DNA from: an uncultured bacterium
GTDB lineage: Bacteria; Babelota; Babeliae; Babelales; Babelaceae
Assembly: GCA_963722385.1 (NCBI GenBank)
Contig: CAVRKK010000001.1
Coordinates: 1-64,000 of the forward strand
Reading direction: 5' to 3'
Length of the DNA: 64,000 nucleotides
The notes under the pieces were generated by a model that was given only the letters and a program-made list of their open reading frames with translations, was not told the DNA's origin and searched no databases. Position numbers and translations under genes: made by a program. Of this stretch, positions 1-64,000 are shown one piece after another (the stretch's first letter is position 1; every line of letters starts with the position of its first letter).

Positions 1-153
1 GAGGAACACCGTACAATTAGTGAGCTGATAAGAGAATCATTCAGGCAATACAAAGCCCAAAGAGTACTAAATAAAGCTGCGCGTTATGGAAGGAAAGTTG
101 CTCAAGAAAAAGGACTAACACCCGAAGATTTCGGTGGTCCTTTTCAGGAGTAA
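1..153 (+). CDS. Ribbon-helix-helix (CopG-like) antitoxin, 5'-partial
   Basis: Frame 1 reads EEHRTISELIRESFRQYKAQRVLNKAARYGRKVAQEKGLTPEDFGGPFQE*; SELIRE RHH helix; stop 1 nt before the PIN gene ATG. Confidence 0.7.
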   Translation, partial: EEHRTISELIRESFRQYKAQRVLNKAARYGRKVAQEKGLTPEDFGGPFQE

Positions 154-154
154 A

Positions 155-565
155 ATGCTTACTGTTTGTATCGATGCGAATGTTTATATTTCAGCACTGG
201 CCTTTGGAGGAAAACCCTTGAGGGTAATCCAATTAGCCCTAAATAAAAAGTTTTGTTTAGTAACGAGCTTGCATATACTCACTGAGGTGAAACGCAACCT
301 TATAGGCAAATTATCTTTTTCCGAATCTTTAGCAGAAGAATTACTTGAAGAATATATTCAAATATCTAATATCTATGAACCTCAAGGAAAAATTAAATTC
401 ATAGATCATCAACAGGATAATCTTGTACTTGAAACAGCTCTACTTGGAGATGCTCAAATATTAGTTACTGGTGATAAAAAAGATCTCCTTCCCCTTAAGA
501 TCTTTCGAGGAATTATAATAGAATCTCCTGCAGCATTTTTTCAAAGAATTGAGGAAACTTCCTAA
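155..565 (+). CDS. PIN-domain (VapC-like, PIN_3) toxin
   Basis: IDANVYISA N-terminal motif, D.N.VLETA and LVTGDKKDLL motifs; ATG at 155. Confidence 0.9.
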   Translation: MLTVCIDANVYISALAFGGKPLRVIQLALNKKFCLVTSLHILTEVKRNLIGKLSFSESLAEELLEEYIQISNIYEPQGKIKFIDHQQDNLVLETALLGDAQILVTGDKKDLLPLKIFRGIIIESPAAFFQRIEETS

Positions 566-691
566 GAAGCAAAGACCAATAACGAACTTAGGCTTTATAG
601 GTTCCTTTTTTTTAAAAATTTAAAAGTTATTGACCTCGATGCGTGAGGTGTCAAATCTTCTTGCCATAATCCTTTCGTTTGAGCGACCGCT

Positions 692-1246
692 TCAGTCTTC
701 TTTGGCAAGGTTACCAGAAAGAAGCAGGGTGATTTTACCTGTATCCGCATAGGGTTTCAACTTCACAAAGTAGGCAAGTTGCCACATTTGAGCTTTTGTA
801 GCTTGTGCATTGTCAGGTTGGTCCCAGGGTGGATAGACACGCATCGCCCGTTTTCCTCCTCTTCCCTCCTTGGATATAAATCCCTTTTGGCATAACGCAT
901 TTTTAGGAAAAATAAATTGACCAAAGTTTTGTGAATTTCGAACGCTTATTATAATGAAGTCTATTTGATCAGCCAAATCATAAGGGGTGATAGGGCTGAA
1001 TGCAACTCGTTTCCATAACGTAACAAAGTAGCCAATTTTTTTTGGTGTAATTTTCCCTACTCGAAACTTTACAACTTTACCGTTTATCGCGAAGCTGCAT
1101 CCACCATACTCCTTGCTTTCGGAGTCTTGTATTATAGAGCCACATAAAAACCCATTTGGTTCATAAGCAAGCATTTGGGCTACAATAAGATCGGGATGAA
1201 TATTGCAATTGTTGGTCACAGAGCTTACTACTCGACGAATTTTCAT
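692..1246 (-). CDS. MepB family protein
   Basis: ES.EYGGC, FRVGKITPKKIG.FVTLWKR, GKRAMRVYPPWD, QxWQLxYF motifs. Confidence 0.85.
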   Translation of the reverse strand: MKIRRVVSSVTNNCNIHPDLIVAQMLAYEPNGFLCGSIIQDSESKEYGGCSFAINGKVVKFRVGKITPKKIGYFVTLWKRVAFSPITPYDLADQIDFIIISVRNSQNFGQFIFPKNALCQKGFISKEGRGGKRAMRVYPPWDQPDNAQATKAQMWQLAYFVKLKPYADTGKITLLLSGNLAKED

Positions 1247-1335
1247 GATTTAGGCTGCATCGTATAACAGAATGATCACGTGGCTAAAGACATATCATAG
1301 ACGAAAGGAACATTTGATACGATGTTAAAAGCTGC

Positions 1336-1812
1336 TTAACGACCTACGGTAAGGACACGGCTTCGTTCCGTTTGTTGAGCATTTCTTGCCTTTTCAGCGC
1401 TCAATGCAGTCTTTAACCTTTGTATATAAGAATAAGTTTGCCATGCTCCAAGCGCCATAGCTGCTACAAAACCTGAAAAAATAGAGCCATAGAAGTTTAA
1501 TCGCTCACGAGACAGCAAAGTATATTCTTTCCCATTAATAGTGATATCAATGGTCTTTCCTTCTTCAAGGAGCGGCTGCAAATCTTCTTTACTTAAAAGG
1601 TAATCGCTTGCAGTTTCGCTAGCTACCAGACTACCATGCGAACTTACAACGTCAGCAGCCAATTCTTGAATCTGAGCCACATCCTTAGCTACATCCATTG
1701 AGCCTAGCACCGCTTGCTTATTGTTCGTAATGAGTGCTTGATTAAGATCGGCAGCTAAACTCAGTGACGTAAAGAATATTAAACCAACCCATACACTAAG
1801 AAATCGAAACAT
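1336..1812 (-). CDS. Hypothetical secreted/membrane protein
   Basis: Signal peptide (MFRFLSVWVGLIFFTSLSLA) and one C-terminal TM helix. Confidence 0.6.
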   Translation of the reverse strand: MFRFLSVWVGLIFFTSLSLAADLNQALITNNKQAVLGSMDVAKDVAQIQELAADVVSSHGSLVASETASDYLLSKEDLQPLLEEGKTIDITINGKEYTLLSRERLNFYGSIFSGFVAAMALGAWQTYSYIQRLKTALSAEKARNAQQTERSRVLTVGR

Positions 1813-2468
1813 GGTATCCCTTTTATCCTTAAAAAAACTAAAGAACATATTAATTATTTCTTATTATAAAATAATGAAATGGGCGAGTCAATGGTTTTTT
1901 CTCCCGGTTTATTTTCTCAAAAAATATTCTACAATCTCTTGCTTTCTGAAGAAGGCCTGATAACTTTCCTACAGCGCGGCTACAATTGTATTCGATGGCA
2001 GTCTAATAACTTGGTATTAATGGCCCAGCTCTTCATCATGTGGTTACAAAAGGCACTATTTATCCCCTTTAGATTGCGCTTCTTGATGTAGCCTTGAACC
2101 AATAAAAAAGAATCTAAAAATTGGAAGTATCGTTTGTTAGATTTGGTGGCTAAAGTCATGGGCTTTCTTGCCTTTTTATCGTGAAAGAAGGGGCTTGAGT
2201 GTGGCTCATGGCCTTCTCGGTTCATTTTTTATTGGACTTGGTTGCTATTGGTATACCGGAACCCTCGCCCAACATAAAGATCATCTACAGCGCGGTGAAA
2301 GGTGATGCAAGCAGAGCTGAAAAAAGGCAAGAGGCCTCGGTTGTTGGATAACGACAGACATGACTTGCCATAATTTTTGAAATTAAATTTAAAATATTTA
2401 CAAACAAGAATGTCTTATGATAGATTAATAGAGTAATTTCTATTAATACGTTATTAAGAGGGAGAGAG

Positions 2469-2729
2469 ATGATGAACAAGAAATTTTTATGCGTGGTAGC
2501 TTGTATGAGCATTGTTACGGCGACTTCAAGCTTTGGTTTTGGCAAAAAGCGTTCAACATCGACGACGACTTCAACATCATGCACTGGTGACCAATGCGCC
2601 ACCACCATCTGCATAAACGGCGCGTGCCGTAGAGAAGAGGCAAGCAGATCAACCTCGACATCAACGTCGTGCATTGATGGCGTATGCAAAATTTGCGTTA
2701 ATGAAAACTGTACAGTGCAAAAGAATTGA
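2469..2729 (+). CDS. Small secreted Cys/Ser/Thr-rich protein with internal duplication
   Basis: GAGGGAG RBS, signal peptide, two RSTST(T/S)TSTSC-x4-C-x2-3-C-xN-x2-C units. Confidence 0.75.
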   Translation: MMNKKFLCVVACMSIVTATSSFGFGKKRSTSTTTSTSCTGDQCATTICINGACRREEASRSTSTSTSCIDGVCKICVNENCTVQKN

Positions 2730-2744
2730 TACGATTCAATTCAA

Positions 2745-2782
2745 TTGACATAAGTGTATATATATGTATATACTTTATGCAA
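2745..2782 (+). promoter_or_regulatory. Sigma70 promoter with palindromic operator for the PrlF/YhaV TA locus
   Basis: TTGACA (2745-2750), 18 nt, TATACT (2769-2774), embedded in an imperfect inverted repeat. Confidence 0.55.
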
Positions 2783-2804
2783 TTACTGATAAAAGGAATT
2801 GCAT

Positions 2805-3119
2805 ATGCGAGTTCAAAAAAAGCTTTTTAAGCATGGGGGTAGTTTAGCAATGGTTATGCCTTCAGAGTTTATTAAAAGGCTGAAGGCACATGAAGTCGTC
2901 GTTGAGCTTTCTTTTATTAACGGCAAAACTCCTAAACTTACCATAACACCGACTGATTCTTTCGATACTATTGAAAATGATCCGATCTTTGCCCTTTTTG
3001 CCGAGGCAATTCTTAGAGACGCAATGGAGCATCCTCAAGATCTTTTAAAAACTGAAGATATCTGGAATGAAAAGGCCCTTAGGCTTCTTGAAGGCGTAGA
3101 AACAAGCGACAATGAATAA
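2805..3119 (+). CDS. AbrB/PrlF-like antitoxin
   Basis: KLFKHGGSLAMVMP AbrB-type N-terminus; ENDPIFALF...D acidic PrlF-like C-terminus; overlaps toxin start. Confidence 0.7.
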   Translation: MRVQKKLFKHGGSLAMVMPSEFIKRLKAHEVVVELSFINGKTPKLTITPTDSFDTIENDPIFALFAEAILRDAMEHPQDLLKTEDIWNEKALRLLEGVETSDNE

Positions 3120-3576
3120 TTATACGCTGTATTATCATCAAGTATATGCAGATCGAGTGTTAAAAATGCTTGATGTTGCGCAAAAGTTATATGAAAAAAT
3201 TCCCCAAGCAGACTATATCCGTCATCCACACGTAAAACTATTAGCACGCTTAGCAAAAGCAACCTTGGAAATTATTCCACAAAATCCGCATCGCAATGAC
3301 TATTTATTGACGGGGAATTTATCAAAATTTCGTCGCTATAAAAGTGGGCTTCAAAGGCATCGGTTGTTATTTTGCTTTTCGGACAAGCCACATCTTATAT
3401 TGTATTTGTATATTAATGATGCGGAGCATTTGCGCAAAGATGGCGATACAAACGATCCTTATCATGAATTTGAAGCCTTAGTAAAAAAAGGTATTTTTTC
3501 TCATCGTCCTGATGATCCTAAAATACGCACATGGATTAGAGCTAGCCTTAAGAAAGATACGGCTCAAAAAGACTAA
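3112..3576 (+). CDS. YhaV-family (RelE superfamily) toxin
   Basis: IIPQNP...Y.L.GNL, R.K...RHRLLF, YINDAEHLRK.GD.NDPY..F motifs typical of YhaV. Confidence 0.85.
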   Translation: MNNYTLYYHQVYADRVLKMLDVAQKLYEKIPQADYIRHPHVKLLARLAKATLEIIPQNPHRNDYLLTGNLSKFRRYKSGLQRHRLLFCFSDKPHLILYLYINDAEHLRKDGDTNDPYHEFEALVKKGIFSHRPDDPKIRTWIRASLKKDTAQKD

Positions 3577-3580
3577 TATG

Positions 3581-6085
3581 TCAAGGCTGTGCTGCATTCT
3601 CGGCGCTCGGCGACCCCGCGGCGCATGTTTGGCACACGGTAGCTGGTATAATAGGTTGTTCCGGTGCTTGACCATGTGATTTAATCATAGTCAGAATTTG
3701 CCGAGCCTGCGTGATGATCTGCTCAGGTATCCCAGCGCGCTTTGCTACCTCTAAGCCAAAGCTGCCATCAGATGTTCCCTGAATAATTTTATGCAAAAGA
3801 AGTACTCCTTCGCTCGTTTGCTTGCTCGCTGCGTAGTAAGCGACTATGCCAGGATGCGTTGGAACAAGTGTTGTTAATTCGTGGTAGTGGGTCGCAAAAA
3901 GGCATCGAGCTTGTACATTGTTGTAAATATACTCAATAATAGCTTGTGCGAGCGCAAGGCCATCATAGGTACTGGTGCCGCGGCCGACCTCATCCAGGAT
4001 AACGAGACTATTGCGTGTTGCTTGCGTACAGATAAGTGCTGTTTCCTCCATCTCCACCAAGAACGTACTTTTGCCCGCTGCTACATTGTCGGCGGCGCCG
4101 ATGCGGGTGAAAATACGATCAAGTAAAGGGAGCTGTGCCGACCGAGCGGGGACAAATGATCCCATTTGCGCCATGATAGCTATCAGTGCTACTTGTCTTA
4201 AAAAAGTCGACTTGCCGCCCATATTGGGACCAGTAATGATCCATAATGATTGTTCATCAGTCAACGAGGTATCATTAGGAATAAACTGGTGGCGCAAAGA
4301 AGTTTCGACGACAGGGTGTCTGCCTTCGCTTATAAGAATGTCGCGCCGCTTGTTAAAATGGGGGCGTGTATATGAGCTTGTGTACGCTACATGAGCAAGG
4401 CCTATGAGTGCGTCAAGATGGGCAAGGCCTTGGGCCGTTTTTTTAAGGTGAGCGAGATCCTGTTCGACGCGTTTGCAGACGGATTCAAAAATTTCCAATT
4501 CGACCTCGTCGATGCTCGCTCGTGCGCGCTGAATATCGTACTCGAGGTCTTTTAGGGCTTGTATAGTAAAGCGCTCGCGATTAGAGAGGGTTTGTAAGCG
4601 TATATAATCCGACGGAACATGGTCTGAATAGGTCTTAGTAACTTCTATGGCATAGCCATGGAGCTTGACATAGCGAATTTTGAGCGAGGGGATTCGAGTA
4701 CGTGCCTGCTCAGCCCTCTCGAGGTCAAGGACGGCCTCGGTCCCTTTTTCTAGGAGGCTGCGTAAGCGGTCAAGCTCAGGGTTATATCCCGGCTTTATTC
4801 GGTAATGATGGGCAGTATCCTCATTGAGCGAGGTTTGCATAATGCCGAGCAGTTCCCCATAATCACCGAGACGAGCCTTAATAATAGTTAAAACCTGAAT
4901 TTGGGCAAACTGCTCTAGGCCCTTAAGTATTGATGGAATAATCGCAAGCGCTCTCATGAGGCCGAGATAGTCGTATATCTGTGCTCTACTGAGTGCTATT
5001 CGCCCCACGATGCGCTCAAGATCGCCAACGCATTTTAAGAGTTCTTCGAGGGCCGCGCGCTCCTTTATGTGCCGCGTAAGTGTTTCCACGGCATCCAGGC
5101 GTTGTTCAATGAGCTCCTGCTTGACCAAAGGGCGTAGCAGCCACTTTTTAATTTGTCGTGAGCCCATAGAGGTTGCTGCTTTATCCAAATGGCTGAAAAG
5201 TGTATTTTGGGCACTGCCATCCTGTAGATTTTTAATGAGCTCGAGGTTGCGTTGTGTTGCTGCGTCAAGAATTAAGAAGTCTTCGGGTGTATAGGCAAAA
5301 AGTTGCTTGCACTGTGCAAGGGCTGCTTGGCAGTGGGTCATTAAGTAGGCGTGCATAAGCCCGATTGCTGAGCATGCCGCAGAAGAGTGGTCAATGAATG
5401 AAACGATTCCATCGGAAAAGTTGGTCGCGAGCCAGGCATGCAAAACCTGGTTTTCTTGCAGCTGAGCGGGCGCAGCGCCAATTGTCGTCGTAATATAGCC
5501 CAGTCTTTGTAAGTGATTGTTGAGTGCCGTACCAAGCTTGGTATCAGGAACAATGATCTCATCAGGCAAGAAGCGGCTCAGTTCAGCTTCGAGCAAGCGC
5601 TCATCTTGGGATGGCAGGACCGTAACAAAAATCTGGCCAGCGAGTAGTTCCGCAAAGGCCAAGCCGTAATTATTTTCAAAAGGGAAGACCGTTGCTAAAT
5701 ATGATGCTGATTTTTCCTGAAGCATTTTGAGGTCAGTGAGTGTGCCTGGCGTGAGCACTTGGCGTACGCCACGCTCGACGATCTTGCCAGGCTGCGGTTT
5801 GGTTAGCTGGTCGCAGAGCACGACCCGGAAGCCGCCTTTGACCAGTCTGACAAGGTAATGATCAACGGTGTGCACGGGGACGCCGCAGAGAGGTATCGGT
5901 TCGCCATGCGAGCTGCCTCGGCGCGTCAGCGTAAGGCCTAAGAATGATGATGCTTTGTGGGCATCGTCAAAGAACATTTCGTAAAAGTCACCGACTTGAA
6001 AGAGCACTATAGCGTCGGGAAAACGGTTTTTAATGTCCTGATATTGCCGCATTAGCGGGGTGGCGGATATTGTCTCTTCGCTCAT
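3581..6085 (-). CDS. mutS: DNA mismatch repair protein MutS
   Basis: TPLMRQY, GDFYEMF, TGPNMGGKST Walker A, STFLVEM, ILDEVGRGTST, FATHYHEL. Confidence 0.98.
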   Translation of the reverse strand: MSEETISATPLMRQYQDIKNRFPDAIVLFQVGDFYEMFFDDAHKASSFLGLTLTRRGSSHGEPIPLCGVPVHTVDHYLVRLVKGGFRVVLCDQLTKPQPGKIVERGVRQVLTPGTLTDLKMLQEKSASYLATVFPFENNYGLAFAELLAGQIFVTVLPSQDERLLEAELSRFLPDEIIVPDTKLGTALNNHLQRLGYITTTIGAAPAQLQENQVLHAWLATNFSDGIVSFIDHSSAACSAIGLMHAYLMTHCQAALAQCKQLFAYTPEDFLILDAATQRNLELIKNLQDGSAQNTLFSHLDKAATSMGSRQIKKWLLRPLVKQELIEQRLDAVETLTRHIKERAALEELLKCVGDLERIVGRIALSRAQIYDYLGLMRALAIIPSILKGLEQFAQIQVLTIIKARLGDYGELLGIMQTSLNEDTAHHYRIKPGYNPELDRLRSLLEKGTEAVLDLERAEQARTRIPSLKIRYVKLHGYAIEVTKTYSDHVPSDYIRLQTLSNRERFTIQALKDLEYDIQRARASIDEVELEIFESVCKRVEQDLAHLKKTAQGLAHLDALIGLAHVAYTSSYTRPHFNKRRDILISEGRHPVVETSLRHQFIPNDTSLTDEQSLWIITGPNMGGKSTFLRQVALIAIMAQMGSFVPARSAQLPLLDRIFTRIGAADNVAAGKSTFLVEMEETALICTQATRNSLVILDEVGRGTSTYDGLALAQAIIEYIYNNVQARCLFATHYHELTTLVPTHPGIVAYYAASKQTSEGVLLLHKIIQGTSDGSFGLEVAKRAGIPEQIITQARQILTMIKSHGQAPEQPIIPATVCQTCAAGSPSAENAAQP

Positions 6086-6328
6086 AAATAGCTGCTTTCG
6101 CTTAAGTACATAATTTTGCTATCTAAGTCTAATAGCAAGTCTGACGTTTGGCAAATTGACCTCTTTTAAGGCCGCGCAGCAATAGAGTGAATGCTATGAT
6201 TTCTACGGCTGCAAGCTTGATTTTCTGCTTGAATGCCTGTTGGCCCGAACTTAGTGTACTTGCTTTTTGTTACACCCATGTCACGATAGAAGTAGAAGAA
6301 AAAATGCTGAGCTATTTTGACCCAGTTC

Positions 6329-7797
6329 TTAGCTCTTTTTCCCATAAAATGCGAATCGCATAATAGGCTCGTGCAATTCACGCATAATATGCCTAAAATG
6401 AGTTGGCCTTGTTGGATTATTTACAATAGCATTGGTAGAGTTAAAAAAACAATTCCAGAGCAATTGTTGCATCTCAAGATGCTTGTTTCTTATTTCTTGA
6501 TCTAAGTTGGGATTCCGTAACAAGACGCTTAGGAAATTGTTTATTTCAAGAAGCTTTGTACCAATATAGGCTTTTAAATCCTGAGCAACTGAAATAAAGT
6601 AGTTCACGATGTCCGTATATCCTTGCACAGCAGCTGTTTCTAAATTTTGATTAATAAGCTCAATTAAGCGGTTATCCGGTATAAGTACCCTCAATGCCTG
6701 AAGACTCTCGAGCTGACCCATGAGGGTTGCACGAGCAAATGCTTGATCCTTCGCTCTATCACCCAGAACGCTTTTAAACTTATCAGCTAGGGATTCAATG
6801 ATAGATACCTTGCCTTGAGCTGCAGCTATTATCAATAAAGTATTAAGTTTTTTCGGCGATAAAGAATCTTTTGGAAGTGAGCTTTTTAGTGAGGCTTCAC
6901 GAGCGATGTTCTGAAAATATTCAAACATTTCACAAAAATACGGATCTTCTTTAGTACAACGCGCACCAAGATCTATGAGCCATTTTAGCATCTCGATATG
7001 TTGGTCAAAGATCAATGGTGATTCATCGCTTGTATCTTCTTGTAGTTCATCAAGAGATTCCACAAGGCGTTCAATAAGGTAATTTGTGACCTCTTGATTG
7101 CGTATTCGGAGGCCATATTTAATAAGCAACTTAAGAAAATTCAAGCAAGCTCTTCTTCCGTCTACTAATGCTTCAATCACCCCCAGATTATGAACATGAG
7201 CACCACGGTCAAGGAGCCATTGAGCAAGCTTATAGTTACCACAATCGACAGCATACCAGAGCGGGCTGCGATCTTTTTCAGTTTTTCGTTCAATATCAAG
7301 GCTCAGAAGTAAATCGATGAGCTCGTAGTTGCCTATTCGTACTGCTATGCTTAAGGGATACGCCAACGAGGCGTCGGACCAATACCGATATTCCGCCTCA
7401 AGGGATGCCCCAAAATTCCTCCATGAATCAGGATCAGCACCATTTTCTAGAGCTCTTTTTACACCATCCATGTTGACGATAGCCTGTGAGATAGCTTCCT
7501 CAATAGCAACATCGTCTTCAAAAGGCAATGACCTAAGATCATTATCTAATTGTTGAAACGCTTCATCACCAAGCATGGCCCTGAGAGCTCCATTTGCACT
7601 TCAGGAGTCCAATTAGGTTTGGCCTCTTCTTGAGGTTTTTCGGTTTCTTCTGTATCGCAGTTATGTTGCGGCCGGATTGCTTCTGCTTCTTCTTGCCAGT
7701 CGTTTCTTTCTTTTTCTTTTTCCTTTTCCATGCTCATACTTGAAAGCGGAAATAAAAGGAGTAAGATCGCGCTCAAGCTTAAGAATATTTTTTTCAT
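6329..7797 (-). pseudogene. Secreted ankyrin-repeat protein, frameshifted near 7575-7590
   Basis: ORF 7546-7797 carries the signal peptide (MKKIFLSLSAILLLLFPLSSMSME) and overlaps ORF 6329-7576 carrying ankyrin repeats (SPLWYAVDCGNYKLAQWLLDRGA) in another frame. Confidence 0.7.
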
Positions 7798-8149
7798 AGT
7801 ATTTGATCCTTTACTTCAAGTATTAATAATTTGATAATATACAAAATAGATAGTTTTGCAACTTTTAATGAGAGCTGGTAGCAGTTATAAGCCGGGTAGC
7901 ACTACGAGACTCTAGAGCAACTTGCACAAGTCTTAGTTTATAAGCCGCCTTTTACGGAGGACAGCACAGTGTTAAGCTGGCAATCTGCAGCAAACTTGTT
8001 GATGCCATTTACACAACTTGACAGAGTCCCATCACAAGATTTTTAATGGGTTTGGCGGCAATGGAGAATGGTTTGCCAACCAAGCATGCTAAGCATCATA
8101 GATATCAGCTGATTATGTGCAATAGTTGCGCCATTTGTAGAGCTTCCTC

Positions 8150-9646
8150 CTAATGATTGTTAGAGTTCTGAAAAGGAGTTGTACTTGACCATCTGAAGTT
8201 TCTAAGCATAAGCAATAAGTGTGCCTCTCGCATCACGGAATCGTCTTCTTGATCTGCTTCTGTAACCGGTTCTTGCGTGGTATTTGTAACGGGAGTGGGG
8301 ATTGCGGAAAGTTCGCTTGCGCTTTGTTCTGGTTCTTCATCTTCGAGCGAAGCTGGCGGGTTATCTGTGGGTTGCTCCGGAAAATTCCCCTCTGTTTGAG
8401 AGCTTTCTTGGCTGTTCAAACCGATTGCTATTGGTTCCGCGACAACTGGTTGATTGAGCTGCATGATATCCAGAGGCGTCTGGTTTTGATTATTTTGTAT
8501 AGTCGCAAGGAGGGGGTAATCTGAAGTAAGGAACTCTATGAATCGGTGATTGTTTGTTTCTGCTGCTGTATGGAGAACAGTATTGCCGTTATCATCGCGT
8601 AGAGTGATGCTGTCTGGCGCTCTCGCTAGGAGGCGCTTAAAATCCTCGAGATTATCATTTATCACGAGGTGATGGAAGAGCGACCTACCTTGTTTATCTC
8701 GGTAGAAATAAAAATGGAAGCTTGAGCTTGCGAGCTCTCCAAGGATTTTCTTGTTGTTGTTAAATGCTTGTGCCATCTGAAATGTGCACGGCCAGCCGTT
8801 ATAACTGTGGTGATCAAAGATGAAGCGCACGGTCCCGCCGTTTTGGAGATGATTTCTGCTGGCGATTTTCCTTTTTCTTGCTGTTATGGTGTCCGCAGTC
8901 TCGAGCATGTTCACGATAACGTTTGCATGTGCTTGTGCTGGACCTGTGGTTGCCTCCGCTATCAATTTGGCCTTCTCTAAAGCGGTAAGTCTGAATCTGC
9001 CAAGTGTATCGATACGTGCACCTGCTTGTACTAATAATTCTACCGTTTCTTTATCTTGTAGACTTATGGCTGTCTCGAGAGGTGTTTCGCTGTTCATGTT
9101 TAATGAATCGACGATTGCCCCCGCCTCGAGCAAAAGTTGCATAGCTTTCCTATTCTGTAAGCGTTGAGCTATATGCAAGGGTGCCTCACGAGCAGAATTG
9201 CGATCATCTATGCCCATTACACCAGAGGTCAAAGCTTTGTTTTGGCGGTAGAGTGTGCATAAAGCCTTGAGAGCTTCCATATTATTGTAGGTTATAGCTA
9301 GGTGAAAGGGGTTGTCCGCGTTACAAGCCGCCTCACTAAAACAAGCGTTTGAATTATCTACATTTTCCACAAGGTAGATTATAAGTTCGGCATTACCATA
9401 GATTGCTAAGTGATGTAAAAGTGTTCTCCCCTTGTCATCTTTTCTATGATGAATACCGGGGTTTTTATTGATGAGCCAGCTCAGAAAAGGGGTGCCATAC
9501 TCGATGGCCATGAGAGCAAGGTTTGCAACAGGAAGCTTAATAATAAGCTCGGGATTAAACTGCAGGCCTTGGTGAGACGGGGTTTCCATGCCGAGTACAT
9601 TTGAGTAAATACAAGTGCACAGTAAAGCGAAAATAAAAGCTTTCAT
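8150..9646 (-). CDS. Secreted ankyrin-repeat protein
   Basis: Signal peptide; GRTLLHHLA, NPFHLA, APLHIA, ETPLETA, GNTVLHTAA repeats; acidic low-complexity tail. Confidence 0.9.
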   Translation of the reverse strand: MKAFIFALLCTCIYSNVLGMETPSHQGLQFNPELIIKLPVANLALMAIEYGTPFLSWLINKNPGIHHRKDDKGRTLLHHLAIYGNAELIIYLVENVDNSNACFSEAACNADNPFHLAITYNNMEALKALCTLYRQNKALTSGVMGIDDRNSAREAPLHIAQRLQNRKAMQLLLEAGAIVDSLNMNSETPLETAISLQDKETVELLVQAGARIDTLGRFRLTALEKAKLIAEATTGPAQAHANVIVNMLETADTITARKRKIASRNHLQNGGTVRFIFDHHSYNGWPCTFQMAQAFNNNKKILGELASSSFHFYFYRDKQGRSLFHHLVINDNLEDFKRLLARAPDSITLRDDNGNTVLHTAAETNNHRFIEFLTSDYPLLATIQNNQNQTPLDIMQLNQPVVAEPIAIGLNSQESSQTEGNFPEQPTDNPPASLEDEEPEQSASELSAIPTPVTNTTQEPVTEADQEDDSVMREAHLLLMLRNFRWSSTTPFQNSNNH

Positions 9647-9965
9647 AATTATTTCTTATCCACTATAAAATACATTATTTCTTATAGTATAGCTGAATAT
9701 AATATAAAAGCTATTTATCGATTTTGGCTTTAACTAGCAGAATTGTGCTACCTGTTTTTTCTAAAGCCAACAATAAAGAATCGTTATTCAAAAAGTTGAC
9801 TTTAACTATCAGCTAAAAGGATGATTTGTGGCTAGGAAAAAACTACGCAACCATCGATTGTTGATCCTATGGAAAAAGCTTATAGAAGAGCATAGAAAGT
9901 AACCATTAAAAATGACGAAGGCAATGCTCTAACATCGCAAAGACACAATGAATTATAATCTCTAG

Positions 9966-10002
9966 ACCATGAAGCCCCCATTTTACATGGGGGCTTCATG
10001 GT
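9966..10002. terminator. Perfect 16-bp hairpin (terminator or IS-end-like)
   Basis: ACCATGAAGCCCCCAT-TTTAC-ATGGGGGCTTCATGGT just downstream of the beta-propeller gene. Confidence 0.5.
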
Positions 10003-10049
10003 TGCATATTCTTTCATAGAGCAAGCGCGACAAAAGACCTCATCCCCCT

Positions 10050-12362
10050 TTAAAGGGAAGTTGATAAGGATTCGCTGCCGCTAAAATTAACACTGTCTCT
10101 GTTTCGATACGTATGCAAGTACTTAAATAACAAAAATCCTGCTATACCTATTGCCGTTAAGGCGGTAAGGCCTAGAGGAATTCCTACCGTCGTTCCTATA
10201 ATGACGCCTAAGGGTAGATTACCACCGTCTCCAGCTCCTCCTGTACCTTGACCTAACAATGGAACAAGCGACACATCATTTGAAGCAAAATTAGCCGTAG
10301 CAACATAAGCACTTCCTCCCTGTACTGGTGAAAAAGCTATTGCGACACAATCAGTTGAGTTAGCAGGCAAAGCATAAGAAGTGTTGCCGTGATCTAACGT
10401 ACCGCCAGCAACCTTAAAGAGGGTAATACTGTTTGAGCCACTATCGACAGCAGCAAGATAGGCGCCATCCGGTGAGGCCGCCAGAGACTGAGGATTATTA
10501 TCTCCCTGCGGTAATGCATACGATATAGAACCACTCAATGAGCCCGAGATTATATCAAAGATGGTTATGTCATTGGAACCGCTATTACTCGTAGCAAGAA
10601 ATAAACTGCTACCGCTGAAATCAGGCAAAAATACGAGTGAGCATGGCTCTTTGGATCCCGGTGGTAATGACTGAGAGGTGCCGCCGCTTAATGCGCCACC
10701 GGTTACTTTAAAGAGCGTTACGTCATTCGAACCTCGGTTAGCGGTGGCAAGATATGCGCCATCGGATGTAAAGGCTACTGCTGAAGGATTTGAAGACTCA
10801 GCAGGCAATGCATAAGCCGTTGCTTCCGTCAAAGAACCTGCAGTGATATTAAAGATGACCACATTATTTGAGTTGCTATTCGCTACTGCAAGGTAAGAGT
10901 CATTAGGCGAGAATTCTATCGAGGCTGGATCAGTCGAATTTGCAGGTAAGGCGTATGACTGAGCTCCCGTTAATTGTCCTGCTGCTACTTTAAAGAGGGT
11001 GATGTCATTTGAGTTAGTATTGGCGGTTGCTAAATAGGCGGTATCAAAAGAGAAAGCTATCGAAGATGGGTTGAATGAACCAGATGGTAGTGGATACGAT
11101 ATACCGGAGGCAAGTTTAATTAGATTACTACTTTCATGTACGCTGAAAAGAGTTACATCGCTTGAACCGTAGTTTGCTGTAGCAAGATACAGACCATCCC
11201 GTGAAAAGGAGAGAGAGTCGGGACCTAAAGATCCTGCCGGCAATGGATAAGAAGTTGCTGGGCTACGAGATTGATGAGGACATTCAATCGTAAAAAGCGT
11301 TATATTATCTGAACCAGAATTGGCACAAGCAAGATATAGGTCATTTGGTGAAAATGCTACCCAATAAGGAAGCGAAGAGCCGCTTGGTAATGCGTACGCC
11401 ATACCCCCGCTCAGCACGCCGCCGGTTCCTACACTGAATACTGTTACATAACTTGAGCCGTAATTAGCAGCAGCAAGGTATGAGCTATTTGACGAAAAGG
11501 CAACTGAGTTGGGACCATCGGGCCCTGTAAAACCAGGTAATGTATACGAAGTGCCCCCACTCAGCACACCACCAGTTTCTACGCTAAATATTGTTACATT
11601 AGCTGAAAGATAATTAGCAGTAGCAAGATACAAGCCGTTTGGTGAAAATGCTATTGAAGTTGCATAGGAACCAGAAAGTAATGGGTACGATGTACCTCCG
11701 CTTAGAACACCTCCTGCTTCTACACTAAATACGCTCACGTAACCTAAATTAGACGCAGCAAGATAGGCGCCACTTGGTGAAAACGCTACCGAAAAGGTAT
11801 TGCTACCAGAAGGTAGCGCGTATGAAGTGCCCCCGCTCAGCGCGCCACCAGTTTCTACACTAAATACTGTTACGTCAGTTGAACTTTCATTACCAGTGGC
11901 AAGATAGGCACCATTTGGTGAAAACATTACGGCACGGGGGTACGTAGAACCCGAAGGTAATGCGTAGGATATAGCTCCACTTAACACCCCACCAGTTCCT
12001 ACACTAAATACTGTTACATCATTTGAATTAGAATTAGCAGTAGCAAGATAGGCGCCATTTGGTGAAAACGCCACTGAAATGGGATTCGTAGAGCCGGACG
12101 GTAGAGGATATGATGTACCTCCACTCAGCACACCCACCGTTCCTACATTAAATACCGTTACATTACTTGAGCTCTCATTAGCAGTAGCAAGATATAAGCC
12201 ATTTGGCGAAAACGCTACTGAATAGGGAAGCGAAGCATCAGTGGGTAAAGCATAATTAACGCCTGATAATGGAGAGCAAACGGCGTGAGCTATTGGATCT
12301 CTGATAAAAACAGATACTAAAGTTAAAAAAATATAAGTCGCCGTCTTGCGCAGAAAAATCAT
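10050..12362 (-). CDS. Surface protein with two 7-bladed beta-propellers (lactonase/WD40-like) and a C-terminal TM anchor
   Basis: Signal peptide, 14 copies of the ~46-aa SY(A/P)LPSGS..P.SVAFSPNG.YLATAN..S..VT(V/L)F unit, TM helix LPLGVIIGTTVG...FLLF. Confidence 0.85.
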   Translation of the reverse strand: MIFLRKTATYIFLTLVSVFIRDPIAHAVCSPLSGVNYALPTDASLPYSVAFSPNGLYLATANESSSNVTVFNVGTVGVLSGGTSYPLPSGSTNPISVAFSPNGAYLATANSNSNDVTVFSVGTGGVLSGAISYALPSGSTYPRAVMFSPNGAYLATGNESSTDVTVFSVETGGALSGGTSYALPSGSNTFSVAFSPSGAYLAASNLGYVSVFSVEAGGVLSGGTSYPLLSGSYATSIAFSPNGLYLATANYLSANVTIFSVETGGVLSGGTSYTLPGFTGPDGPNSVAFSSNSSYLAAANYGSSYVTVFSVGTGGVLSGGMAYALPSGSSLPYWVAFSPNDLYLACANSGSDNITLFTIECPHQSRSPATSYPLPAGSLGPDSLSFSRDGLYLATANYGSSDVTLFSVHESSNLIKLASGISYPLPSGSFNPSSIAFSFDTAYLATANTNSNDITLFKVAAGQLTGAQSYALPANSTDPASIEFSPNDSYLAVANSNSNNVVIFNITAGSLTEATAYALPAESSNPSAVAFTSDGAYLATANRGSNDVTLFKVTGGALSGGTSQSLPPGSKEPCSLVFLPDFSGSSLFLATSNSGSNDITIFDIISGSLSGSISYALPQGDNNPQSLAASPDGAYLAAVDSGSNSITLFKVAGGTLDHGNTSYALPANSTDCVAIAFSPVQGGSAYVATANFASNDVSLVPLLGQGTGGAGDGGNLPLGVIIGTTVGIPLGLTALTAIGIAGFLLFKYLHTYRNRDSVNFSGSESLSTSL

Positions 12363-12387
12363 ACATCAATCTCCTGATGTTTTTATT

Positions 12388-12681
12388 TTAATTATAGCGA
12401 AGGTCAAATACCACATACACTTTTGTCCAGAGGCTTTTCATGGTACCGCTCACCTGCCTAGGCACATTACAGGCTATTTGAGCGGGTAACTTATATACCA
12501 TGCGAAGCGTATTATAGCAGCTTTTCTGCAAAAACTTCTGATTGCTTGCTTTGCCATGCTCAAAAGCATATTTGCTCACATAGTTTGCTCCATCACGATA
12601 TGCTAGCTGCGTCTGCCGCAAGAGTCTTTTCTCTTCTTTGGTCGTATGTAATTTTAATTTGGCGGTAATAATTTGCTTCAT
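12388..12681 (-). mobile_element. tnpB: Truncated IS200/IS605-family TnpB (N-terminal fragment only)
   Basis: MKQIITAKLKL.T...LLRQTQLAYRDGANYVS..AF...LQK..Y..LR..Y.LPAQ.ACN resembles TnpB N-termini; no RuvC or Zn finger; hairpin GGCAAGGAGCCCC...GGGGAGGAATTGCC upstream at 12735-12775. Confidence 0.7.
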
Positions 12682-13000
12682 ATCGCGATTAAATCATGCC
12701 TTTTTAAATCTGTCAAGCGCAATAGCACTTTTACGGCAATTCCTCCCCATATGTAAATAAAGGGGGCTCCTTGCCATTTTTTTATTATGCTATCAACATG
12801 CGCGTCAAACATACTTTTTTGAATCGTGCCTTTAGGTTTGCCAATTCTAATCCCTTGGCCAGGAATTTCGCATATTTCAAAGACTTTCCGCATCTCCTAA
12901 TTCTATAATGTCAATTTCAATTGTTGCAATTTAAAACAAAAAATTAATATAATTAATTAAAATAGTGATTCATTTTTACATTAAAATATAGGAGGAATTC

Positions 13001-13399
13001 ATGAAATAGCTCTTTTTCTTATCGAATGCCATAGCATTGGCTTTAGTTCTTGCTAATAAGATAGATGCGTCGACAATAACGGTCCATAACGAGGGCAATG
13101 CGGCGGTAGACGTATCCTTACTCTTAACTAATGGCTGTAGCAACTTTGAGTTTGATGACGTGCAACCGGGCACATCCCAAACGCAGGAATCCCCTGAAGC
13201 ACAAGCGGGTCGCTCATACTCATGTTGTTATGGCAGTGCAAAATTTTTCGGCGCAATAGCTTCCAGCTGGGAACAGCCTTGGGGCCAATCGCCTATCAGG
13301 GGAGGAACCGTTTGCACATATTATAACCCAGGCAATTCAACCCTCTGGGTAAATAATAGTTGGGGCGGCAAATGGGGTATTGGTGTTGAAACCCCTTAA
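13001..13399 (+). pseudogene. Secreted protein (paralog of 16267-16686) with a nonsense codon at codon 3
   Basis: GGAGGA RBS then ATG AAA TAG CTC TTT TTC..., in frame with ORF 13037-13399; shares HNEGN..V, PGT.QTQ, YGSA.F, TLWVNNS.GG.WGIGV with the paralog. Confidence 0.7.
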
Positions 13400-13539
13400 C
13401 GCCTAACACTCCTAAGAAAGAGCCATAAAGAAGGAAAACGATTTATTTTTTTACATTAAAGTGAAGGAGGAATTTTAATGCTCAAAGAGGGATTTTAATG
13501 AACTTTCTTAAAAGTTAGGCTGCCTTCAAATTGCGCTTA

Positions 13540-13933
13540 TTTTATTTTTCTCCTACGCCCTCATCATCAAAATTTCAGTAAGCGACTAATAAAAAGCCTT
13601 AAGCTTTATTTTTTTGATACTGGTCTTGCATGTTCGCTACTTCGTATTACGCCTGAACAGTTGCCAATGCATTATTTAAAAGGCGGCCTCTTTGAATCTC
13701 TTATTATTTCTGAGTTTTATAAGTACTATTACAATCACGGAAAAATTCCATATGTCCACTTTTGTCGTGACCATATCGGAAACGAAGTTGACTGTATTTT
13801 GGAGGAAAATCAGCTTTTGGTCCCAGTAGAAATTAAGGCGGGTTCAACAATCAGCACCTCTTTTTTTAACGGGCTTACTTACTGGAATAACCTTGCTCAA
13901 GTATTCCCATCTGCTGATAATGCTACCGAATAA
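13540..13933 (+). pseudogene. AAA_14/DUF4143 ATPase, C-terminal remnant
   Basis: LLRPHHQNFSKRLIKSLKLYFFDTGLACSLL...FESLIISE...RD..GNEVDC...PVEIKAG; N-terminus absent, C-terminus cut off. Confidence 0.8.
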
Positions 13934-14565
13934 CCTTCGTTGCTCCATTCTGTAGACTGAGTTAAGGTTGCTTGATGTGTCCAGGTGTTGCCTGATCTTG
14001 TGTAAATCTGTGTTGCCCCTTCGCTATCATAACTACCTGCGGCGAGTGTTGATCCATCGGGAGTTAGTGCTATTGACCAGCCTTCGTATGAAAAATCTGG
14101 ACCATTCTGTGTCAAAGTTGCCTGATGCGTCCATATGGTTCCTGATCTTATGTAAATTTGCGTTGCTCCTTTATCCCATTCTGGATCGCCTATTGCGAGC
14201 ATATTACCATCTGCTGATAATGACACTGAGTAGCCCTCTTGCGACGAATCATCTGTTGTATACTGTAGCACGGTTGCTTGATGTGTCCAGATAACTCCTG
14301 ATCTCACATAAATTTGTGCTACTCCGCCTTTTCCATGCCAAATATAACCAGGAGCTCCAACAGCAAGCGTGTTACCATCCGCTGAAAGTGCTAGAGCCCT
14401 TCCTTCATGTGACTTTGTTATATTTTGAGTTAATAAAGCTTGTAAGTGCCAATCATCGGGAAAGACTGCACCAGACGTATGTTTTTTTGTATTTTTTGCA
14501 ATTTTATAAGTTGATTCTATGTTTGAAGTCATTATCAAAACAATAAAAAAGTAGATAAATTTCAT
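13897..14565 (-). pseudogene. Secreted FG-GAP-like beta-propeller repeat protein, C-terminally truncated
   Basis: Signal peptide and repeats of EG.SVALSADGN.LAVGAP...GA.QIY.RSG..W.HQA.L; stops mid-repeat where it meets the DUF4143 remnant. Confidence 0.7.
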
Positions 14566-14609
14566 TTTTAAATCCCAAAAGGTTATCGGAATATAAGCTT
14601 TTCCTCAAT

Positions 14610-15798
14610 TTAGGCCCTGGTGTTGTTAGCGTAAACTAAAGCCGCGCCTAGATCATTATAATCCGTCTCAGGGTCATAATAAGGGGCGCTGACAGCAAGC
14701 GTATTGCCATCGGCTGATAGTGCTACGCCATGACCCTCATCGTCTAAAGAATTCATGTACTGACTCAAAAAAGCTTGCCGTTTCCATGTTGAACCAGATT
14801 GTTTATAAATGATTGTTCCTCCCGGAGAAGATGGAGCGCCGGCAGCAAGTATATGGCCATCCAATGATAGCGCCACTGAATAACCTTCATCTGATCCTGT
14901 GACATTCTGTGATAACGTTGCTTGATGGTTCCAAATAGAACCAGACCTTGTATAAATCTGTGTTGCTCCTGGTTTTTTATAAAAAGAAGAAGATGGAGCG
15001 CCAGCAGCAAGCATATTACCGTTCGCTGATAAAGCTACTGAATAACCTTCATATGAGTCAGTGATATCCTGAGTTAACCGTGCTTGATATTGCCAACTAG
15101 AACCTGATCTCGTGTAAATCACTGTTCCTGCAGAGCCGATTGCAAGAGTATTGCCATCAGCTGATAATGCTACCGCATTACCTCCGTCCTTTAGGGTGAT
15201 TTCATGCTCCCATTTTATCCCTAACTTAACATAAATCTGCGTAAGGTATGTAGTATAAGGAGAACTAGTGTCGACTACTAATGTCACAAGAGTCTTACCA
15301 TCAGCAGATAGAGCTATAGCTCTTTGGTCATGTGCTAAATTATCTGCTAAGATCGTTGCTTGATGACTCCAACCAGCTTTTGATTTGTTATAAATCTGTA
15401 TTGTTCCTGTTGTGTTAATATTAGAATGGGGGAGCGATGACGGCAAGCATGTTTCCCTCGGCTGCCAATGCCACCGAAGAGCCTTCCTTGGACCCTGCTT
15501 CACTCTGAGTTAAAGTAGCTTGATATTTCCAGACAGAGCCAGATCTAACATAAATCTGTGTTGCTCCCGCATCTGCATAATGATTAAAATAAGGGGCACC
15601 GACAGCAAGAATATTGCCGTCGGCTGATAGCGCTATAGAACTACCTTCCTCCGATTTTGTTATCTTTTGTGTCAAAAAAGCTTGAAGATTCCAATCAATT
15701 TGGGAAGCATGATCCTTAACGCTCTTTGTAGAGCCATACCCCAACGTAGTGCTTGAATTTACCACCAACAAAACAGTAGCAAAATAAATTCTTTTCAT
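14610..15798 (-). pseudogene. Secreted FG-GAP-like beta-propeller repeat protein, frameshifted in a C5 run at about 15430
   Basis: ORF 15421-15798 (signal peptide + first repeats) continues in another frame as ORF 14610-15503; about 7 repeats in total. Confidence 0.75.
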
Positions 15799-16266
15799 CT
15801 TTTACTCCCCCCCGAGCATTATAAACACCCTCCGCACATCAAAGGGCTTGACGATTACAAGCAATTTCCAAGATCGCCGATTGTTTAAAATTTAGTTTCT
15901 AAAATTACCTCGTTCACTTTCTCCAAGCCTATCAAGTTGTTGCTAATTTTTCACGCTCCTCTTATATGATCGTTTTTTTTCTAATTAACTTTAATATATC
16001 GATTAAATCAAAGAATTCAAGACAATGCTCTAGTCAATCTTTCTTATATCGTGTCAAAAGAAGTCAGCACCAGAAAGAATCGCTGTGGCATGATAGATCA
16101 CTTAATTCTTGCTCATTAAAAAAGTCTCAATTAATTAAAAGCTTGTTTGACAAAGTATGGCTCTATACTAATTACTATTTTACTGACTCTGTAGCGCTTG
16201 TACATTTTTGGTCTTAACATGCAGAATTATGGCTACCAATTCTAAAATTGGCAGCCATTTTTTTTC

Positions 16267-16686
16267 TTAGGATTGGACCCCGATGCCCCAGTGACCACCC
16301 TCTGAATTGTTAACCCAAAGAGTTGGGCCGTGATTTATGGGATAGTGTCCTGGATACGCATCTTGGTTGCTTGGTGCGCTGCCCCAGTTAGCCCCGCTCT
16401 CTGTTTGATAGAAATCTGCACTTCCATAACTACATTGTGTTTGCAAGCCAGCCTCTGTTTCTGCTGTATTATCGGTAATATTTTGTGTCTGAGTTGTGCC
16501 AGGCTTTATATTGTCAAATATGAGAGCGTGACATTCATGTCCATGAGCCTGAACGTGAACGGTTACGGCGGTGTTTCCCTCGTTATGCACCGATAACGTA
16601 TTATATCCGTCGTTTTGCGCCATTGCGCTATTAACGAGTCCAAAAACAAGTACAAGGACACCCCGAGATAAAATAGATAGCTTCAT
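16267..16686 (-). CDS. Secreted beta-rich hypothetical protein (paralog of 13001-13399)
   Basis: Signal peptide; motifs shared with the 13.0-kb copy. Confidence 0.75.
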   Translation of the reverse strand: MKLSILSRGVLVLVFGLVNSAMAQNDGYNTLSVHNEGNTAVTVHVQAHGHECHALIFDNIKPGTTQTQNITDNTAETEAGLQTQCSYGSADFYQTESGANWGSAPSNQDAYPGHYPINHGPTLWVNNSEGGHWGIGVQS

Positions 16687-16829
16687 ACTAATCCCTTTTA
16701 TTATGAATAGTAAATAAAATATTTAATTAAAATACCTCTCTTGTATTAATATACCCAATATTAATTTCAAATTGCAAGGTATTCACGATATGGCGTAAAA
16801 TAATGGCGTAAAATAAGGTACTGGTAAAT

Positions 16830-17903
16830 TTAGTGCTCAAAAAATCGCTTAATGTCTATCTCACGTGCCAAAGGTGTACCTTTATGAAGAAAATCGACGA
16901 ATTGTTTGCTGCAAGGGGGTATAAGAAGTGTCCCTTTGGACCCAAAGCCGTTAAAAATACCAAGCTGTGGGTATTTTGGATGCAGCCCGACAAAGGGCAA
17001 AGTATCCCATGTCCCTGGGCGTATACCAGCTTGGTGATCTGTTACTTCGTATGGCTCGTCCGTGCAGATCATAGCGCGGTAACCGTTCAGTAAAAGCTCG
17101 AGGCCAGCTTGTGTTGGCACATTGGCAAGATTGCGCCGATCATATGTTGCGCCAAACCTAATTATCTGCTCGCTGTGCGGAATCAACCAGAAGCCCTTGC
17201 TTATCAAGTGTTGGTAATGATGTGCTTGCGGGATAGCCAATGATAGAATTTCACCGTGAGTGAGCTGAAAGGGCAGCCCTGAAAACCAAGGATTATGTAT
17301 CGCTTGCCAGCCTTCACAAAAAATTATTTTTTTAGCTTCTATATTTTCCCATATAACCGATTCAGCGCCAATCGTTAGCTGCTGATAATCAAAATGTTGG
17401 TTAATAATGCAGTTTTTTGACAAGAAAAAGCGTGTAAGGTGACCCAGTAAAGCTTCTACGTTTACTACCCCGCCTTGGTCGATCTTAAAACTGCCCAAAG
17501 GGTCGTGCAATAGCTTAGGGAAAGAATGTGGGGCGTGATTAGCTTTCAAGAACTCATGGTAGGTGTTGTCATTTCTGCGCCGCTGCACGATCTCTTTTTC
17601 TTCGTCAGACTGATAAAGGCGAATAATATCATATGGCTTAAAGAGTTGTGTATTAAAAAAAGATTCAAGTTGCCTATAGCAATCTTTGGCCTCCTTGAGC
17701 GCTTGGTCAGCTTGCCAAGCCTTGGAAACGCGCTTTCCCGTAATAGTATTAAGAATGCCTGCCGCAATTGATGAGCAGCCAGGGCTCGAAGCATCGTAAA
17801 TAACACGAATACGGTAGCCTCGTTCAATTAAGTGCCAAGCAAGCAAACTTCCCGCAATACCGTTGCCTATAATTAAATAATCAATAAAAGATCGGTTTGT
17901 CAT
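16830..17903 (-). CDS. FAD-dependent oxidoreductase (DAO/ThiO/MnmC-C-terminal-like)
   Basis: YLIIGNGIAG Rossmann motif, S..AAG, GATY, AGIRP.T.D.LP.VG, NGFGSKG. Confidence 0.9.
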   Translation of the reverse strand: MTNRSFIDYLIIGNGIAGSLLAWHLIERGYRIRVIYDASSPGCSSIAAGILNTITGKRVSKAWQADQALKEAKDCYRQLESFFNTQLFKPYDIIRLYQSDEEKEIVQRRRNDNTYHEFLKANHAPHSFPKLLHDPLGSFKIDQGGVVNVEALLGHLTRFFLSKNCIINQHFDYQQLTIGAESVIWENIEAKKIIFCEGWQAIHNPWFSGLPFQLTHGEILSLAIPQAHHYQHLISKGFWLIPHSEQIIRFGATYDRRNLANVPTQAGLELLLNGYRAMICTDEPYEVTDHQAGIRPGTWDTLPFVGLHPKYPQLGIFNGFGSKGTLLIPPCSKQFVDFLHKGTPLAREIDIKRFFEH

Positions 17904-17971
17904 AATCAAAGCTATGTTGCGATGTGGTTCGTGCTCATGTATGCTATCATAAACATAAGCAAGGAGATTTG

Positions 17972-18472
17972 TTGAGTACTCTTTTATTCACGCGGCTGCA
18001 AGAGCTTACTATTGAGCATAAGACATATTATCATAAGCCGGTTTTTACGTGCCAAGAGGCTGATCTCGAATATGACCAGCTTCCTCCGTTTGGGCGGTGC
18101 AAAAATCTTTTCTTAAAAGATAGCAAAAAACAGCTCTGGCTTATTATCGCTTTAGCCGCAACTCCTATTAAGCTTAAAGAATTTGCCAAAAATCTCCAAG
18201 CACCTGAGTTGCGTTTTGCAGGCCCTGAGCTTTTGCTTCAGTATCTTGGTGTCCAGCCTGGAAGCGTTACGCCCTTTGGACTTATACATGATGAGCAGCA
18301 TGTTATTCGCGTTGTTCTTGAGCAGGCATTGCTTAATGAACACCTTTTGGGGTTCCACCCGTTAAGCAACGATGCTACAACGCTCATTACCCCGGATAGC
18401 TTGCGAGCTTTTATTGCCGCTTGTGGCAATGAGCTGCGCGTGCTGGATGCAACGCGTGCAAGCTTCGTTTAG
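17972..18472 (+). CDS. YbaK/ProX-family aminoacyl-tRNA editing protein
   Basis: H.PVFT..EA, KNLFLKD, LGV.PGSVTPFGL, FHPL.N.AT motifs; TTG start after GGAG. Confidence 0.9.
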   Translation: MSTLLFTRLQELTIEHKTYYHKPVFTCQEADLEYDQLPPFGRCKNLFLKDSKKQLWLIIALAATPIKLKEFAKNLQAPELRFAGPELLLQYLGVQPGSVTPFGLIHDEQHVIRVVLEQALLNEHLLGFHPLSNDATTLITPDSLRAFIAACGNELRVLDATRASFV

Positions 18473-18646
18473 TACAGATCGTCAGTTGCCAGATATTGAT
18501 GGCTACTTTTTCCGGTTTCAGCATTTTTATTCGTTTTGAAAATTTTATTAAGTGAAAAATAGCTTTTTCCAACCCTGTTTTTCAGAAGAGTTTCGTGATA
18601 ATATTTGGGGGTACACCATTAAGATCAAATTTAGTGAGTATTAAGT

Positions 18647-20401
18647 ATGCTTTTTTACGAAGTGAGCGCAACTTTTGAAGCAATTTCGCACACCTCTTCG
18701 CGCAATACTATTACCAAGGAGCTTGCGCATCTTTTTAGTGAAGCGTCGCCACATCAGGCGCGTATTATAAGCTATCTCGCTCTCGGCTTACTGCGTCCAC
18801 CCTATCAAAGCACCCAATTTGGTCTTGCCAATAAAAGTATCGAAAAAGTACTGGCGGTTTTATTTAACACAACGCCTGATGCCATAGCAACCAAGGCGCG
18901 CGAGCTCGGGGATTTGGGCCTTGTTGCAGGGGCGGGCTCATGGCCAGCCGCCAAGAAACTTACCATCGAAGAGGTGTATGATCGTTTAGTCGCCATTGAA
19001 AGCACGACGGGGGCGGGCTCACAAGAAGAAAAGGCGCAGCTTTTGATGAGCCTATTGCTCGATGCCGGGCCACATTCTGCTCAGACGATTGTACGGATGG
19101 TGCTGGGCAAACTTCGCCTCGGTTTTTCCGATATGACAATCATTGACGCGCTTGCCTGGATGCTTACTGGCGATAAATCTTTACGATCACGCATAGAATC
19201 CGCTTACAATGTGTGTGCTGATATTGGATTGCTGGCCGAGCGTTTACGATCGTATGACATTGCTGGGCTTGATAAAATAGGCATTACGGTTGGTATACCC
19301 ATAAGGCCAGCACTTGCAGAGCGCTTGCCAAACGCGCGCGACATCGTCAATAAGCTCGGCTTCTGTGTGGCACAGCCAAAGCTTGATGGGTTTCGTTTGC
19401 AGGTGCATATTAAGCGTGACGAAACTACCTATAAAACATGGTTTTTTTCGCGTAACCTCATAGATATGTCTGCCATGTTTCCCGATCTGGTCAAAGCTTT
19501 CGAAAAATATGATACCTCTCCGAGCTTGATTGTTGATGGTGAGGCGGTTGTTTACGATCCCGCAACGAACAAGTATCTCCCTTTTCAGGAAACGGTCAAG
19601 CGTAAGCGGAAGCATGGCATTGAAGAGGTGGTTGCGCAATTGCCGTTGCGGCTTTTTTTGTTTGATATTTTTTACTATGATGGTCACTCTCAGCTTGAGA
19701 AACCCCATGAGGAGCGGCGTAATTTATTGCTCCATTTATTCGGGATTTCTCACGATAGCATCATATCGGTGATTGACGAGCGCCCTATTAAGACGTCTGC
19801 AGAGCTTGAAGAATATTTTAAGGAATGCACGAAAGCTGGTCTTGAGGGTCTTGTCGTGAAGCGGCCCGATGCGCCTTATCAGCCCGGAAAGCGCAATTTT
19901 AACTGGATCAAGCTTAAAAAAGGTGAAGATACTGCTTTGGGCGATACGATTGATGCGGTGATTCTCGGTTATTATTATGGTAGCGGCAAGCGAGCGACTT
20001 TTGGCATCGGTGCTTTTTTGGTTGGCGTATACGACAATGTCCATGATCGTTTTGAGACGATTGCAAAGGTGGGTACGGGATTGAAAGATGCCGATTGGAT
20101 TGAGCTCAAAAGGCGTTGCGACGCTATCGCCGCCCCCGAGATGCCCAGCAACGTGGTTTGCGACAAAGCATTATATCCCGATATTTGGACGTACCCCGAG
20201 CTCGTTTGCGTCATACGGGCAGATGATATTACGCAATCTCCTTTACATACGGCGGGTAAAAGCGCACATTTACCGGGCTTGGCGTTGCGCTTCCCCCGAT
20301 TTGTTGATTATCGATTAGACAAGACGGCGCGCGAAGCGACCACGGTTGATGAAATCAAGCATATGTGGCAGCATCAGGGTAAGGTGCATAAGGCGGCGTA
20401 G
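18647..20401 (+). CDS. lig: ATP-dependent DNA ligase (archaeal/eukaryote DNA ligase I type)
   Basis: N-terminal DNA-binding domain, KLDGFR motif I, DGE, FDI, EGLVVK, W.KLK, KVGTG, ALRFPRF. Confidence 0.95.
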   Translation: MLFYEVSATFEAISHTSSRNTITKELAHLFSEASPHQARIISYLALGLLRPPYQSTQFGLANKSIEKVLAVLFNTTPDAIATKARELGDLGLVAGAGSWPAAKKLTIEEVYDRLVAIESTTGAGSQEEKAQLLMSLLLDAGPHSAQTIVRMVLGKLRLGFSDMTIIDALAWMLTGDKSLRSRIESAYNVCADIGLLAERLRSYDIAGLDKIGITVGIPIRPALAERLPNARDIVNKLGFCVAQPKLDGFRLQVHIKRDETTYKTWFFSRNLIDMSAMFPDLVKAFEKYDTSPSLIVDGEAVVYDPATNKYLPFQETVKRKRKHGIEEVVAQLPLRLFLFDIFYYDGHSQLEKPHEERRNLLLHLFGISHDSIISVIDERPIKTSAELEEYFKECTKAGLEGLVVKRPDAPYQPGKRNFNWIKLKKGEDTALGDTIDAVILGYYYGSGKRATFGIGAFLVGVYDNVHDRFETIAKVGTGLKDADWIELKRRCDAIAAPEMPSNVVCDKALYPDIWTYPELVCVIRADDITQSPLHTAGKSAHLPGLALRFPRFVDYRLDKTAREATTVDEIKHMWQHQGKVHKAA

Positions 20402-20721
20402 TTCATTGTAGAATCCAATGGCTGACACACGCATTGTCTCAAAAGCTTCAAATTATTGACAAATAAAATAAATAATTGATAATATGTAATCGTTAAAGCC
20501 AATACTAAATGTTAAAATATTGGGAATGCTATGGCAAAAATGTACAGCTGCATATATCTTTTCCCTTGAATTTAGGCACTTGATGAGCCGATATTTTCCG
20601 CCCGATAAAGATCGTACCAATAAGGAAAGTCTTGAGAAAGTAGAGCGAGTACTTCAGGCGCAACAGTAGTTTAGCTATCATAGAAATAAAGTGATGATGT
20701 AGTTAAAATAGGAGGAATTGT

Positions 20722-20922
20722 ATGTATAAAAAGTTTTATAGATCGTCAACCAATAAGATAATAGCGGGAGTTTGTGGTGGATTGGGTGAATATTTTAGTA
20801 TCGACCCTGTCATCATACGGCTGATTTTTATCTTTGGGCTTTTATTAGGCGGTGGACTGCTTGTTTACCTCATAGCCTGGTTAATTGTTCCCTTGGATAC
20901 CCGGCATGTGCAAGGACAGTAA
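20722..20922 (+). CDS. PspC-domain protein
   Basis: YRS..NKIIAGVCGGLGEYF.IDP..IRL...YLIAWLIVP; GGAGGA RBS. Confidence 0.92.
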   Translation: MYKKFYRSSTNKIIAGVCGGLGEYFSIDPVIIRLIFIFGLLLGGGLLVYLIAWLIVPLDTRHVQGQ

Positions 20923-20947
20923 GAAAGTCCGTTTTGGCAAGTATTTT

Positions 20948-21841
20948 TTAGCGCATCTTCTCAGGCACACTTTTTGCCTGCTCGCGCTTTTTTGCTTTAA
21001 CGACGAGCAGAGTCCAATTATAATCAAGTGAGCCATCTGGTTTGGCCGGAGCGAGGGACGCATATTGCTCAACAAGAGCTTGAGCAAAGAGTTGCTGTTG
21101 CTCGTATGGTAACGAAGATAAGGCTGCTATACCGCCGAGCCATCCCATGAACCAATTAGCGAGTGCCGCTTTATCTTTAAAGCGTAAGGGTAGAACGTCT
21201 TCCTGGACATCGATTGATTCAAATCCAGAGTCTTTGAGCAGCTTTTCAACTTCATTCTTATCTAAAGGAAAATATTGCGCTTCAGGCTTAACGTTTGCCA
21301 GCAAGGAGCGCCAAGGGTCTTTTGCTTTAAGCGCGAGCATTGATTGTACGACCGGGTCTGTTGCCTTTTTGGCCGATGCTATCATGAGAATTTTGCCGCC
21401 AGGCCTGAGCGAGTCTGATACGCCCCGAAAAAATGCGGCTTTATCTTTGATCCAGTGAGCACACGAGAAGGATACAACGAGGTCAAATTTTTTAGAGTAC
21501 CCCAATTTTTGTGCGTCACATACGCTAAATGTTATATTTTGATTCTTGCCATGCTTTTCTTGGGCTGCTTTAATCATGCTTTCTGAGGCATCGATTGCTT
21601 CAATCGTTGAGCCCGGAGCCCTCTTAAATAGCTCTTCGGTAATTTTGCCGCTGCCACATCCGATATCTAGAATTGAACATGCACTTATTGGGTAATTGTT
21701 GAGGGTTTTGAGGGCTGCTTGATATTGAGGGCTCGAGTTTTCTTCGTAATATGAGCCGCTCCACTTTTGTTCCAGAATGCCCTTGGAAAACATTAGTTGC
21801 ACAAGCACTAATAGCACAATAATTGCATGATATATACGCAT
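20948..21841 (-). CDS. Class I SAM-dependent methyltransferase (Tam-like) with N-terminal hydrophobic leader
   Basis: ILDIGCGSG, IDAS.SMI..A, FDLVVSFS..HW, LRPGG. Confidence 0.88.
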   Translation of the reverse strand: MRIYHAIIVLLVLVQLMFSKGILEQKWSGSYYEENSSPQYQAALKTLNNYPISACSILDIGCGSGKITEELFKRAPGSTIEAIDASESMIKAAQEKHGKNQNITFSVCDAQKLGYSKKFDLVVSFSCAHWIKDKAAFFRGVSDSLRPGGKILMIASAKKATDPVVQSMLALKAKDPWRSLLANVKPEAQYFPLDKNEVEKLLKDSGFESIDVQEDVLPLRFKDKAALANWFMGWLGGIAALSSLPYEQQQLFAQALVEQYASLAPAKPDGSLDYNWTLLVVKAKKREQAKSVPEKMR

Positions 21842-22024
21842 TGCTTCTACCCCCTAGCCTATTTATTATTTAATTATTCATGAGCGTAGCAAAGGGATAA
21901 CTATGATCGCAAGAGAAATATGTTTTGAGTGGAATGGTGAAATTAACAAATTAAAGAAAAAAAGTAGGCTGGTCCCAGAATTTATGACAAATGGAGACCA
22001 GCCATACCTAATAATTTCGAGTTA

Positions 22025-23137
22025 TTATCCTAAAGCGCTCTTTAGGTAAGTGATTGCTGTAATAAAACTCTGTAAAGAGCTCGCGGAACCTGTTGTACTC
22101 GTTCCTGTACTTCCGCTTTCTGTGGTCGTAGTCCCCGTATTTGTAGTAGTGCTTGTGCCTGAGCAACCAGAAGTGGTAAACATGGTAACATTGTATGAAT
22201 TATCATCAGCAGTAGCTATATAAGTGCCTAATGGCGCAAATGCTATAGACCAAGGAGAGTTAGAACCCGACGGCAATGCATACGATGTACCTTCGCTCAA
22301 TACGCCTCCTGCTCCTACCTGGAATACCGTTACATCATTTGATCCATAATTAGCAATAACAAGAGATGATCCATTTGATGAAAATGCTAGTGATTGAGGT
22401 TCATCAGAACCGCTTGGTAATGCGTACGAAACCGCTCCTGATAATGCTCCTCCTGCTCCTACTTGATATATTGTTACGTTATTTGAAGAATTATTTGCGG
22501 TAGCAAGATATGACCCATCTGGTGAGAATGCTACTGAAATAGCGTCGTCTGAACCAGAAGGCAATGCATAAGTTACAGCTCCCGATAATACTCCTCCTGC
22601 TCCTACTTGATACATTGTTACGTTATTTGTGCCTGGGGTGGCTACAGCAAGATATAAACCATTGGGAGAAAATGCTACTGACCAGGGATCGCTTGAGCCG
22701 CTTGGCAACGGATATGACGTTGCTCCACTCAGGTTACCGCCAGCTCCCACCTGAAATAGTGTTACTTTGTTTGAACTACGATTAGCAGCAACCAAATAGG
22801 AACCGTCAGGTGAAAAAGATACAGCATTAGAACCAGTCGTACCAGAAGGTAAAGAATATGAAGTACCTTCGCTTAGTGTGCCATCGGATCCTACCTGAAA
22901 GATTGTTACATTATTGGAGCCATAATTAGCAGTAGCGAGATATGAGCCATTGGGTGAAAACGCTACTGAATAAGGGCTCGAAGAGCCGCTTGGCAAAGCA
23001 TATGAGGCTGGGTTGTTGAGCTCGCCGTCTGCCTCTATCTGAAATATTACTACATTAGACGAGCTGACAGCAAGATGGATTTTTTCGTCTATTAGCATAG
23101 CCAATTTTGATGCTTGTATAGCTTGATGGTGTACCAC
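22025..23137 (-). CDS. Beta-propeller repeat protein (paralog of 10050-12362), N-terminus apparently lost
   Basis: Six full plus one partial SYALPSGS...VAFSP.G.YLA.AN repeats, Thr/Ser-rich tail; no signal peptide. Confidence 0.75.
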   Translation of the reverse strand: MVHHQAIQASKLAMLIDEKIHLAVSSSNVVIFQIEADGELNNPASYALPSGSSSPYSVAFSPNGSYLATANYGSNNVTIFQVGSDGTLSEGTSYSLPSGTTGSNAVSFSPDGSYLVAANRSSNKVTLFQVGAGGNLSGATSYPLPSGSSDPWSVAFSPNGLYLAVATPGTNNVTMYQVGAGGVLSGAVTYALPSGSDDAISVAFSPDGSYLATANNSSNNVTIYQVGAGGALSGAVSYALPSGSDEPQSLAFSSNGSSLVIANYGSNDVTVFQVGAGGVLSEGTSYALPSGSNSPWSIAFAPLGTYIATADDNSYNVTMFTTSGCSGTSTTTNTGTTTTESGSTGTSTTGSASSLQSFITAITYLKSALG

Positions 23138-23179
23138 GGCAAGAGCCAGAACTAATTGCTGTCATGAAGACTTAGTCTT

Positions 23180-23890
23180 CTATCCTTGAATAAAGCTCTT
23201 GATGTGCATGAATTTTTCCGGATGTGCTGCCAGGTCAACGGAATTTGCCATTTCTACAATCTCACCATGGTCCATAAGGTAAATTGTGCAACGCAGCTTT
23301 TCAAGTAATTTCATATCGTGGGTTGCTATAATTAACGAGTATCCTTGGTGGGCGAGATCTTGAATTTGTTGGGCAACATAATCAGTAAGCAATGGATCAA
23401 GGGCCGAAGTTGGCTCATCCATGCAGAGAAGCTGAGGCTTGAGGGCAAGCGCACGAGCGATCGATAAGCGCTGCTTCTGGCCGCCGGACAAGCTGCTGAC
23501 AGGCTCTTGAGCTTTGTCTTGCAGCCCATAACGAGCAAGAAGTTCCGCTGCAATTTCGTGCGCTTCAGCCTGTGTCTTGCCAAGCACTTTTTCGAGTGCA
23601 AGTGTGATGTTGCGCTCAACGGTTAGATGCGCAAACAGGTTAAAGTGCTGAAATACCATGCCGATCAAATGGCTTTTTTGAATGGTATCAAGTGGTAGTG
23701 GGTTGCCATTGAATAAGATGCTACCCGAATCAGGCTGTTCTAAGTTATTAAGAATGCGCAACAGGGTTGACTTGCCGACGCCAGAGCCACCGAGCAATAT
23801 TGCAATATCCCCTCGATCTACCGAAAGTGAAACATCTTTTAATATGTGCTTGCCTTTAAATGTTTTGTTGAGATTGCGGATACTGAACAT
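23180..23890 (-). CDS. Polar amino acid ABC transporter ATP-binding protein
   Basis: GGSGVGKST, GMVFQHFNLF, LSGGQKQR, MDEPTSALDP, ATHD. Confidence 0.95.
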   Translation of the reverse strand: MFSIRNLNKTFKGKHILKDVSLSVDRGDIAILLGGSGVGKSTLLRILNNLEQPDSGSILFNGNPLPLDTIQKSHLIGMVFQHFNLFAHLTVERNITLALEKVLGKTQAEAHEIAAELLARYGLQDKAQEPVSSLSGGQKQRLSIARALALKPQLLCMDEPTSALDPLLTDYVAQQIQDLAHQGYSLIIATHDMKLLEKLRCTIYLMDHGEIVEMANSVDLAAHPEKFMHIKSFIQG

Positions 23891-24536
23891 ACCAACCCAT
23901 CTTTCTTTCTAGATAGCTTATGATTAAAGAAACAAGAGATGTCATTATAAGATATAAGACTCCCACGATAAAAAAAACTGAGATGACATCGTAGGTCTGA
24001 TTCATCACCGCGCGCGCTTCTTTATAAAGCTCCATGACGCCAATAATTGAAGCAAGGCTTGAGTCCTTTATTAAGGTGATCATTTCGCTGGCAAGCGCGG
24101 GAAGCACGATGCGCAACGCCTGGGGAAAAACTATGTATTGGGCTATTTGAAACGGGGTAAAGCCCAAAACGCGTCCCGCCTCGCGTTGGTCAACGCCAAC
24201 GGCGTTAATTCCCGAGCGTATTATTTGGCTCACGTATGCCGCGCTATTCATTCCTATTGCTATCACTGCTGTCCAGAATGCAGAGAGTCCTAACCCAATA
24301 GTAGGCAATACATAATAAAAGAATGTGATATGAATCAGCATAGGCGTACCTCGTATAATGGTAACATAAAGAGTTACCAACGAGCGCACCGCTTTAAAGT
24401 GTGATTGCTGCATAAAAGCAAGTATACTGCCTACGACGAAGCCGATCAACCAAGAAAGCGCCGCTATAGCGAGCGTTAAACGTAATCCATGTATTAATTG
24501 GGGAAGTGATGTATAAATGAGCGAAAAGTTAATCAT
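23856..24536 (-). CDS. Polar amino acid ABC transporter permease (HisM family)
   Basis: IRGTPML, NSAAYVS.IIRSGI, QREA...LG, PQA.R, LIKDSSL. Confidence 0.95.
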   Translation of the reverse strand: MINFSLIYTSLPQLIHGLRLTLAIAALSWLIGFVVGSILAFMQQSHFKAVRSLVTLYVTIIRGTPMLIHITFFYYVLPTIGLGLSAFWTAVIAIGMNSAAYVSQIIRSGINAVGVDQREAGRVLGFTPFQIAQYIVFPQALRIVLPALASEMITLIKDSSLASIIGVMELYKEARAVMNQTYDVISVFFIVGVLYLIMTSLVSLIISYLERKMGWYVQYPQSQQNI

Positions 24537-24635
24537 AAGTACCTCAAACATGCTTAATAATAAGTCGCGTATTTGCTGCATTTACAGAGTAGATAACCTG
24601 GTTGCTGCTGTCTGCCAAGACAATTTTAGATTTCG

Positions 24636-25395
24636 TCACCATAATAAATGCCATTTCTTTTTAAGCTCTTTTAACGTGCCGTCGGCTTCAAGACTATCGA
24701 GTGCTTTTTGTATATCTGCTTGCAGCTCAGGATGTCGCGGTGAGATAGCAAGGGCGTAACTATCTGAGGCGTCAGGAATTACGAAGATGTTGAAACAACA
24801 TGGTACCATATTGGTCAAAAAATGGCTGCACTGCACTGCGTGCTGAAACATAAGCATGCGCGCGACCTGCTTTAAGCGCTAAAAATGCTTCAGCTGGTGT
24901 TGGCAACCGATTAAGCACGACATTCTTATTTTGTGCCATATAGGATTCAGCGGTATAGCCATCGTTAACGACGACTTCTTTGCCTTTGAGGTCGTCAAGC
25001 GTCGTGATTGGATGCGTAGCTAGGCTAATAACGACTAACGGGTCATGCTCAAGATAGGGCTTGGTAAATAGTACTTGCTTAGTTCGTTCAGGCGTCGGCG
25101 TCATGGCTGCGGCGATTGCTTGAATACGGCCAAAATTAATTTCAAGTAATAGTGCATCAAAGGCAAGATCTTTATACATAATCTTTTTCCCTATTTTTTT
25201 GGCGACCTCGTTCATGAGGTCAATCTCAAAGCCAACGATTTCACCGTTTCTGGTAAATTCGAAGGGTGGAAAATTGGGATTGGTTCCCACTATTAAGGCA
25301 TCGTCTTCATGAGTCTTGCTTTTTTTCCAAAGGAGCAGGCTCGATATACTGGCAAGCAAGGCTACGAGCAGGATCACATATTTATTGTTCATCAT
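24636..25395 (-). pseudogene. Amino acid (likely arginine) ABC substrate-binding protein, frameshifted at about 24800
   Basis: SBP_bac_3 motifs (VGTNPNFPPFEF, GFEIDL, DDLKGK); the C-terminus (ALDSLEADGTLKELKKKW) is in another frame. Confidence 0.8.
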
Positions 25396-25870
25396 GAATC
25401 TCTTTCTGTTTAAAATGTAAAAGCTTACAGACTGTTGCGTAGACGTGGTGTATATCCTGGCCCAAAGCTGGTGCTACAAATACCACATTTTCTCCTGCAA
25501 CTGTTGCTAAAATGGCGCTGTCATTGGTGAGATCAAGATAATCACCAACGAAGGCGGCCATGCCGGCAAATGTTTTTACCACAACCAACGATTCATTGCG
25601 TGTAACATCACGCACGCCCAAACGCAATATTTCTTTGCTGACATCAACGTCTTTTAACTCGTAAATCATGGTGTCTTGGTATTTTTGCTTGCCAACGCCC
25701 AGCTCTTGCAGATCTCGTGAAACAATAGATTGGGTTGTGTCAATGCCGTATTTGTCTCGCAGCAAGGTAACAAGCAGCGCTTGGTTTTCTACGGGATAGG
25801 TGCGAATAAGCTCGCGTATGGCAGTATGGCGCAAGCGCACTTTGTCGCTTTTATAATGATCATTATTCAT
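25382..25870 (-). CDS. argR: Arginine repressor
   Basis: R...IRELI...V.NQ..L...L...GI.TTQS.VSRDLQELG wHTH; VVVKT..G.A, ATVAGENVV C-terminal domain; heads the ABC operon. Confidence 0.9.
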   Translation of the reverse strand: MNNDHYKSDKVRLRHTAIRELIRTYPVENQALLVTLLRDKYGIDTTQSIVSRDLQELGVGKQKYQDTMIYELKDVDVSKEILRLGVRDVTRNESLVVVKTFAGMAAFVGDYLDLTNDSAILATVAGENVVFVAPALGQDIHHVYATVCKLLHFKQKEIHDEQ

Positions 25871-25883
25871 AGAGAGCCTCGCA

Positions 25884-25939
25884 TTCGAATAAATATTCAA
25901 CATATTTTACATAATAATTCGTTTTGTTTTTATTGTCAA
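25884..25939 (-). promoter_or_regulatory. argR operon promoter with tandem ARG boxes
   Basis: TTGACA-17-TATTAT on the minus strand; ARG-box-like 18-mers TTCGAATAAATATTCAAC (25884-25901) and TTTACATAATAATTCGTT (25906-25923). Confidence 0.65.
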
Positions 25940-25987
25940 GGGTTTTTTGATTTTAAGTTTTGTAAGACTGCTACTGAGCGTATAAAT

Positions 25988-26037
25988 TAACTTCGCAGAA
26001 AAACCCACTTGTGCATTCTGGGTTTTTTGCGAAGTTA
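25988..26037. repeat. Inverted repeat/hairpin
   Basis: TAACTTCGCAGAAAAACCCA...TGGGTTTTTTGCGAAGTTA. Confidence 0.6.
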
Positions 26038-26597
26038 TAAAAGAGGTTTTTATGAGACAACCAAAAAAATTTTATGCCCTTGGAGAGCTTCTACGAAGTG
26101 CTTCATTTACAAATCAAGAATCCAGAACCGCGGAGTAAGTTAAGCTTTGCTTGGTCATTATTTCAGAGCTGGGAAGCATTTGAAAAATTTAGCACCTGTT
26201 GCTCAAGATCTCAATCTACCTCGAGCTATTGTCTCTGTTATCGAGGAAATAAATAATTATATCGTATCTGTTGTGGATAATAATTTTATAGGTTGAGCTC
26301 GCATAGTTATATAGTATTCAAGACTCAATAAGAGAGCCGCTGATGTTTATATGAACGTGAGATGCTATATCGTAATCTTATGGAATAACTATGAAGCATT
26401 GTATCTTTTTGCTTAGTAGTTGTTCTTGTTGGTCTTGAATGAGTTTAACCAAAAAAGTAATGACATCGGTAAGTTAGAAATTAACCGCGCCATGGTTTGA
26501 CCCAATATAATTTACGGTGTGAGCCTCAAGAAAGCTATTGAGTGAGCTGTGATATAATGGTGGGCATGGGCAATTTCTACAAGACAAAGAAAACCGC

Positions 26598-28121
26598 ATG
26601 GACATAGAAAAAAATGGCTTTTTCATGACAAACGGGCGAAAAAGCATTCTGCTTGGTGTTCTTTTATTCTTTGCCTCAAAGAGTTTGGGAGGTGATATTC
26701 TTGAGCTTCAGCATGAAATATATCTTGCAGTCTGTCAGGCATTTGAGGATTTGCAGGCTGATCCTTTTCAAGAGACGGGCGATCATAAACAAGACGTTCT
26801 TGTTTACTATAACCAATTACGTGGGATGGTGAGTCTTCCATTAGTCAATGATCTTGAGCAGATTGATCTTGACTGGCTAGATCGACAGGGGTATTTGATT
26901 TGGAAGCAGCTTATGATCGAGTATTGGCAGAAAAAGGGAATAAGTAATCTGGAAGAGCAGGGCACCGAGTTGTTGGCGAGTATTCACAAGAGCACTGATC
27001 AAAATGCTTTTTTCCCCTATAATTTATTGCGCGAGCTCTTTCATAAGCCCTTGGCAAGGTCCCATCGAGACATCGACAAAATCTGGCTGCGGCAGCAAGA
27101 ATATAGTACATGGAAGAGCCAAATAAGGCGCTATTGGCACGAAACTGGCTTGCTACTCCAATCAGCTCAAATTTCTCATCTGCTCTGGTTGATTGAACAA
27201 AATGACCACGTATCTTCGAATAGCGCGCTGTTTGCTTATAATTTTTTACGTGAGGGGCTGCATCTTCCTTTAGCACCGTCAAGTGATGAAATCGATAGAG
27301 ACTGGTTGCTCATTAAAAAGCTTGATGCGCTCGAAGGGCTGAAAGAGGCGAAGGACCCTGTGATTGCTCAGGAAATTATAGCATATTTGCCGGGAGCGGC
27401 CCCGGCTACTTTTGCTCAACTTATGCTTATAAATAAAACATTACGACTTTTAGATCTTGATGTATCAGAAAAACTTATAGCATTGCGGCACCCGAGTTGC
27501 ATTGTTTCCGGTGAAATTTTTAGGGGTAAAGCGACCGATACCTTATATATCGCTCTCTGCGATCATCATGATTTAGCAGAGCAAGTATCAACGCTGTACC
27601 ACGAATTAGGCCATATCGCCTCGCAGGATATTCCTCACCATTCTGATAAGCGCTGTGAAGATTTTACTGATGACCTTGTTTATGTTCAAGCATATCGCAA
27701 GTTAGGGAAAACGGCATTTAGTACCTCAACAACATTAGGAAAAAATATAGCATCTATCTTGACGAGTAAGCCCGCCTTTTGGGTTGCCCCTGCTGATCGT
27801 GAACAGTACAAGAAAGCACTCATACACAGGCTTTCCGAAAAAAAAGCTGATTTATTTGCTGTTGAGCACCTTCTTGCGCAGCAACAGCTTTCAATCATTA
27901 TGCATCTCCTCGGTTCCGCTCTTGCGTCAATCCACGGAATCGGTAGCGTCACGGCTAAGCAAAATTCCCATCCTTCTTTTTTTGAGCGCCTGTTGTATAT
28001 GGCCGGTTTCTTAGTGGCCCATGGCGTCAACATTGATCAGTTACTCGATGCTTGGTTAGCTCATGGAACCTGCTCTCCTTTCGAAATTGATGGATTCTTG
28101 CCATCTCATAAATATTTCTAA
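26598..28121 (+). CDS. Secreted protein with three internal repeats and a C-terminal M48-like zinc metallopeptidase domain
   Basis: Signal-like N-terminus; 3x YN.LR...ID..WL; HELGH, E..AD.FA, SHP...ER motifs. Confidence 0.7.
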   Translation: MDIEKNGFFMTNGRKSILLGVLLFFASKSLGGDILELQHEIYLAVCQAFEDLQADPFQETGDHKQDVLVYYNQLRGMVSLPLVNDLEQIDLDWLDRQGYLIWKQLMIEYWQKKGISNLEEQGTELLASIHKSTDQNAFFPYNLLRELFHKPLARSHRDIDKIWLRQQEYSTWKSQIRRYWHETGLLLQSAQISHLLWLIEQNDHVSSNSALFAYNFLREGLHLPLAPSSDEIDRDWLLIKKLDALEGLKEAKDPVIAQEIIAYLPGAAPATFAQLMLINKTLRLLDLDVSEKLIALRHPSCIVSGEIFRGKATDTLYIALCDHHDLAEQVSTLYHELGHIASQDIPHHSDKRCEDFTDDLVYVQAYRKLGKTAFSTSTTLGKNIASILTSKPAFWVAPADREQYKKALIHRLSEKKADLFAVEHLLAQQQLSIIMHLLGSALASIHGIGSVTAKQNSHPSFFERLLYMAGFLVAHGVNIDQLLDAWLAHGTCSPFEIDGFLPSHKYF

Positions 28122-28212
28122 TTGAAAAATCTAGTTATTGACTATTGGGGTTGCTTGTTGTTATTCTAATTATAAATAGTTCCAATAGTTAAACAATCCA
28201 AAAGGGGTTACT

Positions 28213-29307
28213 ATGCTAAAAAGAATACATTATATAACTCTTTTAGGTACCGCTTTAACCAGTTTTCAGGGCTTTGGAATAGAGCCGCCGGTGGTACGAC
28301 GAGCGCTTTTTGATATAGGGTCTTCAGGGACGAAGTTGGAGGTTGCTGATGTTGACCCGACAAAACAGAAAGTAAAAGATGTGGTTTTATCGATGTCGCG
28401 GCTTGTTGGGTATCGAAGTGACTTGGCGCGGCAGAAAACTTCTTTGCAAGAACAACCTTATTGTTTTACGCGAGGAACAATTGAGCAAGGGATTCAAGCA
28501 ATTAAGGACTTAAAAGAGGAAGCTGAACGGCTCAGTCCACCCCCAACTGAATACGCGGCTCTTGCAACAGCAGGATTTAGGGCAGCGCCTTGCAGCGATA
28601 CGCTGATCGATCACTATGCCGATAAAACAGGAGTTGAGATAACAACGATTTCGCAAGATGAAGAAGCGCGTCTCGCATTTAATGGCGTGGTGGCGAGAAG
28701 TCGGTTTGATCGTAAGCATGCTGTGTCTTGGGAAACGGGTGGTGGTAGTATGCAAATGGTAATGGAGAGGCCTGATGGCTCATTAGTAATATATGGCACC
28801 ATGGGCAATGTGCCATTCCGCAATATGGTGATCCAGAGCCAGCACAAAAATCCTTTAACAACTTTCAGTCCAAACCCAATGTCGCGAGAAGATGTTGACA
28901 AGGCGGTTGGCCTCGCTATGATACATGCGAGCCTTTTGCCTGCTGAACTTAAGGATAAGCTCAAAAATTCTAAAACCAGGGTGCTTGCTACTGGGGGTAT
29001 AATTGTTACCATACGCTCTGCGATAAAGTCACCAAAGCGTAACACCTTTATGCTTAAAGAGCTGGAAAATGTGCTTGATAATGTTATGGTCGGGCTTACT
29101 GATGAAGACATTACCAAGGAGTTGCATGGTCTTGACCCTTCATTTAGTGTTTCAGGGCTCGCTCTTATTGTTGGTTACATGAAGGCACTTGGTATCGATA
29201 AAATCACGCTCATAACGGGTGGTTTAAGCGAGGGTGCGTTTGTTGATCCGCTCTACTTTGAGGGTACCGAGCATATTTTCCCTGAAGAAGCACACATTTT
29301 GTCATAA
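28213..29307 (+). CDS. Ppx/GppA-family (ASKHA) phosphatase with a signal peptide
   Basis: FDIGSSGTK, ALATAGFR, ISQDEEA, WETGGGSMQ. Confidence 0.82.
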   Translation: MLKRIHYITLLGTALTSFQGFGIEPPVVRRALFDIGSSGTKLEVADVDPTKQKVKDVVLSMSRLVGYRSDLARQKTSLQEQPYCFTRGTIEQGIQAIKDLKEEAERLSPPPTEYAALATAGFRAAPCSDTLIDHYADKTGVEITTISQDEEARLAFNGVVARSRFDRKHAVSWETGGGSMQMVMERPDGSLVIYGTMGNVPFRNMVIQSQHKNPLTTFSPNPMSREDVDKAVGLAMIHASLLPAELKDKLKNSKTRVLATGGIIVTIRSAIKSPKRNTFMLKELENVLDNVMVGLTDEDITKELHGLDPSFSVSGLALIVGYMKALGIDKITLITGGLSEGAFVDPLYFEGTEHIFPEEAHILS

Positions 29308-29322
29308 AAAAAGAGAACGATT

Positions 29323-29353
29323 AAGCCTCGCCTTTGTTTGGGCGAGGCTTTTG
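29323..29353. terminator. Bidirectional intrinsic terminator
   Basis: AAGCCTCGCC...GGCGAGGCTT hairpin between convergent genes. Confidence 0.65.
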
Positions 29354-29797
29354 TTAGCATGTCGTATGAAAAAGGGCGGCAACCTTCTTGCCGGATTTGA
29401 CCAGTTTATTATATAATTCGTAAGCTTTTTGTGTTTGCTCGGCGTAGACTTTTTTGCCTAAGCGTTTTAAATAAAGTTCTGCTTGTGATACCTGAAGTCG
29501 CTCTTCCATGCCCTTGGTTAAAATGATAATATCGACCTCTTGGGCGATTTCTCGGACGTCCTCAATTTGAACGCCTGGCACATGGCGCGTGCCGGTCTTG
29601 CTCCAGTCCCATTCTTTTGAGCCCGTTGGTGAAATAATGGCATCTCGGTAAACATGCTCAGAGTTATCAGCGTGCTTAATAGTAATTTTCCCCCAAGCTA
29701 GGTCTTGAATGACTGGTGCTGTTAGTGAGCCAGTTGCCAAAGATGTCAGGGACAACGATAGTAATAGAGATATGAAACACACGTATTTATTTATCAT
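29354..29797 (-). CDS. Mth938/AAMDC-like domain protein with a signal peptide
   Basis: WG.I, Y.D..I.P.GS.EWDW..TGT.H.PGVQ..DV, GM...L.V, QT..A...YN.L, FHTTC. Confidence 0.88.
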   Translation of the reverse strand: MINKYVCFISLLLSLSLTSLATGSLTAPVIQDLAWGKITIKHADNSEHVYRDAIISPTGSKEWDWSKTGTRHVPGVQIEDVREIAQEVDIIILTKGMEERLQVSQAELYLKRLGKKVYAEQTQKAYELYNKLVKSGKKVAALFHTTC

Positions 29798-30049
29798 TGT
29801 AGTCTCTCCATGTTAAAGCCTCATGACTTTTATTGCTGAGAATTAGTGATTAATTATAAAGTATATATACGAATGGCTATTCCAGCAAAGTTAGATGGGA
29901 TTATTGTCTTATGAATATGATAGTTATTTGTGAACCTGAGATCGATGATAAAAATCAAAGTAACGTATCGTGTGTCCGAAGCAGCCTTCGAGAGAAGGCG
30001 ATTAGCGTACATGGCCTCGAGCCTCATTTACGCCTATGCGGCGAGCATT

Positions 30050-30222
30050 GAATGGCCTACGCGGCCGGCGGCAGGGCAGGTTCTCGCCAACCTCCCTGCA
30101 CCCAGGCGCCGGGCAAGCCCTGGACCCTCGGAACGGCTCTAACTACTGCACCTTGCCTGCCACTCCTCCTCCCCACGCTACAAAGCCAGGGACGCATGCG
30201 TCGGGCTATTCGTAGAGCCTAA
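30050..30222. repeat. GC-rich structured dispersed element, copy A
   Basis: Collinear similarity to 58081-58225 and 43627-43830. Confidence 0.75.
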
Positions 30223-30379
30223 TAAGGCTTTTCTATTTATCCCTTGTTTTGGAAACTATTTATTAGTGAAGTGGGTTATTGAATCTTTCTCCGCAGGAGA
30301 AATGCGCAAAGTGCCTAGCCATGTGCCCCACATGGGTACGGCACATTACAACAGCATACAATTATAGCAAGAATCAGCA

Positions 30380-30525
30380 GGTTAGCAGCGCAAGCAGGCA
30401 ACGGGTGCAGGGCCGCCGCCCTTCGACCTGTCCTGCGAAGCCTCGGCGAAGCGGGAAGCCTTGGCGAAGAATGGGCCGCTCGCCGCGGAGGCGCGCCAGC
30501 CGCGCAGGCTATTCAAATGCCGGCA
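30380..30525. repeat. Inverted partial copy (D) of the dispersed element with a nested REP-like doublet
   Basis: Reverse complement reads GAATAGCCTGCGCGGCTGGC...CCCTGCACCC; contains GAAGCC(TC/TT)GGCGAAG twice (30437-30451, 30455-30469). Confidence 0.6.
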
Positions 30526-30808
30526 TGAGATATGCTCATTGCTCGATGGTAGCTAGGTATATGGATTAGGCTTTTTCGATGCATTTTTGCCAAATTCTGG
30601 TATATTCGCTTTGCTTTTGTCAGAAAACCCTTGTTTTTATAGAAAAGTTAGCATGAGGTTCATTTTAACAGCCATAGCCCATTAGTTACCTTGGTCCTTT
30701 GTCTTCACTCTTACTTCGTTATTAGTTGTCTAGATTTGATTTAATTATCGACAAATATTCAAATATTGCTTATGGTGATAACACGTTTAATAAAAGCAAG
30801 GAGCAGGT

Positions 30809-31387
30809 GTGAAAAATTTAATTATTCTTATTTTTTACTTACTTCTAATACAGAGTACTCTAGGCCAAACTACTGATGAATTAAAGTACGTTGCCTATGC
30901 ATTAGCAGAAAAGGAAGCTCTGCAAAAAGAGGCAGCCATGGATAATTTACGAAGTAGCTGGAGGCTTATCTTGCAAGCGCGCGATTTATTTTTTACATCG
31001 AGGGAAGAGATTCGAAATGAAGAGGAGCAGCGTGAAAAGATTCAAGCAGAAGCGGGTGATTTTTATCATACCGATCAGCGTTTGCAACATCTCTTAAGGC
31101 ACTGGAAACATGCAAATCAGGAAGCTTTTGAATTGTATCACAAAGCTTTTAAAGCTACATATGAGGTAACAAAAAAATTTAATCTAGCGAGCTTTACGCA
31201 GGGCCTTACGCATGAAGATTTGAAAATTGTCTTGGCTTATGTAAGCGAGACGCAACTCATGAGGCAACGGACAGCTCATGCGCGGCAAGAGGCCTTGGCG
31301 TATTTTACGAGCAAGCTTTTGTCGATTATGAACTCAAAGTCACGAGAGCTTGAGGTCAAGTCCAAGCCCTGCATAAAATTGTGGTGA
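30809..31387 (+). CDS. Secreted helical hypothetical protein
   Basis: AAGGAG RBS, GTG start, signal peptide, coiled-coil-like composition. Confidence 0.65.
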   Translation: MKNLIILIFYLLLIQSTLGQTTDELKYVAYALAEKEALQKEAAMDNLRSSWRLILQARDLFFTSREEIRNEEEQREKIQAEAGDFYHTDQRLQHLLRHWKHANQEAFELYHKAFKATYEVTKKFNLASFTQGLTHEDLKIVLAYVSETQLMRQRTAHARQEALAYFTSKLLSIMNSKSRELEVKSKPCIKLW

Positions 31388-33076
31388 TGCGGTAATGGGT
31401 AGCTTGCCATGCGCTGGCAACGCGCCCACTATAACGCTGACTGCCGCTTCCTGTGCATCAGGGTCGTCCTCGTAGGCGACAACGATTGCATCTTCCTCGC
31501 CAAAAAGATTGAGGCAATAGGGGTTACCAAAGACAGCGAGTATGATCTGCTTGCCGTCAAGCCTGAGGAGCTCGAGTAAGTCACGCGTACTTTCTGATAT
31601 GCCGTAGTCTTTATAATGTGTTGTTGAGGCGATACCAAATAAGCCTATAACTACTGTTTGTGTTTGCTCAAGCGCGTGTACAAGAAGATGTTTTGTATAA
31701 TCATCGAGGTTCTGCGGAATATGCAAAACACTTTCTACTCCAGCATGTCCCCATGCATTTGCAAATGCGCTTTCAAGCGATGGTTCCCTATCATAATATG
31801 CAGCATCGCCAATTTGCAACACAGCAAACGAGTGTTTTGTGTCCAAGGGGAGGGCATTATTTTGGTTGCGTACAACGGTCATTATTTCTTGGTAAAGCTG
31901 TTTCTTGAGCACATAAGCAGCGCTGGTATTGATCGTTGTGACGGGGGCAGTCGTATTCACCAATTTTTCTTGATGCAGTCCGACGCGCTCTTTTGCTTGC
32001 AGCATTTTTAAAACACGTTCATCAAGCTGTTTTTCAGTAATCTTGCCGTCATGCAGCGCCGATTCTAGGTAATCAATTGCTTGGGGGATATCAAGTGAGC
32101 AAATAAAGATATCGTTGCCAGCAACAAAAGCCTGGAGCTCAAGCTCGCCAATTGCTATGTCATTTAACGCACCCATGCATAGCGCGTCGGTGATAACGAG
32201 CCCTTTAAATGCCAACTCTTCTTTGAGCAGTTGCGTAATAATAGGGTAAGAAATCGTTGAGACAGCATGAGGGTCGAGAGAAGGAATTTTTAAGTGCCCT
32301 GGCATAATGGCGTCAACGTGCTCATCAATAACCGCTTTAAAGGGAACAAGCTCAATTTCATGCAAGCGTTTTTTGTCATGATTGATGACGGGAAGCGAAA
32401 AATGGGAATCAATATCCGTATCTCCATGTCCAGGGAAGTGCTTTGCACAGGCGATAACGCCGGCATCTTGTAGACCCTTCATGAAAAGCGTCCCCAAGTG
32501 CGCAACCCGTTGTGGGTTTTCGCCAAATGAGCGCGTTCCTATAATGGGGTTGAGGGGGTTGTTGTTGATGTCAACCACGGGTGCTAAATTGACATGTACA
32601 CCGATTGCCTTACATTGCCTACCTATCTCTGTGCCGAGCTCGAAGATCAACGATTCGTTTTGAATTGCGCCTAACGCAATGTTGCGAGGAAACCTGACCG
32701 CGCCATCTAAGCGCATATCGAGTCCCCATTCAAAGTCTTCTAAAACTAGTAATGGGTGCCTACTAAGGGCTTGGTATTTGTTGCTCAAGAGCATTTGGTT
32801 TGGTATGTCATTTCTACCCAAATAAAGAATGCCACCGACGTGATAATCCTTGATGAGGCTTTCAATATAAGCCGGCTCAATTGAGGGAAATCTCATGCCG
32901 CCAAGTAAAGCGAGAAATTCTTTCTTCGCGATCGTTACCATAAAGAGCTGGCCAATTTTTTCGCGCACGCTCATGTGTTGCAACGTTTGATGTGCCCAAG
33001 ATTCTTGGATTTTCTGAGAAAAAAGAACGGAGGGAATCAAAAAGCTTGCTAATATCAGTAGTCTGGTATTCATCAT
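31340..33076 (-). CDS. GH3 beta-N-acetylhexosaminidase (NagZ-like, two-domain, secreted)
   Basis: EKIGQL, APVVDINNNP.NP.IG.RSFGE, KHFPGHGDT..DSH, ITDAL.M. Confidence 0.93.
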   Translation of the reverse strand: MMNTRLLILASFLIPSVLFSQKIQESWAHQTLQHMSVREKIGQLFMVTIAKKEFLALLGGMRFPSIEPAYIESLIKDYHVGGILYLGRNDIPNQMLLSNKYQALSRHPLLVLEDFEWGLDMRLDGAVRFPRNIALGAIQNESLIFELGTEIGRQCKAIGVHVNLAPVVDINNNPLNPIIGTRSFGENPQRVAHLGTLFMKGLQDAGVIACAKHFPGHGDTDIDSHFSLPVINHDKKRLHEIELVPFKAVIDEHVDAIMPGHLKIPSLDPHAVSTISYPIITQLLKEELAFKGLVITDALCMGALNDIAIGELELQAFVAGNDIFICSLDIPQAIDYLESALHDGKITEKQLDERVLKMLQAKERVGLHQEKLVNTTAPVTTINTSAAYVLKKQLYQEIMTVVRNQNNALPLDTKHSFAVLQIGDAAYYDREPSLESAFANAWGHAGVESVLHIPQNLDDYTKHLLVHALEQTQTVVIGLFGIASTTHYKDYGISESTRDLLELLRLDGKQIILAVFGNPYCLNLFGEEDAIVVAYEDDPDAQEAAVSVIVGALPAHGKLPITASPQFYAGLGLDLKLS

Positions 33077-33254
33077 GCTCTCCTTTTTTAGATGATATTT
33101 CAAGGTATCATAGAAAAAGCATCATGCATAGCGGCTCTCTTTTAAAAGTCAAAATTTTTGCTTATTAGAGTTGACTGCTGCCTTAGATGTGCACTTACGG
33201 TCGCTGCCGCTAATTTTGCCATAATTATAGGTTTGAAGAAGTAATAGATTATCT

Positions 33255-33296
33255 AAACAAAGAAGCCGCTGTACTATAACGGCGGCTTCTTTGTTT
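33255..33296 (-). terminator. Intrinsic terminator
   Basis: AAACAAAGAAGCCGCTGT-6nt-ACGGCGGCTTCTTTGTTT right after the stop of 33302-33796. Confidence 0.75.
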
Positions 33297-33301
33297 TATT
33301 C

Positions 33302-33796
33302 TTAAAGCTCGGTCTTGAGCTTTTTCATCTCACTATAAGCTGCTTCAGCTTCCTTGATTTCTTGATTAAGTTTTTCAAAATTTTCCCAGGCTTCTAATGT
33401 TCTTTGAGCATTTCTTTCTACCCGCGACGTGATAGCTTGTGGTCCGAGAACGCTTGATAGATCGCTCAATTCGCGCAAGCGCTGTTTGCCGCTCATTGCG
33501 TTAATGCGAAGAATATGCGCATGCTTTACGGCAAGTTGGGGCCGAGTAGTTCCATGTATTCTGATTCTGTCTTCTATGATGGCAATCTGCTTATTAACTA
33601 ATTCGTCAAGCTTGTTTTCTTGCTCTTTGTAAGCTGAATAAGCATCGGTAATTTGGTGCTCCAGCATGTATATCTTGAGCCTAAGGCGATCTAAAGGGGA
33701 AAGTGTCTCTGATTGGTAGATTAGCTTCTTCTCTATGGTGTGCAGGTAAGAACTACATGCCAATAGTGATATGATGAGAAAAAAGTAGGATTTCAT
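33302..33796 (-). CDS. Secreted coiled-coil hypothetical protein
   Basis: AAGGAG RBS, signal peptide, followed by a terminator. Confidence 0.7.
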   Translation of the reverse strand: MKSYFFLIISLLACSSYLHTIEKKLIYQSETLSPLDRLRLKIYMLEHQITDAYSAYKEQENKLDELVNKQIAIIEDRIRIHGTTRPQLAVKHAHILRINAMSGKQRLRELSDLSSVLGPQAITSRVERNAQRTLEAWENFEKLNQEIKEAEAAYSEMKKLKTEL

Positions 33797-33965
33797 GATG
33801 TCTCCTTTTGGTTACATTCAGCTTCGATTAAACTTTATTTCATTATCTATTATATAATTTCTTGTAATAAAATATCAATCGTTGTGTCGAGAAAAACCTG
33901 GTTGCCTTGCCAACAGGCCTCGATTTGTAGTAGATTTAAGCCATCAGTGTTTTCGGGAGTTTGCA

Positions 33966-34763
33966 ATGCGCATAAGTGAAATTATTGCTTGTTTAATTTT
34001 GGTATCTTTTACCAGCATGTTTCCTTTTAAAATCGACCGCGTTATTTTGGCCGCCGATGCCAATCCTTTCTACTTAGATTTTTGGCCCTATGCGGCACGT
34101 GCTTGGAAGCAATTAATTGGCGTAACACCGACGCTCGCGCTCGTTGCTGATGAGTCAGTGCAGGTAGACGAATCGCTCGGTGAGGTAATTCGATTTCGAC
34201 CAATCAAGGGAATGCCAGCTGGTTTACAAGCGCAAGTCATCAGGCTTTTGTTGCCTGTCTTGTTTCCGCATGATATTTGTATTTTATCCGATATAGACCA
34301 ATTGCCACTAAAAAAGTCATATTTTCACGAGCCGATTGCCTCGATACCGCCTGATAAATTTGTTATCTATAATGATGATGCCTATCGTGGTGCCGAGCAG
34401 CGATTTCCTATTTGTTATTGCGTCGCAAAAGGCACGACCTTTCGCGACCTGTTTCACGTTAGCACGATTCAAGGGATCCGACGCTTGATGGGCGAATGGT
34501 ACCGGTTCGGCTGGGGCTTTCACACCGATGAGCTGGTGCTGTATCGTTCTCTTATGGACTGGAAAGAAGCCGCCAGTCGCCTGGTCAAGTTGGGCGATGG
34601 TTTGGGGCCATCGGATAAGCGTCGAATAAATCGGGCCTTTTGGCACTACGATCCCGCGCTCCTTAAAAAAGGCTATTATGTCGACGCCCACTTACTGCGT
34701 CCCTATAAGCGCTACAAAAAGGAGCTTGATGCCTTGGCCCAACTAGCTGGTGTGAGAAGCTGA
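33966..34763 (+). CDS. Hypothetical protein, possible GT-A-fold glycosyltransferase
   Basis: N-terminal leader; N..YL.FWP...AW, Q..RL, ILSDID (DxD), W..DE, D.H..RP motifs. Confidence 0.6.
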   Translation: MRISEIIACLILVSFTSMFPFKIDRVILAADANPFYLDFWPYAARAWKQLIGVTPTLALVADESVQVDESLGEVIRFRPIKGMPAGLQAQVIRLLLPVLFPHDICILSDIDQLPLKKSYFHEPIASIPPDKFVIYNDDAYRGAEQRFPICYCVAKGTTFRDLFHVSTIQGIRRLMGEWYRFGWGFHTDELVLYRSLMDWKEAASRLVKLGDGLGPSDKRRINRAFWHYDPALLKKGYYVDAHLLRPYKRYKKELDALAQLAGVRS

Positions 34764-34789
34764 CGTTGTGTCTTCGCAAGATAAGGTAG

Positions 34790-35170
34790 TTAACATATTT
34801 TATTTTTGACGATGTCGAGTATTTCTTCGGCACATCTAATGCTGTATTCTGCAACTGAAGTATCAGGAATTAAAAGGTGGGAATCAGGATAGCGCGTTCC
34901 TTGGATATAGGGGTTAAGATCGGTTGCATGTTGAAAAAATTTTGAAAAATCCGAATCGATGGCTATACACTGCTTTACTAAGTTAGCCAAATCGTGGATT
35001 TTTCCGGGGTCAATATTATGAAAAAACAAAAATGCTTTAAGTGCTTTCTCCGCGCATTGTTGCGTTAGAAATAACGTATGAGGAATGAGAATTTCCGGCG
35101 GTGTTAATAATTTTTTGGCTGCTACTAAATCAGTTTCTGCAACAGCGACCCATTCTTCATGCTTTTGCAT
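34790..35170 (-). CDS. HEPN domain protein (HEPN/MNT TA)
   Basis: W...A..DL..A, F..QQ.AEKALKA.L, K.HDL..L, TRYP. Confidence 0.92.
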   Translation of the reverse strand: MQKHEEWVAVAETDLVAAKKLLTPPEILIPHTLFLTQQCAEKALKAFLFFHNIDPGKIHDLANLVKQCIAIDSDFSKFFQHATDLNPYIQGTRYPDSHLLIPDTSVAEYSIRCAEEILDIVKNKIC

Positions 35171-35486
35171 AAATTTGTTTGCCCTTGTGCTTAACCTTAT
35201 AAGGTATAGTAAAAATGGCTTGAGAGTCTTGTTCAAATTCTTCTGCCGTAAGAAGAAGAATATCTTTAGGTATATCAAGTAGTGCAAGAGCCCGGTGTCC
35301 AGCTACTAGATCAGCATAGCGATTATCTGTTTTTTCAACCACGATTAGAAAGTCTAAGTCACTGTATTCGTCAGGGTTTCCCCAGGCGTAAGAACCAAAA
35401 AGATATATAGCGACAGGATTATAGAGTTTAATGAGCTTATCGCGGGCTTCATTTACAATTCTTTCAATAGATTGCTGATTACGCAT
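35157..35486 (-). CDS. Minimal nucleotidyltransferase (MNT antitoxin)
   Basis: YLFGSYAWG.P...SDLD motif; overlaps the HEPN gene. Confidence 0.92.
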   Translation of the reverse strand: MRNQQSIERIVNEARDKLIKLYNPVAIYLFGSYAWGNPDEYSDLDFLIVVEKTDNRYADLVAGHRALALLDIPKDILLLTAEEFEQDSQAIFTIPYKVKHKGKQIYAKA

Positions 35487-35666
35487 AGGACCTCATTTTA
35501 CCATTTATACTTTGAGCATAGCATACTACCTGGCCAATATGAATATTTGCTGGGTTTTCTGAAGAATTCCTTGTTGTAGGTGTTGCTTGAAAATTTCGCC
35601 TCCTAACCGTTTACAAAACGTCTGGAGAGTATATACTAGTATATAAGTTAAAAAACGTATTGTGAC

Positions 35667-35743
35667 GGTGAGTGTAGCTCAGTTGGCAGAGCATCAGATT
35701 GTGGTTCTGGGGGTCGTGGGTTCAAATCCCACCACTCACCCCA
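35667..35743 (+). tRNA. tRNA-His(GTG)
   Basis: Cloverleaf, G-1, anticodon loop TTGTGGT, GGTTCAAAT T-arm, encoded CCA. Confidence 0.96.
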
Positions 35744-35804
35744 AAAGATGCTATTTTTTGCCCTTGCACAAGGGCGCAAAAAAACGTAAACTTAGAGAAA
35801 TAAT

Positions 35805-35880
35805 CGGGGCGTGGCGCAATTGGTAGCGCACTCGCTTTGGGAGCGAGGGGTTGTCAGTTCGAGTCTGGCCGCCCCGACCA
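35805..35880 (+). tRNA. tRNA-Pro(TGG)
   Basis: CGGGGCG/CGCCCCG acceptor stem, anticodon loop TTTGGGA, GTTCGAGT T-arm, encoded CCA. Confidence 0.96.
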
Positions 35881-35885
35881 TTTTT

Positions 35886-36983
35886 ATGATTGATCTACGA
35901 TATGTACGCTCATGCGACTGGATTAGCGTACTCCTCACCATCCTTCTCTCGCTCGTTGGCATCTTAATGGTGTTAAGCGCGACGTATCGTCCTGAAGTGG
36001 CGTTTTCTATTTTCTTTAAAAAGCAGCTTTTTGGCATTATTTCAGGGCTTATTATTTATAGTATCTGTTGCCTGATCGATTATCGTACCTTTGAGCGATG
36101 GGGCTACTTTTTATATTTTGCGGTTATTGCGCTTTTAATTGTTACCATGATTAAAGGTAGCTGGGGGATGGGCGGGCAGCGCTGGATCAATCTTGGTATT
36201 ACTAAGTTTCAACCTTCTGAATGCGCAAAGCTCTTTTTTGCGCCCTTTCTTTCATATTATTTAGCTACCGAAAAGTCATATCCTTATACCTTTCGTACTT
36301 TTGCGCCGGTCTTGGCTCTCTTGGGGGTGAGCGTACTGCTTATACGCAATCAGCCAGATCTGGGGACCGCGCTTGTTCTTCTTTTTTCAGGTCTCATATT
36401 ATTATGGCTTGCTGGCATAGGCAAAAGGTTCTTTTTTGTGTGTGCTTTTGTTGGCCTCATTATGGCACCGGTGGGATGGAAGATTTTGAGGCCTTATCAG
36501 CGCCAGCGGATTGCCGTTTTTTTGGGAGGTGGTGACCTTTCGCAGGAGCGCTACCAAATCGAGCAATCTAAGATCGCTATAGGCTCAGGCGGTATTCGCG
36601 GTAAAGGATTTTTAAAGGGAACGCAGAATAAGCTTCATTTCTTGCCAGCGGGCAGGACCGACTTTATCTTTTCTGTGTTATGTGAGGAATGGGGATTTAT
36701 AGGGGCATTTTTGGTATTATTGCTGTATGCGCTCCTTTTTTATCGACTTTTGGTGCTAACGGCTGCTATCAAAAATTTTTATACTCAGATCCTTGCGGTG
36801 GGGCTCATAACGCCTTTGATGCTTTCGGCTCTCATCAATATAGGCATGGTAACTGGCTTACTACCTGTTGTTGGTATTCCTTTGCCTTTTATGACGTATG
36901 GCGTAACTCATCTTTGGATGGAATATGCGAGCCTTGGCTTTATTCAAAGCATTATGATGAGGCGCTTTCTTATGCTCCGATGA
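35886..36983 (+). CDS. rodA: SEDS peptidoglycan glycosyltransferase RodA
   Basis: GGQRWI.LG, FQPSE.AK, QPDLGTA, LRPYQRQRI, YQ..QS.IAIGSGG, TDFIF, LPVVGIPLPF. Confidence 0.95.
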   Translation: MIDLRYVRSCDWISVLLTILLSLVGILMVLSATYRPEVAFSIFFKKQLFGIISGLIIYSICCLIDYRTFERWGYFLYFAVIALLIVTMIKGSWGMGGQRWINLGITKFQPSECAKLFFAPFLSYYLATEKSYPYTFRTFAPVLALLGVSVLLIRNQPDLGTALVLLFSGLILLWLAGIGKRFFFVCAFVGLIMAPVGWKILRPYQRQRIAVFLGGGDLSQERYQIEQSKIAIGSGGIRGKGFLKGTQNKLHFLPAGRTDFIFSVLCEEWGFIGAFLVLLLYALLFYRLLVLTAAIKNFYTQILAVGLITPLMLSALINIGMVTGLLPVVGIPLPFMTYGVTHLWMEYASLGFIQSIMMRRFLMLR

Positions 36984-37053
36984 GGTATAGAATTCGTGAG
37001 GGAGTAAAATTATGGTAAACTTTTTGATAATATTTTATTGATAGTGCGGATTT

Positions 37054-38091
37054 ATGAGTACAAAAGCACCCATGCAGCAGCCAATTTCATTGCTTGCCCT
37101 TGCTGAAGCTGCCGACGATCGTTCGCCCGACTTTCAGCCAAAGAGCTTTGACGACTATCTTGGGCAAAAGGAGCTTAAGCATAAGTTGTCGATCTATACC
37201 CAAGCCGCTGCGATGCGGGGCGAAGCGCTTGATCATCTTTTGTTATTTGGACCTCCAGGGCTTGGTAAGACGACGCTTGCCCAAATCATGGGCCATGTTA
37301 TGGAGGTTGCTGTCAAGATTTGTAGCGGGCCCATGGTGGAGCGGACAGGTGATTTGGTCGCTCTCTTAACCAGTTTGCAAGAACGTGATATTCTTTTTAT
37401 TGATGAGATTCACCGTATTCCTATAGCTGTCGAAGAAGTTCTGTATAGTGCTATGGAGCATTATAAAGTTGATGTTATTATCGGTCAGGGCGCTGGCGCA
37501 CAGTCGATCACGGTTCCTCTCAATCCTTTTACGCTCGTGGGTGCTACGACAAAGCCGGCGCTGCTTTCGGCGCCTTTGCGCACGCGTTTTGGCATTACCG
37601 AGCGGCTTGATTTTTATAAGGATGAGGAATTACAGGCAATTGTTGAGCAAAATGGGCACTTTCTTGGTATTGCTATTGTGCCGGAAGCAGCGCTTATGAT
37701 TGCCCAGTGCTCACGAGGGACGCCGCGCATTGCCAAGAAGATATTGAGGAGAGTGCGTGATTTCGCCCAAGTAAACCAGGCCGCGGTGGTCGATATGGCG
37801 TTGGTTGAAAGCGCTTTAGCGCTGCTTGGTATTGATAGCCAAGGGCTTACGGTGCTTGATCATACCTTGCTACGGACGATCATAGATTTTTTTGGTGGTG
37901 GTCCCGTTGGCTTAGAGACGATTGCTTCAATGGTGGGTGAAGATAGCTCGACGCTTGAGGAGGTGTATGAGCCCTACCTTTTGCGTAAGGGGTATTTGGA
38001 AAGGACGCCGCGGGGGCGTCAAGTCCCAGCCAAGACGCTTGTTGAGCTTAAAAAGCAGTATTATGGGCAAAAAAATATTTTCAAGGAATAA
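37054..38091 (+). CDS. ruvB: Holliday junction branch migration ATPase RuvB
   Basis: GPPGLGKTTLA, LFIDEIHR, VGATT, SRGTPRIA, GGPVG, EPYL, RTPRGR. Confidence 0.98.
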   Translation: MSTKAPMQQPISLLALAEAADDRSPDFQPKSFDDYLGQKELKHKLSIYTQAAAMRGEALDHLLLFGPPGLGKTTLAQIMGHVMEVAVKICSGPMVERTGDLVALLTSLQERDILFIDEIHRIPIAVEEVLYSAMEHYKVDVIIGQGAGAQSITVPLNPFTLVGATTKPALLSAPLRTRFGITERLDFYKDEELQAIVEQNGHFLGIAIVPEAALMIAQCSRGTPRIAKKILRRVRDFAQVNQAAVVDMALVESALALLGIDSQGLTVLDHTLLRTIIDFFGGGPVGLETIASMVGEDSSTLEEVYEPYLLRKGYLERTPRGRQVPAKTLVELKKQYYGQKNIFKE

Positions 38092-38096
38092 ACGAC

Positions 38097-38813
38097 ATGG
38101 CCGGACATTCTAAATGGAAGTCGATTAAGCATAAAAAGGCTATTGCTGATGCAAAAAAGTCAAAAGGTTTCAGCAAGATTATTAAAGAAATAACGGTTGC
38201 CGCACGCACGGGAGGCGGAGATCCCTCGGGCAACGCGCGCCTCCGCTTTTTATTAGATAAGGCTAAAGAGATCAATATGCCGGCTGAAAATGCGGCGCGT
38301 GCCGTAAAAAAAGGAACCGGCGAATTACCTGGTGTACAGTATGAAGCGTATACGTATGAGGGGTATGGTCCGGGCGGTATTGCGGTGATTGCTGAGGTTT
38401 TGACTGATAACAAAAATAAGGCTATCGCTGAATTACGCCACGTTTTTGCGCGCAAAGGTGGCAGCCTTGGTGAGACCGGTACGGTGCAGTGGATGTTTGA
38501 GCGGCTCGGGGTTATCCATGCACGGGATGGCCACATGAGTGAAGATCAACTCCTGGAGCGACTTCTCGACTACGATATCAGAGATATATCGCAAGAAGAG
38601 GGAAGCCTTATTATTAGCTGCAGCCCAAAGGCGCTCGATGCGGTCAAGCAGGCACTTGTCTCGTTGGGGCTTAAGGTGGATGAGGCGGAGCTTGAGCTTG
38701 TTGCAAAGGATACTATAAAATTGGGAGGCGATGATGAAGCCAAGGCTATCGAGTTTTTAGAGGCGCTTGAAGAGCTTGATGATGTACAGCATGTCTATTC
38801 AAATCTGGATTAG
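38097..38813 (+). CDS. yebC: YebC/PmpR family protein
   Basis: MAGHSKW..IKHKK, YEGYGPGG, LTDN.N, DDVQ.VYSN. Confidence 0.97.
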   Translation: MAGHSKWKSIKHKKAIADAKKSKGFSKIIKEITVAARTGGGDPSGNARLRFLLDKAKEINMPAENAARAVKKGTGELPGVQYEAYTYEGYGPGGIAVIAEVLTDNKNKAIAELRHVFARKGGSLGETGTVQWMFERLGVIHARDGHMSEDQLLERLLDYDIRDISQEEGSLIISCSPKALDAVKQALVSLGLKVDEAELELVAKDTIKLGGDDEAKAIEFLEALEELDDVQHVYSNLD

Positions 38814-38852
38814 GCCTTGGTTGCTTCGTACTTTTAAAACAAAGAGAAAAAT

Positions 38853-39749
38853 ATGTTAGTTAGCATGACAGGCTTTAGTAGTAAAACGATGATGGTTGGG
38901 CGGTCGATGGGTGCGCCGTTTGAGATAACGCTTATGCTCAAGTCGCTTAATGCGCGTTTTTTTGAAGCCACCTGCAGAATCCCCCACGCGTTGACGCATT
39001 TGGAAACGGAAATTATAAAGCGCCTTAAAGCAAAGCTCGTTCGTGGGACAGTCTACGCGACCTTGCAGGTGAGTAATCCGAATTCTCTTAAGGCAAAGCT
39101 TGTGCCTGCCTTTAATATTGTTGAAGGTTATATTGATGCTCTTAATGCGATTCAGCAGCGTTTTGCTATTACCGGCTCGCTGACGGTATCTGATTTAGTA
39201 GGCCTGCCCCACGTCTGGGAATTTGGTGAGCTTTCTGTTGGTCAAGAAGTTACCAATGAAATACTTGCTTGTGTCGACAATTTGGCTGATGAGCTGCTTA
39301 CGTGCCGTATTGCCGAAGGCGCACAGCTCGAAAAGGACATTCTTTGCCGGTTGCACATTATAACCGACATTCTGGCATTGCTTGAGGAAAAGGTTGCCAT
39401 CGCTCTGCAGGAGCGTAAAGATGGCATGTATGTTCAGATAGCAGCTTTGTTTCAAGAGTTGCCGAGCGAATTGCGCGATCATCAGCTCCAGCTTATGCAA
39501 ATGCAGCTAGCCAAGAACGAGCTCAACGAGGAAGTTGTCAGGTTTGCTGCCCACCTTGCCAATATGAAAGAGTTTATTAATACTCCCATACTTGAAAAAG
39601 GCAAGCGGCTTGATTTTATCACGCAGGAGTTATTTAGGGAGGCCAATACGATTGGCTCTAAAGCAAGTAATGCAGAGATCGGCAATCTCGCCATAAGTAT
39701 TAAGGTGGAGCTCGAAAAAATTCGCGAGCAGGTTCAAAACGTTCTTTAG
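38853..39749 (+). CDS. yicC: YicC/YloC family endoribonuclease
   Basis: SMTGF, KSLN.RF, EEV.R...H, GKRLDF..QE..REANTIGSK, EKIREQVQNV. Confidence 0.95.
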   Translation: MLVSMTGFSSKTMMVGRSMGAPFEITLMLKSLNARFFEATCRIPHALTHLETEIIKRLKAKLVRGTVYATLQVSNPNSLKAKLVPAFNIVEGYIDALNAIQQRFAITGSLTVSDLVGLPHVWEFGELSVGQEVTNEILACVDNLADELLTCRIAEGAQLEKDILCRLHIITDILALLEEKVAIALQERKDGMYVQIAALFQELPSELRDHQLQLMQMQLAKNELNEEVVRFAAHLANMKEFINTPILEKGKRLDFITQELFREANTIGSKASNAEIGNLAISIKVELEKIREQVQNVL

Positions 39750-39881
39750 GTGGGTTAAAGCCCTCTTTTTTATATTAATAGAACAAAATTTTTAAACAAG
39801 ATACAAATAGACAAAACAAGGTTTTTAAGGCAAGCTAAAATTAGCTATATGATTTGTTGCCTATAAAAGAGGGAGGACTCT

Positions 39882-41072
39882 ATGCGCTTCTTATATGTTC
39901 TCGCTGGTTACTTTTTTATCATGGCGGGTATTGCTCAAGGCGTCGCAATGACGGTAGCGGCCCTTGAAAAGAACTTTTCTGATGGCCGTAAGCAAAAGGT
40001 ATATTTGATAGGGCATCGCCATCTGCGACCAGATAATTTGCCAGCAAACTTGCTTCACGAGGATGCGGCGTTGTTGGTAAAGGAGCAGACTGCTGTTATT
40101 ACCGAGTTCTTCGAGTTGATCAAAAAAGAAGCAACAGCATGCTTGCTTTTGGAAGCTACCCCGCTCGCTGACGAAGCCAAGCTCAATGAAATTCGCCTCC
40201 CCTCATTTTATGGCAAGTGTTTTTTCGAGGTTAACCCTGCTTGGTGTGAAAGAAATGTTGCCTCTTATATTGAGAACGAGATTTTTAGGCAAAGAGAAAT
40301 AAATAGCGTTCTCTATCTTGGGCAGGAAACGGAGGGTAATGAAGGGGTGATCATTGCTGAACCGAAAATATTTTTGGACGCAGCCCTTGAAGCGCTTTTT
40401 ATGTTGTATGAGCTTAAGAGCTTTACGCATGATAATCATATTGAGCGTTATCAAGCGGTGCGTGCCTCAAGTTTTACGCAATGTTCGCCCAATAAACTAA
40501 TTAAGACCGCGTTGGACTCGATTGGCCACATGACGACGGTGGTAAAGAGCGTTTGCGCGAAGCTGATTGATCACGAAAATCTGCAAAAAGCGCACGACTT
40601 TCTTGATTACCTTTCCCAACAGAAAAAGCTCTGGTTGAGCTTTAAAAAAGCTGCGGCCAAGTATCCGTATAAGTCAGTTGCTGACTTGGTGCTGGGCGAT
40701 ATTTTTGAGCAAAAAGGGTATCTCGCCGAAGTTGACATGGAAGAGCTTGTTAGTCAGATGGATTCAGTAAACCTCTTGCCCACCATGGATTATGCTGCTC
40801 TTGACGTAATTTTGGGTGAGCAAGCACCTTCAGTCGTTATTGCTAACGTTGGCGCGCTTCATGTTATAGATCTTGTTTGGCATCTTACGCGCGAAGGCTA
40901 TAGCGTCAATTATGGGGCGCAATTACGCTGTGGTGGTACAGTCCCGCTCACGCTTGAGAACTATAAGCAATGTTACGAGCAAGGCTTAGTGCGCCATCTC
41001 AGTGTCGAAGAGCTCAGATTGTTTCTGCGTGAGGCTCGGTCAGCGGGTTCGCCAGCGCATGATGAACTGTAA
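39882..41072 (+). CDS. Secreted hypothetical protein
   Basis: GGAGG RBS, signal peptide, 396-aa ORF; YLIG..H, LLLE and G.LH motifs weakly recall TraB/Tiki-type metalloenzymes. Confidence 0.65.
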   Translation: MRFLYVLAGYFFIMAGIAQGVAMTVAALEKNFSDGRKQKVYLIGHRHLRPDNLPANLLHEDAALLVKEQTAVITEFFELIKKEATACLLLEATPLADEAKLNEIRLPSFYGKCFFEVNPAWCERNVASYIENEIFRQREINSVLYLGQETEGNEGVIIAEPKIFLDAALEALFMLYELKSFTHDNHIERYQAVRASSFTQCSPNKLIKTALDSIGHMTTVVKSVCAKLIDHENLQKAHDFLDYLSQQKKLWLSFKKAAAKYPYKSVADLVLGDIFEQKGYLAEVDMEELVSQMDSVNLLPTMDYAALDVILGEQAPSVVIANVGALHVIDLVWHLTREGYSVNYGAQLRCGGTVPLTLENYKQCYEQGLVRHLSVEELRLFLREARSAGSPAHDEL

Positions 41073-41084
41073 CCAAGGGCTTAT

Positions 41085-41717
41085 TTATAACGAACTAAAG
41101 AATCCGAGCTGTTCAAGGGCTTGCCGAAGCTCGAACACTGGTAAGCCGCGGATTGCACTATACGAGCCACATACCGTTTGTACAAACATTTGACCAAGCC
41201 CTTCAACGGCAAGTGATCCTGATGCACCGAGAGCTCCTGACATATCGAGATAGCGATCAATCCATTTTTCTGGGACATCGCACCACGTTTCGCCTGAGAC
41301 GGTTCTTTGCACACGAGCGATTGTCTCCCAGCGGTCATTGACAGCCAGCTTTTTATCTAAGCAAAAGCTTGTGGTAGTTTGTGAGGCTCCTTGTGCTTTA
41401 GCACGTAGGAGCTCTTTGGCCTGTTCGCGGTCTTGCGGTTTGCCGTAAATAGTGCCATCAGGGCTTTGCGTCAAGGTATCAGCCGCAAGCACGTAGCACA
41501 TGGTTTCTTCAGAGGCAGGGGGTGGTAGCTGGGCGTGAGATACCTTTAAGCGCGCTAATTCTTCTACGCGTTCTTCAAGGGTCGGTAAGGTATCGCACAC
41601 GCTCTCATCAATACCGTGCTCGACGGCAAGAAAAGGAATCCCGACTTCTTGTAAAATTTTTTGGCGGGAAAAAGAGGCGGAGGCGAGATAAAGTATTGGT
41701 ATTGTAGCAATTTCCAT
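41085..41717 (-). CDS. maf: Maf family nucleotide pyrophosphatase
   Basis: LYLASAS.SR..IL, LA..K, LAADT, GKP.D...A, G.Y..I.GLP. Confidence 0.92.
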   Translation of the reverse strand: MEIATIPILYLASASFSRQKILQEVGIPFLAVEHGIDESVCDTLPTLEERVEELARLKVSHAQLPPPASEETMCYVLAADTLTQSPDGTIYGKPQDREQAKELLRAKAQGASQTTTSFCLDKKLAVNDRWETIARVQRTVSGETWCDVPEKWIDRYLDMSGALGASGSLAVEGLGQMFVQTVCGSYSAIRGLPVFELRQALEQLGFFSSL

Positions 41718-42661
41718 TAGTATTCTTCTTCTTCAAGATCGCTTTCTTGGCAGCTAAGGCTATCCTTTTTATTATCAATTTTATTATCAATAATAGGAGC
41801 TTTCTGGTTCTTTAGGCAGTCTGATATCAAGCTTTCAGCTCTTTCATTTTGATACATATGAGCCAATAATAAGGGCGTCTGGTTTGCTCTATTGCAAAGC
41901 TCGAGCGGGGCACCGTTTTCTAACAGAAGTTCGATAATACTAATATCTGCATCTTGCAGAATAGCCCAATGTAAAGGGGTATTGCGGTCTTTGTTAAAGT
42001 GCCATACCAGGTTCCGGTTTGTTCCCAGAATTTGCTTAACGAGATTTTGTATTTCTTCGATCATGCGAGTATATGCTTCGTTATCAATCGTTTCAGTATC
42101 CGGTTTTTTGGGAGCAGGCGATCTTGAGGCACTTGTCATGGCTATAAAATGGAAAAGAAACAAAAACATTGTTTCTTGATCGGCTAATTCAAGAGCGGTT
42201 TTACCTGCTTGATCACGGTCTTGTAGTGAAGCGCCATGAATTAATAAAATTTCTGTGATAATATTACTTGCTTGGGTTTTGATAGCCCAGTGCAATGGCG
42301 TGTCGCCCTCGCTATTTTCAGCAGCAATAAGAGCTGGCGAATGGGCGAGCAAATTTTCTACCGCCTCATCTTCATTCATGAATATTGCATTAAAAAAGAG
42401 CGTTATGAGCTCAGCGTGGTCGCTCTCTTCACAGACTTTTTTGGGTGGTCGCGGCTGGAAGTTATCATTTTGCTCAGTACTGGTTTCATTAAATAGCAGT
42501 TGTTTGCGAGCCCTTTTGTATGGGGTGGGGTATGTTTTGTAGGCTATCGCGTCTAGGTCGCTAAGATCAACCTTCTCGCTTTCGCTGTGTTCCATCCCAG
42601 CGAGATAAGTTGCCATGCTCATTGCTAATATGGACCATTTATAGCCTGTTTTTCGTAACAT
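41717..42661 (-). CDS. Secreted ankyrin-repeat protein
   Basis: GDTPLHWA, GKTALELA, NTPLHWA, QTPLLLA; leader ending LAGME. Confidence 0.9.
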   Translation of the reverse strand: MLRKTGYKWSILAMSMATYLAGMEHSESEKVDLSDLDAIAYKTYPTPYKRARKQLLFNETSTEQNDNFQPRPPKKVCEESDHAELITLFFNAIFMNEDEAVENLLAHSPALIAAENSEGDTPLHWAIKTQASNIITEILLIHGASLQDRDQAGKTALELADQETMFLFLFHFIAMTSASRSPAPKKPDTETIDNEAYTRMIEEIQNLVKQILGTNRNLVWHFNKDRNTPLHWAILQDADISIIELLLENGAPLELCNRANQTPLLLAHMYQNERAESLISDCLKNQKAPIIDNKIDNKKDSLSCQESDLEEEEY

Positions 42662-42841
42662 ATCGCCCCTTTTTGAAAAATGATACAGGGGAAGATCATA
42701 CTGCGATTTTTGAGCACTTGCAACTTTTCTTTTTAATTCTCATAAAAATATTTTTTATACAATTACTTTATATTAGCAATATATTGATATCAAAAAGTGA
42801 GGTTACAGGAGTGCTCTATAACCTCATCAATTTCAGAGAAA

Positions 42842-43507
42842 TTAGTCTTCTTTTTCAGGAGCGAGGTTTTGCCATAAGCGCGTAATGTCTTCGTCGCTTG
42901 TTACAGCCTCTAGGCAGGTTTTAAGATGCGCAATTAACTCATTATCCAAACTTATATCGTGGTTAGGAAGATCTTTTAAAGTGTCCTTGATTATATTAAG
43001 GAGATTTTGGAGACCTTCATTGGTTAAGTGTTCAATATTATAGTCAATAATTTGATCTGTAACCGTGCTTGCCATGCAAGCTACTGGTATTAGCAAAAGC
43101 TGTCCTATTGACGCGGCGAACCCGGCAAATAGAATACCTCCACAGTATGTGGAACATTCAGCGTTAGCTTCACGTGGCCACCAAGCATTGAGCATTCCAC
43201 AATACCAATGGGTAACTTCTGCCAAAAATTTAAGAGCTTCACGCACTTCCTTACCTGCTCCATTGGTTCTTAAAAGTTGAGCAACAAGATGTGCTGCCTT
43301 TACCGTATCAACTTTAAAAAATGGACTCTTACGTTCTTTAATCGTAGCACCCAAAGCTTGCTTCAGGTCGGCCAAAATTATCCACGCTGGAGCTCCCTCT
43401 TGAGCATTTGAAACATGTGTTGTTCGCGGGTCGTCCATTGTGTGCAGGCGAGAGCTGCCAAAATAGCCAGACATAACAAGCGCAAGTGATAAAAGTACTT
43501 TAAGCAT
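42842..43507 (-). CDS. Secreted/membrane hypothetical protein
   Basis: AAGGAG RBS, signal peptide, internal hydrophobic Cys-containing segment. Confidence 0.65.
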   Translation of the reverse strand: MLKVLLSLALVMSGYFGSSRLHTMDDPRTTHVSNAQEGAPAWIILADLKQALGATIKERKSPFFKVDTVKAAHLVAQLLRTNGAGKEVREALKFLAEVTHWYCGMLNAWWPREANAECSTYCGGILFAGFAASIGQLLLIPVACMASTVTDQIIDYNIEHLTNEGLQNLLNIIKDTLKDLPNHDISLDNELIAHLKTCLEAVTSDEDITRLWQNLAPEKED

Positions 43508-43626
43508 GATTGCTCCTTTTGGTAAAATATAAATCACTTTAAGTTAAGCACTTTTCTCTAAAAAATCAATTTTAAAATGAAGAGTAAGTTGAGTTAAAAA
43601 CCATTTTTTTTACCCTGTATCCAAAG

Positions 43627-43830
43627 GAATGGCCTATGCGGCCAGCAGAAGGGTGCTAGCGTGACCTACGCTAATCGCCTTCTTTCGAAGGCTGCTCCGG
43701 ACAAAACATGCGTTACTTCGCATGTTTTGTCTTTCACCCCACACCACGGTTCCTTGGTCCCTCCAAACGGCCCCAACTCGGTCGCTTCGCATCCTAGATG
43801 CTCGAGCTTCCTCAAACAGGGAGGCCTCAG
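43627..43830. repeat. GC-rich structured dispersed element, copy B
   Basis: GAATGGCCTATGCGGCCAGC start, CCTTGGTCCC..AACGGCCCCAACT core, GGAGGCCTCA end; internal 37-nt module matches 29973-30009 inverted (35/37). Confidence 0.7.
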
Positions 43831-44089
43831 CCGACTCCGCCATAGTGGCATCTAACAATCGACCTGATGTAATGAAGCTACGACGGCCGGATCAGAGTTG
43901 TTTATTAAAATGGAGATTTTTAACCTTATTTTGTTAATTTCACAATTCGCTCAATGAAAGATTGGTCCATAAATTGCTGATTGTTGAGCTGGATGGTTCG
44001 AGTTATATGAGAAAGATTTAGGTGTTCCCTTGTGTTATAATATATATCTTATAGTTTTAGATGGGTAAAAATCTGATAACAAAAAAGAG

Positions 44090-45319
44090 ATGATGAAAAT
44101 AGGTTCGATTAAAGATCCAAGGGTTGTCCGTGCTCGACAATTAACGACTTCGCAAGGTCGCCGCGCAGCTCAGCAATTTTTGTTAGAGGGCAAGGAACAA
44201 TTGAGCTGGGGATTAGAAGCGCGACTGAGCATTGAAGGTGTCTTTATTTATGAAAGGGCCCAAGAGGATGTTTTGATAAAAGATTTGGAGCGCCTTAAGA
44301 TTCCGTACAATGTTGTATCAGAGGGCATATTGAAAAAGATTACAGATACTTCTTATTTGGTGCCTATTGTTGGTGTCGCCAAAAACCCTGACATTGCCGA
44401 TGTGCACAAAGATTTTGTTATAGTATTAGACAATCTTATAGACCAGGGCAATATTGGGACCATTGTGCGCTCTGCTCATGCATTTGGCATAGATATGCTT
44501 ATAAGCACGCGTGAGAATGCTGATTTTTTTTATAAAAAGATTATTGATGCATCACGTGGTACGATTTTTAGGACACATCTCAAAAAATTTGATACTCCGG
44601 GCGATACGATACGTTACTTAAAAAATGAAGGCTATTTTGTTATTGCGACGAGTCCCCACGCACATCAGCTGCAATCTATGGTAAACTTGGCAGCTAAGCC
44701 TGTTGCATTAGTGCTTGGCAATGAAACTAATGGTTGCTCGCAGGAATTTATTCAACATGCCGATCTCTTAGTGCAAATACCCATGAAGTCAGATGTCGAG
44801 TCGCTTAATGTAGCTGTTGCGGCCGGCATCAGTATATATGAACTCAAGATAAAATTGGTTATAGCAATGCTTATTCAAAAAATTTATAAAAATCTTGGTC
44901 GTCAGTTTGGCGTTACCGTTAAGTTGATCCAGCAAGCCTTTGACGTGGAGTTAAAGAAGGTTACCAGTTTGTCTGCTCTGCAGGTGATTTTGCTTATGAT
45001 AGCAAAATGTGATCGTTTTATGTCGATTGATCAAGTAATGAAAGATATTGGGGAACATGGCGAGGGATTAGGTAATTTTCTTGCTCCATTGCGGGCAAAT
45101 GAGTATATAAATGATATAACCCAAGATGGCGTGTCTGGTATAGTATTAACGAAGCGTGGGGAAGAGCTTATAGCAAAACTGTGGCCTGTCGTTGAGGCAA
45201 CTGAAGAAAGAATATTAGATAATTTTTCGCCTCAAGACAGAGCCCAGCTTATCAAGTATATTACTCAAATTCATGATAATTGTTATAAAATAATAGCGGA
45301 TAATGCGAGTCACGCGTAG
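44090..45319 (+). CDS. TrmH/SpoU RNA methyltransferase fused to a C-terminal MarR-like winged helix
   Basis: LDN..D.GN.GTI.RSA.AFG, LVLGNE..G, IPM...VESLNVAVAAGI..YE; C-terminal LS..Q..IL...LT.RG...E..IL..FS..D...L. Confidence 0.85.
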   Translation: MMKIGSIKDPRVVRARQLTTSQGRRAAQQFLLEGKEQLSWGLEARLSIEGVFIYERAQEDVLIKDLERLKIPYNVVSEGILKKITDTSYLVPIVGVAKNPDIADVHKDFVIVLDNLIDQGNIGTIVRSAHAFGIDMLISTRENADFFYKKIIDASRGTIFRTHLKKFDTPGDTIRYLKNEGYFVIATSPHAHQLQSMVNLAAKPVALVLGNETNGCSQEFIQHADLLVQIPMKSDVESLNVAVAAGISIYELKIKLVIAMLIQKIYKNLGRQFGVTVKLIQQAFDVELKKVTSLSALQVILLMIAKCDRFMSIDQVMKDIGEHGEGLGNFLAPLRANEYINDITQDGVSGIVLTKRGEELIAKLWPVVEATEERILDNFSPQDRAQLIKYITQIHDNCYKIIADNASHA

Positions 45320-45331
45320 TAATAATTTTTT

Positions 45332-46537
45332 TTAAATGATAACAAATGCCGCGCAAACTGGACGCTCATGTCTTTCTTTTTCTTTTTGAGTAATGAGTTT
45401 TTCATGGCTGGTTGTGCCACAGGGGCTATTCATAATTTTTCTTTGTACATAGAGTGTGCTGCATCCTCCGCCGCCCATGTTGAGTGCGTATGTGCATCCT
45501 TGCTCGAGCATAAAATCTGCAAGCTGTGGTAATGCTAGGCCGCTACTATAGCCGGGCTGTCGTCCATCTACCACGACAAAAAGCCATTTGCCATCTGGCA
45601 AAATACCGACAGCTGAGCGTGGATGATCTTCGAAAATGAGCCATTTGCGCTCAGTTGCGTGCGAAAAATCAGCTCCGATTTCATCAGCGCAATGAGTAAT
45701 AGGCTTGTCCAGCTGAAAATCTTCCTCGAAATCATGCAGACAACTATTGTTACGTATAAGCAGGCCAGCGCCGCTCGCCGTAAAATCCATAGACGATATA
45801 TTAATATCCTGTTTGTTTTGTTTTAGTGTGATGCTGTGCTGGTAACTCACGTGCATCCCTTTCTTGAGTCGGCGCTCCAGAGGGCAGTCTTTACCGATCG
45901 AATACACAAAGCCTTTTTGCGGTATATGCGCGTTTCCTTTATCTACCAAAACATCAATAATGCGATTACGGGAAACAACAACTTCGTAGCCACGATTTCG
46001 TGTGCGCGTCGAGGAGCCAAAAGCAGGCGTATAAATGACAGCTTCAGCATCATCGCGTGGTTGATTAACTCTATCAACGTGGTAAGTATGGCCTCCAATT
46101 GATAATGTATGATGAGAATGTAGTGGGCCGTATAATGGCTTAGTCTCATTTTCTTTCCAACAAATCGCTGATCGCGAAATACCCGGATCAGCAAAGAGCT
46201 TATGTCGAATCTTCAAGAAATCGACGGCATTACCATTAAATGTGCCACCACGCCGATAATTATTGCAATTCATGCCTGCAATGCCACCGATGCGATCAAC
46301 AATGGAAGAAACAGGTTCGCGTGAACAACCGTCGCCCAGGGCATGCTCTAAGATAATACGTCTTTTGGCAGGATCTATCGTAAGCATGTAAATAACATGC
46401 AAGGTAGGATTACTCCGTATAATCGTTGTTAAGGTGAGGCCTGGAGCAATCTCTCGCGAGTATTTCGTACAATGGAGCCCATATGAGCAAAAAAATAGGC
46501 CAATTAAGATTTTAGCTATAACGAAATTTTTGAACAT
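45332..46537 (-). CDS. Phosphodiester glycosidase (NAGPA/DUF2233) family, secreted
   Basis: HPRSAVG, VVVDGRQ..YS.G..L..LA, A.N.GGGG.STL, ERPV. Confidence 0.88.
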   Translation of the reverse strand: MFKNFVIAKILIGLFFCSYGLHCTKYSREIAPGLTLTTIIRSNPTLHVIYMLTIDPAKRRIILEHALGDGCSREPVSSIVDRIGGIAGMNCNNYRRGGTFNGNAVDFLKIRHKLFADPGISRSAICWKENETKPLYGPLHSHHTLSIGGHTYHVDRVNQPRDDAEAVIYTPAFGSSTRTRNRGYEVVVSRNRIIDVLVDKGNAHIPQKGFVYSIGKDCPLERRLKKGMHVSYQHSITLKQNKQDINISSMDFTASGAGLLIRNNSCLHDFEEDFQLDKPITHCADEIGADFSHATERKWLIFEDHPRSAVGILPDGKWLFVVVDGRQPGYSSGLALPQLADFMLEQGCTYALNMGGGGCSTLYVQRKIMNSPCGTTSHEKLITQKEKERHERPVCAAFVII

Positions 46538-46659
46538 GTTGCTATCGATACTTTAGCTAACAATTTTGGTAATATGGGAGCACCTAGATAATGTTAACAA
46601 ACCCGAGCGAAAAGTTAATAAGGTTTTAAATATCGGTCAATGTTGGTTGCGCTGCAATC

Positions 46660-47862
46660 CTAAAACCACGTTGCAGCTTTTTTATCGAGCCGAGTTATAA
46701 GGTTTCCCACTGATTGCCAGCTGACTATGTTCCCTCGGCTTCTCGATTGATTTTCGCTACCGCCATATATGACGTAGCTGTTAACGGGATTAGCCTCTGC
46801 AAGTTCATTCCATGCTTCAAGACTCTTAAAAAATTCGTAGGAAAGCGTTTCTGAGGCTTTGATTTCTATAGGAAATAGCTGGGTTTCGAGAGAAACTAAG
46901 CAGTCTACTTCTATCCTGCCATTTTTATCACGCCAAAAGTAAAGCGGAGGCCGTCTTCCGGTGTTATAAAATTGTTTTGCCAAGTCACTTATTATGAAAT
47001 TTTCAAAGAGGCTGCCTTTAAAAGGGTTGAGCGCAAGGGTCTTTGAGGAGGTGATCCCCAATAGATTGCAGACAATACCAGTATCGTAGAAATACAGCTT
47101 AGGGGTTCTTGTGAGCCTTTTGTTGAAATTATTATAATAAGGCTGCAGGAGAAAAACAATATAACTCGCTTCAAGTATTGAAAGCCACTTATGTGCGGTG
47201 GGGCTGCTGATACCACAATAAGCAGCTAAATCAGTGAGATTAAGCTGTTGGCCAACTCGGCCGGCACATAAGCCTAAAAATTTCTGAAATGTCCGCAAGT
47301 CGCCGACATTGACTAAGTTGCGAACGTCTCGTTCGATATAGGTATGAATATAAGCAGCATAGAGATCTGCTGGGGCGATTTTTTCTGCATAGAGTCGAGG
47401 ATAGCTTCCTTGAACGATGTAATCATTCACGTTGTCATGGAGAAGTTTGTTTTCTTTTAATTCGTTAATAGAAAGGGCAAGCAGCGTAAGGATCCCCACT
47501 CTTCCGGCTAATGATTGGCTTATAGCTTGGTTCATAAGGAAATTGTGAGAACCGGTTAGCACAAAGTAGCCCGCTCTTTTTTGCTGATCAACTTCAAGCT
47601 GGAGGTAGTGCAAAAGCTGGGGGACGTATTGGAATTCGTCTAAGATGACGCCATGCTTGTTTTCAGCCTCTTTCAAAAATTGCTTAGGGTCGGTAGCGGC
47701 GAACTCCCTAATGGCAGGATCTTCGAAAGAAAAAAATTGGTGCTTTTTAAAATTTGTTTGTGCAAAGGTAGTTTTTCCTGATTGGCGAGGGCCCAAAATT
47801 GCTATGACAGGAAATTTTTTAAATCGAGCGAGCGTTTTTCTGATATCTCTCGTAAATAACAT
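46660..47862 (-). CDS. AAA_14 ATPase with DUF4143 domain
   Basis: GPRQSGKTT, ILDEFQ, LTGS, SLAGR, TYIERD, PKLYFYDTG, FWRD...EVD, IEIK. Confidence 0.93.
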   Translation of the reverse strand: MLFTRDIRKTLARFKKFPVIAILGPRQSGKTTFAQTNFKKHQFFSFEDPAIREFAATDPKQFLKEAENKHGVILDEFQYVPQLLHYLQLEVDQQKRAGYFVLTGSHNFLMNQAISQSLAGRVGILTLLALSINELKENKLLHDNVNDYIVQGSYPRLYAEKIAPADLYAAYIHTYIERDVRNLVNVGDLRTFQKFLGLCAGRVGQQLNLTDLAAYCGISSPTAHKWLSILEASYIVFLLQPYYNNFNKRLTRTPKLYFYDTGIVCNLLGITSSKTLALNPFKGSLFENFIISDLAKQFYNTGRRPPLYFWRDKNGRIEVDCLVSLETQLFPIEIKASETLSYEFFKSLEAWNELAEANPVNSYVIYGGSENQSRSRGNIVSWQSVGNLITRLDKKAATWF

Positions 47863-48644
47863 ATGTTCCTTGTGCTACTTTAAAGTTAGATTTTAAAGTA
47901 GCACAACTTCCAGGGGAAGAGCAAGGTTTTTCTCTTTTAAGCGTATGCTCACGCTAAGGTTCCAAATTTGCGACTTTTCAGACAGGCTCTTAGTTCGCCC
48001 TCAGTAATTAATAATTATTCTCGGCTTGTTTTTCTTAAAGTTATGGGAAGCAACATGTTTTTTAAGGTAGGAGATTGAGGATTTATAAGTTTTTGGTTAG
48101 GTGAGTCGGTAACTGTTGCGTTTTCATTTTCAGTTTGAATTTTAACAGAAAGCTCAGGAGAAGCTTGTGGGGAGGTTATAACCTTGACCGTCAGCAAGGG
48201 TTGAGACTAGTAAGTAAAAACAAAGTAAAAGTCTCATAAAAACTCCTCTGTTAAAGCGCTACGTACTCGTGAGCAATCTTATAAAAAAGTTGAGTTTCGT
48301 CAACTCTTTTAAGTTTTTAAATCACCACAGCAAAAATGGCATATCAATTTAGGTTTTGAAATTTTCGCCCTTTTTTTGTTCTTGTTTAATCGGCGTTTTC
48401 AGAATCCGAACGAGATGAATTTAAATAAAGTTTTTACGAGAGATGATTGAGCTCATAGTTCATCTTTGTATTGTTTAACCTGGTTGATTCTTGATAGAAA
48501 TCTAAGGATTTTGCCAGCCAGCTTCTACCTCGCCTGGAGGAGCGTAGCTCTCTATAAAATTTATAGCTGAAAGTGCCCTTGCTTGCGCCGGCAAGCTTTG
48601 ATAAGCTGGGAGTGCTTCAAAAAGATAGTAATGGGGTGCATTTG

Positions 48645-49217
48645 ATGAACGATTGTCTGCCTTGCAAAAGCAACGAACTTTCTGGTCTAAAAATCGCGAT
48701 TTTAGCAACCAATGGCGTTGAAGAATCTGAGTTGACAGAGCCTCGAAAAGCTTTTGATGATGTTGGAGCAAAAACGTATCTTGTTTCACCATCGTACCCT
48801 AATTTGCGTGCCTGGCACACCGGCCAGTGGGGCCAATTATATAACGTTGATGTTGCTCTCAATACTGCAGATTCTCATAACTTTAATGCGCTTGTTTTAC
48901 CCGGCGGCGTGATGAATCCCGACTCTTTGCGTATGGATCCTCTTGCTGTCGCCTTTGTTAAACAATTTTTTAAAGCTGGCAAACCAATTGCTTCAATTTG
49001 TCATGGTCCCTGGCTTCTTGTTGAGGCAGATATTATTAAGGGGAAAAAGCTGACCTCATGGCCTTCGCTTAAAACAGATATACGAAATGCGGGAGGTCTC
49101 TGGCTTGATGAAGAAGTTGTTATTGATGATGGCATAATAACCTCACGTAAACCAAGCGATATTCCGGCTTTTGCTAAAGCAGCTATTCAGATATTTAGGC
49201 ACCTTAAGAAAGCTTGA
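48645..49217 (+). CDS. DJ-1/PfpI family type 1 glutamine amidotransferase-like protein
   Basis: AILATNGVEESEL..P, LVLPGG..NPD.LR, SICHGPW, TSRKP.DI. Confidence 0.93.
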   Translation: MNDCLPCKSNELSGLKIAILATNGVEESELTEPRKAFDDVGAKTYLVSPSYPNLRAWHTGQWGQLYNVDVALNTADSHNFNALVLPGGVMNPDSLRMDPLAVAFVKQFFKAGKPIASICHGPWLLVEADIIKGKKLTSWPSLKTDIRNAGGLWLDEEVVIDDGIITSRKPSDIPAFAKAAIQIFRHLKKA

Positions 49218-49223
49218 GCACGA

Positions 49224-49862
49224 ATGACCAAAAAATTATTTTGGCAAGATCCCTACCAAACGCAGCTCGATACTTGTATTACCAGTGTTGACGGTAATAA
49301 AGTCACTGTTGCGGAAACAATCTTTTATGCGTTCTCTGGCGCACAAGAAAGCGATGCCGGGACGATCGGTTATAAGCGTGTTATTGAGGCAAGAAAAGAG
49401 GGTAAAGAAATTATTTATGCTCTCGAAACTAATCATGGTCTGGGGCTGGGTGATCAGGTAACGATGTGTATCGATTGGGAGCGGCGCTATCGGCTTATGC
49501 GCTTGCATTTTGCAGCAGAGCTTGTTCTCGAGTTGATTGGCAGGCACTTAAAGAGCATCGAGAAAATCGGTGCTCATATTGCACAGGATAAGGCGCGCAT
49601 TGATTTTAAATGGCCAAGTAATATTTCCCAGATTTTTCCGCACGTCAAATCTGAAGCACAAAATATTATCAATGCTGATCATCGCATAATAAGCGCTTTT
49701 AGTGACGAAGAAAACCAACGGCGTTATTGGGAAATAGAAGGATTCGCTCGCGTTTCCTGTGGAGGCACCCATCCCAAGCGAACCGCCGAGATTGGTGAAA
49801 TTTCCCTCAAGCATGACAATAGAGGCAAAGGACAAGAGAGAGTTATTATCTCCTTGTCGTAA
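49224..49862 (+). CDS. AlaX-type alanyl-tRNA editing protein
   Basis: LFW.DPY, T.FYA..G.Q.SD.G, IDW.RRY.LMRLH, CGGTH. Confidence 0.9.
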   Translation: MTKKLFWQDPYQTQLDTCITSVDGNKVTVAETIFYAFSGAQESDAGTIGYKRVIEARKEGKEIIYALETNHGLGLGDQVTMCIDWERRYRLMRLHFAAELVLELIGRHLKSIEKIGAHIAQDKARIDFKWPSNISQIFPHVKSEAQNIINADHRIISAFSDEENQRRYWEIEGFARVSCGGTHPKRTAEIGEISLKHDNRGKGQERVIISLS

Positions 49863-50006
49863 TTATCCTCTGATCGTATATAAAACAGTGTTATTTTTGG
49901 TGACATTTTTCAAAATATATACGCTGCATATCTGCAGCGTATATATTTGAGTTGCCTTACAAAAACATTAATAATGCAGCGTATATAACTGAATTACTCT
50001 TCCGTA

Positions 50007-50252
50007 CTAGGGAGAATGTTTTTTGAACGCTTCCTCCGTAGCAGTGACAATGTTTTTTGGGATGAGCGGTTGGCATTTACGATGTAAAGCCCATTCTTCG
50101 ATTACGCAGTAACCCTTGGAGCCGAGTAGCAAATAGGCCCCGCCCAAATTCTTGCAGAACATTGCTGCAGGGTTGGGCATACCGATTTGTGGCGATACTG
50201 TTGCTGATATAACTAATGCAATTAATGGTACAAGTGCTAATACCTTCTTCAT
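50007..50252 (-). CDS. DUF333 (putative hemolysin) small secreted protein
   Basis: Signal peptide then IGMPNPAA.FC..LGG...GYC..EEWAL. Confidence 0.8.
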   Translation of the reverse strand: MKKVLALVPLIALVISATVSPQIGMPNPAAMFCKNLGGAYLLLGSKGYCVIEEWALHRKCQPLIPKNIVTATEEAFKKHSP

Positions 50253-50668
50253 GGTATTCTCCTCAAGTAAACGGATTTAAAAATGACTGATAGATTTTAT
50301 ATTTTTCCTTGCCTTTTCGCCTTATAACTCTTATATTATTTCAGTTATAACATATTTATACAAGAAATATCAACAAATTTGCGGACAAGAGAATAAAAAA
50401 GGTTTTATTCTTCCCCGTGTTCAGCACCAAACCAGGGGTAATTTTAAGAACTTTGTTAAAATTTGTTTGGTTTTCACCATTTTTTAAAAAGCTCTGGGGT
50501 AAATAAGCTCTGAAATCACCATGGATATTTAAATATTCCCTTTATCCCATCAAGCAAGATCGTTAAAGCCCAGGAAGCGAACACTGGCAAAGGTGTAGAA
50601 GTGGGTAAGATGACTAATGGGAGTGATAAATTATTGAGTTCTTGTCAAAAATATTGCTATTTTGATAA

Positions 50669-51073
50669 ATGCATATTCGAAGCAGAAAGCGCCGGCTTTT
50701 AAGCCGGCCGTGCTTTACTCGTTACGTATACTCAGCGGGCTATCAACGTTGGAAACGAATTACCGAATCCCAGTGGCTTCATGAAAAAATTAGTGATGAA
50801 TCTGAAAAAGCGCGGAAGCTTGCTGAGGCAGTCCGTGAAATAAGCAATAATCTTCCATCTGAATATGTTACAACACGGCTATTTTACCATTACAATCTCT
50901 TGCGTGAGCTGCGTAAGGAGAAGCCGGCTGATTTGCCTGAACATATCGATAGCGTCTGGTTAGAGAATGAAATAAAGTCATCGCTTGCTCAAACGAGGTT
51001 TGCCAAATTTGTCAAAGATCGATCCGCTTGGCTGGATCGCCGATTATATCCGCTGGTATCGGAAATAGCTTAA
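50669..51073 (+). pseudogene. Fragment carrying one copy of the repeat seen in 26598-28121
   Basis: GYQRWK...W...YNLLRE...P.D..EHIDSVWL; no convincing N-terminus. Confidence 0.5.
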
Positions 51074-51157
51074 ATTTTAGAAAAAACGACTTGCTTTCGC
51101 TTTTAAAAAAATGCTATTATAAGATAATAATATTTTAATTAACCAATATAGGCCTAA

Positions 51158-52576
51158 ATGATTGCAATATTGTTTTCATACATGATAGCTGCTTTATTGA
51201 GCTTCGTTATTTTTGCTGAAGAAAATACTCAGCCCTGCTTACCAGAATTTACTATGGTTACGCTCTCCACGCCCAATCGTGCGGGCTTTGCTGATATGGT
51301 TGAGAAAAATCAGCGAGTGTATGCTCGGCGTCACGGCTATGGCTACGTGAAGTTTGATCGTTCGTTAGATCCTTCTCGTCCTGAAGAGTGGAGCAAAATT
51401 AAGGCTTTACTGGAAGTGCTCAATGACACTAATCCCTGCTGGCTTCTATGGATAGATGACGATATTATAATCACCGACCCTCAAAAGCCTTTGACCTATT
51501 TTACTGATAAATATGGCCATGGCAAAGATCTCATTATTGCGCGCGACGCTGAGTATCAGCGGGGGGTTCCCTTTAACAATGGTATCTTTCTGCTGCGTAA
51601 TAGTCCTTGGAGCAGAGAATTTCTTAAAAATGTTTGGCAAGAGGGACCTAAAAGATCTTATCTGGTACGAGGCAAATCTCTTTTGGAGCAGCAGACGATG
51701 ACCGACCTTATCAATGAGAATGCGTTGGATGCTGCCAAATCTATCATTATTAATCAACGAGAGATAAACTCTTTTTTACGCTCGCCCTTTCAATACCCTA
51801 ACGATCCACCGGAATCTAAATGGCAACCCGGCGACTTCGCGGCCCATGTTACCGGTATGGCTCTTGAGCAACGCCGTGACATCATCAAGGAACTGTTAAC
51901 AGATTCGTATCGAGTGCCGGCCACTATGGTGGCTGAAGAAAGAAATCTTCAGAATAAGTTAAAAAAGCAGGAAGCAGAGAAATTAGTACAAGAACATATT
52001 TTAAAAACGGGCACTGATAAATTGACCGCTGATGCCTTAAGAGATGCTGCTTTGCAGGGTGATCCCGTTGCTCAACTTGAGGCGGCGGTTCTTTCTTTAC
52101 GTGAAGGTGATGAGGAAGGTGCAAAATTTTACCTTAATCTTGCTCGCCTCCATGGCGTTGGGCAAGCAGGAAAAGTTTTAGACCATTTACCCCAGGTACC
52201 CAATCTGCGACCGCTCAGATCCCAGGAAGACGAATGCTCGCTTAAGCTTGCTGCTGACGCGGGTGATCCGAAAGCTATGCTTGATATAGGCCTCATATAT
52301 TCGCGATCCAATAACAAAGAGAAAGAAGCGCGCTCTTATCTTAATCGCGCGAGTGAAAATGGTGTTATGGTAGCTACCGCAATCTTAAAAAATAGTGATA
52401 AGCAAGAACACCTGCTCAAGTTTGCGGCTGATACTGGTGATGCAAACGCTCAGTACCAACTCGGCTGGTTTTATCTAACGCGCGCTCGAAATAGCGAAGC
52501 AGAGCACTATTTTAGCTTGGCTCTGCATAATGGTGTTGAGCTTGCAGAAATTATGCTCGGGATCGCCAAAAATTGA
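51158..52576 (+). CDS. GT34 (GMA12/MNN10-like) glycosyltransferase fused to Sel1/TPR-like repeats
   Basis: N...YA..HGY, WSKI, WLLWIDDD, NNG.FLLRN..WS..FL, EQ, WQPGDF..H..G; C-terminal AA..GD..A...LG..Y repeats. Confidence 0.85.
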   Translation: MIAILFSYMIAALLSFVIFAEENTQPCLPEFTMVTLSTPNRAGFADMVEKNQRVYARRHGYGYVKFDRSLDPSRPEEWSKIKALLEVLNDTNPCWLLWIDDDIIITDPQKPLTYFTDKYGHGKDLIIARDAEYQRGVPFNNGIFLLRNSPWSREFLKNVWQEGPKRSYLVRGKSLLEQQTMTDLINENALDAAKSIIINQREINSFLRSPFQYPNDPPESKWQPGDFAAHVTGMALEQRRDIIKELLTDSYRVPATMVAEERNLQNKLKKQEAEKLVQEHILKTGTDKLTADALRDAALQGDPVAQLEAAVLSLREGDEEGAKFYLNLARLHGVGQAGKVLDHLPQVPNLRPLRSQEDECSLKLAADAGDPKAMLDIGLIYSRSNNKEKEARSYLNRASENGVMVATAILKNSDKQEHLLKFAADTGDANAQYQLGWFYLTRARNSEAEHYFSLALHNGVELAEIMLGIAKN

Positions 52577-52604
52577 TATGAGCCGTAGCTATATAAATGC
52601 GTAT

Positions 52605-52877
52605 CTATAGTGTTAGCACATCCGTATCGCCATATCGGCCAGGCCAAAAGTATCCTCTATCTGGGTAGCCGAAATCATCAACTTCGAATGGCTCACAGGA
52701 CTTTTTTGCGTTTCCCTTGATATCGTAAATTGTTCTGCACCAACCAATTTGGCCGTTCCACCGCATACAATATTGGCCTTCTTTTTTGCAAAGAATAGGT
52801 GCTTGAGGACAATATTTTTCGGCAGAAGCTTGTGCCATTATGCTTAATAGAACAAACAACAGATACTTTTTCTTCAT
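52605..52877 (-). CDS. Small secreted Cys-rich protein
   Basis: GGGGG RBS, MKKKYLLFVLL..AQASA signal, CKKEGQYC...GWC...C. Confidence 0.7.
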   Translation of the reverse strand: MKKKYLLFVLLSIMAQASAEKYCPQAPILCKKEGQYCMRWNGQIGWCRTIYDIKGNAKKSCEPFEVDDFGYPDRGYFWPGRYGDTDVLTL

Positions 52878-52912
52878 AGCCTTTCCCCCTTTATTGCTAC
52901 GATCTTTTTTCC

Positions 52913-53149
52913 TCAATCAATTTTGGGCCCTGTGCCGTGCTCACAAACAAAGCATTTACTGTCCAAAGAGTTATATACTTGGCGACAAAATCCCCACGTT
53001 CTGCCATCCTTCATGAGGCAGGGGTCGCGCTCCTTGCAATCAGTAGATTTTGGTGGCGGCGTAATTATTTCGCACGTACCCTCACGTGCCCAGCACGCAT
53101 TCATGGTTAGGAGTGAGAGAGCCATAAATATTTTCAGTTTCTTTATCAT
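52913..53149 (-). CDS. Small secreted Cys-rich protein (paralog of its neighbour)
   Basis: GAGG RBS, signal peptide, CKERDPC...WGFCRQVY...C..C. Confidence 0.7.
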   Translation of the reverse strand: MIKKLKIFMALSLLTMNACWAREGTCEIITPPPKSTDCKERDPCLMKDGRTWGFCRQVYNSLDSKCFVCEHGTGPKID

Positions 53150-53312
53150 AATTTCCTCGGTTGCCAATAAGCCGATTACAATTACATATTAGAAATATTA
53201 TATATGAAAAAGCAAGGCTTTTTTAAGAATTTGGTTAATCTTGTATAAATTAGCATAGATCTCCTCTGCTATCTTTGATAAACTAACACTATACCTTTTT
53301 CTTGTAAGAATT

Positions 53313-56300
53313 ATGTCTCAACATTTTACGCATCTGCATGTGCACACCGATTATTCTTTGTTGGATGGCGCTATAGCGCTTGAGAAGCTTGTTGCCTTTG
53401 GCCAGCATAACAAGTGTCAAGCGCTTGCTATCACTGATCATGGCAATATTTTTGGTGCAGTTAAATTTTTTCAGCTATGCAAGAAGGCCGGCATAAAGCC
53501 GGTTTTGGGTATGGAGGCATATCTTACTGAAGATGTACGCGTTAAAGATGTTACCAATAAGTATTATCACATAATTATTATCGTTGAGAATGCGCAAGGC
53601 TATAAGAATCTTTGCAAGCTTCTCTCATTTGCGTATTCTGATGGCTTTTACTTTAAGCCGCGCATTGATTATAAAATGCTCGAAGCTCATTCTGAGGGGC
53701 TTATTGTCACGTCAGCCTGTTTGGGAGGTCATATTCCCACCTTGCTCATGCAAGAGCAGTATAATCAGGCAGAGCAATGGATTGATTGGTATATGCGGGT
53801 GTTTGGTCCTGAGCGCTTTTACCTCGAAGTACAGCCTGAGGATCAAAAAGACCAAAAACTTTTGAATGACCAGTTATGGCAGTTGAGCGCAACAAAGGGC
53901 ATTCAGGTGGTGGCGACAGGTGACTGCCATTACGTTTCTGCTGATGATCGGGAAGCGCATGAGGTAATGCTGGCTATACAAACGCATCATAAGGTGAGCG
54001 ACCCTGACCGCTTTACGTTTGGTGATTGTCGGGTTCATTTACGTTCAGCGCAAGAGATGCTCGAGGTTTTTAAGGACCACCCCGAAGCCGTTTGGGCATC
54101 AGGTGTTATCGCCGACCGGTGTAATTTTACTTTCGAGACGGGCAAGCTTTTCTTCCCTCAGTTTGAGATCCCGCCAGCTTATACACAAGACAGCTATTTT
54201 AAGCAGTTGTGCGTTCAGGGGTTGCAGTCGTTGATCGATACTCAGCGCCTTGAAAAGAGCAAAGAGGAAGTATACTGGGAGCGTTTGTACCTCGAGGTAG
54301 ATCTGATCATAACGATGGGCTTTGTGGGCTATTTTTTGGTGGTAAGTGATTTTATTCAATGGGCTCGTGTACAGCAGATACCTGTCGGCCCGGGGCGCGG
54401 GTCAGCAGCTGGATCGCTTGTTGCATGGGCCTTGCAAATTACCGATATTGATCCCTTGCGGTACAATTTACTTTTTGAGCGCTTTTTAAATCCTGAGCGC
54501 GTAAGCATGCCTGATATCGATATCGATTTTTGCATTGAGGGTCGTGATCGCGTTATTAACTATGTGCGCCAGCGTTATGGTCATGATAAGGTATGTCAAA
54601 TTATTACCTTTGGTACCATGATGGCTAAGGGCGTTATCAAAGATGTTGCTCGCGCGCTCGGGTTCCCTTTTGAGGATTCCAATGCGCTGACTGATCTGAT
54701 TCCTGACCAGCTTAAAATTACGCTTAAAGAGGCATTGGAGGCTGAACCGCGCCTGAAGAAGCTTATTGAGAGCAATCCGCAAGTTGCCAAGCTTTTTGAT
54801 TTGGCATTCCGTCTTGAGGGCCTAACGCGCCATGCGTCCAAGCATGCTGCAGGCATCGTGATATCGCCAGAGCCTATTTCTGAGGTGCTTCCTGTCTACG
54901 TGCCTCCTAAAACTACTGATCTGGTAACTCAATATGCTATGACGGAGCTTGAAAGTCTGGGCTTTCTCAAGATGGATTTTTTGGGGCTCAAGAACTTAAC
55001 GCTTATCCAACGAGCGTGCGCGCTTATTGAAAAGAATCATAATAAGTTGCTTGATATTCCCTGCTTACCGTTAGAAAATCCTAAGACCTTTGCTCTTTTG
55101 TGCCGCGGCGATACATCAGGCGTATTCCAGTTGGAATCTGATGGTATTAAAGATGTTTTGCGTCGTTTGCAGCCGGAAGTATTTGAGGACATCATTGCCG
55201 TGAACGCTCTTTATCGGCCCGGACCACTTGGCTCTGGTATGGTGGATGATTTTATTGAGCGTAAGCATGGGCGCCAAAAAATAGCGTATATTTTCCCTGA
55301 GCTTGAGCCTGTTCTTAAAGAAACGTACGGCGTTATTGTCTATCAGGAGCAGGTAATGAAGATCGCTTCGGTTATTGCTGGCTACAGCTTGGGCGAAGCT
55401 GATATTTTGCGGCGTGCTATGGGCAAGAAGAAGCCTGAGGAGATGGCAAAGCAAAAAACAATCTTTGTCACGCGCGCGCAGGAGGGCTCATTCGATAAGG
55501 CAAAAGCAGAGCAGCTTTTCGAACTCATGGCCTATTTTGCTGGCTATGGGTTTAACAAGTCCCACTCAGCGGCTTATGCGCTTATTGCGTACCAGACGGC
55601 CTATCTTAAGGCGAATTATCCTGCCGAGTTTATGGCATGCTTAATATCGCTTGAGGCATCGGATGCTGAAAAGATGGCTTTTTATCTTTCCGAGGCGAAG
55701 ACCTCTGGTATTACTATTTTACCGCCCGATATCAATATGTCGCTGATGGACTTTGATGCGGTTCAAAATACCGGTGAGGCGTTATCGGTACGTTTCGGTT
55801 TAAAAGGTATAAAAAATGTTGGCCAGGCGGCGCTTGAAGAAATATTTCTCCAGCGCGAAAAAGGTGGTCCTTTTATCGACATGCTCGATCTTTGTACGCG
55901 TATTGATCTTCGAGTATGCAATAAGCGTGTTTTGGAGAGCCTTATCTGTTCGGGGGCATGCGATGTCTTGCCAGGCAACCGCGCCCAAAAATGTGAGGAG
56001 CTTGGCAAAATTATTGACCGTGCTTTTGAAAAAAAGAGGGCGGCCGAGACGGGCCAGCTTGGTCTTTTCCACGTTGCTTCTTCAGGAGCCGAGAATTTGC
56101 CTGAGCACTATTCTTTTATTCCGCTTGCCGAGTGGCCGGAGCGCGTTAAACTTGAGAAAGAGAAAGAAGTTGTCGGTATATTTATTACGGCGCATCCTCT
56201 TGATAGTTATGCCCAGATGCTCACCTGGCTTAATGTGGTAACGGTGCAGAAACTTGCTGAGCAAGGGTCGTCTACGCAGAATGTGCTTGTGGTCGGCTTT

Positions 56301-56786
56301 ATTAAGTCATCACGGACGATTACGACAAAGAAGGGCGATACGATGGCTTTTATGCAGCTTGAAGATAAATCGGCAACAGCCGAAATCGTTATTTTCCCCA
56401 AGCTTTATGAAAAAGTATCATCGTGGTTGAAAGAGCATATGACATTTGTTATTGATGGTGTGCCTGATAGCGTCAGTAAAGATCTGGTAAAAATTAAGGC
56501 GCAAAGTATTATTCCCTTGGATCTTCTGGTCAAAGATGGCCTAGGCGTAGAGGGGCTCACGCTAACCCTGCCTGCGATGTTCAGCGAGGAGCTTTTGTCG
56601 TGTATCAAGCAAAGCTTTACCGCCGGGCCGACCAAGCTGAGCTTTGTGGTACACGAAAATGGCAAGCGCCTGCGCATCGCATCAAAAGAGAGAATTGCTT
56701 ATTCGGCTACCGTTTGTTCCTCTTTGGCACAGCACGGCATTGCTATCGCCCTTGATGTAAAGAGCGATTTGACGAGAGTTTCTTGA
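53313..56786 (+). CDS. dnaE: DNA polymerase III alpha subunit
   Basis: HLHVHT.YSLLDG PHP domain, GPGRGSAAGS, PDIDIDF, KMDFLGL, GYGFNKSHSAAY, OB fold. Confidence 0.99.
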   Translation: MSQHFTHLHVHTDYSLLDGAIALEKLVAFGQHNKCQALAITDHGNIFGAVKFFQLCKKAGIKPVLGMEAYLTEDVRVKDVTNKYYHIIIIVENAQGYKNLCKLLSFAYSDGFYFKPRIDYKMLEAHSEGLIVTSACLGGHIPTLLMQEQYNQAEQWIDWYMRVFGPERFYLEVQPEDQKDQKLLNDQLWQLSATKGIQVVATGDCHYVSADDREAHEVMLAIQTHHKVSDPDRFTFGDCRVHLRSAQEMLEVFKDHPEAVWASGVIADRCNFTFETGKLFFPQFEIPPAYTQDSYFKQLCVQGLQSLIDTQRLEKSKEEVYWERLYLEVDLIITMGFVGYFLVVSDFIQWARVQQIPVGPGRGSAAGSLVAWALQITDIDPLRYNLLFERFLNPERVSMPDIDIDFCIEGRDRVINYVRQRYGHDKVCQIITFGTMMAKGVIKDVARALGFPFEDSNALTDLIPDQLKITLKEALEAEPRLKKLIESNPQVAKLFDLAFRLEGLTRHASKHAAGIVISPEPISEVLPVYVPPKTTDLVTQYAMTELESLGFLKMDFLGLKNLTLIQRACALIEKNHNKLLDIPCLPLENPKTFALLCRGDTSGVFQLESDGIKDVLRRLQPEVFEDIIAVNALYRPGPLGSGMVDDFIERKHGRQKIAYIFPELEPVLKETYGVIVYQEQVMKIASVIAGYSLGEADILRRAMGKKKPEEMAKQKTIFVTRAQEGSFDKAKAEQLFELMAYFAGYGFNKSHSAAYALIAYQTAYLKANYPAEFMACLISLEASDAEKMAFYLSEAKTSGITILPPDINMSLMDFDAVQNTGEALSVRFGLKGIKNVGQAALEEIFLQREKGGPFIDMLDLCTRIDLRVCNKRVLESLICSGACDVLPGNRAQKCEELGKIIDRAFEKKRAAETGQLGLFHVASSGAENLPEHYSFIPLAEWPERVKLEKEKEVVGIFITAHPLDSYAQMLTWLNVVTVQKLAEQGSSTQNVLVVGFIKSSRTITTKKGDTMAFMQLEDKSATAEIVIFPKLYEKVSSWLKEHMTFVIDGVPDSVSKDLVKIKAQSIIPLDLLVKDGLGVEGLTLTLPAMFSEELLSCIKQSFTAGPTKLSFVVHENGKRLRIASKERIAYSATVCSSLAQHGIAIALDVKSDLTRVS

Positions 56787-57405
56787 GGCGGCTTATTCGA
56801 TTCTTTTATTTATTCACCAGCTTTCTATATTGCATGGTACGCTGAAATACACCATTGCGTTTATAGGTAAGGTAATCTTGAACATACGGTAAACTTTATA
56901 TCATTTATTTCAAGATTTTGTCTTTTATGCTTGTTGCTAGCCAAGGGCATGTAGATTTTGTGAATTACATCATTGGCCTCGATCGTGCCGACAATCTCAA
57001 TCTTAATATGACCTATGCCTATAATCACATAAATTTTCTTCTTAATAACCAAGAATTACAGCATGCAAGCAATACCTATGCCACTATCTATGCTTTACTT
57101 GAGAACTATTATTTTTTCGACATACCAAGAGCGCGTTGAGCAGTCACCTACCGAGTCAACATTATAAATGCTCGGTGCAGGCTTCGAGCTACCCCCATAT
57201 CTTACTACTCGGTTATCGGTTTTATTGTGCAGTATCTAGGCTTGCATTGCTCCCCTAGCGCTCACCTGGGATATATGAAGTGATCGTGTTATTCAGTTTT
57301 TGCCAAGCACTTGTCAGCTAGAACTCACACAAAATTATTGAAACCCGCAATTATTTTGTATTAAGCTATAAAATGTAATTATAAAATAATTAAAAAGGGG
57401 TTTCT

Positions 57406-57756
57406 ATGAAGCATTGTCTGTTATTGGTTAAAATCTTGGGTGCGTTATGTCTTTATGTGTCCGTTTTCACTTTATCGGCGGCGCCCGCAAAGCCTACGTT
57501 TGGCGACTGGGTAAAAAGTTGGGTGGCCTGGTTTAAAGGTGAATCTAAAGAATTTGCTGAGAAAAAATTGAGCAAGGAAAAGCAAGAGTATTACGGTTAC
57601 GCCGGTCCCGTCAAACATCCGACAGAAGTTGAATATTATGGATATTATGAGAGTAAAAAAGGCAAGAAGCCGGAGCTTTTTGGTTTTTACGGTTATTACG
57701 AAACCAAGCCAGGCGCCAAGCCCCATGAATACTATGAATATTATAAAGGCAAATAG
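57406..57756 (+). CDS. Secreted Tyr/Gly/Lys-rich repeat protein
   Basis: Signal peptide; four EYYGY(Y)-like repeats. Confidence 0.75.
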   Translation: MKHCLLLVKILGALCLYVSVFTLSAAPAKPTFGDWVKSWVAWFKGESKEFAEKKLSKEKQEYYGYAGPVKHPTEVEYYGYYESKKGKKPELFGFYGYYETKPGAKPHEYYEYYKGK

Positions 57757-57777
57757 ATTTTGTATTGAAGGTTATTT

Positions 57778-57999
57778 ATGAAGCAATACTTATTAGTTTT
57801 AATGTTCGCGCTTATTTTTAGCCAGGGGTGTGTTGCTATGCACGTGCATGGACCTCGAGTACATAAAGTATGTGACTCACATAATTTAGGGGAACCGTGC
57901 GAACTTTCGCCTACTAAAACTGGTCGCTGTAAACCTTTAACGGTAGAAACAGTGAGAGGCGAGCGAGCGGTTGTTGCGGGGTGCGTACTTTCTAAGTGA
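57778..57999 (+). CDS. Small secreted Cys-rich protein
   Basis: Signal peptide; C.....GEPC......GRC...C. Confidence 0.65.
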   Translation: MKQYLLVLMFALIFSQGCVAMHVHGPRVHKVCDSHNLGEPCELSPTKTGRCKPLTVETVRGERAVVAGCVLSK

Positions 58000-58080
58000 G
58001 AGGAACTTGTTTGCTTTATGGAACAGTTGTCGATCTTTCGCAGGATGCATATTATTAAGCTGTGAGCATTATTTAAAAAA

Positions 58081-58225
58081 GGCCTGCGCGGCCAGCGGCA
58101 AGCGAGGTTCTCGCAAACCCCCTTGCAACTCGTGCGCCAGGGTTCCCCTGGACCCAATCCAAGCGGCCCTACTCATGCACCTTGCATTCCGAAAGAATGC
58201 GCCGGGCTACTCGGAGGGCCTCATC
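58081..58225. repeat. GC-rich structured dispersed element, copy C
   Basis: Collinear with 30054-30222, with compensatory changes in stems. Confidence 0.75.
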
Positions 58226-58266
58226 AGTCTTTTATTTATTAAAGATTTTGGCAAAAAAGATTACCG

Positions 58267-58830
58267 CTATATCTCGCTATTTAGCCTACAACCTATTTTT
58301 GTATAATGGGAAAGCTCTTCCAAGCATTGATCTATTTCTTGCTGATTTTTAAGAACGTAAATTTTTTTGGTATTCTTGTAAGCGTTTAATAATTCGTAGA
58401 TTTTGGGACGGTAATTAGCCTTAAAATCCCATGCCCACTTTAGAAATTTTATAAATGCCCAATTAATTCTTTCGGGGCATTTATGAGCACCGGTGGGCCG
58501 TTCTTGTCCGTAATATTTAATGGCTCGTTTGGTAATCCGCAACAAGCAAGTAAAACGCGGGATGTCCAAAAAAATGATGACATCGGCCCTTTGAATGCGG
58601 TAATCAAGAAGCCGCAGATTCATGCCATCGGTAATCCATTCTTCTTGGTCGCATAGCTCGTTATGAATTTTCTTATACTCTTCGGGGTCTGGTTGCGTCC
58701 AATTGGGTTTCCAGAAATATTTGTCTAAGTGATAAACGGGCAACCTGAGAATCTGAGATAACTTTTGTGCTAATGTTGATTTGCCAGAGCCCGCATTACC
58801 AATAATGGCTATTCTTTTTATATTGTTCAT
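58267..58830 (-). CDS. FlaR-like adenylate-kinase-family P-loop protein
   Basis: IIGNAGSGKSTLA, HLD..FW.PNW, WI.DG, RAD.IIFLD, CPER...F. Confidence 0.9.
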   Translation of the reverse strand: MNNIKRIAIIGNAGSGKSTLAQKLSQILRLPVYHLDKYFWKPNWTQPDPEEYKKIHNELCDQEEWITDGMNLRLLDYRIQRADVIIFLDIPRFTCLLRITKRAIKYYGQERPTGAHKCPERINWAFIKFLKWAWDFKANYRPKIYELLNAYKNTKKIYVLKNQQEIDQCLEELSHYTKIGCRLNSEI

Positions 58831-58957
58831 GACTCTTAAACCGCGATATAGAATAATTTTATAATAACCATGTTAGACAGATTGTCAAACCTGCCATTTT
58901 TTCTCTTGACTGCTTTTGACCCAAGTCGTTATGTTGAATAAAAAGTGATGGGCTGAC

Positions 58958-59956
58958 ATGGTAAAGCGGAAATCAGCAGTTGCGCAAGGAACCCGTATAT
59001 CTGAGCTTTTGAGAAGATGGGGACATGCAGTATCTCTTGGTCTCTATAATCCTGATTGCCTATTTTTTGAAGTGCCAGGTATTGAGGGGGTAATCGGGTA
59101 TCGTCTCATAGCTCGATGTGCTGTTGTATATGGTAATCCTGTCTGCCAACCTTATGACATGGGGCGGTTGATGAAGGCATTCGATGATTACTGCAGGGCG
59201 CGGGGTTATCGCGTTGTATATGTTGCTGCTTCTGCGGCTTGCCTGAGCTGGCCCCATACTCAAAGTCACTATGGGATCCTTGAGATTGGCACCGAAATAA
59301 TTCTTGATCCTGCTGACTGCCCCAGACATGCTACGGGCAGGCGTGCCAGTGTTCTACGCAATAAGTATAATCAGTCATTGCGGGCAGGTCTCACGGTTGC
59401 CGAATATTGTGGCGGTGATGGTTTACTCGAAGAGGCGCTTGAACAGTTAGGTAAAACGTGGCAGCAAAATAGGCCTCGGCGCCAGCTCTACCTGTATCCT
59501 CTTGACCTATTTTTAGACCGTGCAAATAAGCGCTGGTTTTATGTAACTCATAAAGACCATTTGGTTGCTGCGCTGATGCTGAACAGGCTTGATTGTTATG
59601 ACGGATGGGTGATTAATATGTTGATGCTTACGCCGATGGCTCCCGCCACGACGTCTGAATTTTTGGTTATGTCGGTGCTCGATATATTAGCCGAGGAAGG
59701 GTGTCGCTTTTTTTCTATTGGGTCGTTACCCGGCTCTCCCTTACGTGCCGTAAAAGGATTCTCGCCGCGTTATCTCAGCAGTGTTAATCTTTTTTACGAA
59801 AGAATGCATCAATGGTTTTCGCTCCATGACCGCCAACGTTATTGGCAAAAATTTCAACCGCGCCAAGAGCCATCATTTCTTCTATTAAATAGGCGTTATT
59901 TTGGCGTGCGCGAGATGATAGCTCTTTTGCGAACATTTAGTATGCGCTTATTTTAA
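58958..59956 (+). CDS. Stand-alone DUF2156 (MprF/aaPG synthase catalytic-like) protein
   Basis: IGYR....AVV.G.PVC, IG.E..LD, LR....., E.L, L..EG...FS.G, KF.P..EP. Confidence 0.8.
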   Translation: MVKRKSAVAQGTRISELLRRWGHAVSLGLYNPDCLFFEVPGIEGVIGYRLIARCAVVYGNPVCQPYDMGRLMKAFDDYCRARGYRVVYVAASAACLSWPHTQSHYGILEIGTEIILDPADCPRHATGRRASVLRNKYNQSLRAGLTVAEYCGGDGLLEEALEQLGKTWQQNRPRRQLYLYPLDLFLDRANKRWFYVTHKDHLVAALMLNRLDCYDGWVINMLMLTPMAPATTSEFLVMSVLDILAEEGCRFFSIGSLPGSPLRAVKGFSPRYLSSVNLFYERMHQWFSLHDRQRYWQKFQPRQEPSFLLLNRRYFGVREMIALLRTFSMRLF

Positions 59957-60013
59957 GCACCGGGGGAAAAGAGACTCTCTTGAGATCTGCTAGGGTTTAG
60001 ACCTCTGGCAAAG

Positions 60014-61276
60014 CTATTGAAGTGATTTATCATGTGGCTGCTCATATGCCTGTTGGTATAAAAATGGTATATTTTGAAAACTGAGGCGAATTGCGCCCTC
60101 CTGGTTTTGAGCTGTCCTTTGGTCGTTTGAGAGCAGGCCGGCAATAGATCCATAACCATTTTGACGAGCATAATCAAGTGGAGTGAAACCAAGAGTGTCG
60201 CGAATTTGGGGATTGGTTAGCGGATGGCTGAGTAAGGCTGCTACCATACCAACATTGTTGCGTAAAGTAGCGAGATGGAGCGCGGTATAGCCGGCTGTAT
60301 TCTGAACATTGGTGTTAATTCGATAGTCCCATAAAAGCAACCAAGTTAATTCAAGGTTATTCATGGTTGCTAAACGGTGCAAAGCAGTAGTTCCGCGATG
60401 GTCTTGAGCATTGGGATCTGTTTGATGGTCATTAAGCAGTATTTTTACCTTTTGAATATCATTGTTTAATACAGCGAAGTGTAGGGGTAAAAGCATGCTT
60501 TTTATAAAATATTCATGCTCTAATTGGGAAATTTTATCGTCGATTGGATCTTTGGTTAAATCTATAATGGGCGGTTGTTGTACGCCTGAGTCTTCTGTGC
60601 CGATATGCTCTAATGCTTCTGCAACGCTAGCAGTCTGGCAAAGTTCCAGCGGTCTGGGCGATAGGTTGTTCAAATTCTGGCTGCCGGGTGCTTTTCTCGG
60701 GCGAAATGACTTGGCACCGAGGCGGTAGAGCTGTCTAACGGCATCTCTGTTGTTAGCATCAGATGCAATCGCTAAAGGAGACATTTGGTCATTATTTAAG
60801 CTATTGAGAGCACTAATTGTTGTTCCTGAAATCAGCTTTTGTACGCTCAATATTTTTATGACCCCTGCTCGGTTATGTGGTGCCGCTAGATGAAGGGGGG
60901 TATTGCCATAGTTATCCCTTGCTAGAAGCATTTTTACGTGTTTATCATTGTTGTGCAAAAAGCGCTCAATGAGCTCAGCATTACCCTCTATTGCCAAATA
61001 ATGAAGTAACGTACGGCCCTGAATATCTCTTTGTTCCTGAAAATTATACCCGAGCGATAGCAACGTCGTTAAATAAGGGATGCCTTCACGGATAATGTCA
61101 TGAGCCAATTCTTCGAACAAAAAAATTTGGCTAGGTTCTTGTTCGGTATCATCTAATATTTCAATTATGTTATTCTGATCAGGGTTCCAAGAATCGGGTT
61201 TTTCCATGCCCAACAAATATGAGGGGAAGGAGCAAAAAAAGAGGGTGAGGCCGAAGTAATAGGTACCGAATTTCAT
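60014..61276 (-). CDS. Secreted ankyrin-repeat protein (paralog of 8150-9646)
   Basis: GRTLLHYLAIEGNAELI, GNTPLHLAA, GTTALH, GYTALHLA, GFTPLDYA; leader ending LLGME. Confidence 0.92.
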   Translation of the reverse strand: MKFGTYYFGLTLFFCSFPSYLLGMEKPDSWNPDQNNIIEILDDTEQEPSQIFLFEELAHDIIREGIPYLTTLLSLGYNFQEQRDIQGRTLLHYLAIEGNAELIERFLHNNDKHVKMLLARDNYGNTPLHLAAPHNRAGVIKILSVQKLISGTTISALNSLNNDQMSPLAIASDANNRDAVRQLYRLGAKSFRPRKAPGSQNLNNLSPRPLELCQTASVAEALEHIGTEDSGVQQPPIIDLTKDPIDDKISQLEHEYFIKSMLLPLHFAVLNNDIQKVKILLNDHQTDPNAQDHRGTTALHRLATMNNLELTWLLLWDYRINTNVQNTAGYTALHLATLRNNVGMVAALLSHPLTNPQIRDTLGFTPLDYARQNGYGSIAGLLSNDQRTAQNQEGAIRLSFQNIPFLYQQAYEQPHDKSLQ

Positions 61277-61513
61277 AAGCTTTTTTAAATCTAAAAATTA
61301 TTTACAGTCTTTATTAATTATAGTTAAAAATGATTATAAGTCAACAAATATGGTACTTATCTATAATACTTATAGTAATTTTGAAAAGACGGGGTCAGCT
61401 TTGATTATAGGGTTATTATTCGCTTGCATGCTGATTTTGTAAGCAGGTTGCGAATTGGCCTAGGGGATTCATTCAGGAAGTAGCTTTATCCTAAGAGTCT
61501 ATATAAATAACCC

Positions 61514-61550
61514 TTGACACAAAAGTAATACTTGTATTACTTGATTACTA
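61514..61550 (+). promoter_or_regulatory. TA promoter with palindromic operator
   Basis: TTGACA at 61514 followed by AAGTAATAC-TT-GTATTACTT (61523-61542). Confidence 0.6.
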
Positions 61551-61578
61551 TAAAGCTATCATATACAAGTTGTTGTCG

Positions 61579-61806
61579 ATGAGAAATTCTAAATTAACTT
61601 CGAAATGTCAAGCAATTATCCTAAGGAAAAAGCTACAATTTAAACCAGGTGATGCAATTTCATTTTATGTAGGGTCGAATGGTTCGATTATTATAAAAAA
61701 AGCTATGTATTTTGATAATGCTTATGCTCGAGCATTAAATGGTTTGTTAAGTGAATGGGAATCAGAAGAGGATGAACTAGCTTATGAAGATTTACAAATC
61801 ATATAA
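61579..61806 (+). CDS. AbrB/MazE family antitoxin
   Basis: SKLTSK.Q....RK.L..KPGD.I.F; LSEW.S.EDE.AY.DL tail. Confidence 0.85.
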   Translation: MRNSKLTSKCQAIILRKKLQFKPGDAISFYVGSNGSIIIKKAMYFDNAYARALNGLLSEWESEEDELAYEDLQII

Positions 61807-61873
61807 AGCTTACGACGTTATTCTCACACCTTTTCCCTTTACCGATAGCGAGCTTGCATTTCAGCCCGGATAG
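61784..61873 (+). pseudogene. PemK/MazF toxin N-terminal remnant
   Basis: MKIYKSYKAYDVILTPFPFTDSE then a stop before the K.RP catalytic motif. Confidence 0.7.
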
Positions 61874-61935
61874 TCCTTGCTATTTTTTCACGAATATAGT
61901 AATTCTAGAACAAGCACTTAAAAAAGGAGAGAGAA

Positions 61936-62745
61936 ATGGCTATAATCAATAAAGTTGTATTTGCTTGCTTAATGGCTTGTTCATCATTTGTGGTTTTTCA
62001 AGCCAGAGCGATTGGCGGAACCACAGCAGCAGCGGCAATAGGAGCTGCTGGCGCTGCCTTAGAAATTTCCTTGGCAAATAATTTTCGGCCGGTAATAGGG
62101 CTTGCACATGGGCTCGGGCTCAGCAACACCGAAGCTCAAGTAGCTATAGCCTTATTTACGCCATTGCTTGCTCTCGAGGCCTATGGCAATAAATCTCTAT
62201 TCTGGGCTAAATGGGCAGCGGTTATTATTGCGGTCTCTAAGATTGTTGAGCGACAGATGAGCGCGACGCGTGGTCATATCGATCACCGGCATGTCGGCTT
62301 TATGACAGCGCTCATTGCGATAGCAGTGTACACTTTGGTGCAAAACGGCGTGAAGATCTCGGAGCAAGCGATATCTGATTTTATCGCCATGTTTTTTACG
62401 GTATTTGGCTCGCTCAAATTAATGAATTTAAAAGATTTTGCGGACCCTTTTAGCCATTACGACATTGTTGCTTCAGCCATTGTAATTCTTGCCTATGTCT
62501 ATCCCTTTATTGAGTTTGGCGTGGGCGCAGCATACTTGAGTGATCTTTGGGTCAAAACGACAAAATACGTTACGCTGGGCCTTTCTATCGAGGGTGTATT
62601 AAGTGCTCTTCGTAAATTAATAGGCGAAAGAGGCCATGGACGGGGGCATGTGCATAAAATTCTTGGTATGCCAATAGTGCCGCTTTCTGTTATTGAGACA
62701 GCGCTTATGACTGCCATGGCTTGGATTGGATGGCGCTCTGCCTGA
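61936..62745 (+). CDS. Multi-pass membrane protein with a MauE/DoxX-like C-terminal domain
   Basis: F..F...FF.VF..LKL.NL..FA..F..YDIVA...AYVYPFIE..G motif. Confidence 0.65.
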   Translation: MAIINKVVFACLMACSSFVVFQARAIGGTTAAAAIGAAGAALEISLANNFRPVIGLAHGLGLSNTEAQVAIALFTPLLALEAYGNKSLFWAKWAAVIIAVSKIVERQMSATRGHIDHRHVGFMTALIAIAVYTLVQNGVKISEQAISDFIAMFFTVFGSLKLMNLKDFADPFSHYDIVASAIVILAYVYPFIEFGVGAAYLSDLWVKTTKYVTLGLSIEGVLSALRKLIGERGHGRGHVHKILGMPIVPLSVIETALMTAMAWIGWRSA

Positions 62746-62755
62746 TTCAGCCCTT

Positions 62756-63953
62756 TCAAGTTTTATGAGATTTGGGTTGAGTTATTACGTCGACAAGGTT
62801 GCCCGACGCTTCCCAGCCGATTAAATGGCCTTGCTTTCTTGTTTGTGTTTCGCTATCTCCATAGACGACAAAGCTATCGAGGGGATTTGCGCCTGTTAAA
62901 TCATGCCAGTAGGTAAGTCCCTTAAAAAATCTGGTGTAATCGTCATGCCTGATTTAATTTCTACGGGGTACTGGGTTGTGCCTTCATCAACGATACAGTC
63001 AATCTCATGTGCGCCTCCTTGATCGCGCCAAAAGTAAAGAGGAGGCCGTATGCCTTTATTAACGTATTGTTTGTATAGGTCAGAAATAATGAGCGATTCG
63101 AACAATGCTTCTCTGAATGGCGATAACGCCAGCGTATCAGGTGAGGTTAGTCTGAGAAGAGAACATGCAAGCCCTGTATCAAAGAAGTAAAGTTTTGGTG
63201 TCTTAACAAGCCGTTTATTAAAATTTTTGAAGTATGGCTGGAGGAGAAAAATAATATAACTTGCTTGAAGAATCGACAACCAATGTCGCATAGTTGGAAA
63301 AGATACGCCTGCTTCAGTAGCGAGGGCATCGATGTTAAGTAATTGTCCAACTCTTCCTGCACACAATTGAATAAAGCGCTGAAATGTTGATAAATTTCCT
63401 ACATTGATTAAGTGCCGTATGTCGTGCTCGATATACGATTGTATATAAGAAGGATAAAGATTTTCTGGTGCAAGATCCTCATCGTAGAGACGCGGATATC
63501 CTCCCTTAATAATGACGTCATTAATCTGGGTACTTAAAAGCTTGTTTTCGTTTAGTTCGTTGAGTGATAAGGGAAGCAAGTTAAGAATCCCAACCCTGCC
63601 AGCAAGCGATTCGGTGATTGCTTTATTAACGAGAAAGTTTTGAGAACCCGTCAAAACGAAGTATCCGGGTCTTTTTTTAACATCTACCGTTAATTTGATG
63701 TAAGTAGCGAGTTTTGGCGCGTATTGAAACTCATCGAGGATGATTCCATACTCATTTTCATATGTTTGTAAAAAATGCTCAGGGTCTTCGAGCGCAAAAG
63801 ATCTGACTGCTTCGTTATCAAGGGACAGAAATTTGTGATGGGAAAGGTTGACCTAACAAGGGTTGTTTTTCCTGCCTGTCTTGGACCCAGAAGAGCGATA
63901 ATGGGGAATTTGGCGTAGCGTAGCAGGGTTTTTGAGAGATCTCTTTTGAACAT
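62756..63953 (-). pseudogene. AAA_14/DUF4143 ATPase with two frameshifts (about 63841 and about 62927)
   Basis: Walker A in ORF 63690-63953; Walker B (ILDEFQ) and body in the next frame; C-terminus (FFKGLTYW...VVYG...W) in a third frame ending at 62756. Confidence 0.85.
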
Positions 63954-64000
63954 TGCCAGTTTTTTTTTGTTATTTCTAAGTTAAACTTAGGATCTACAGA

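Follow-up and report, generated by a model that had tools for sequence, protein, structure and literature searches.

Structured intergenic copies in a Babelaceae genome belong to a hairpin-rich family of mosaic repeats, likely non-autonomous mobile DNA

What are the GC-rich, structured sequences that recur between the genes of an uncultured Babelaceae bacterium? In a stretch of 64,000 nucleotides of its genome (assembly GCA_963722385.1, contig CAVRKK010000001.1, positions 1 to 64,000; hereafter the window), an earlier note had singled out four such copies, A to D, and had offered two readings of them, a structure-selected RNA family or a non-autonomous mobile element. The motifs and sequences of the copies read as the note had described them, and the start that they were said to have in common was confirmed: with 1 mismatch allowed, GGCCTRYGCGGCYRGC matches at 30054, 43631 and 58081 on the plus strand and at 30495-30510 on the minus strand, i.e., 4 matches in the window and none in any of 100 dinucleotide shuffles. 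All four copies belong, as arms or ends, to a genome-wide, non-coding, hairpin-rich family of mosaic repeats, and the count of four holds for the window only; the further copies that the note's proposal called for exist, at 52 loci in the genome.

Copies A and D turned out to be parts of one composite element, element A (30031-30510). Its outermost left unit is an extra terminal hairpin, P0 (CGCC-TATGC-GGCG, 30031-30043, plus strand; pattern scan NNNC-TNNGC-GNNN), followed by copy A itself, a left arm of the type we call T1 (30054-30240, plus strand), which is matched over 30054-30136 at 74.2 bits by R1, a covariance model of the common start, and over 30055-30240 by the nhmmer T1 profile. Copy A opens with a terminal domain (P0, H1, H2), after which a long closing helix, H3, encloses an extended inner hairpin and a T-rich tail follows; it holds a terminator-like hairpin at 30214-30231, of a kind whose matches occur at chance level. 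The right arm, R (30290-30428, plus strand; nhmmer match to model positions 7-131), has two hairpins, a variable AT-rich stretch and then a GCAGGGCC..GGCCCTGC-type hairpin, and it leads into D (30429-30510, minus strand; R1 match 30418-30493, 20.9 bits, E 0.012), where P0 occurs twice in inverted orientation (30481-30493, 30498-30510), alongside an additional module of the GCCTTGGCGAAG type. D had been taken for an inverted partial copy of the A-C kind, which was wrong, since it is the inverted right end of element A. Just outside the left end of the element lies a degenerate, stand-alone copy of an insert, N (29944-30012, minus strand; nhmmer N profile E 5.4e-19), 88% complementary to 43667-43718 (inverted repeat I2). 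Four DNA runs yielded low-depth contigs only, and one contig of run X1 skips 30358-30475; it may come from another copy of the repeat.

Copy B is a diverged T1 arm (43631-43840, plus strand; R1 43631-43770, 27.2 bits, E 6e-4; alignment A1) with no R match nearby by nhmmer, and the loop of its H1 carries a 69-nt mini-insert with two hairpins, N1a (43664-43732, plus strand; nhmmer N E 5.2e-23). Copy C is a solo T1 arm without R (58081-58240, plus strand; R1 58081-58166, 103.7 bits; nhmmer T1 58082-58240), located downstream of dnaE (53313-56786), at a distance of 1.3 kb, and separated by 27 nt from the 3' end of the minus-strand ORF 58267-58830. The variable hairpins occupy homologous positions, as the note had observed: where C has a short hairpin, A and the element at C2:1022708 have a long one. 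A fifth R1 match in the window, at 33450-33506, was discounted (E 0.56).

A complete element measures 295-593 nt and runs from a left arm through an AT-rich joint to the right arm R, after which 17-nt hairpin units, 1-4 in tandem, form the tail, the left arm being either T1, as in copies A, B and C, or an unrelated T2, with R common to both types. The end domain is composed of the 13-nt hairpin P0 (NNNC-TNNGC-GNNN), a 4-nt linker and the hairpin H1 (GCAGG..CCTGC), to which T1 adds H2; the ends of T1, T2 and R are all built on the P0-linker-H1 plan, and the two ends of an element carry the same three-hairpin domain, mutually inverted. Clusters in which the motif occurs on the plus and then the minus strand number 24 in this genome and span the same 295-593 nt end to end. 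There are 96 GCCTNNGCGGC matches in the genome vs 5-7 in three shuffles, and a scan for NNNC-TNNGC-GNNN with fully complementary stems gave 118 matches, most of them, judged by eye, within elements. The 52 loci of the nhmmer profile searches, as seen in the gaps between crude ORF calls, cover 15,607 bp, or 0.97% of the 1.6-Mb assembly: T2+R (20), T2+R with N (7), T1+R (6), T1+R with N (6), R only (8), T1 only (2), T2 only (2) and N only (1). No coding gene is common to the elements, the largest ORF cluster taking in 13 of 30 with differing lengths and ends, and a small toxin or peptide gene within them was rejected on that pattern. A hammerhead-like CTGATGAG, which the T1 tail shows on its minus strand, was likewise rejected by eye, because its stem has no GAAA after it, the motif is missing in copy A and Rfam gave no match.

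That the stems covary was borne out, more so than in either shuffled or slid controls. Alignment A4 takes in 8 full-length A/C units of this genome and 36 pairs; 91.2% of its cells are paired vs 85.3% in shuffles and 11 pairs have changed on both sides, neither value being reached by any of 500 shuffles (0/500), and with partners slid, 30-47% are paired. Alignment A2 gave 84.6% vs 75.0%, and A3, comprising 41 distinct sequences from other genomes and fitted to the model, which favours structure, gave 93.8% vs 65.8%; both partners have changed in 18 of 19 pairs, and sliding leaves no more than 51% paired. In this genome and in the others alike, loops and linkers are fixed while the stems covary. 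A helix of GCG with CGC round H1 (P1a) was dropped, because relatives carry T at its middle position.

The search of other genomes with the covariance model, which the note had proposed, returned R1 matches in several copies: 7-19 in each of 6 of the 41 genomes of the family, including 3 of 10 in genus g12, and, in a phylum sample of 151 genomes, matches in 17, from 5 of 18 families, which makes 21 model-positive genomes in all. Inverted R1 pairs at most ~640 nt apart occur at 12/29 and 3/5 loci from other genomes. Two metagenome contigs (L157, L158) and a genome contig (L092) show the same plan with different stem sequences. The pattern scan of genome contigs was too loose, finding at least 118 stretches in many phyla; nhmmer kept 5 of 163 pattern-scan loci, of which four were true by eye (L092, L157, L158 and L187), and the one locus that the scan found in viral contigs was not confirmed by the covariance model.

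Evidence bearing on mobility comes from N, a 69-nt, two-hairpin insert found at fixed places in the arms and far more uniform than its hosts. The six N1a copies, all in the H1 loop, have a median identity of 0.97, whereas their host flanks have 0.67 (45 nt) and 0.64 (60 nt); the N1a of copy B is 94-97% identical to the five others, with flanks at 49-71%. Such uniformity in hosts ~65% alike is the clearest sign of mobility, although homogenisation of N alone by gene conversion could look the same. The arms are more varied (median pairwise identity 0.80 for T1, 0.84 for T2 and 0.70 for R) and, judging from these sequences, most are old, so that current mobility is shown indirectly only, and for N only.

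Three further signs that the note had proposed to look for, i.e., target-site duplications, empty sites in relatives and a linked Y1/HUH transposase, did not fare well. Target duplication was not seen in 25 elements (offsets up to 5 nt): their best flanking direct repeats average 0.76 nt vs 1.05 ± 0.32 nt in re-paired controls. The relatives compared gave no clean pair of filled and empty sites: G001 is too diverged (66% in coding DNA), with 27000-33500 unmatched and, from 55500-61000, dnaE alone matched; L240 had no flank match; and genus g95 had only one flank gene in common, with different neighbours. The 2 intact and 2 decayed PF01797 genes of the present genome (G000) sit in 570-nt IS200-like units with unrelated ends (hairpins CCCCAGGG..CCTGGGG and GCCGGC..GCCGGC). 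BLAST of such a unit with its flanks matched no element locus, GCCTNNGCGGC was absent within 4.9 kb of the intact genes, and two carriers of the element, G001 and G051, have no PF01797 match. No cognate single-copy RAYT (PF01797) flanked by palindromes was found. Across genomes, none of PF01797, PF01548, PF01609 and PF00665 tracks the element: G001 has 12 R1 matches and none of these four families, G052 likewise lacks PF01609, and G051 lacks PF00665.

Of the two readings first offered, that of a non-autonomous mobile element is favoured. We consider it likely, with a probability of roughly 0.6, that the repeats spread as small, parasitic mobile DNA of the REPIN/BIME kind, their folded ends being recognised by a putative enzyme. 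This reading draws on the inverted, structured ends, the mosaic arms, the nested inserts, the multi-copy but patchy distribution and the intergenic position at the 3' ends of genes. The constraint would act on hairpins of DNA rather than on one RNA strand, copying would be of a copy-and-paste type that leaves no target duplication, elements would persist mainly where they do little harm, i.e., at the 3' ends of genes, and N may be the part that is active now or was so most recently. Against spread as mobile DNA stand the failure to find a mobilising enzyme or a clean pair of filled and empty sites, the age of most arms, and two observations that a function for the host would fit as well: stems have stayed paired where no known transposase is present, and an element follows dnaE directly in G001 and lies just after glyA in both G000 and G001, which could be long retention for such a function as easily as a shared hot spot.

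The other reading, a structure-selected RNA, is conceivable but found no supporting evidence. In its most explicit form, the T1 arm would be a multi-copy small RNA gene of ~160 nt with its own promoter, ended at the T-rich tail, and the covarying helices, the conserved loops, the retention of a T-rich tail after the closing helix in L157 and L158 despite quite different stems, and a promoter-like TTGTCG-17-TATTAT ending 26 nt before copy C would all suit it. However, 0.9 such promoter-like matches are expected by chance, and promoter and terminator consensus scans in general gave matches at chance level. Nor is there a preference for wobble pairs, since G·T accounts for 15 and A·C for 17 of 721 paired cells, or an asymmetry of strands, the folding energies of 30 elements leaning consistently to neither side (G·U pairs 247 vs 216). 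Copy C folded as RNA does no better than its shuffles (z = -0.79; 42/200 fold as well), the supposed RNA start is the same domain that, inverted, ends the element, and inserts of 69-77 nt break into the arms, at the cost of part of a stem. As the note had stated, no recognised RNA family is matched: at gathering score, Rfam 15 found only two tRNAs in the window, the best weak match in 29900-30650 had E 0.44, and four loci with T1+R, T2+R and N had no match. We regard small RNA genes as very improbable.

Less improbable, if still unlikely, is that the elements are hairpin cassettes exapted by the host and now immobile, acting in cis to end or protect transcripts that read into them or to serve as binding sites of a nucleoid protein, roles that have been reported for REP/BIME sequences. 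By crude ORF-based gene calls, 11 of 30 complete elements lie between convergent genes vs 126 of 732 intergenic gaps (17%; binomial p 0.009), 26 of 30 adjoin the 3' end of one gene or more, and in 21 of 30 a gene reads into the T side (p 0.04). The arms are old with stems still 91-98% paired, G001 has kept its matches without the four transposase families, copy A ends in a terminator-like hairpin with a T-run, and the glyA site is occupied in two species of the genus. But the 3'-end position is equally expected from purifying selection against harmful insertions, copy C has no terminator-like match, the G·T-over-A·C preference that an RNA role predicts is absent, and a needed function would be spread more evenly than the 6 of 41 family genomes and 3 of 10 of g12. 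A classical MITE, i.e., an internally deleted IS whose DDE transposase binds double-stranded terminal inverted repeats, would account for inverted ends, lengths of 300-600 nt, many copies and no ORF, and G000 has 19 PF01609 matches, one an ISAs1-like copy ~0.3 kb from the T1 element at C2:1022708. Yet what the terminal inverted repeats conserve is pairing rather than sequence, which, with both sides changed in nearly every end pair across genomes, a protein reading duplex sequence does not predict; there is no target-site duplication; the ends are 1-4 tandem hairpin units; and PF01609 and PF00665 are missing from carriers as noted above. No longer element with the same ends round a transposase gene was seen for the four Pfam families, and in G048 a DprA-like gene lies in the one 1.6-kb stretch that inverted ends enclose. 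A classical MITE appears quite improbable.

The closest described systems include the REP/BIME/REPIN sequences with their RAYTs in Enterobacteria and Pseudomonas (PMC3337134, PMC3116915, bioRxiv 10.1101/2022.05.22.493013). They have in common with the present family short, imperfect, extragenic palindromes in many copies, single, tandem or inverted round a spacer and forming mosaics, the lack of target duplication, the preference for gene 3' ends, a lineage-specific sequence and long persistence by vertical descent. They differ in that no RAYT was found here, the PF01797 genes being IS200-like, with unrelated ends, and absent from two carriers; in the unit hairpin, which here measures only 13 nt and has two more hairpins after it; and in the much longer spacer, 150-500 nt of further hairpins in alternative versions. 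REP sequences also have a conserved GT[AG]G beside the palindrome, which is not conserved here: the loop on the other strand reads GCRNA, and GTAG occurs only in a TAC-loop variant, GCCTACGCGGC, in 13 of 96 matches. Correia repeat-enclosed elements of Neisseria, non-coding, 100-160 bp long, bounded by inverted repeats, located at gene ends and without a transposase of their own, resemble the family in these respects; they have sequence-conserved inverted repeats and a TA duplication, whereas the ends here keep pairing rather than sequence and no duplication is seen. PATEs, derived from IS200/IS605, have asymmetric ends with subterminal hairpins, no inverted repeats and no duplication, as does N, which also inserts into a hairpin loop; unlike them, N has ends that differ from the resident IS200-like unit and no target tetranucleotide common to its copies on the left, and the main element has inverted ends. 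BOX repeats follow the order boxA-boxB-boxC. They are described as modular, highly structured, small interspersed repeats of Streptococcus pneumoniae, judged parasitic, with slow turnover and a probable effect on co-transcribed genes via secondary structure (PMC3049150). The modular, highly structured, interspersed character is shared; the sequence and the host phylum are unrelated and, judged by sequence alone, the inverted structured ends and alternative left arms set the present elements apart. All told, this is a new family of a familiar bacterial kind of repeat, and probably not an RNA gene.

A bolder version of spread as mobile DNA, which we hold to be possible but doubtful, is a new class of hairpin-recognising element, mobilised by an undescribed or a housekeeping enzyme that would act on folded single strands of both DNA strands. 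It is suggested by an end domain (~85 nt, three hairpins) that compensatory changes have preserved in at least five families of the order, by carriers without the four transposase families and by N, which lies in one particular hairpin loop and looks as if it had been active recently; if the mobiliser were new, N, in targeting that loop, would be a handle for finding it. To our knowledge, there are accounts of small structured repeats from few bacterial phyla only, and a full-text literature search returned nothing relevant for this phylum. The family poses the question of by what means hairpin elements are maintained and copied in genomes that are reduced, depend on a host and lack a matching transposase, and it provides a marker and a covariance model with which to annotate ~1% of such genomes, sequence that would otherwise pass for candidate RNAs.

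The GC-rich hairpin repeats are a real feature, and the positions proposed in the earlier note for three plus-strand copies (A, 30050-30222; B, 43627-43830; C, 58081-58225) and one inverted copy (D, 30380-30525) were borne out on reading the sequence. The shared start motif GGCCTRYGCGGCYRGC matched four times in the window and never in 100 shuffles, and a covariance model of the shared start/end domain (R1) recovered all four copies and nothing else noteworthy, with scores of 103.7 bits for C, 74.2 for A, 27.2 for B and 20.9 for D, the last on the minus strand. That the copies belong to no described RNA family also held: in the window two tRNAs alone matched Rfam, with no other family at gathering score, and the best weak match within 29900-30650 had an E of 0.44. 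The orientation of D was as described, but its status as a separate partial copy was not, since A and D form a single composite element (30031-30510) with a decayed nested mini-insert (N) beside it. Copy C is a solo left arm of the type called T1, and B is a diverged T1 that holds an N insert and lacks the right arm (R). Elsewhere in the window, tRNA-His (GTG; 35668-35743) and tRNA-Pro (TGG; 35805-35880) are spaced by 61 nt, and contigs of other organisms stack up on these two genes in two soil runs (depth 35-43). Long arrays of diverged direct repeats (10273-12229, 22177-22977 and also 13882-15635; periods of ~144 nt and 150-162 nt; 60-88% identity) look like the coding repeats of large repeat proteins.

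A family of four copies describes the window, not the genome. The assembly consists of two contigs totaling 1.60 Mb, of which the window is the initial 64 kb of contig 1, and BLAST gave dozens of matches to A-D across it. When their flanks were aligned, the A/C unit was seen, as a rule, to continue into another ~200 nt of conserved hairpins, with D-type sequence beyond; the repeat unit is larger than the one first recognized. The 11-mer GCCTNNGCGGC occurs 96 times in the assembly, versus 5-7 times in three shuffles, and runs plus-then-minus strand in 24 clusters measuring 295-593 nt end to end. Profile searches with four modules, namely T1 (the unit of the earlier note), T2 (a left arm without relation to T1), R (common to T1- and T2-type elements) and N, found 52 loci covering 15,607 bp, or 0.97% of the assembly: T2+R at 20, T2+R+N at seven, T1+R and T1+R+N at six each, R only at eight, T1 only and T2 only at two each, and N only at one. 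T2-type members in this catalogue include C1:216706-217010 and 223938-224245.

The two ends of the element have an identical plan, inverted relative to each other: a 13-nt hairpin (P0) whose stem has an invariant C-G pair besides three variable ones and whose loop is TNNGC, a linker of 4 nt, the hairpin H1 (GCAGG..CCTGC), and then ACC. P0 units are commonly in tandem (1-4 repeats, period 17 nt). The T1 end additionally has hairpin H2, and past the end domain T1 continues with a closing helix (H3) enclosing a long inner hairpin (H5/H4), and then a T-rich tail. The immediate outer flanks are GAAT on one side and ATTC on the other, so the inverted symmetry extends several bases outward. Just outside many T2 left ends stand short GAATTGAAT(C) repeats in tandem (e.g., C2:124664-124683 and C2:921572-921591), in several copies with GGCTGACGGAACAGAGC before them, and the real outer boundary of T2 may therefore lie beyond the assigned left end.

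The claim that the stems covary was upheld. In eight full T1 sequences of this genome (alignment A4), 91.2% of cells were paired against 85.3% after shuffling, 11 of 36 pairs had changed on both sides, partners slid out of register paired in 30-47%, and none of 500 shuffles reached the observed values. For the end domain, 12 sequences (nine from here, three from elsewhere; A2) gave 84.6% against 75.0%, with 10 of 19 pairs changed on both sides and slid partners not above 52%, while 41 distinct sequences from other genomes and metagenomes (A3), an alignment fitted to the covariance model and thus biased towards the modelled structure, gave 93.8% against 65.8%, 18 of 19, and at most 51%. Related sequences may exceed shuffles even without structure, and the slid controls therefore weigh most. 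Stems vary; loops and linkers are constant. A small RNA gene might be supposed to underlie such constraint, but one-strand selection on RNA should accept G·U far more readily than A·C, and the non-Watson-Crick cells of A3 included 15 G·T and 17 A·C among 721. Nor was either strand consistently ahead when 30 complete elements were folded on both; copy C as RNA had a z of -0.79, with 42 of 200 shuffles equally stable; promoter-like and terminator-like matches near A and C were at chance level; and there is no conserved ORF. Folded as DNA, the whole A+D element had a z of -2.42. From sequence, the constraint is read as acting on DNA hairpins of both strands, which would agree with the inverted symmetry of the ends.

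As to mobility, the 69-nt, two-hairpin N1a inserts (n = 6) have a median identity of 0.97 versus 0.67 and 0.64 for their host flanks, and each of them lies within the loop of H1; the remaining N subtypes occupy other fixed places (the first hairpin of T2, H3 of T1, the variable stretch of R), and their stems covary from subtype to subtype. The arms themselves are old, with median identities of 0.80 (T1), 0.84 (T2) and 0.70 (R). The target-site duplications that had been envisaged were not detectable at the element ends, and a clean pair of filled and empty sites, sought in related genomes, was not obtained. In G001, a genome of the same genus, the site directly after glyA is occupied as it is here, with a common junction (GGTAAGG..ATA.CGCCT), different interiors and apparently opposite polarity; one of the three loci tried yielded such a case. 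An element directly follows dnaE in G001, and here copy C lies 1.3 kb past dnaE. Either a hot spot common to both genomes or old resident copies in concerted evolution would fit these sites. The G001 elements directly after glyA and after dnaE (L246, G001:C1:479633-483715; L208, G001:C1:1502613-1505684) are of a type of their own, with the usual end plan and different inner hairpins (GAGATAGACCGG..CCGGTCTATCTC, TACCAGAAAGGG..CCCTTTCTGGTA).

The suggestion of a linked Y1/HUH transposase fared poorly. The PF01797 genes of this genome, two intact and two decayed, lie inside 570-nt IS200-like units whose hairpins are unrelated to those of the element, and across 41 genomes none of PF01797 (12), PF01548 (11), PF01609 (24) and PF00665 (17) tracks it; G001 carries the element yet lacks all four. 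The sole longer stretch between inverted ends that was examined holds a DprA-like gene. The window also contains a solo IS200-like end fragment (50677-50719), whose 43 nt match the right-hand end of the 570-nt unit (C2:344270-344839, C2:544670-545239) at 100% identity and which has no transposase gene beside it. An ISAs1-like DDE transposase ORF (PF01609, 399 aa; C2:1023300-1024500) starts ~0.3 kb past the T1+R element at C2:1022708-1023084; among the 19 PF01609 matches in this genome, no other adjacency to the element was seen.

Within the family (f1), R1 matched in 6 of 41 genomes and 3 of 21 genera (genus g12 had 3 positives among its 10 genomes), with 19 matches here, 12 in G001, and 11, 7, 10 and 15 in G008, G048, G051 and G052. 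A phylum sample was positive in 17 of 151 genomes and 5 of 18 families, a lower bound owing to stricter filters, and both searches together gave 21 different positive genomes. Matches formed inverted pairs at 12 of 29 loci examined, plus 3 of 5 in a second set. T1-like arms of the same plan with different stems were found in metagenome contigs (L157, L158, L187), in G150 and G159, and in a genome record labelled uncultured Pseudomonadota bacterium (L092). By crude, ORF-based gene calls, 11 of 30 complete elements lay between convergent genes versus 126 of 732 gaps (p 0.009), 4 versus 191 between divergent genes, 26 versus 541 touched at least one gene 3' end (p 0.08), and at 21, transcription of a gene would enter from the T side (p 0.04).

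The nearest kind is REP/BIME/REPIN, which shares palindromic units, inverted pairs flanking a spacer, mosaics, the lack of duplication, a location at the 3' ends of genes and persistence over long times. The signature of REP/REPIN is GT[AG]G; this is not conserved in the present family, for which no RAYT gene, the defining one, was found, and so, while it would resemble REP/BIME/REPIN in its workings, membership is not established. Correia elements and BOX elements (PMC3049150) are looser analogues, and nothing in print was found on such repeats in this phylum. The hairpin repeats are thus a new family of an already known kind of element, new in its T1 arm, in a common three-hairpin end domain spread across the order, in having no tracking transposase (four Pfam families, 41 genomes), and in its young N insert.
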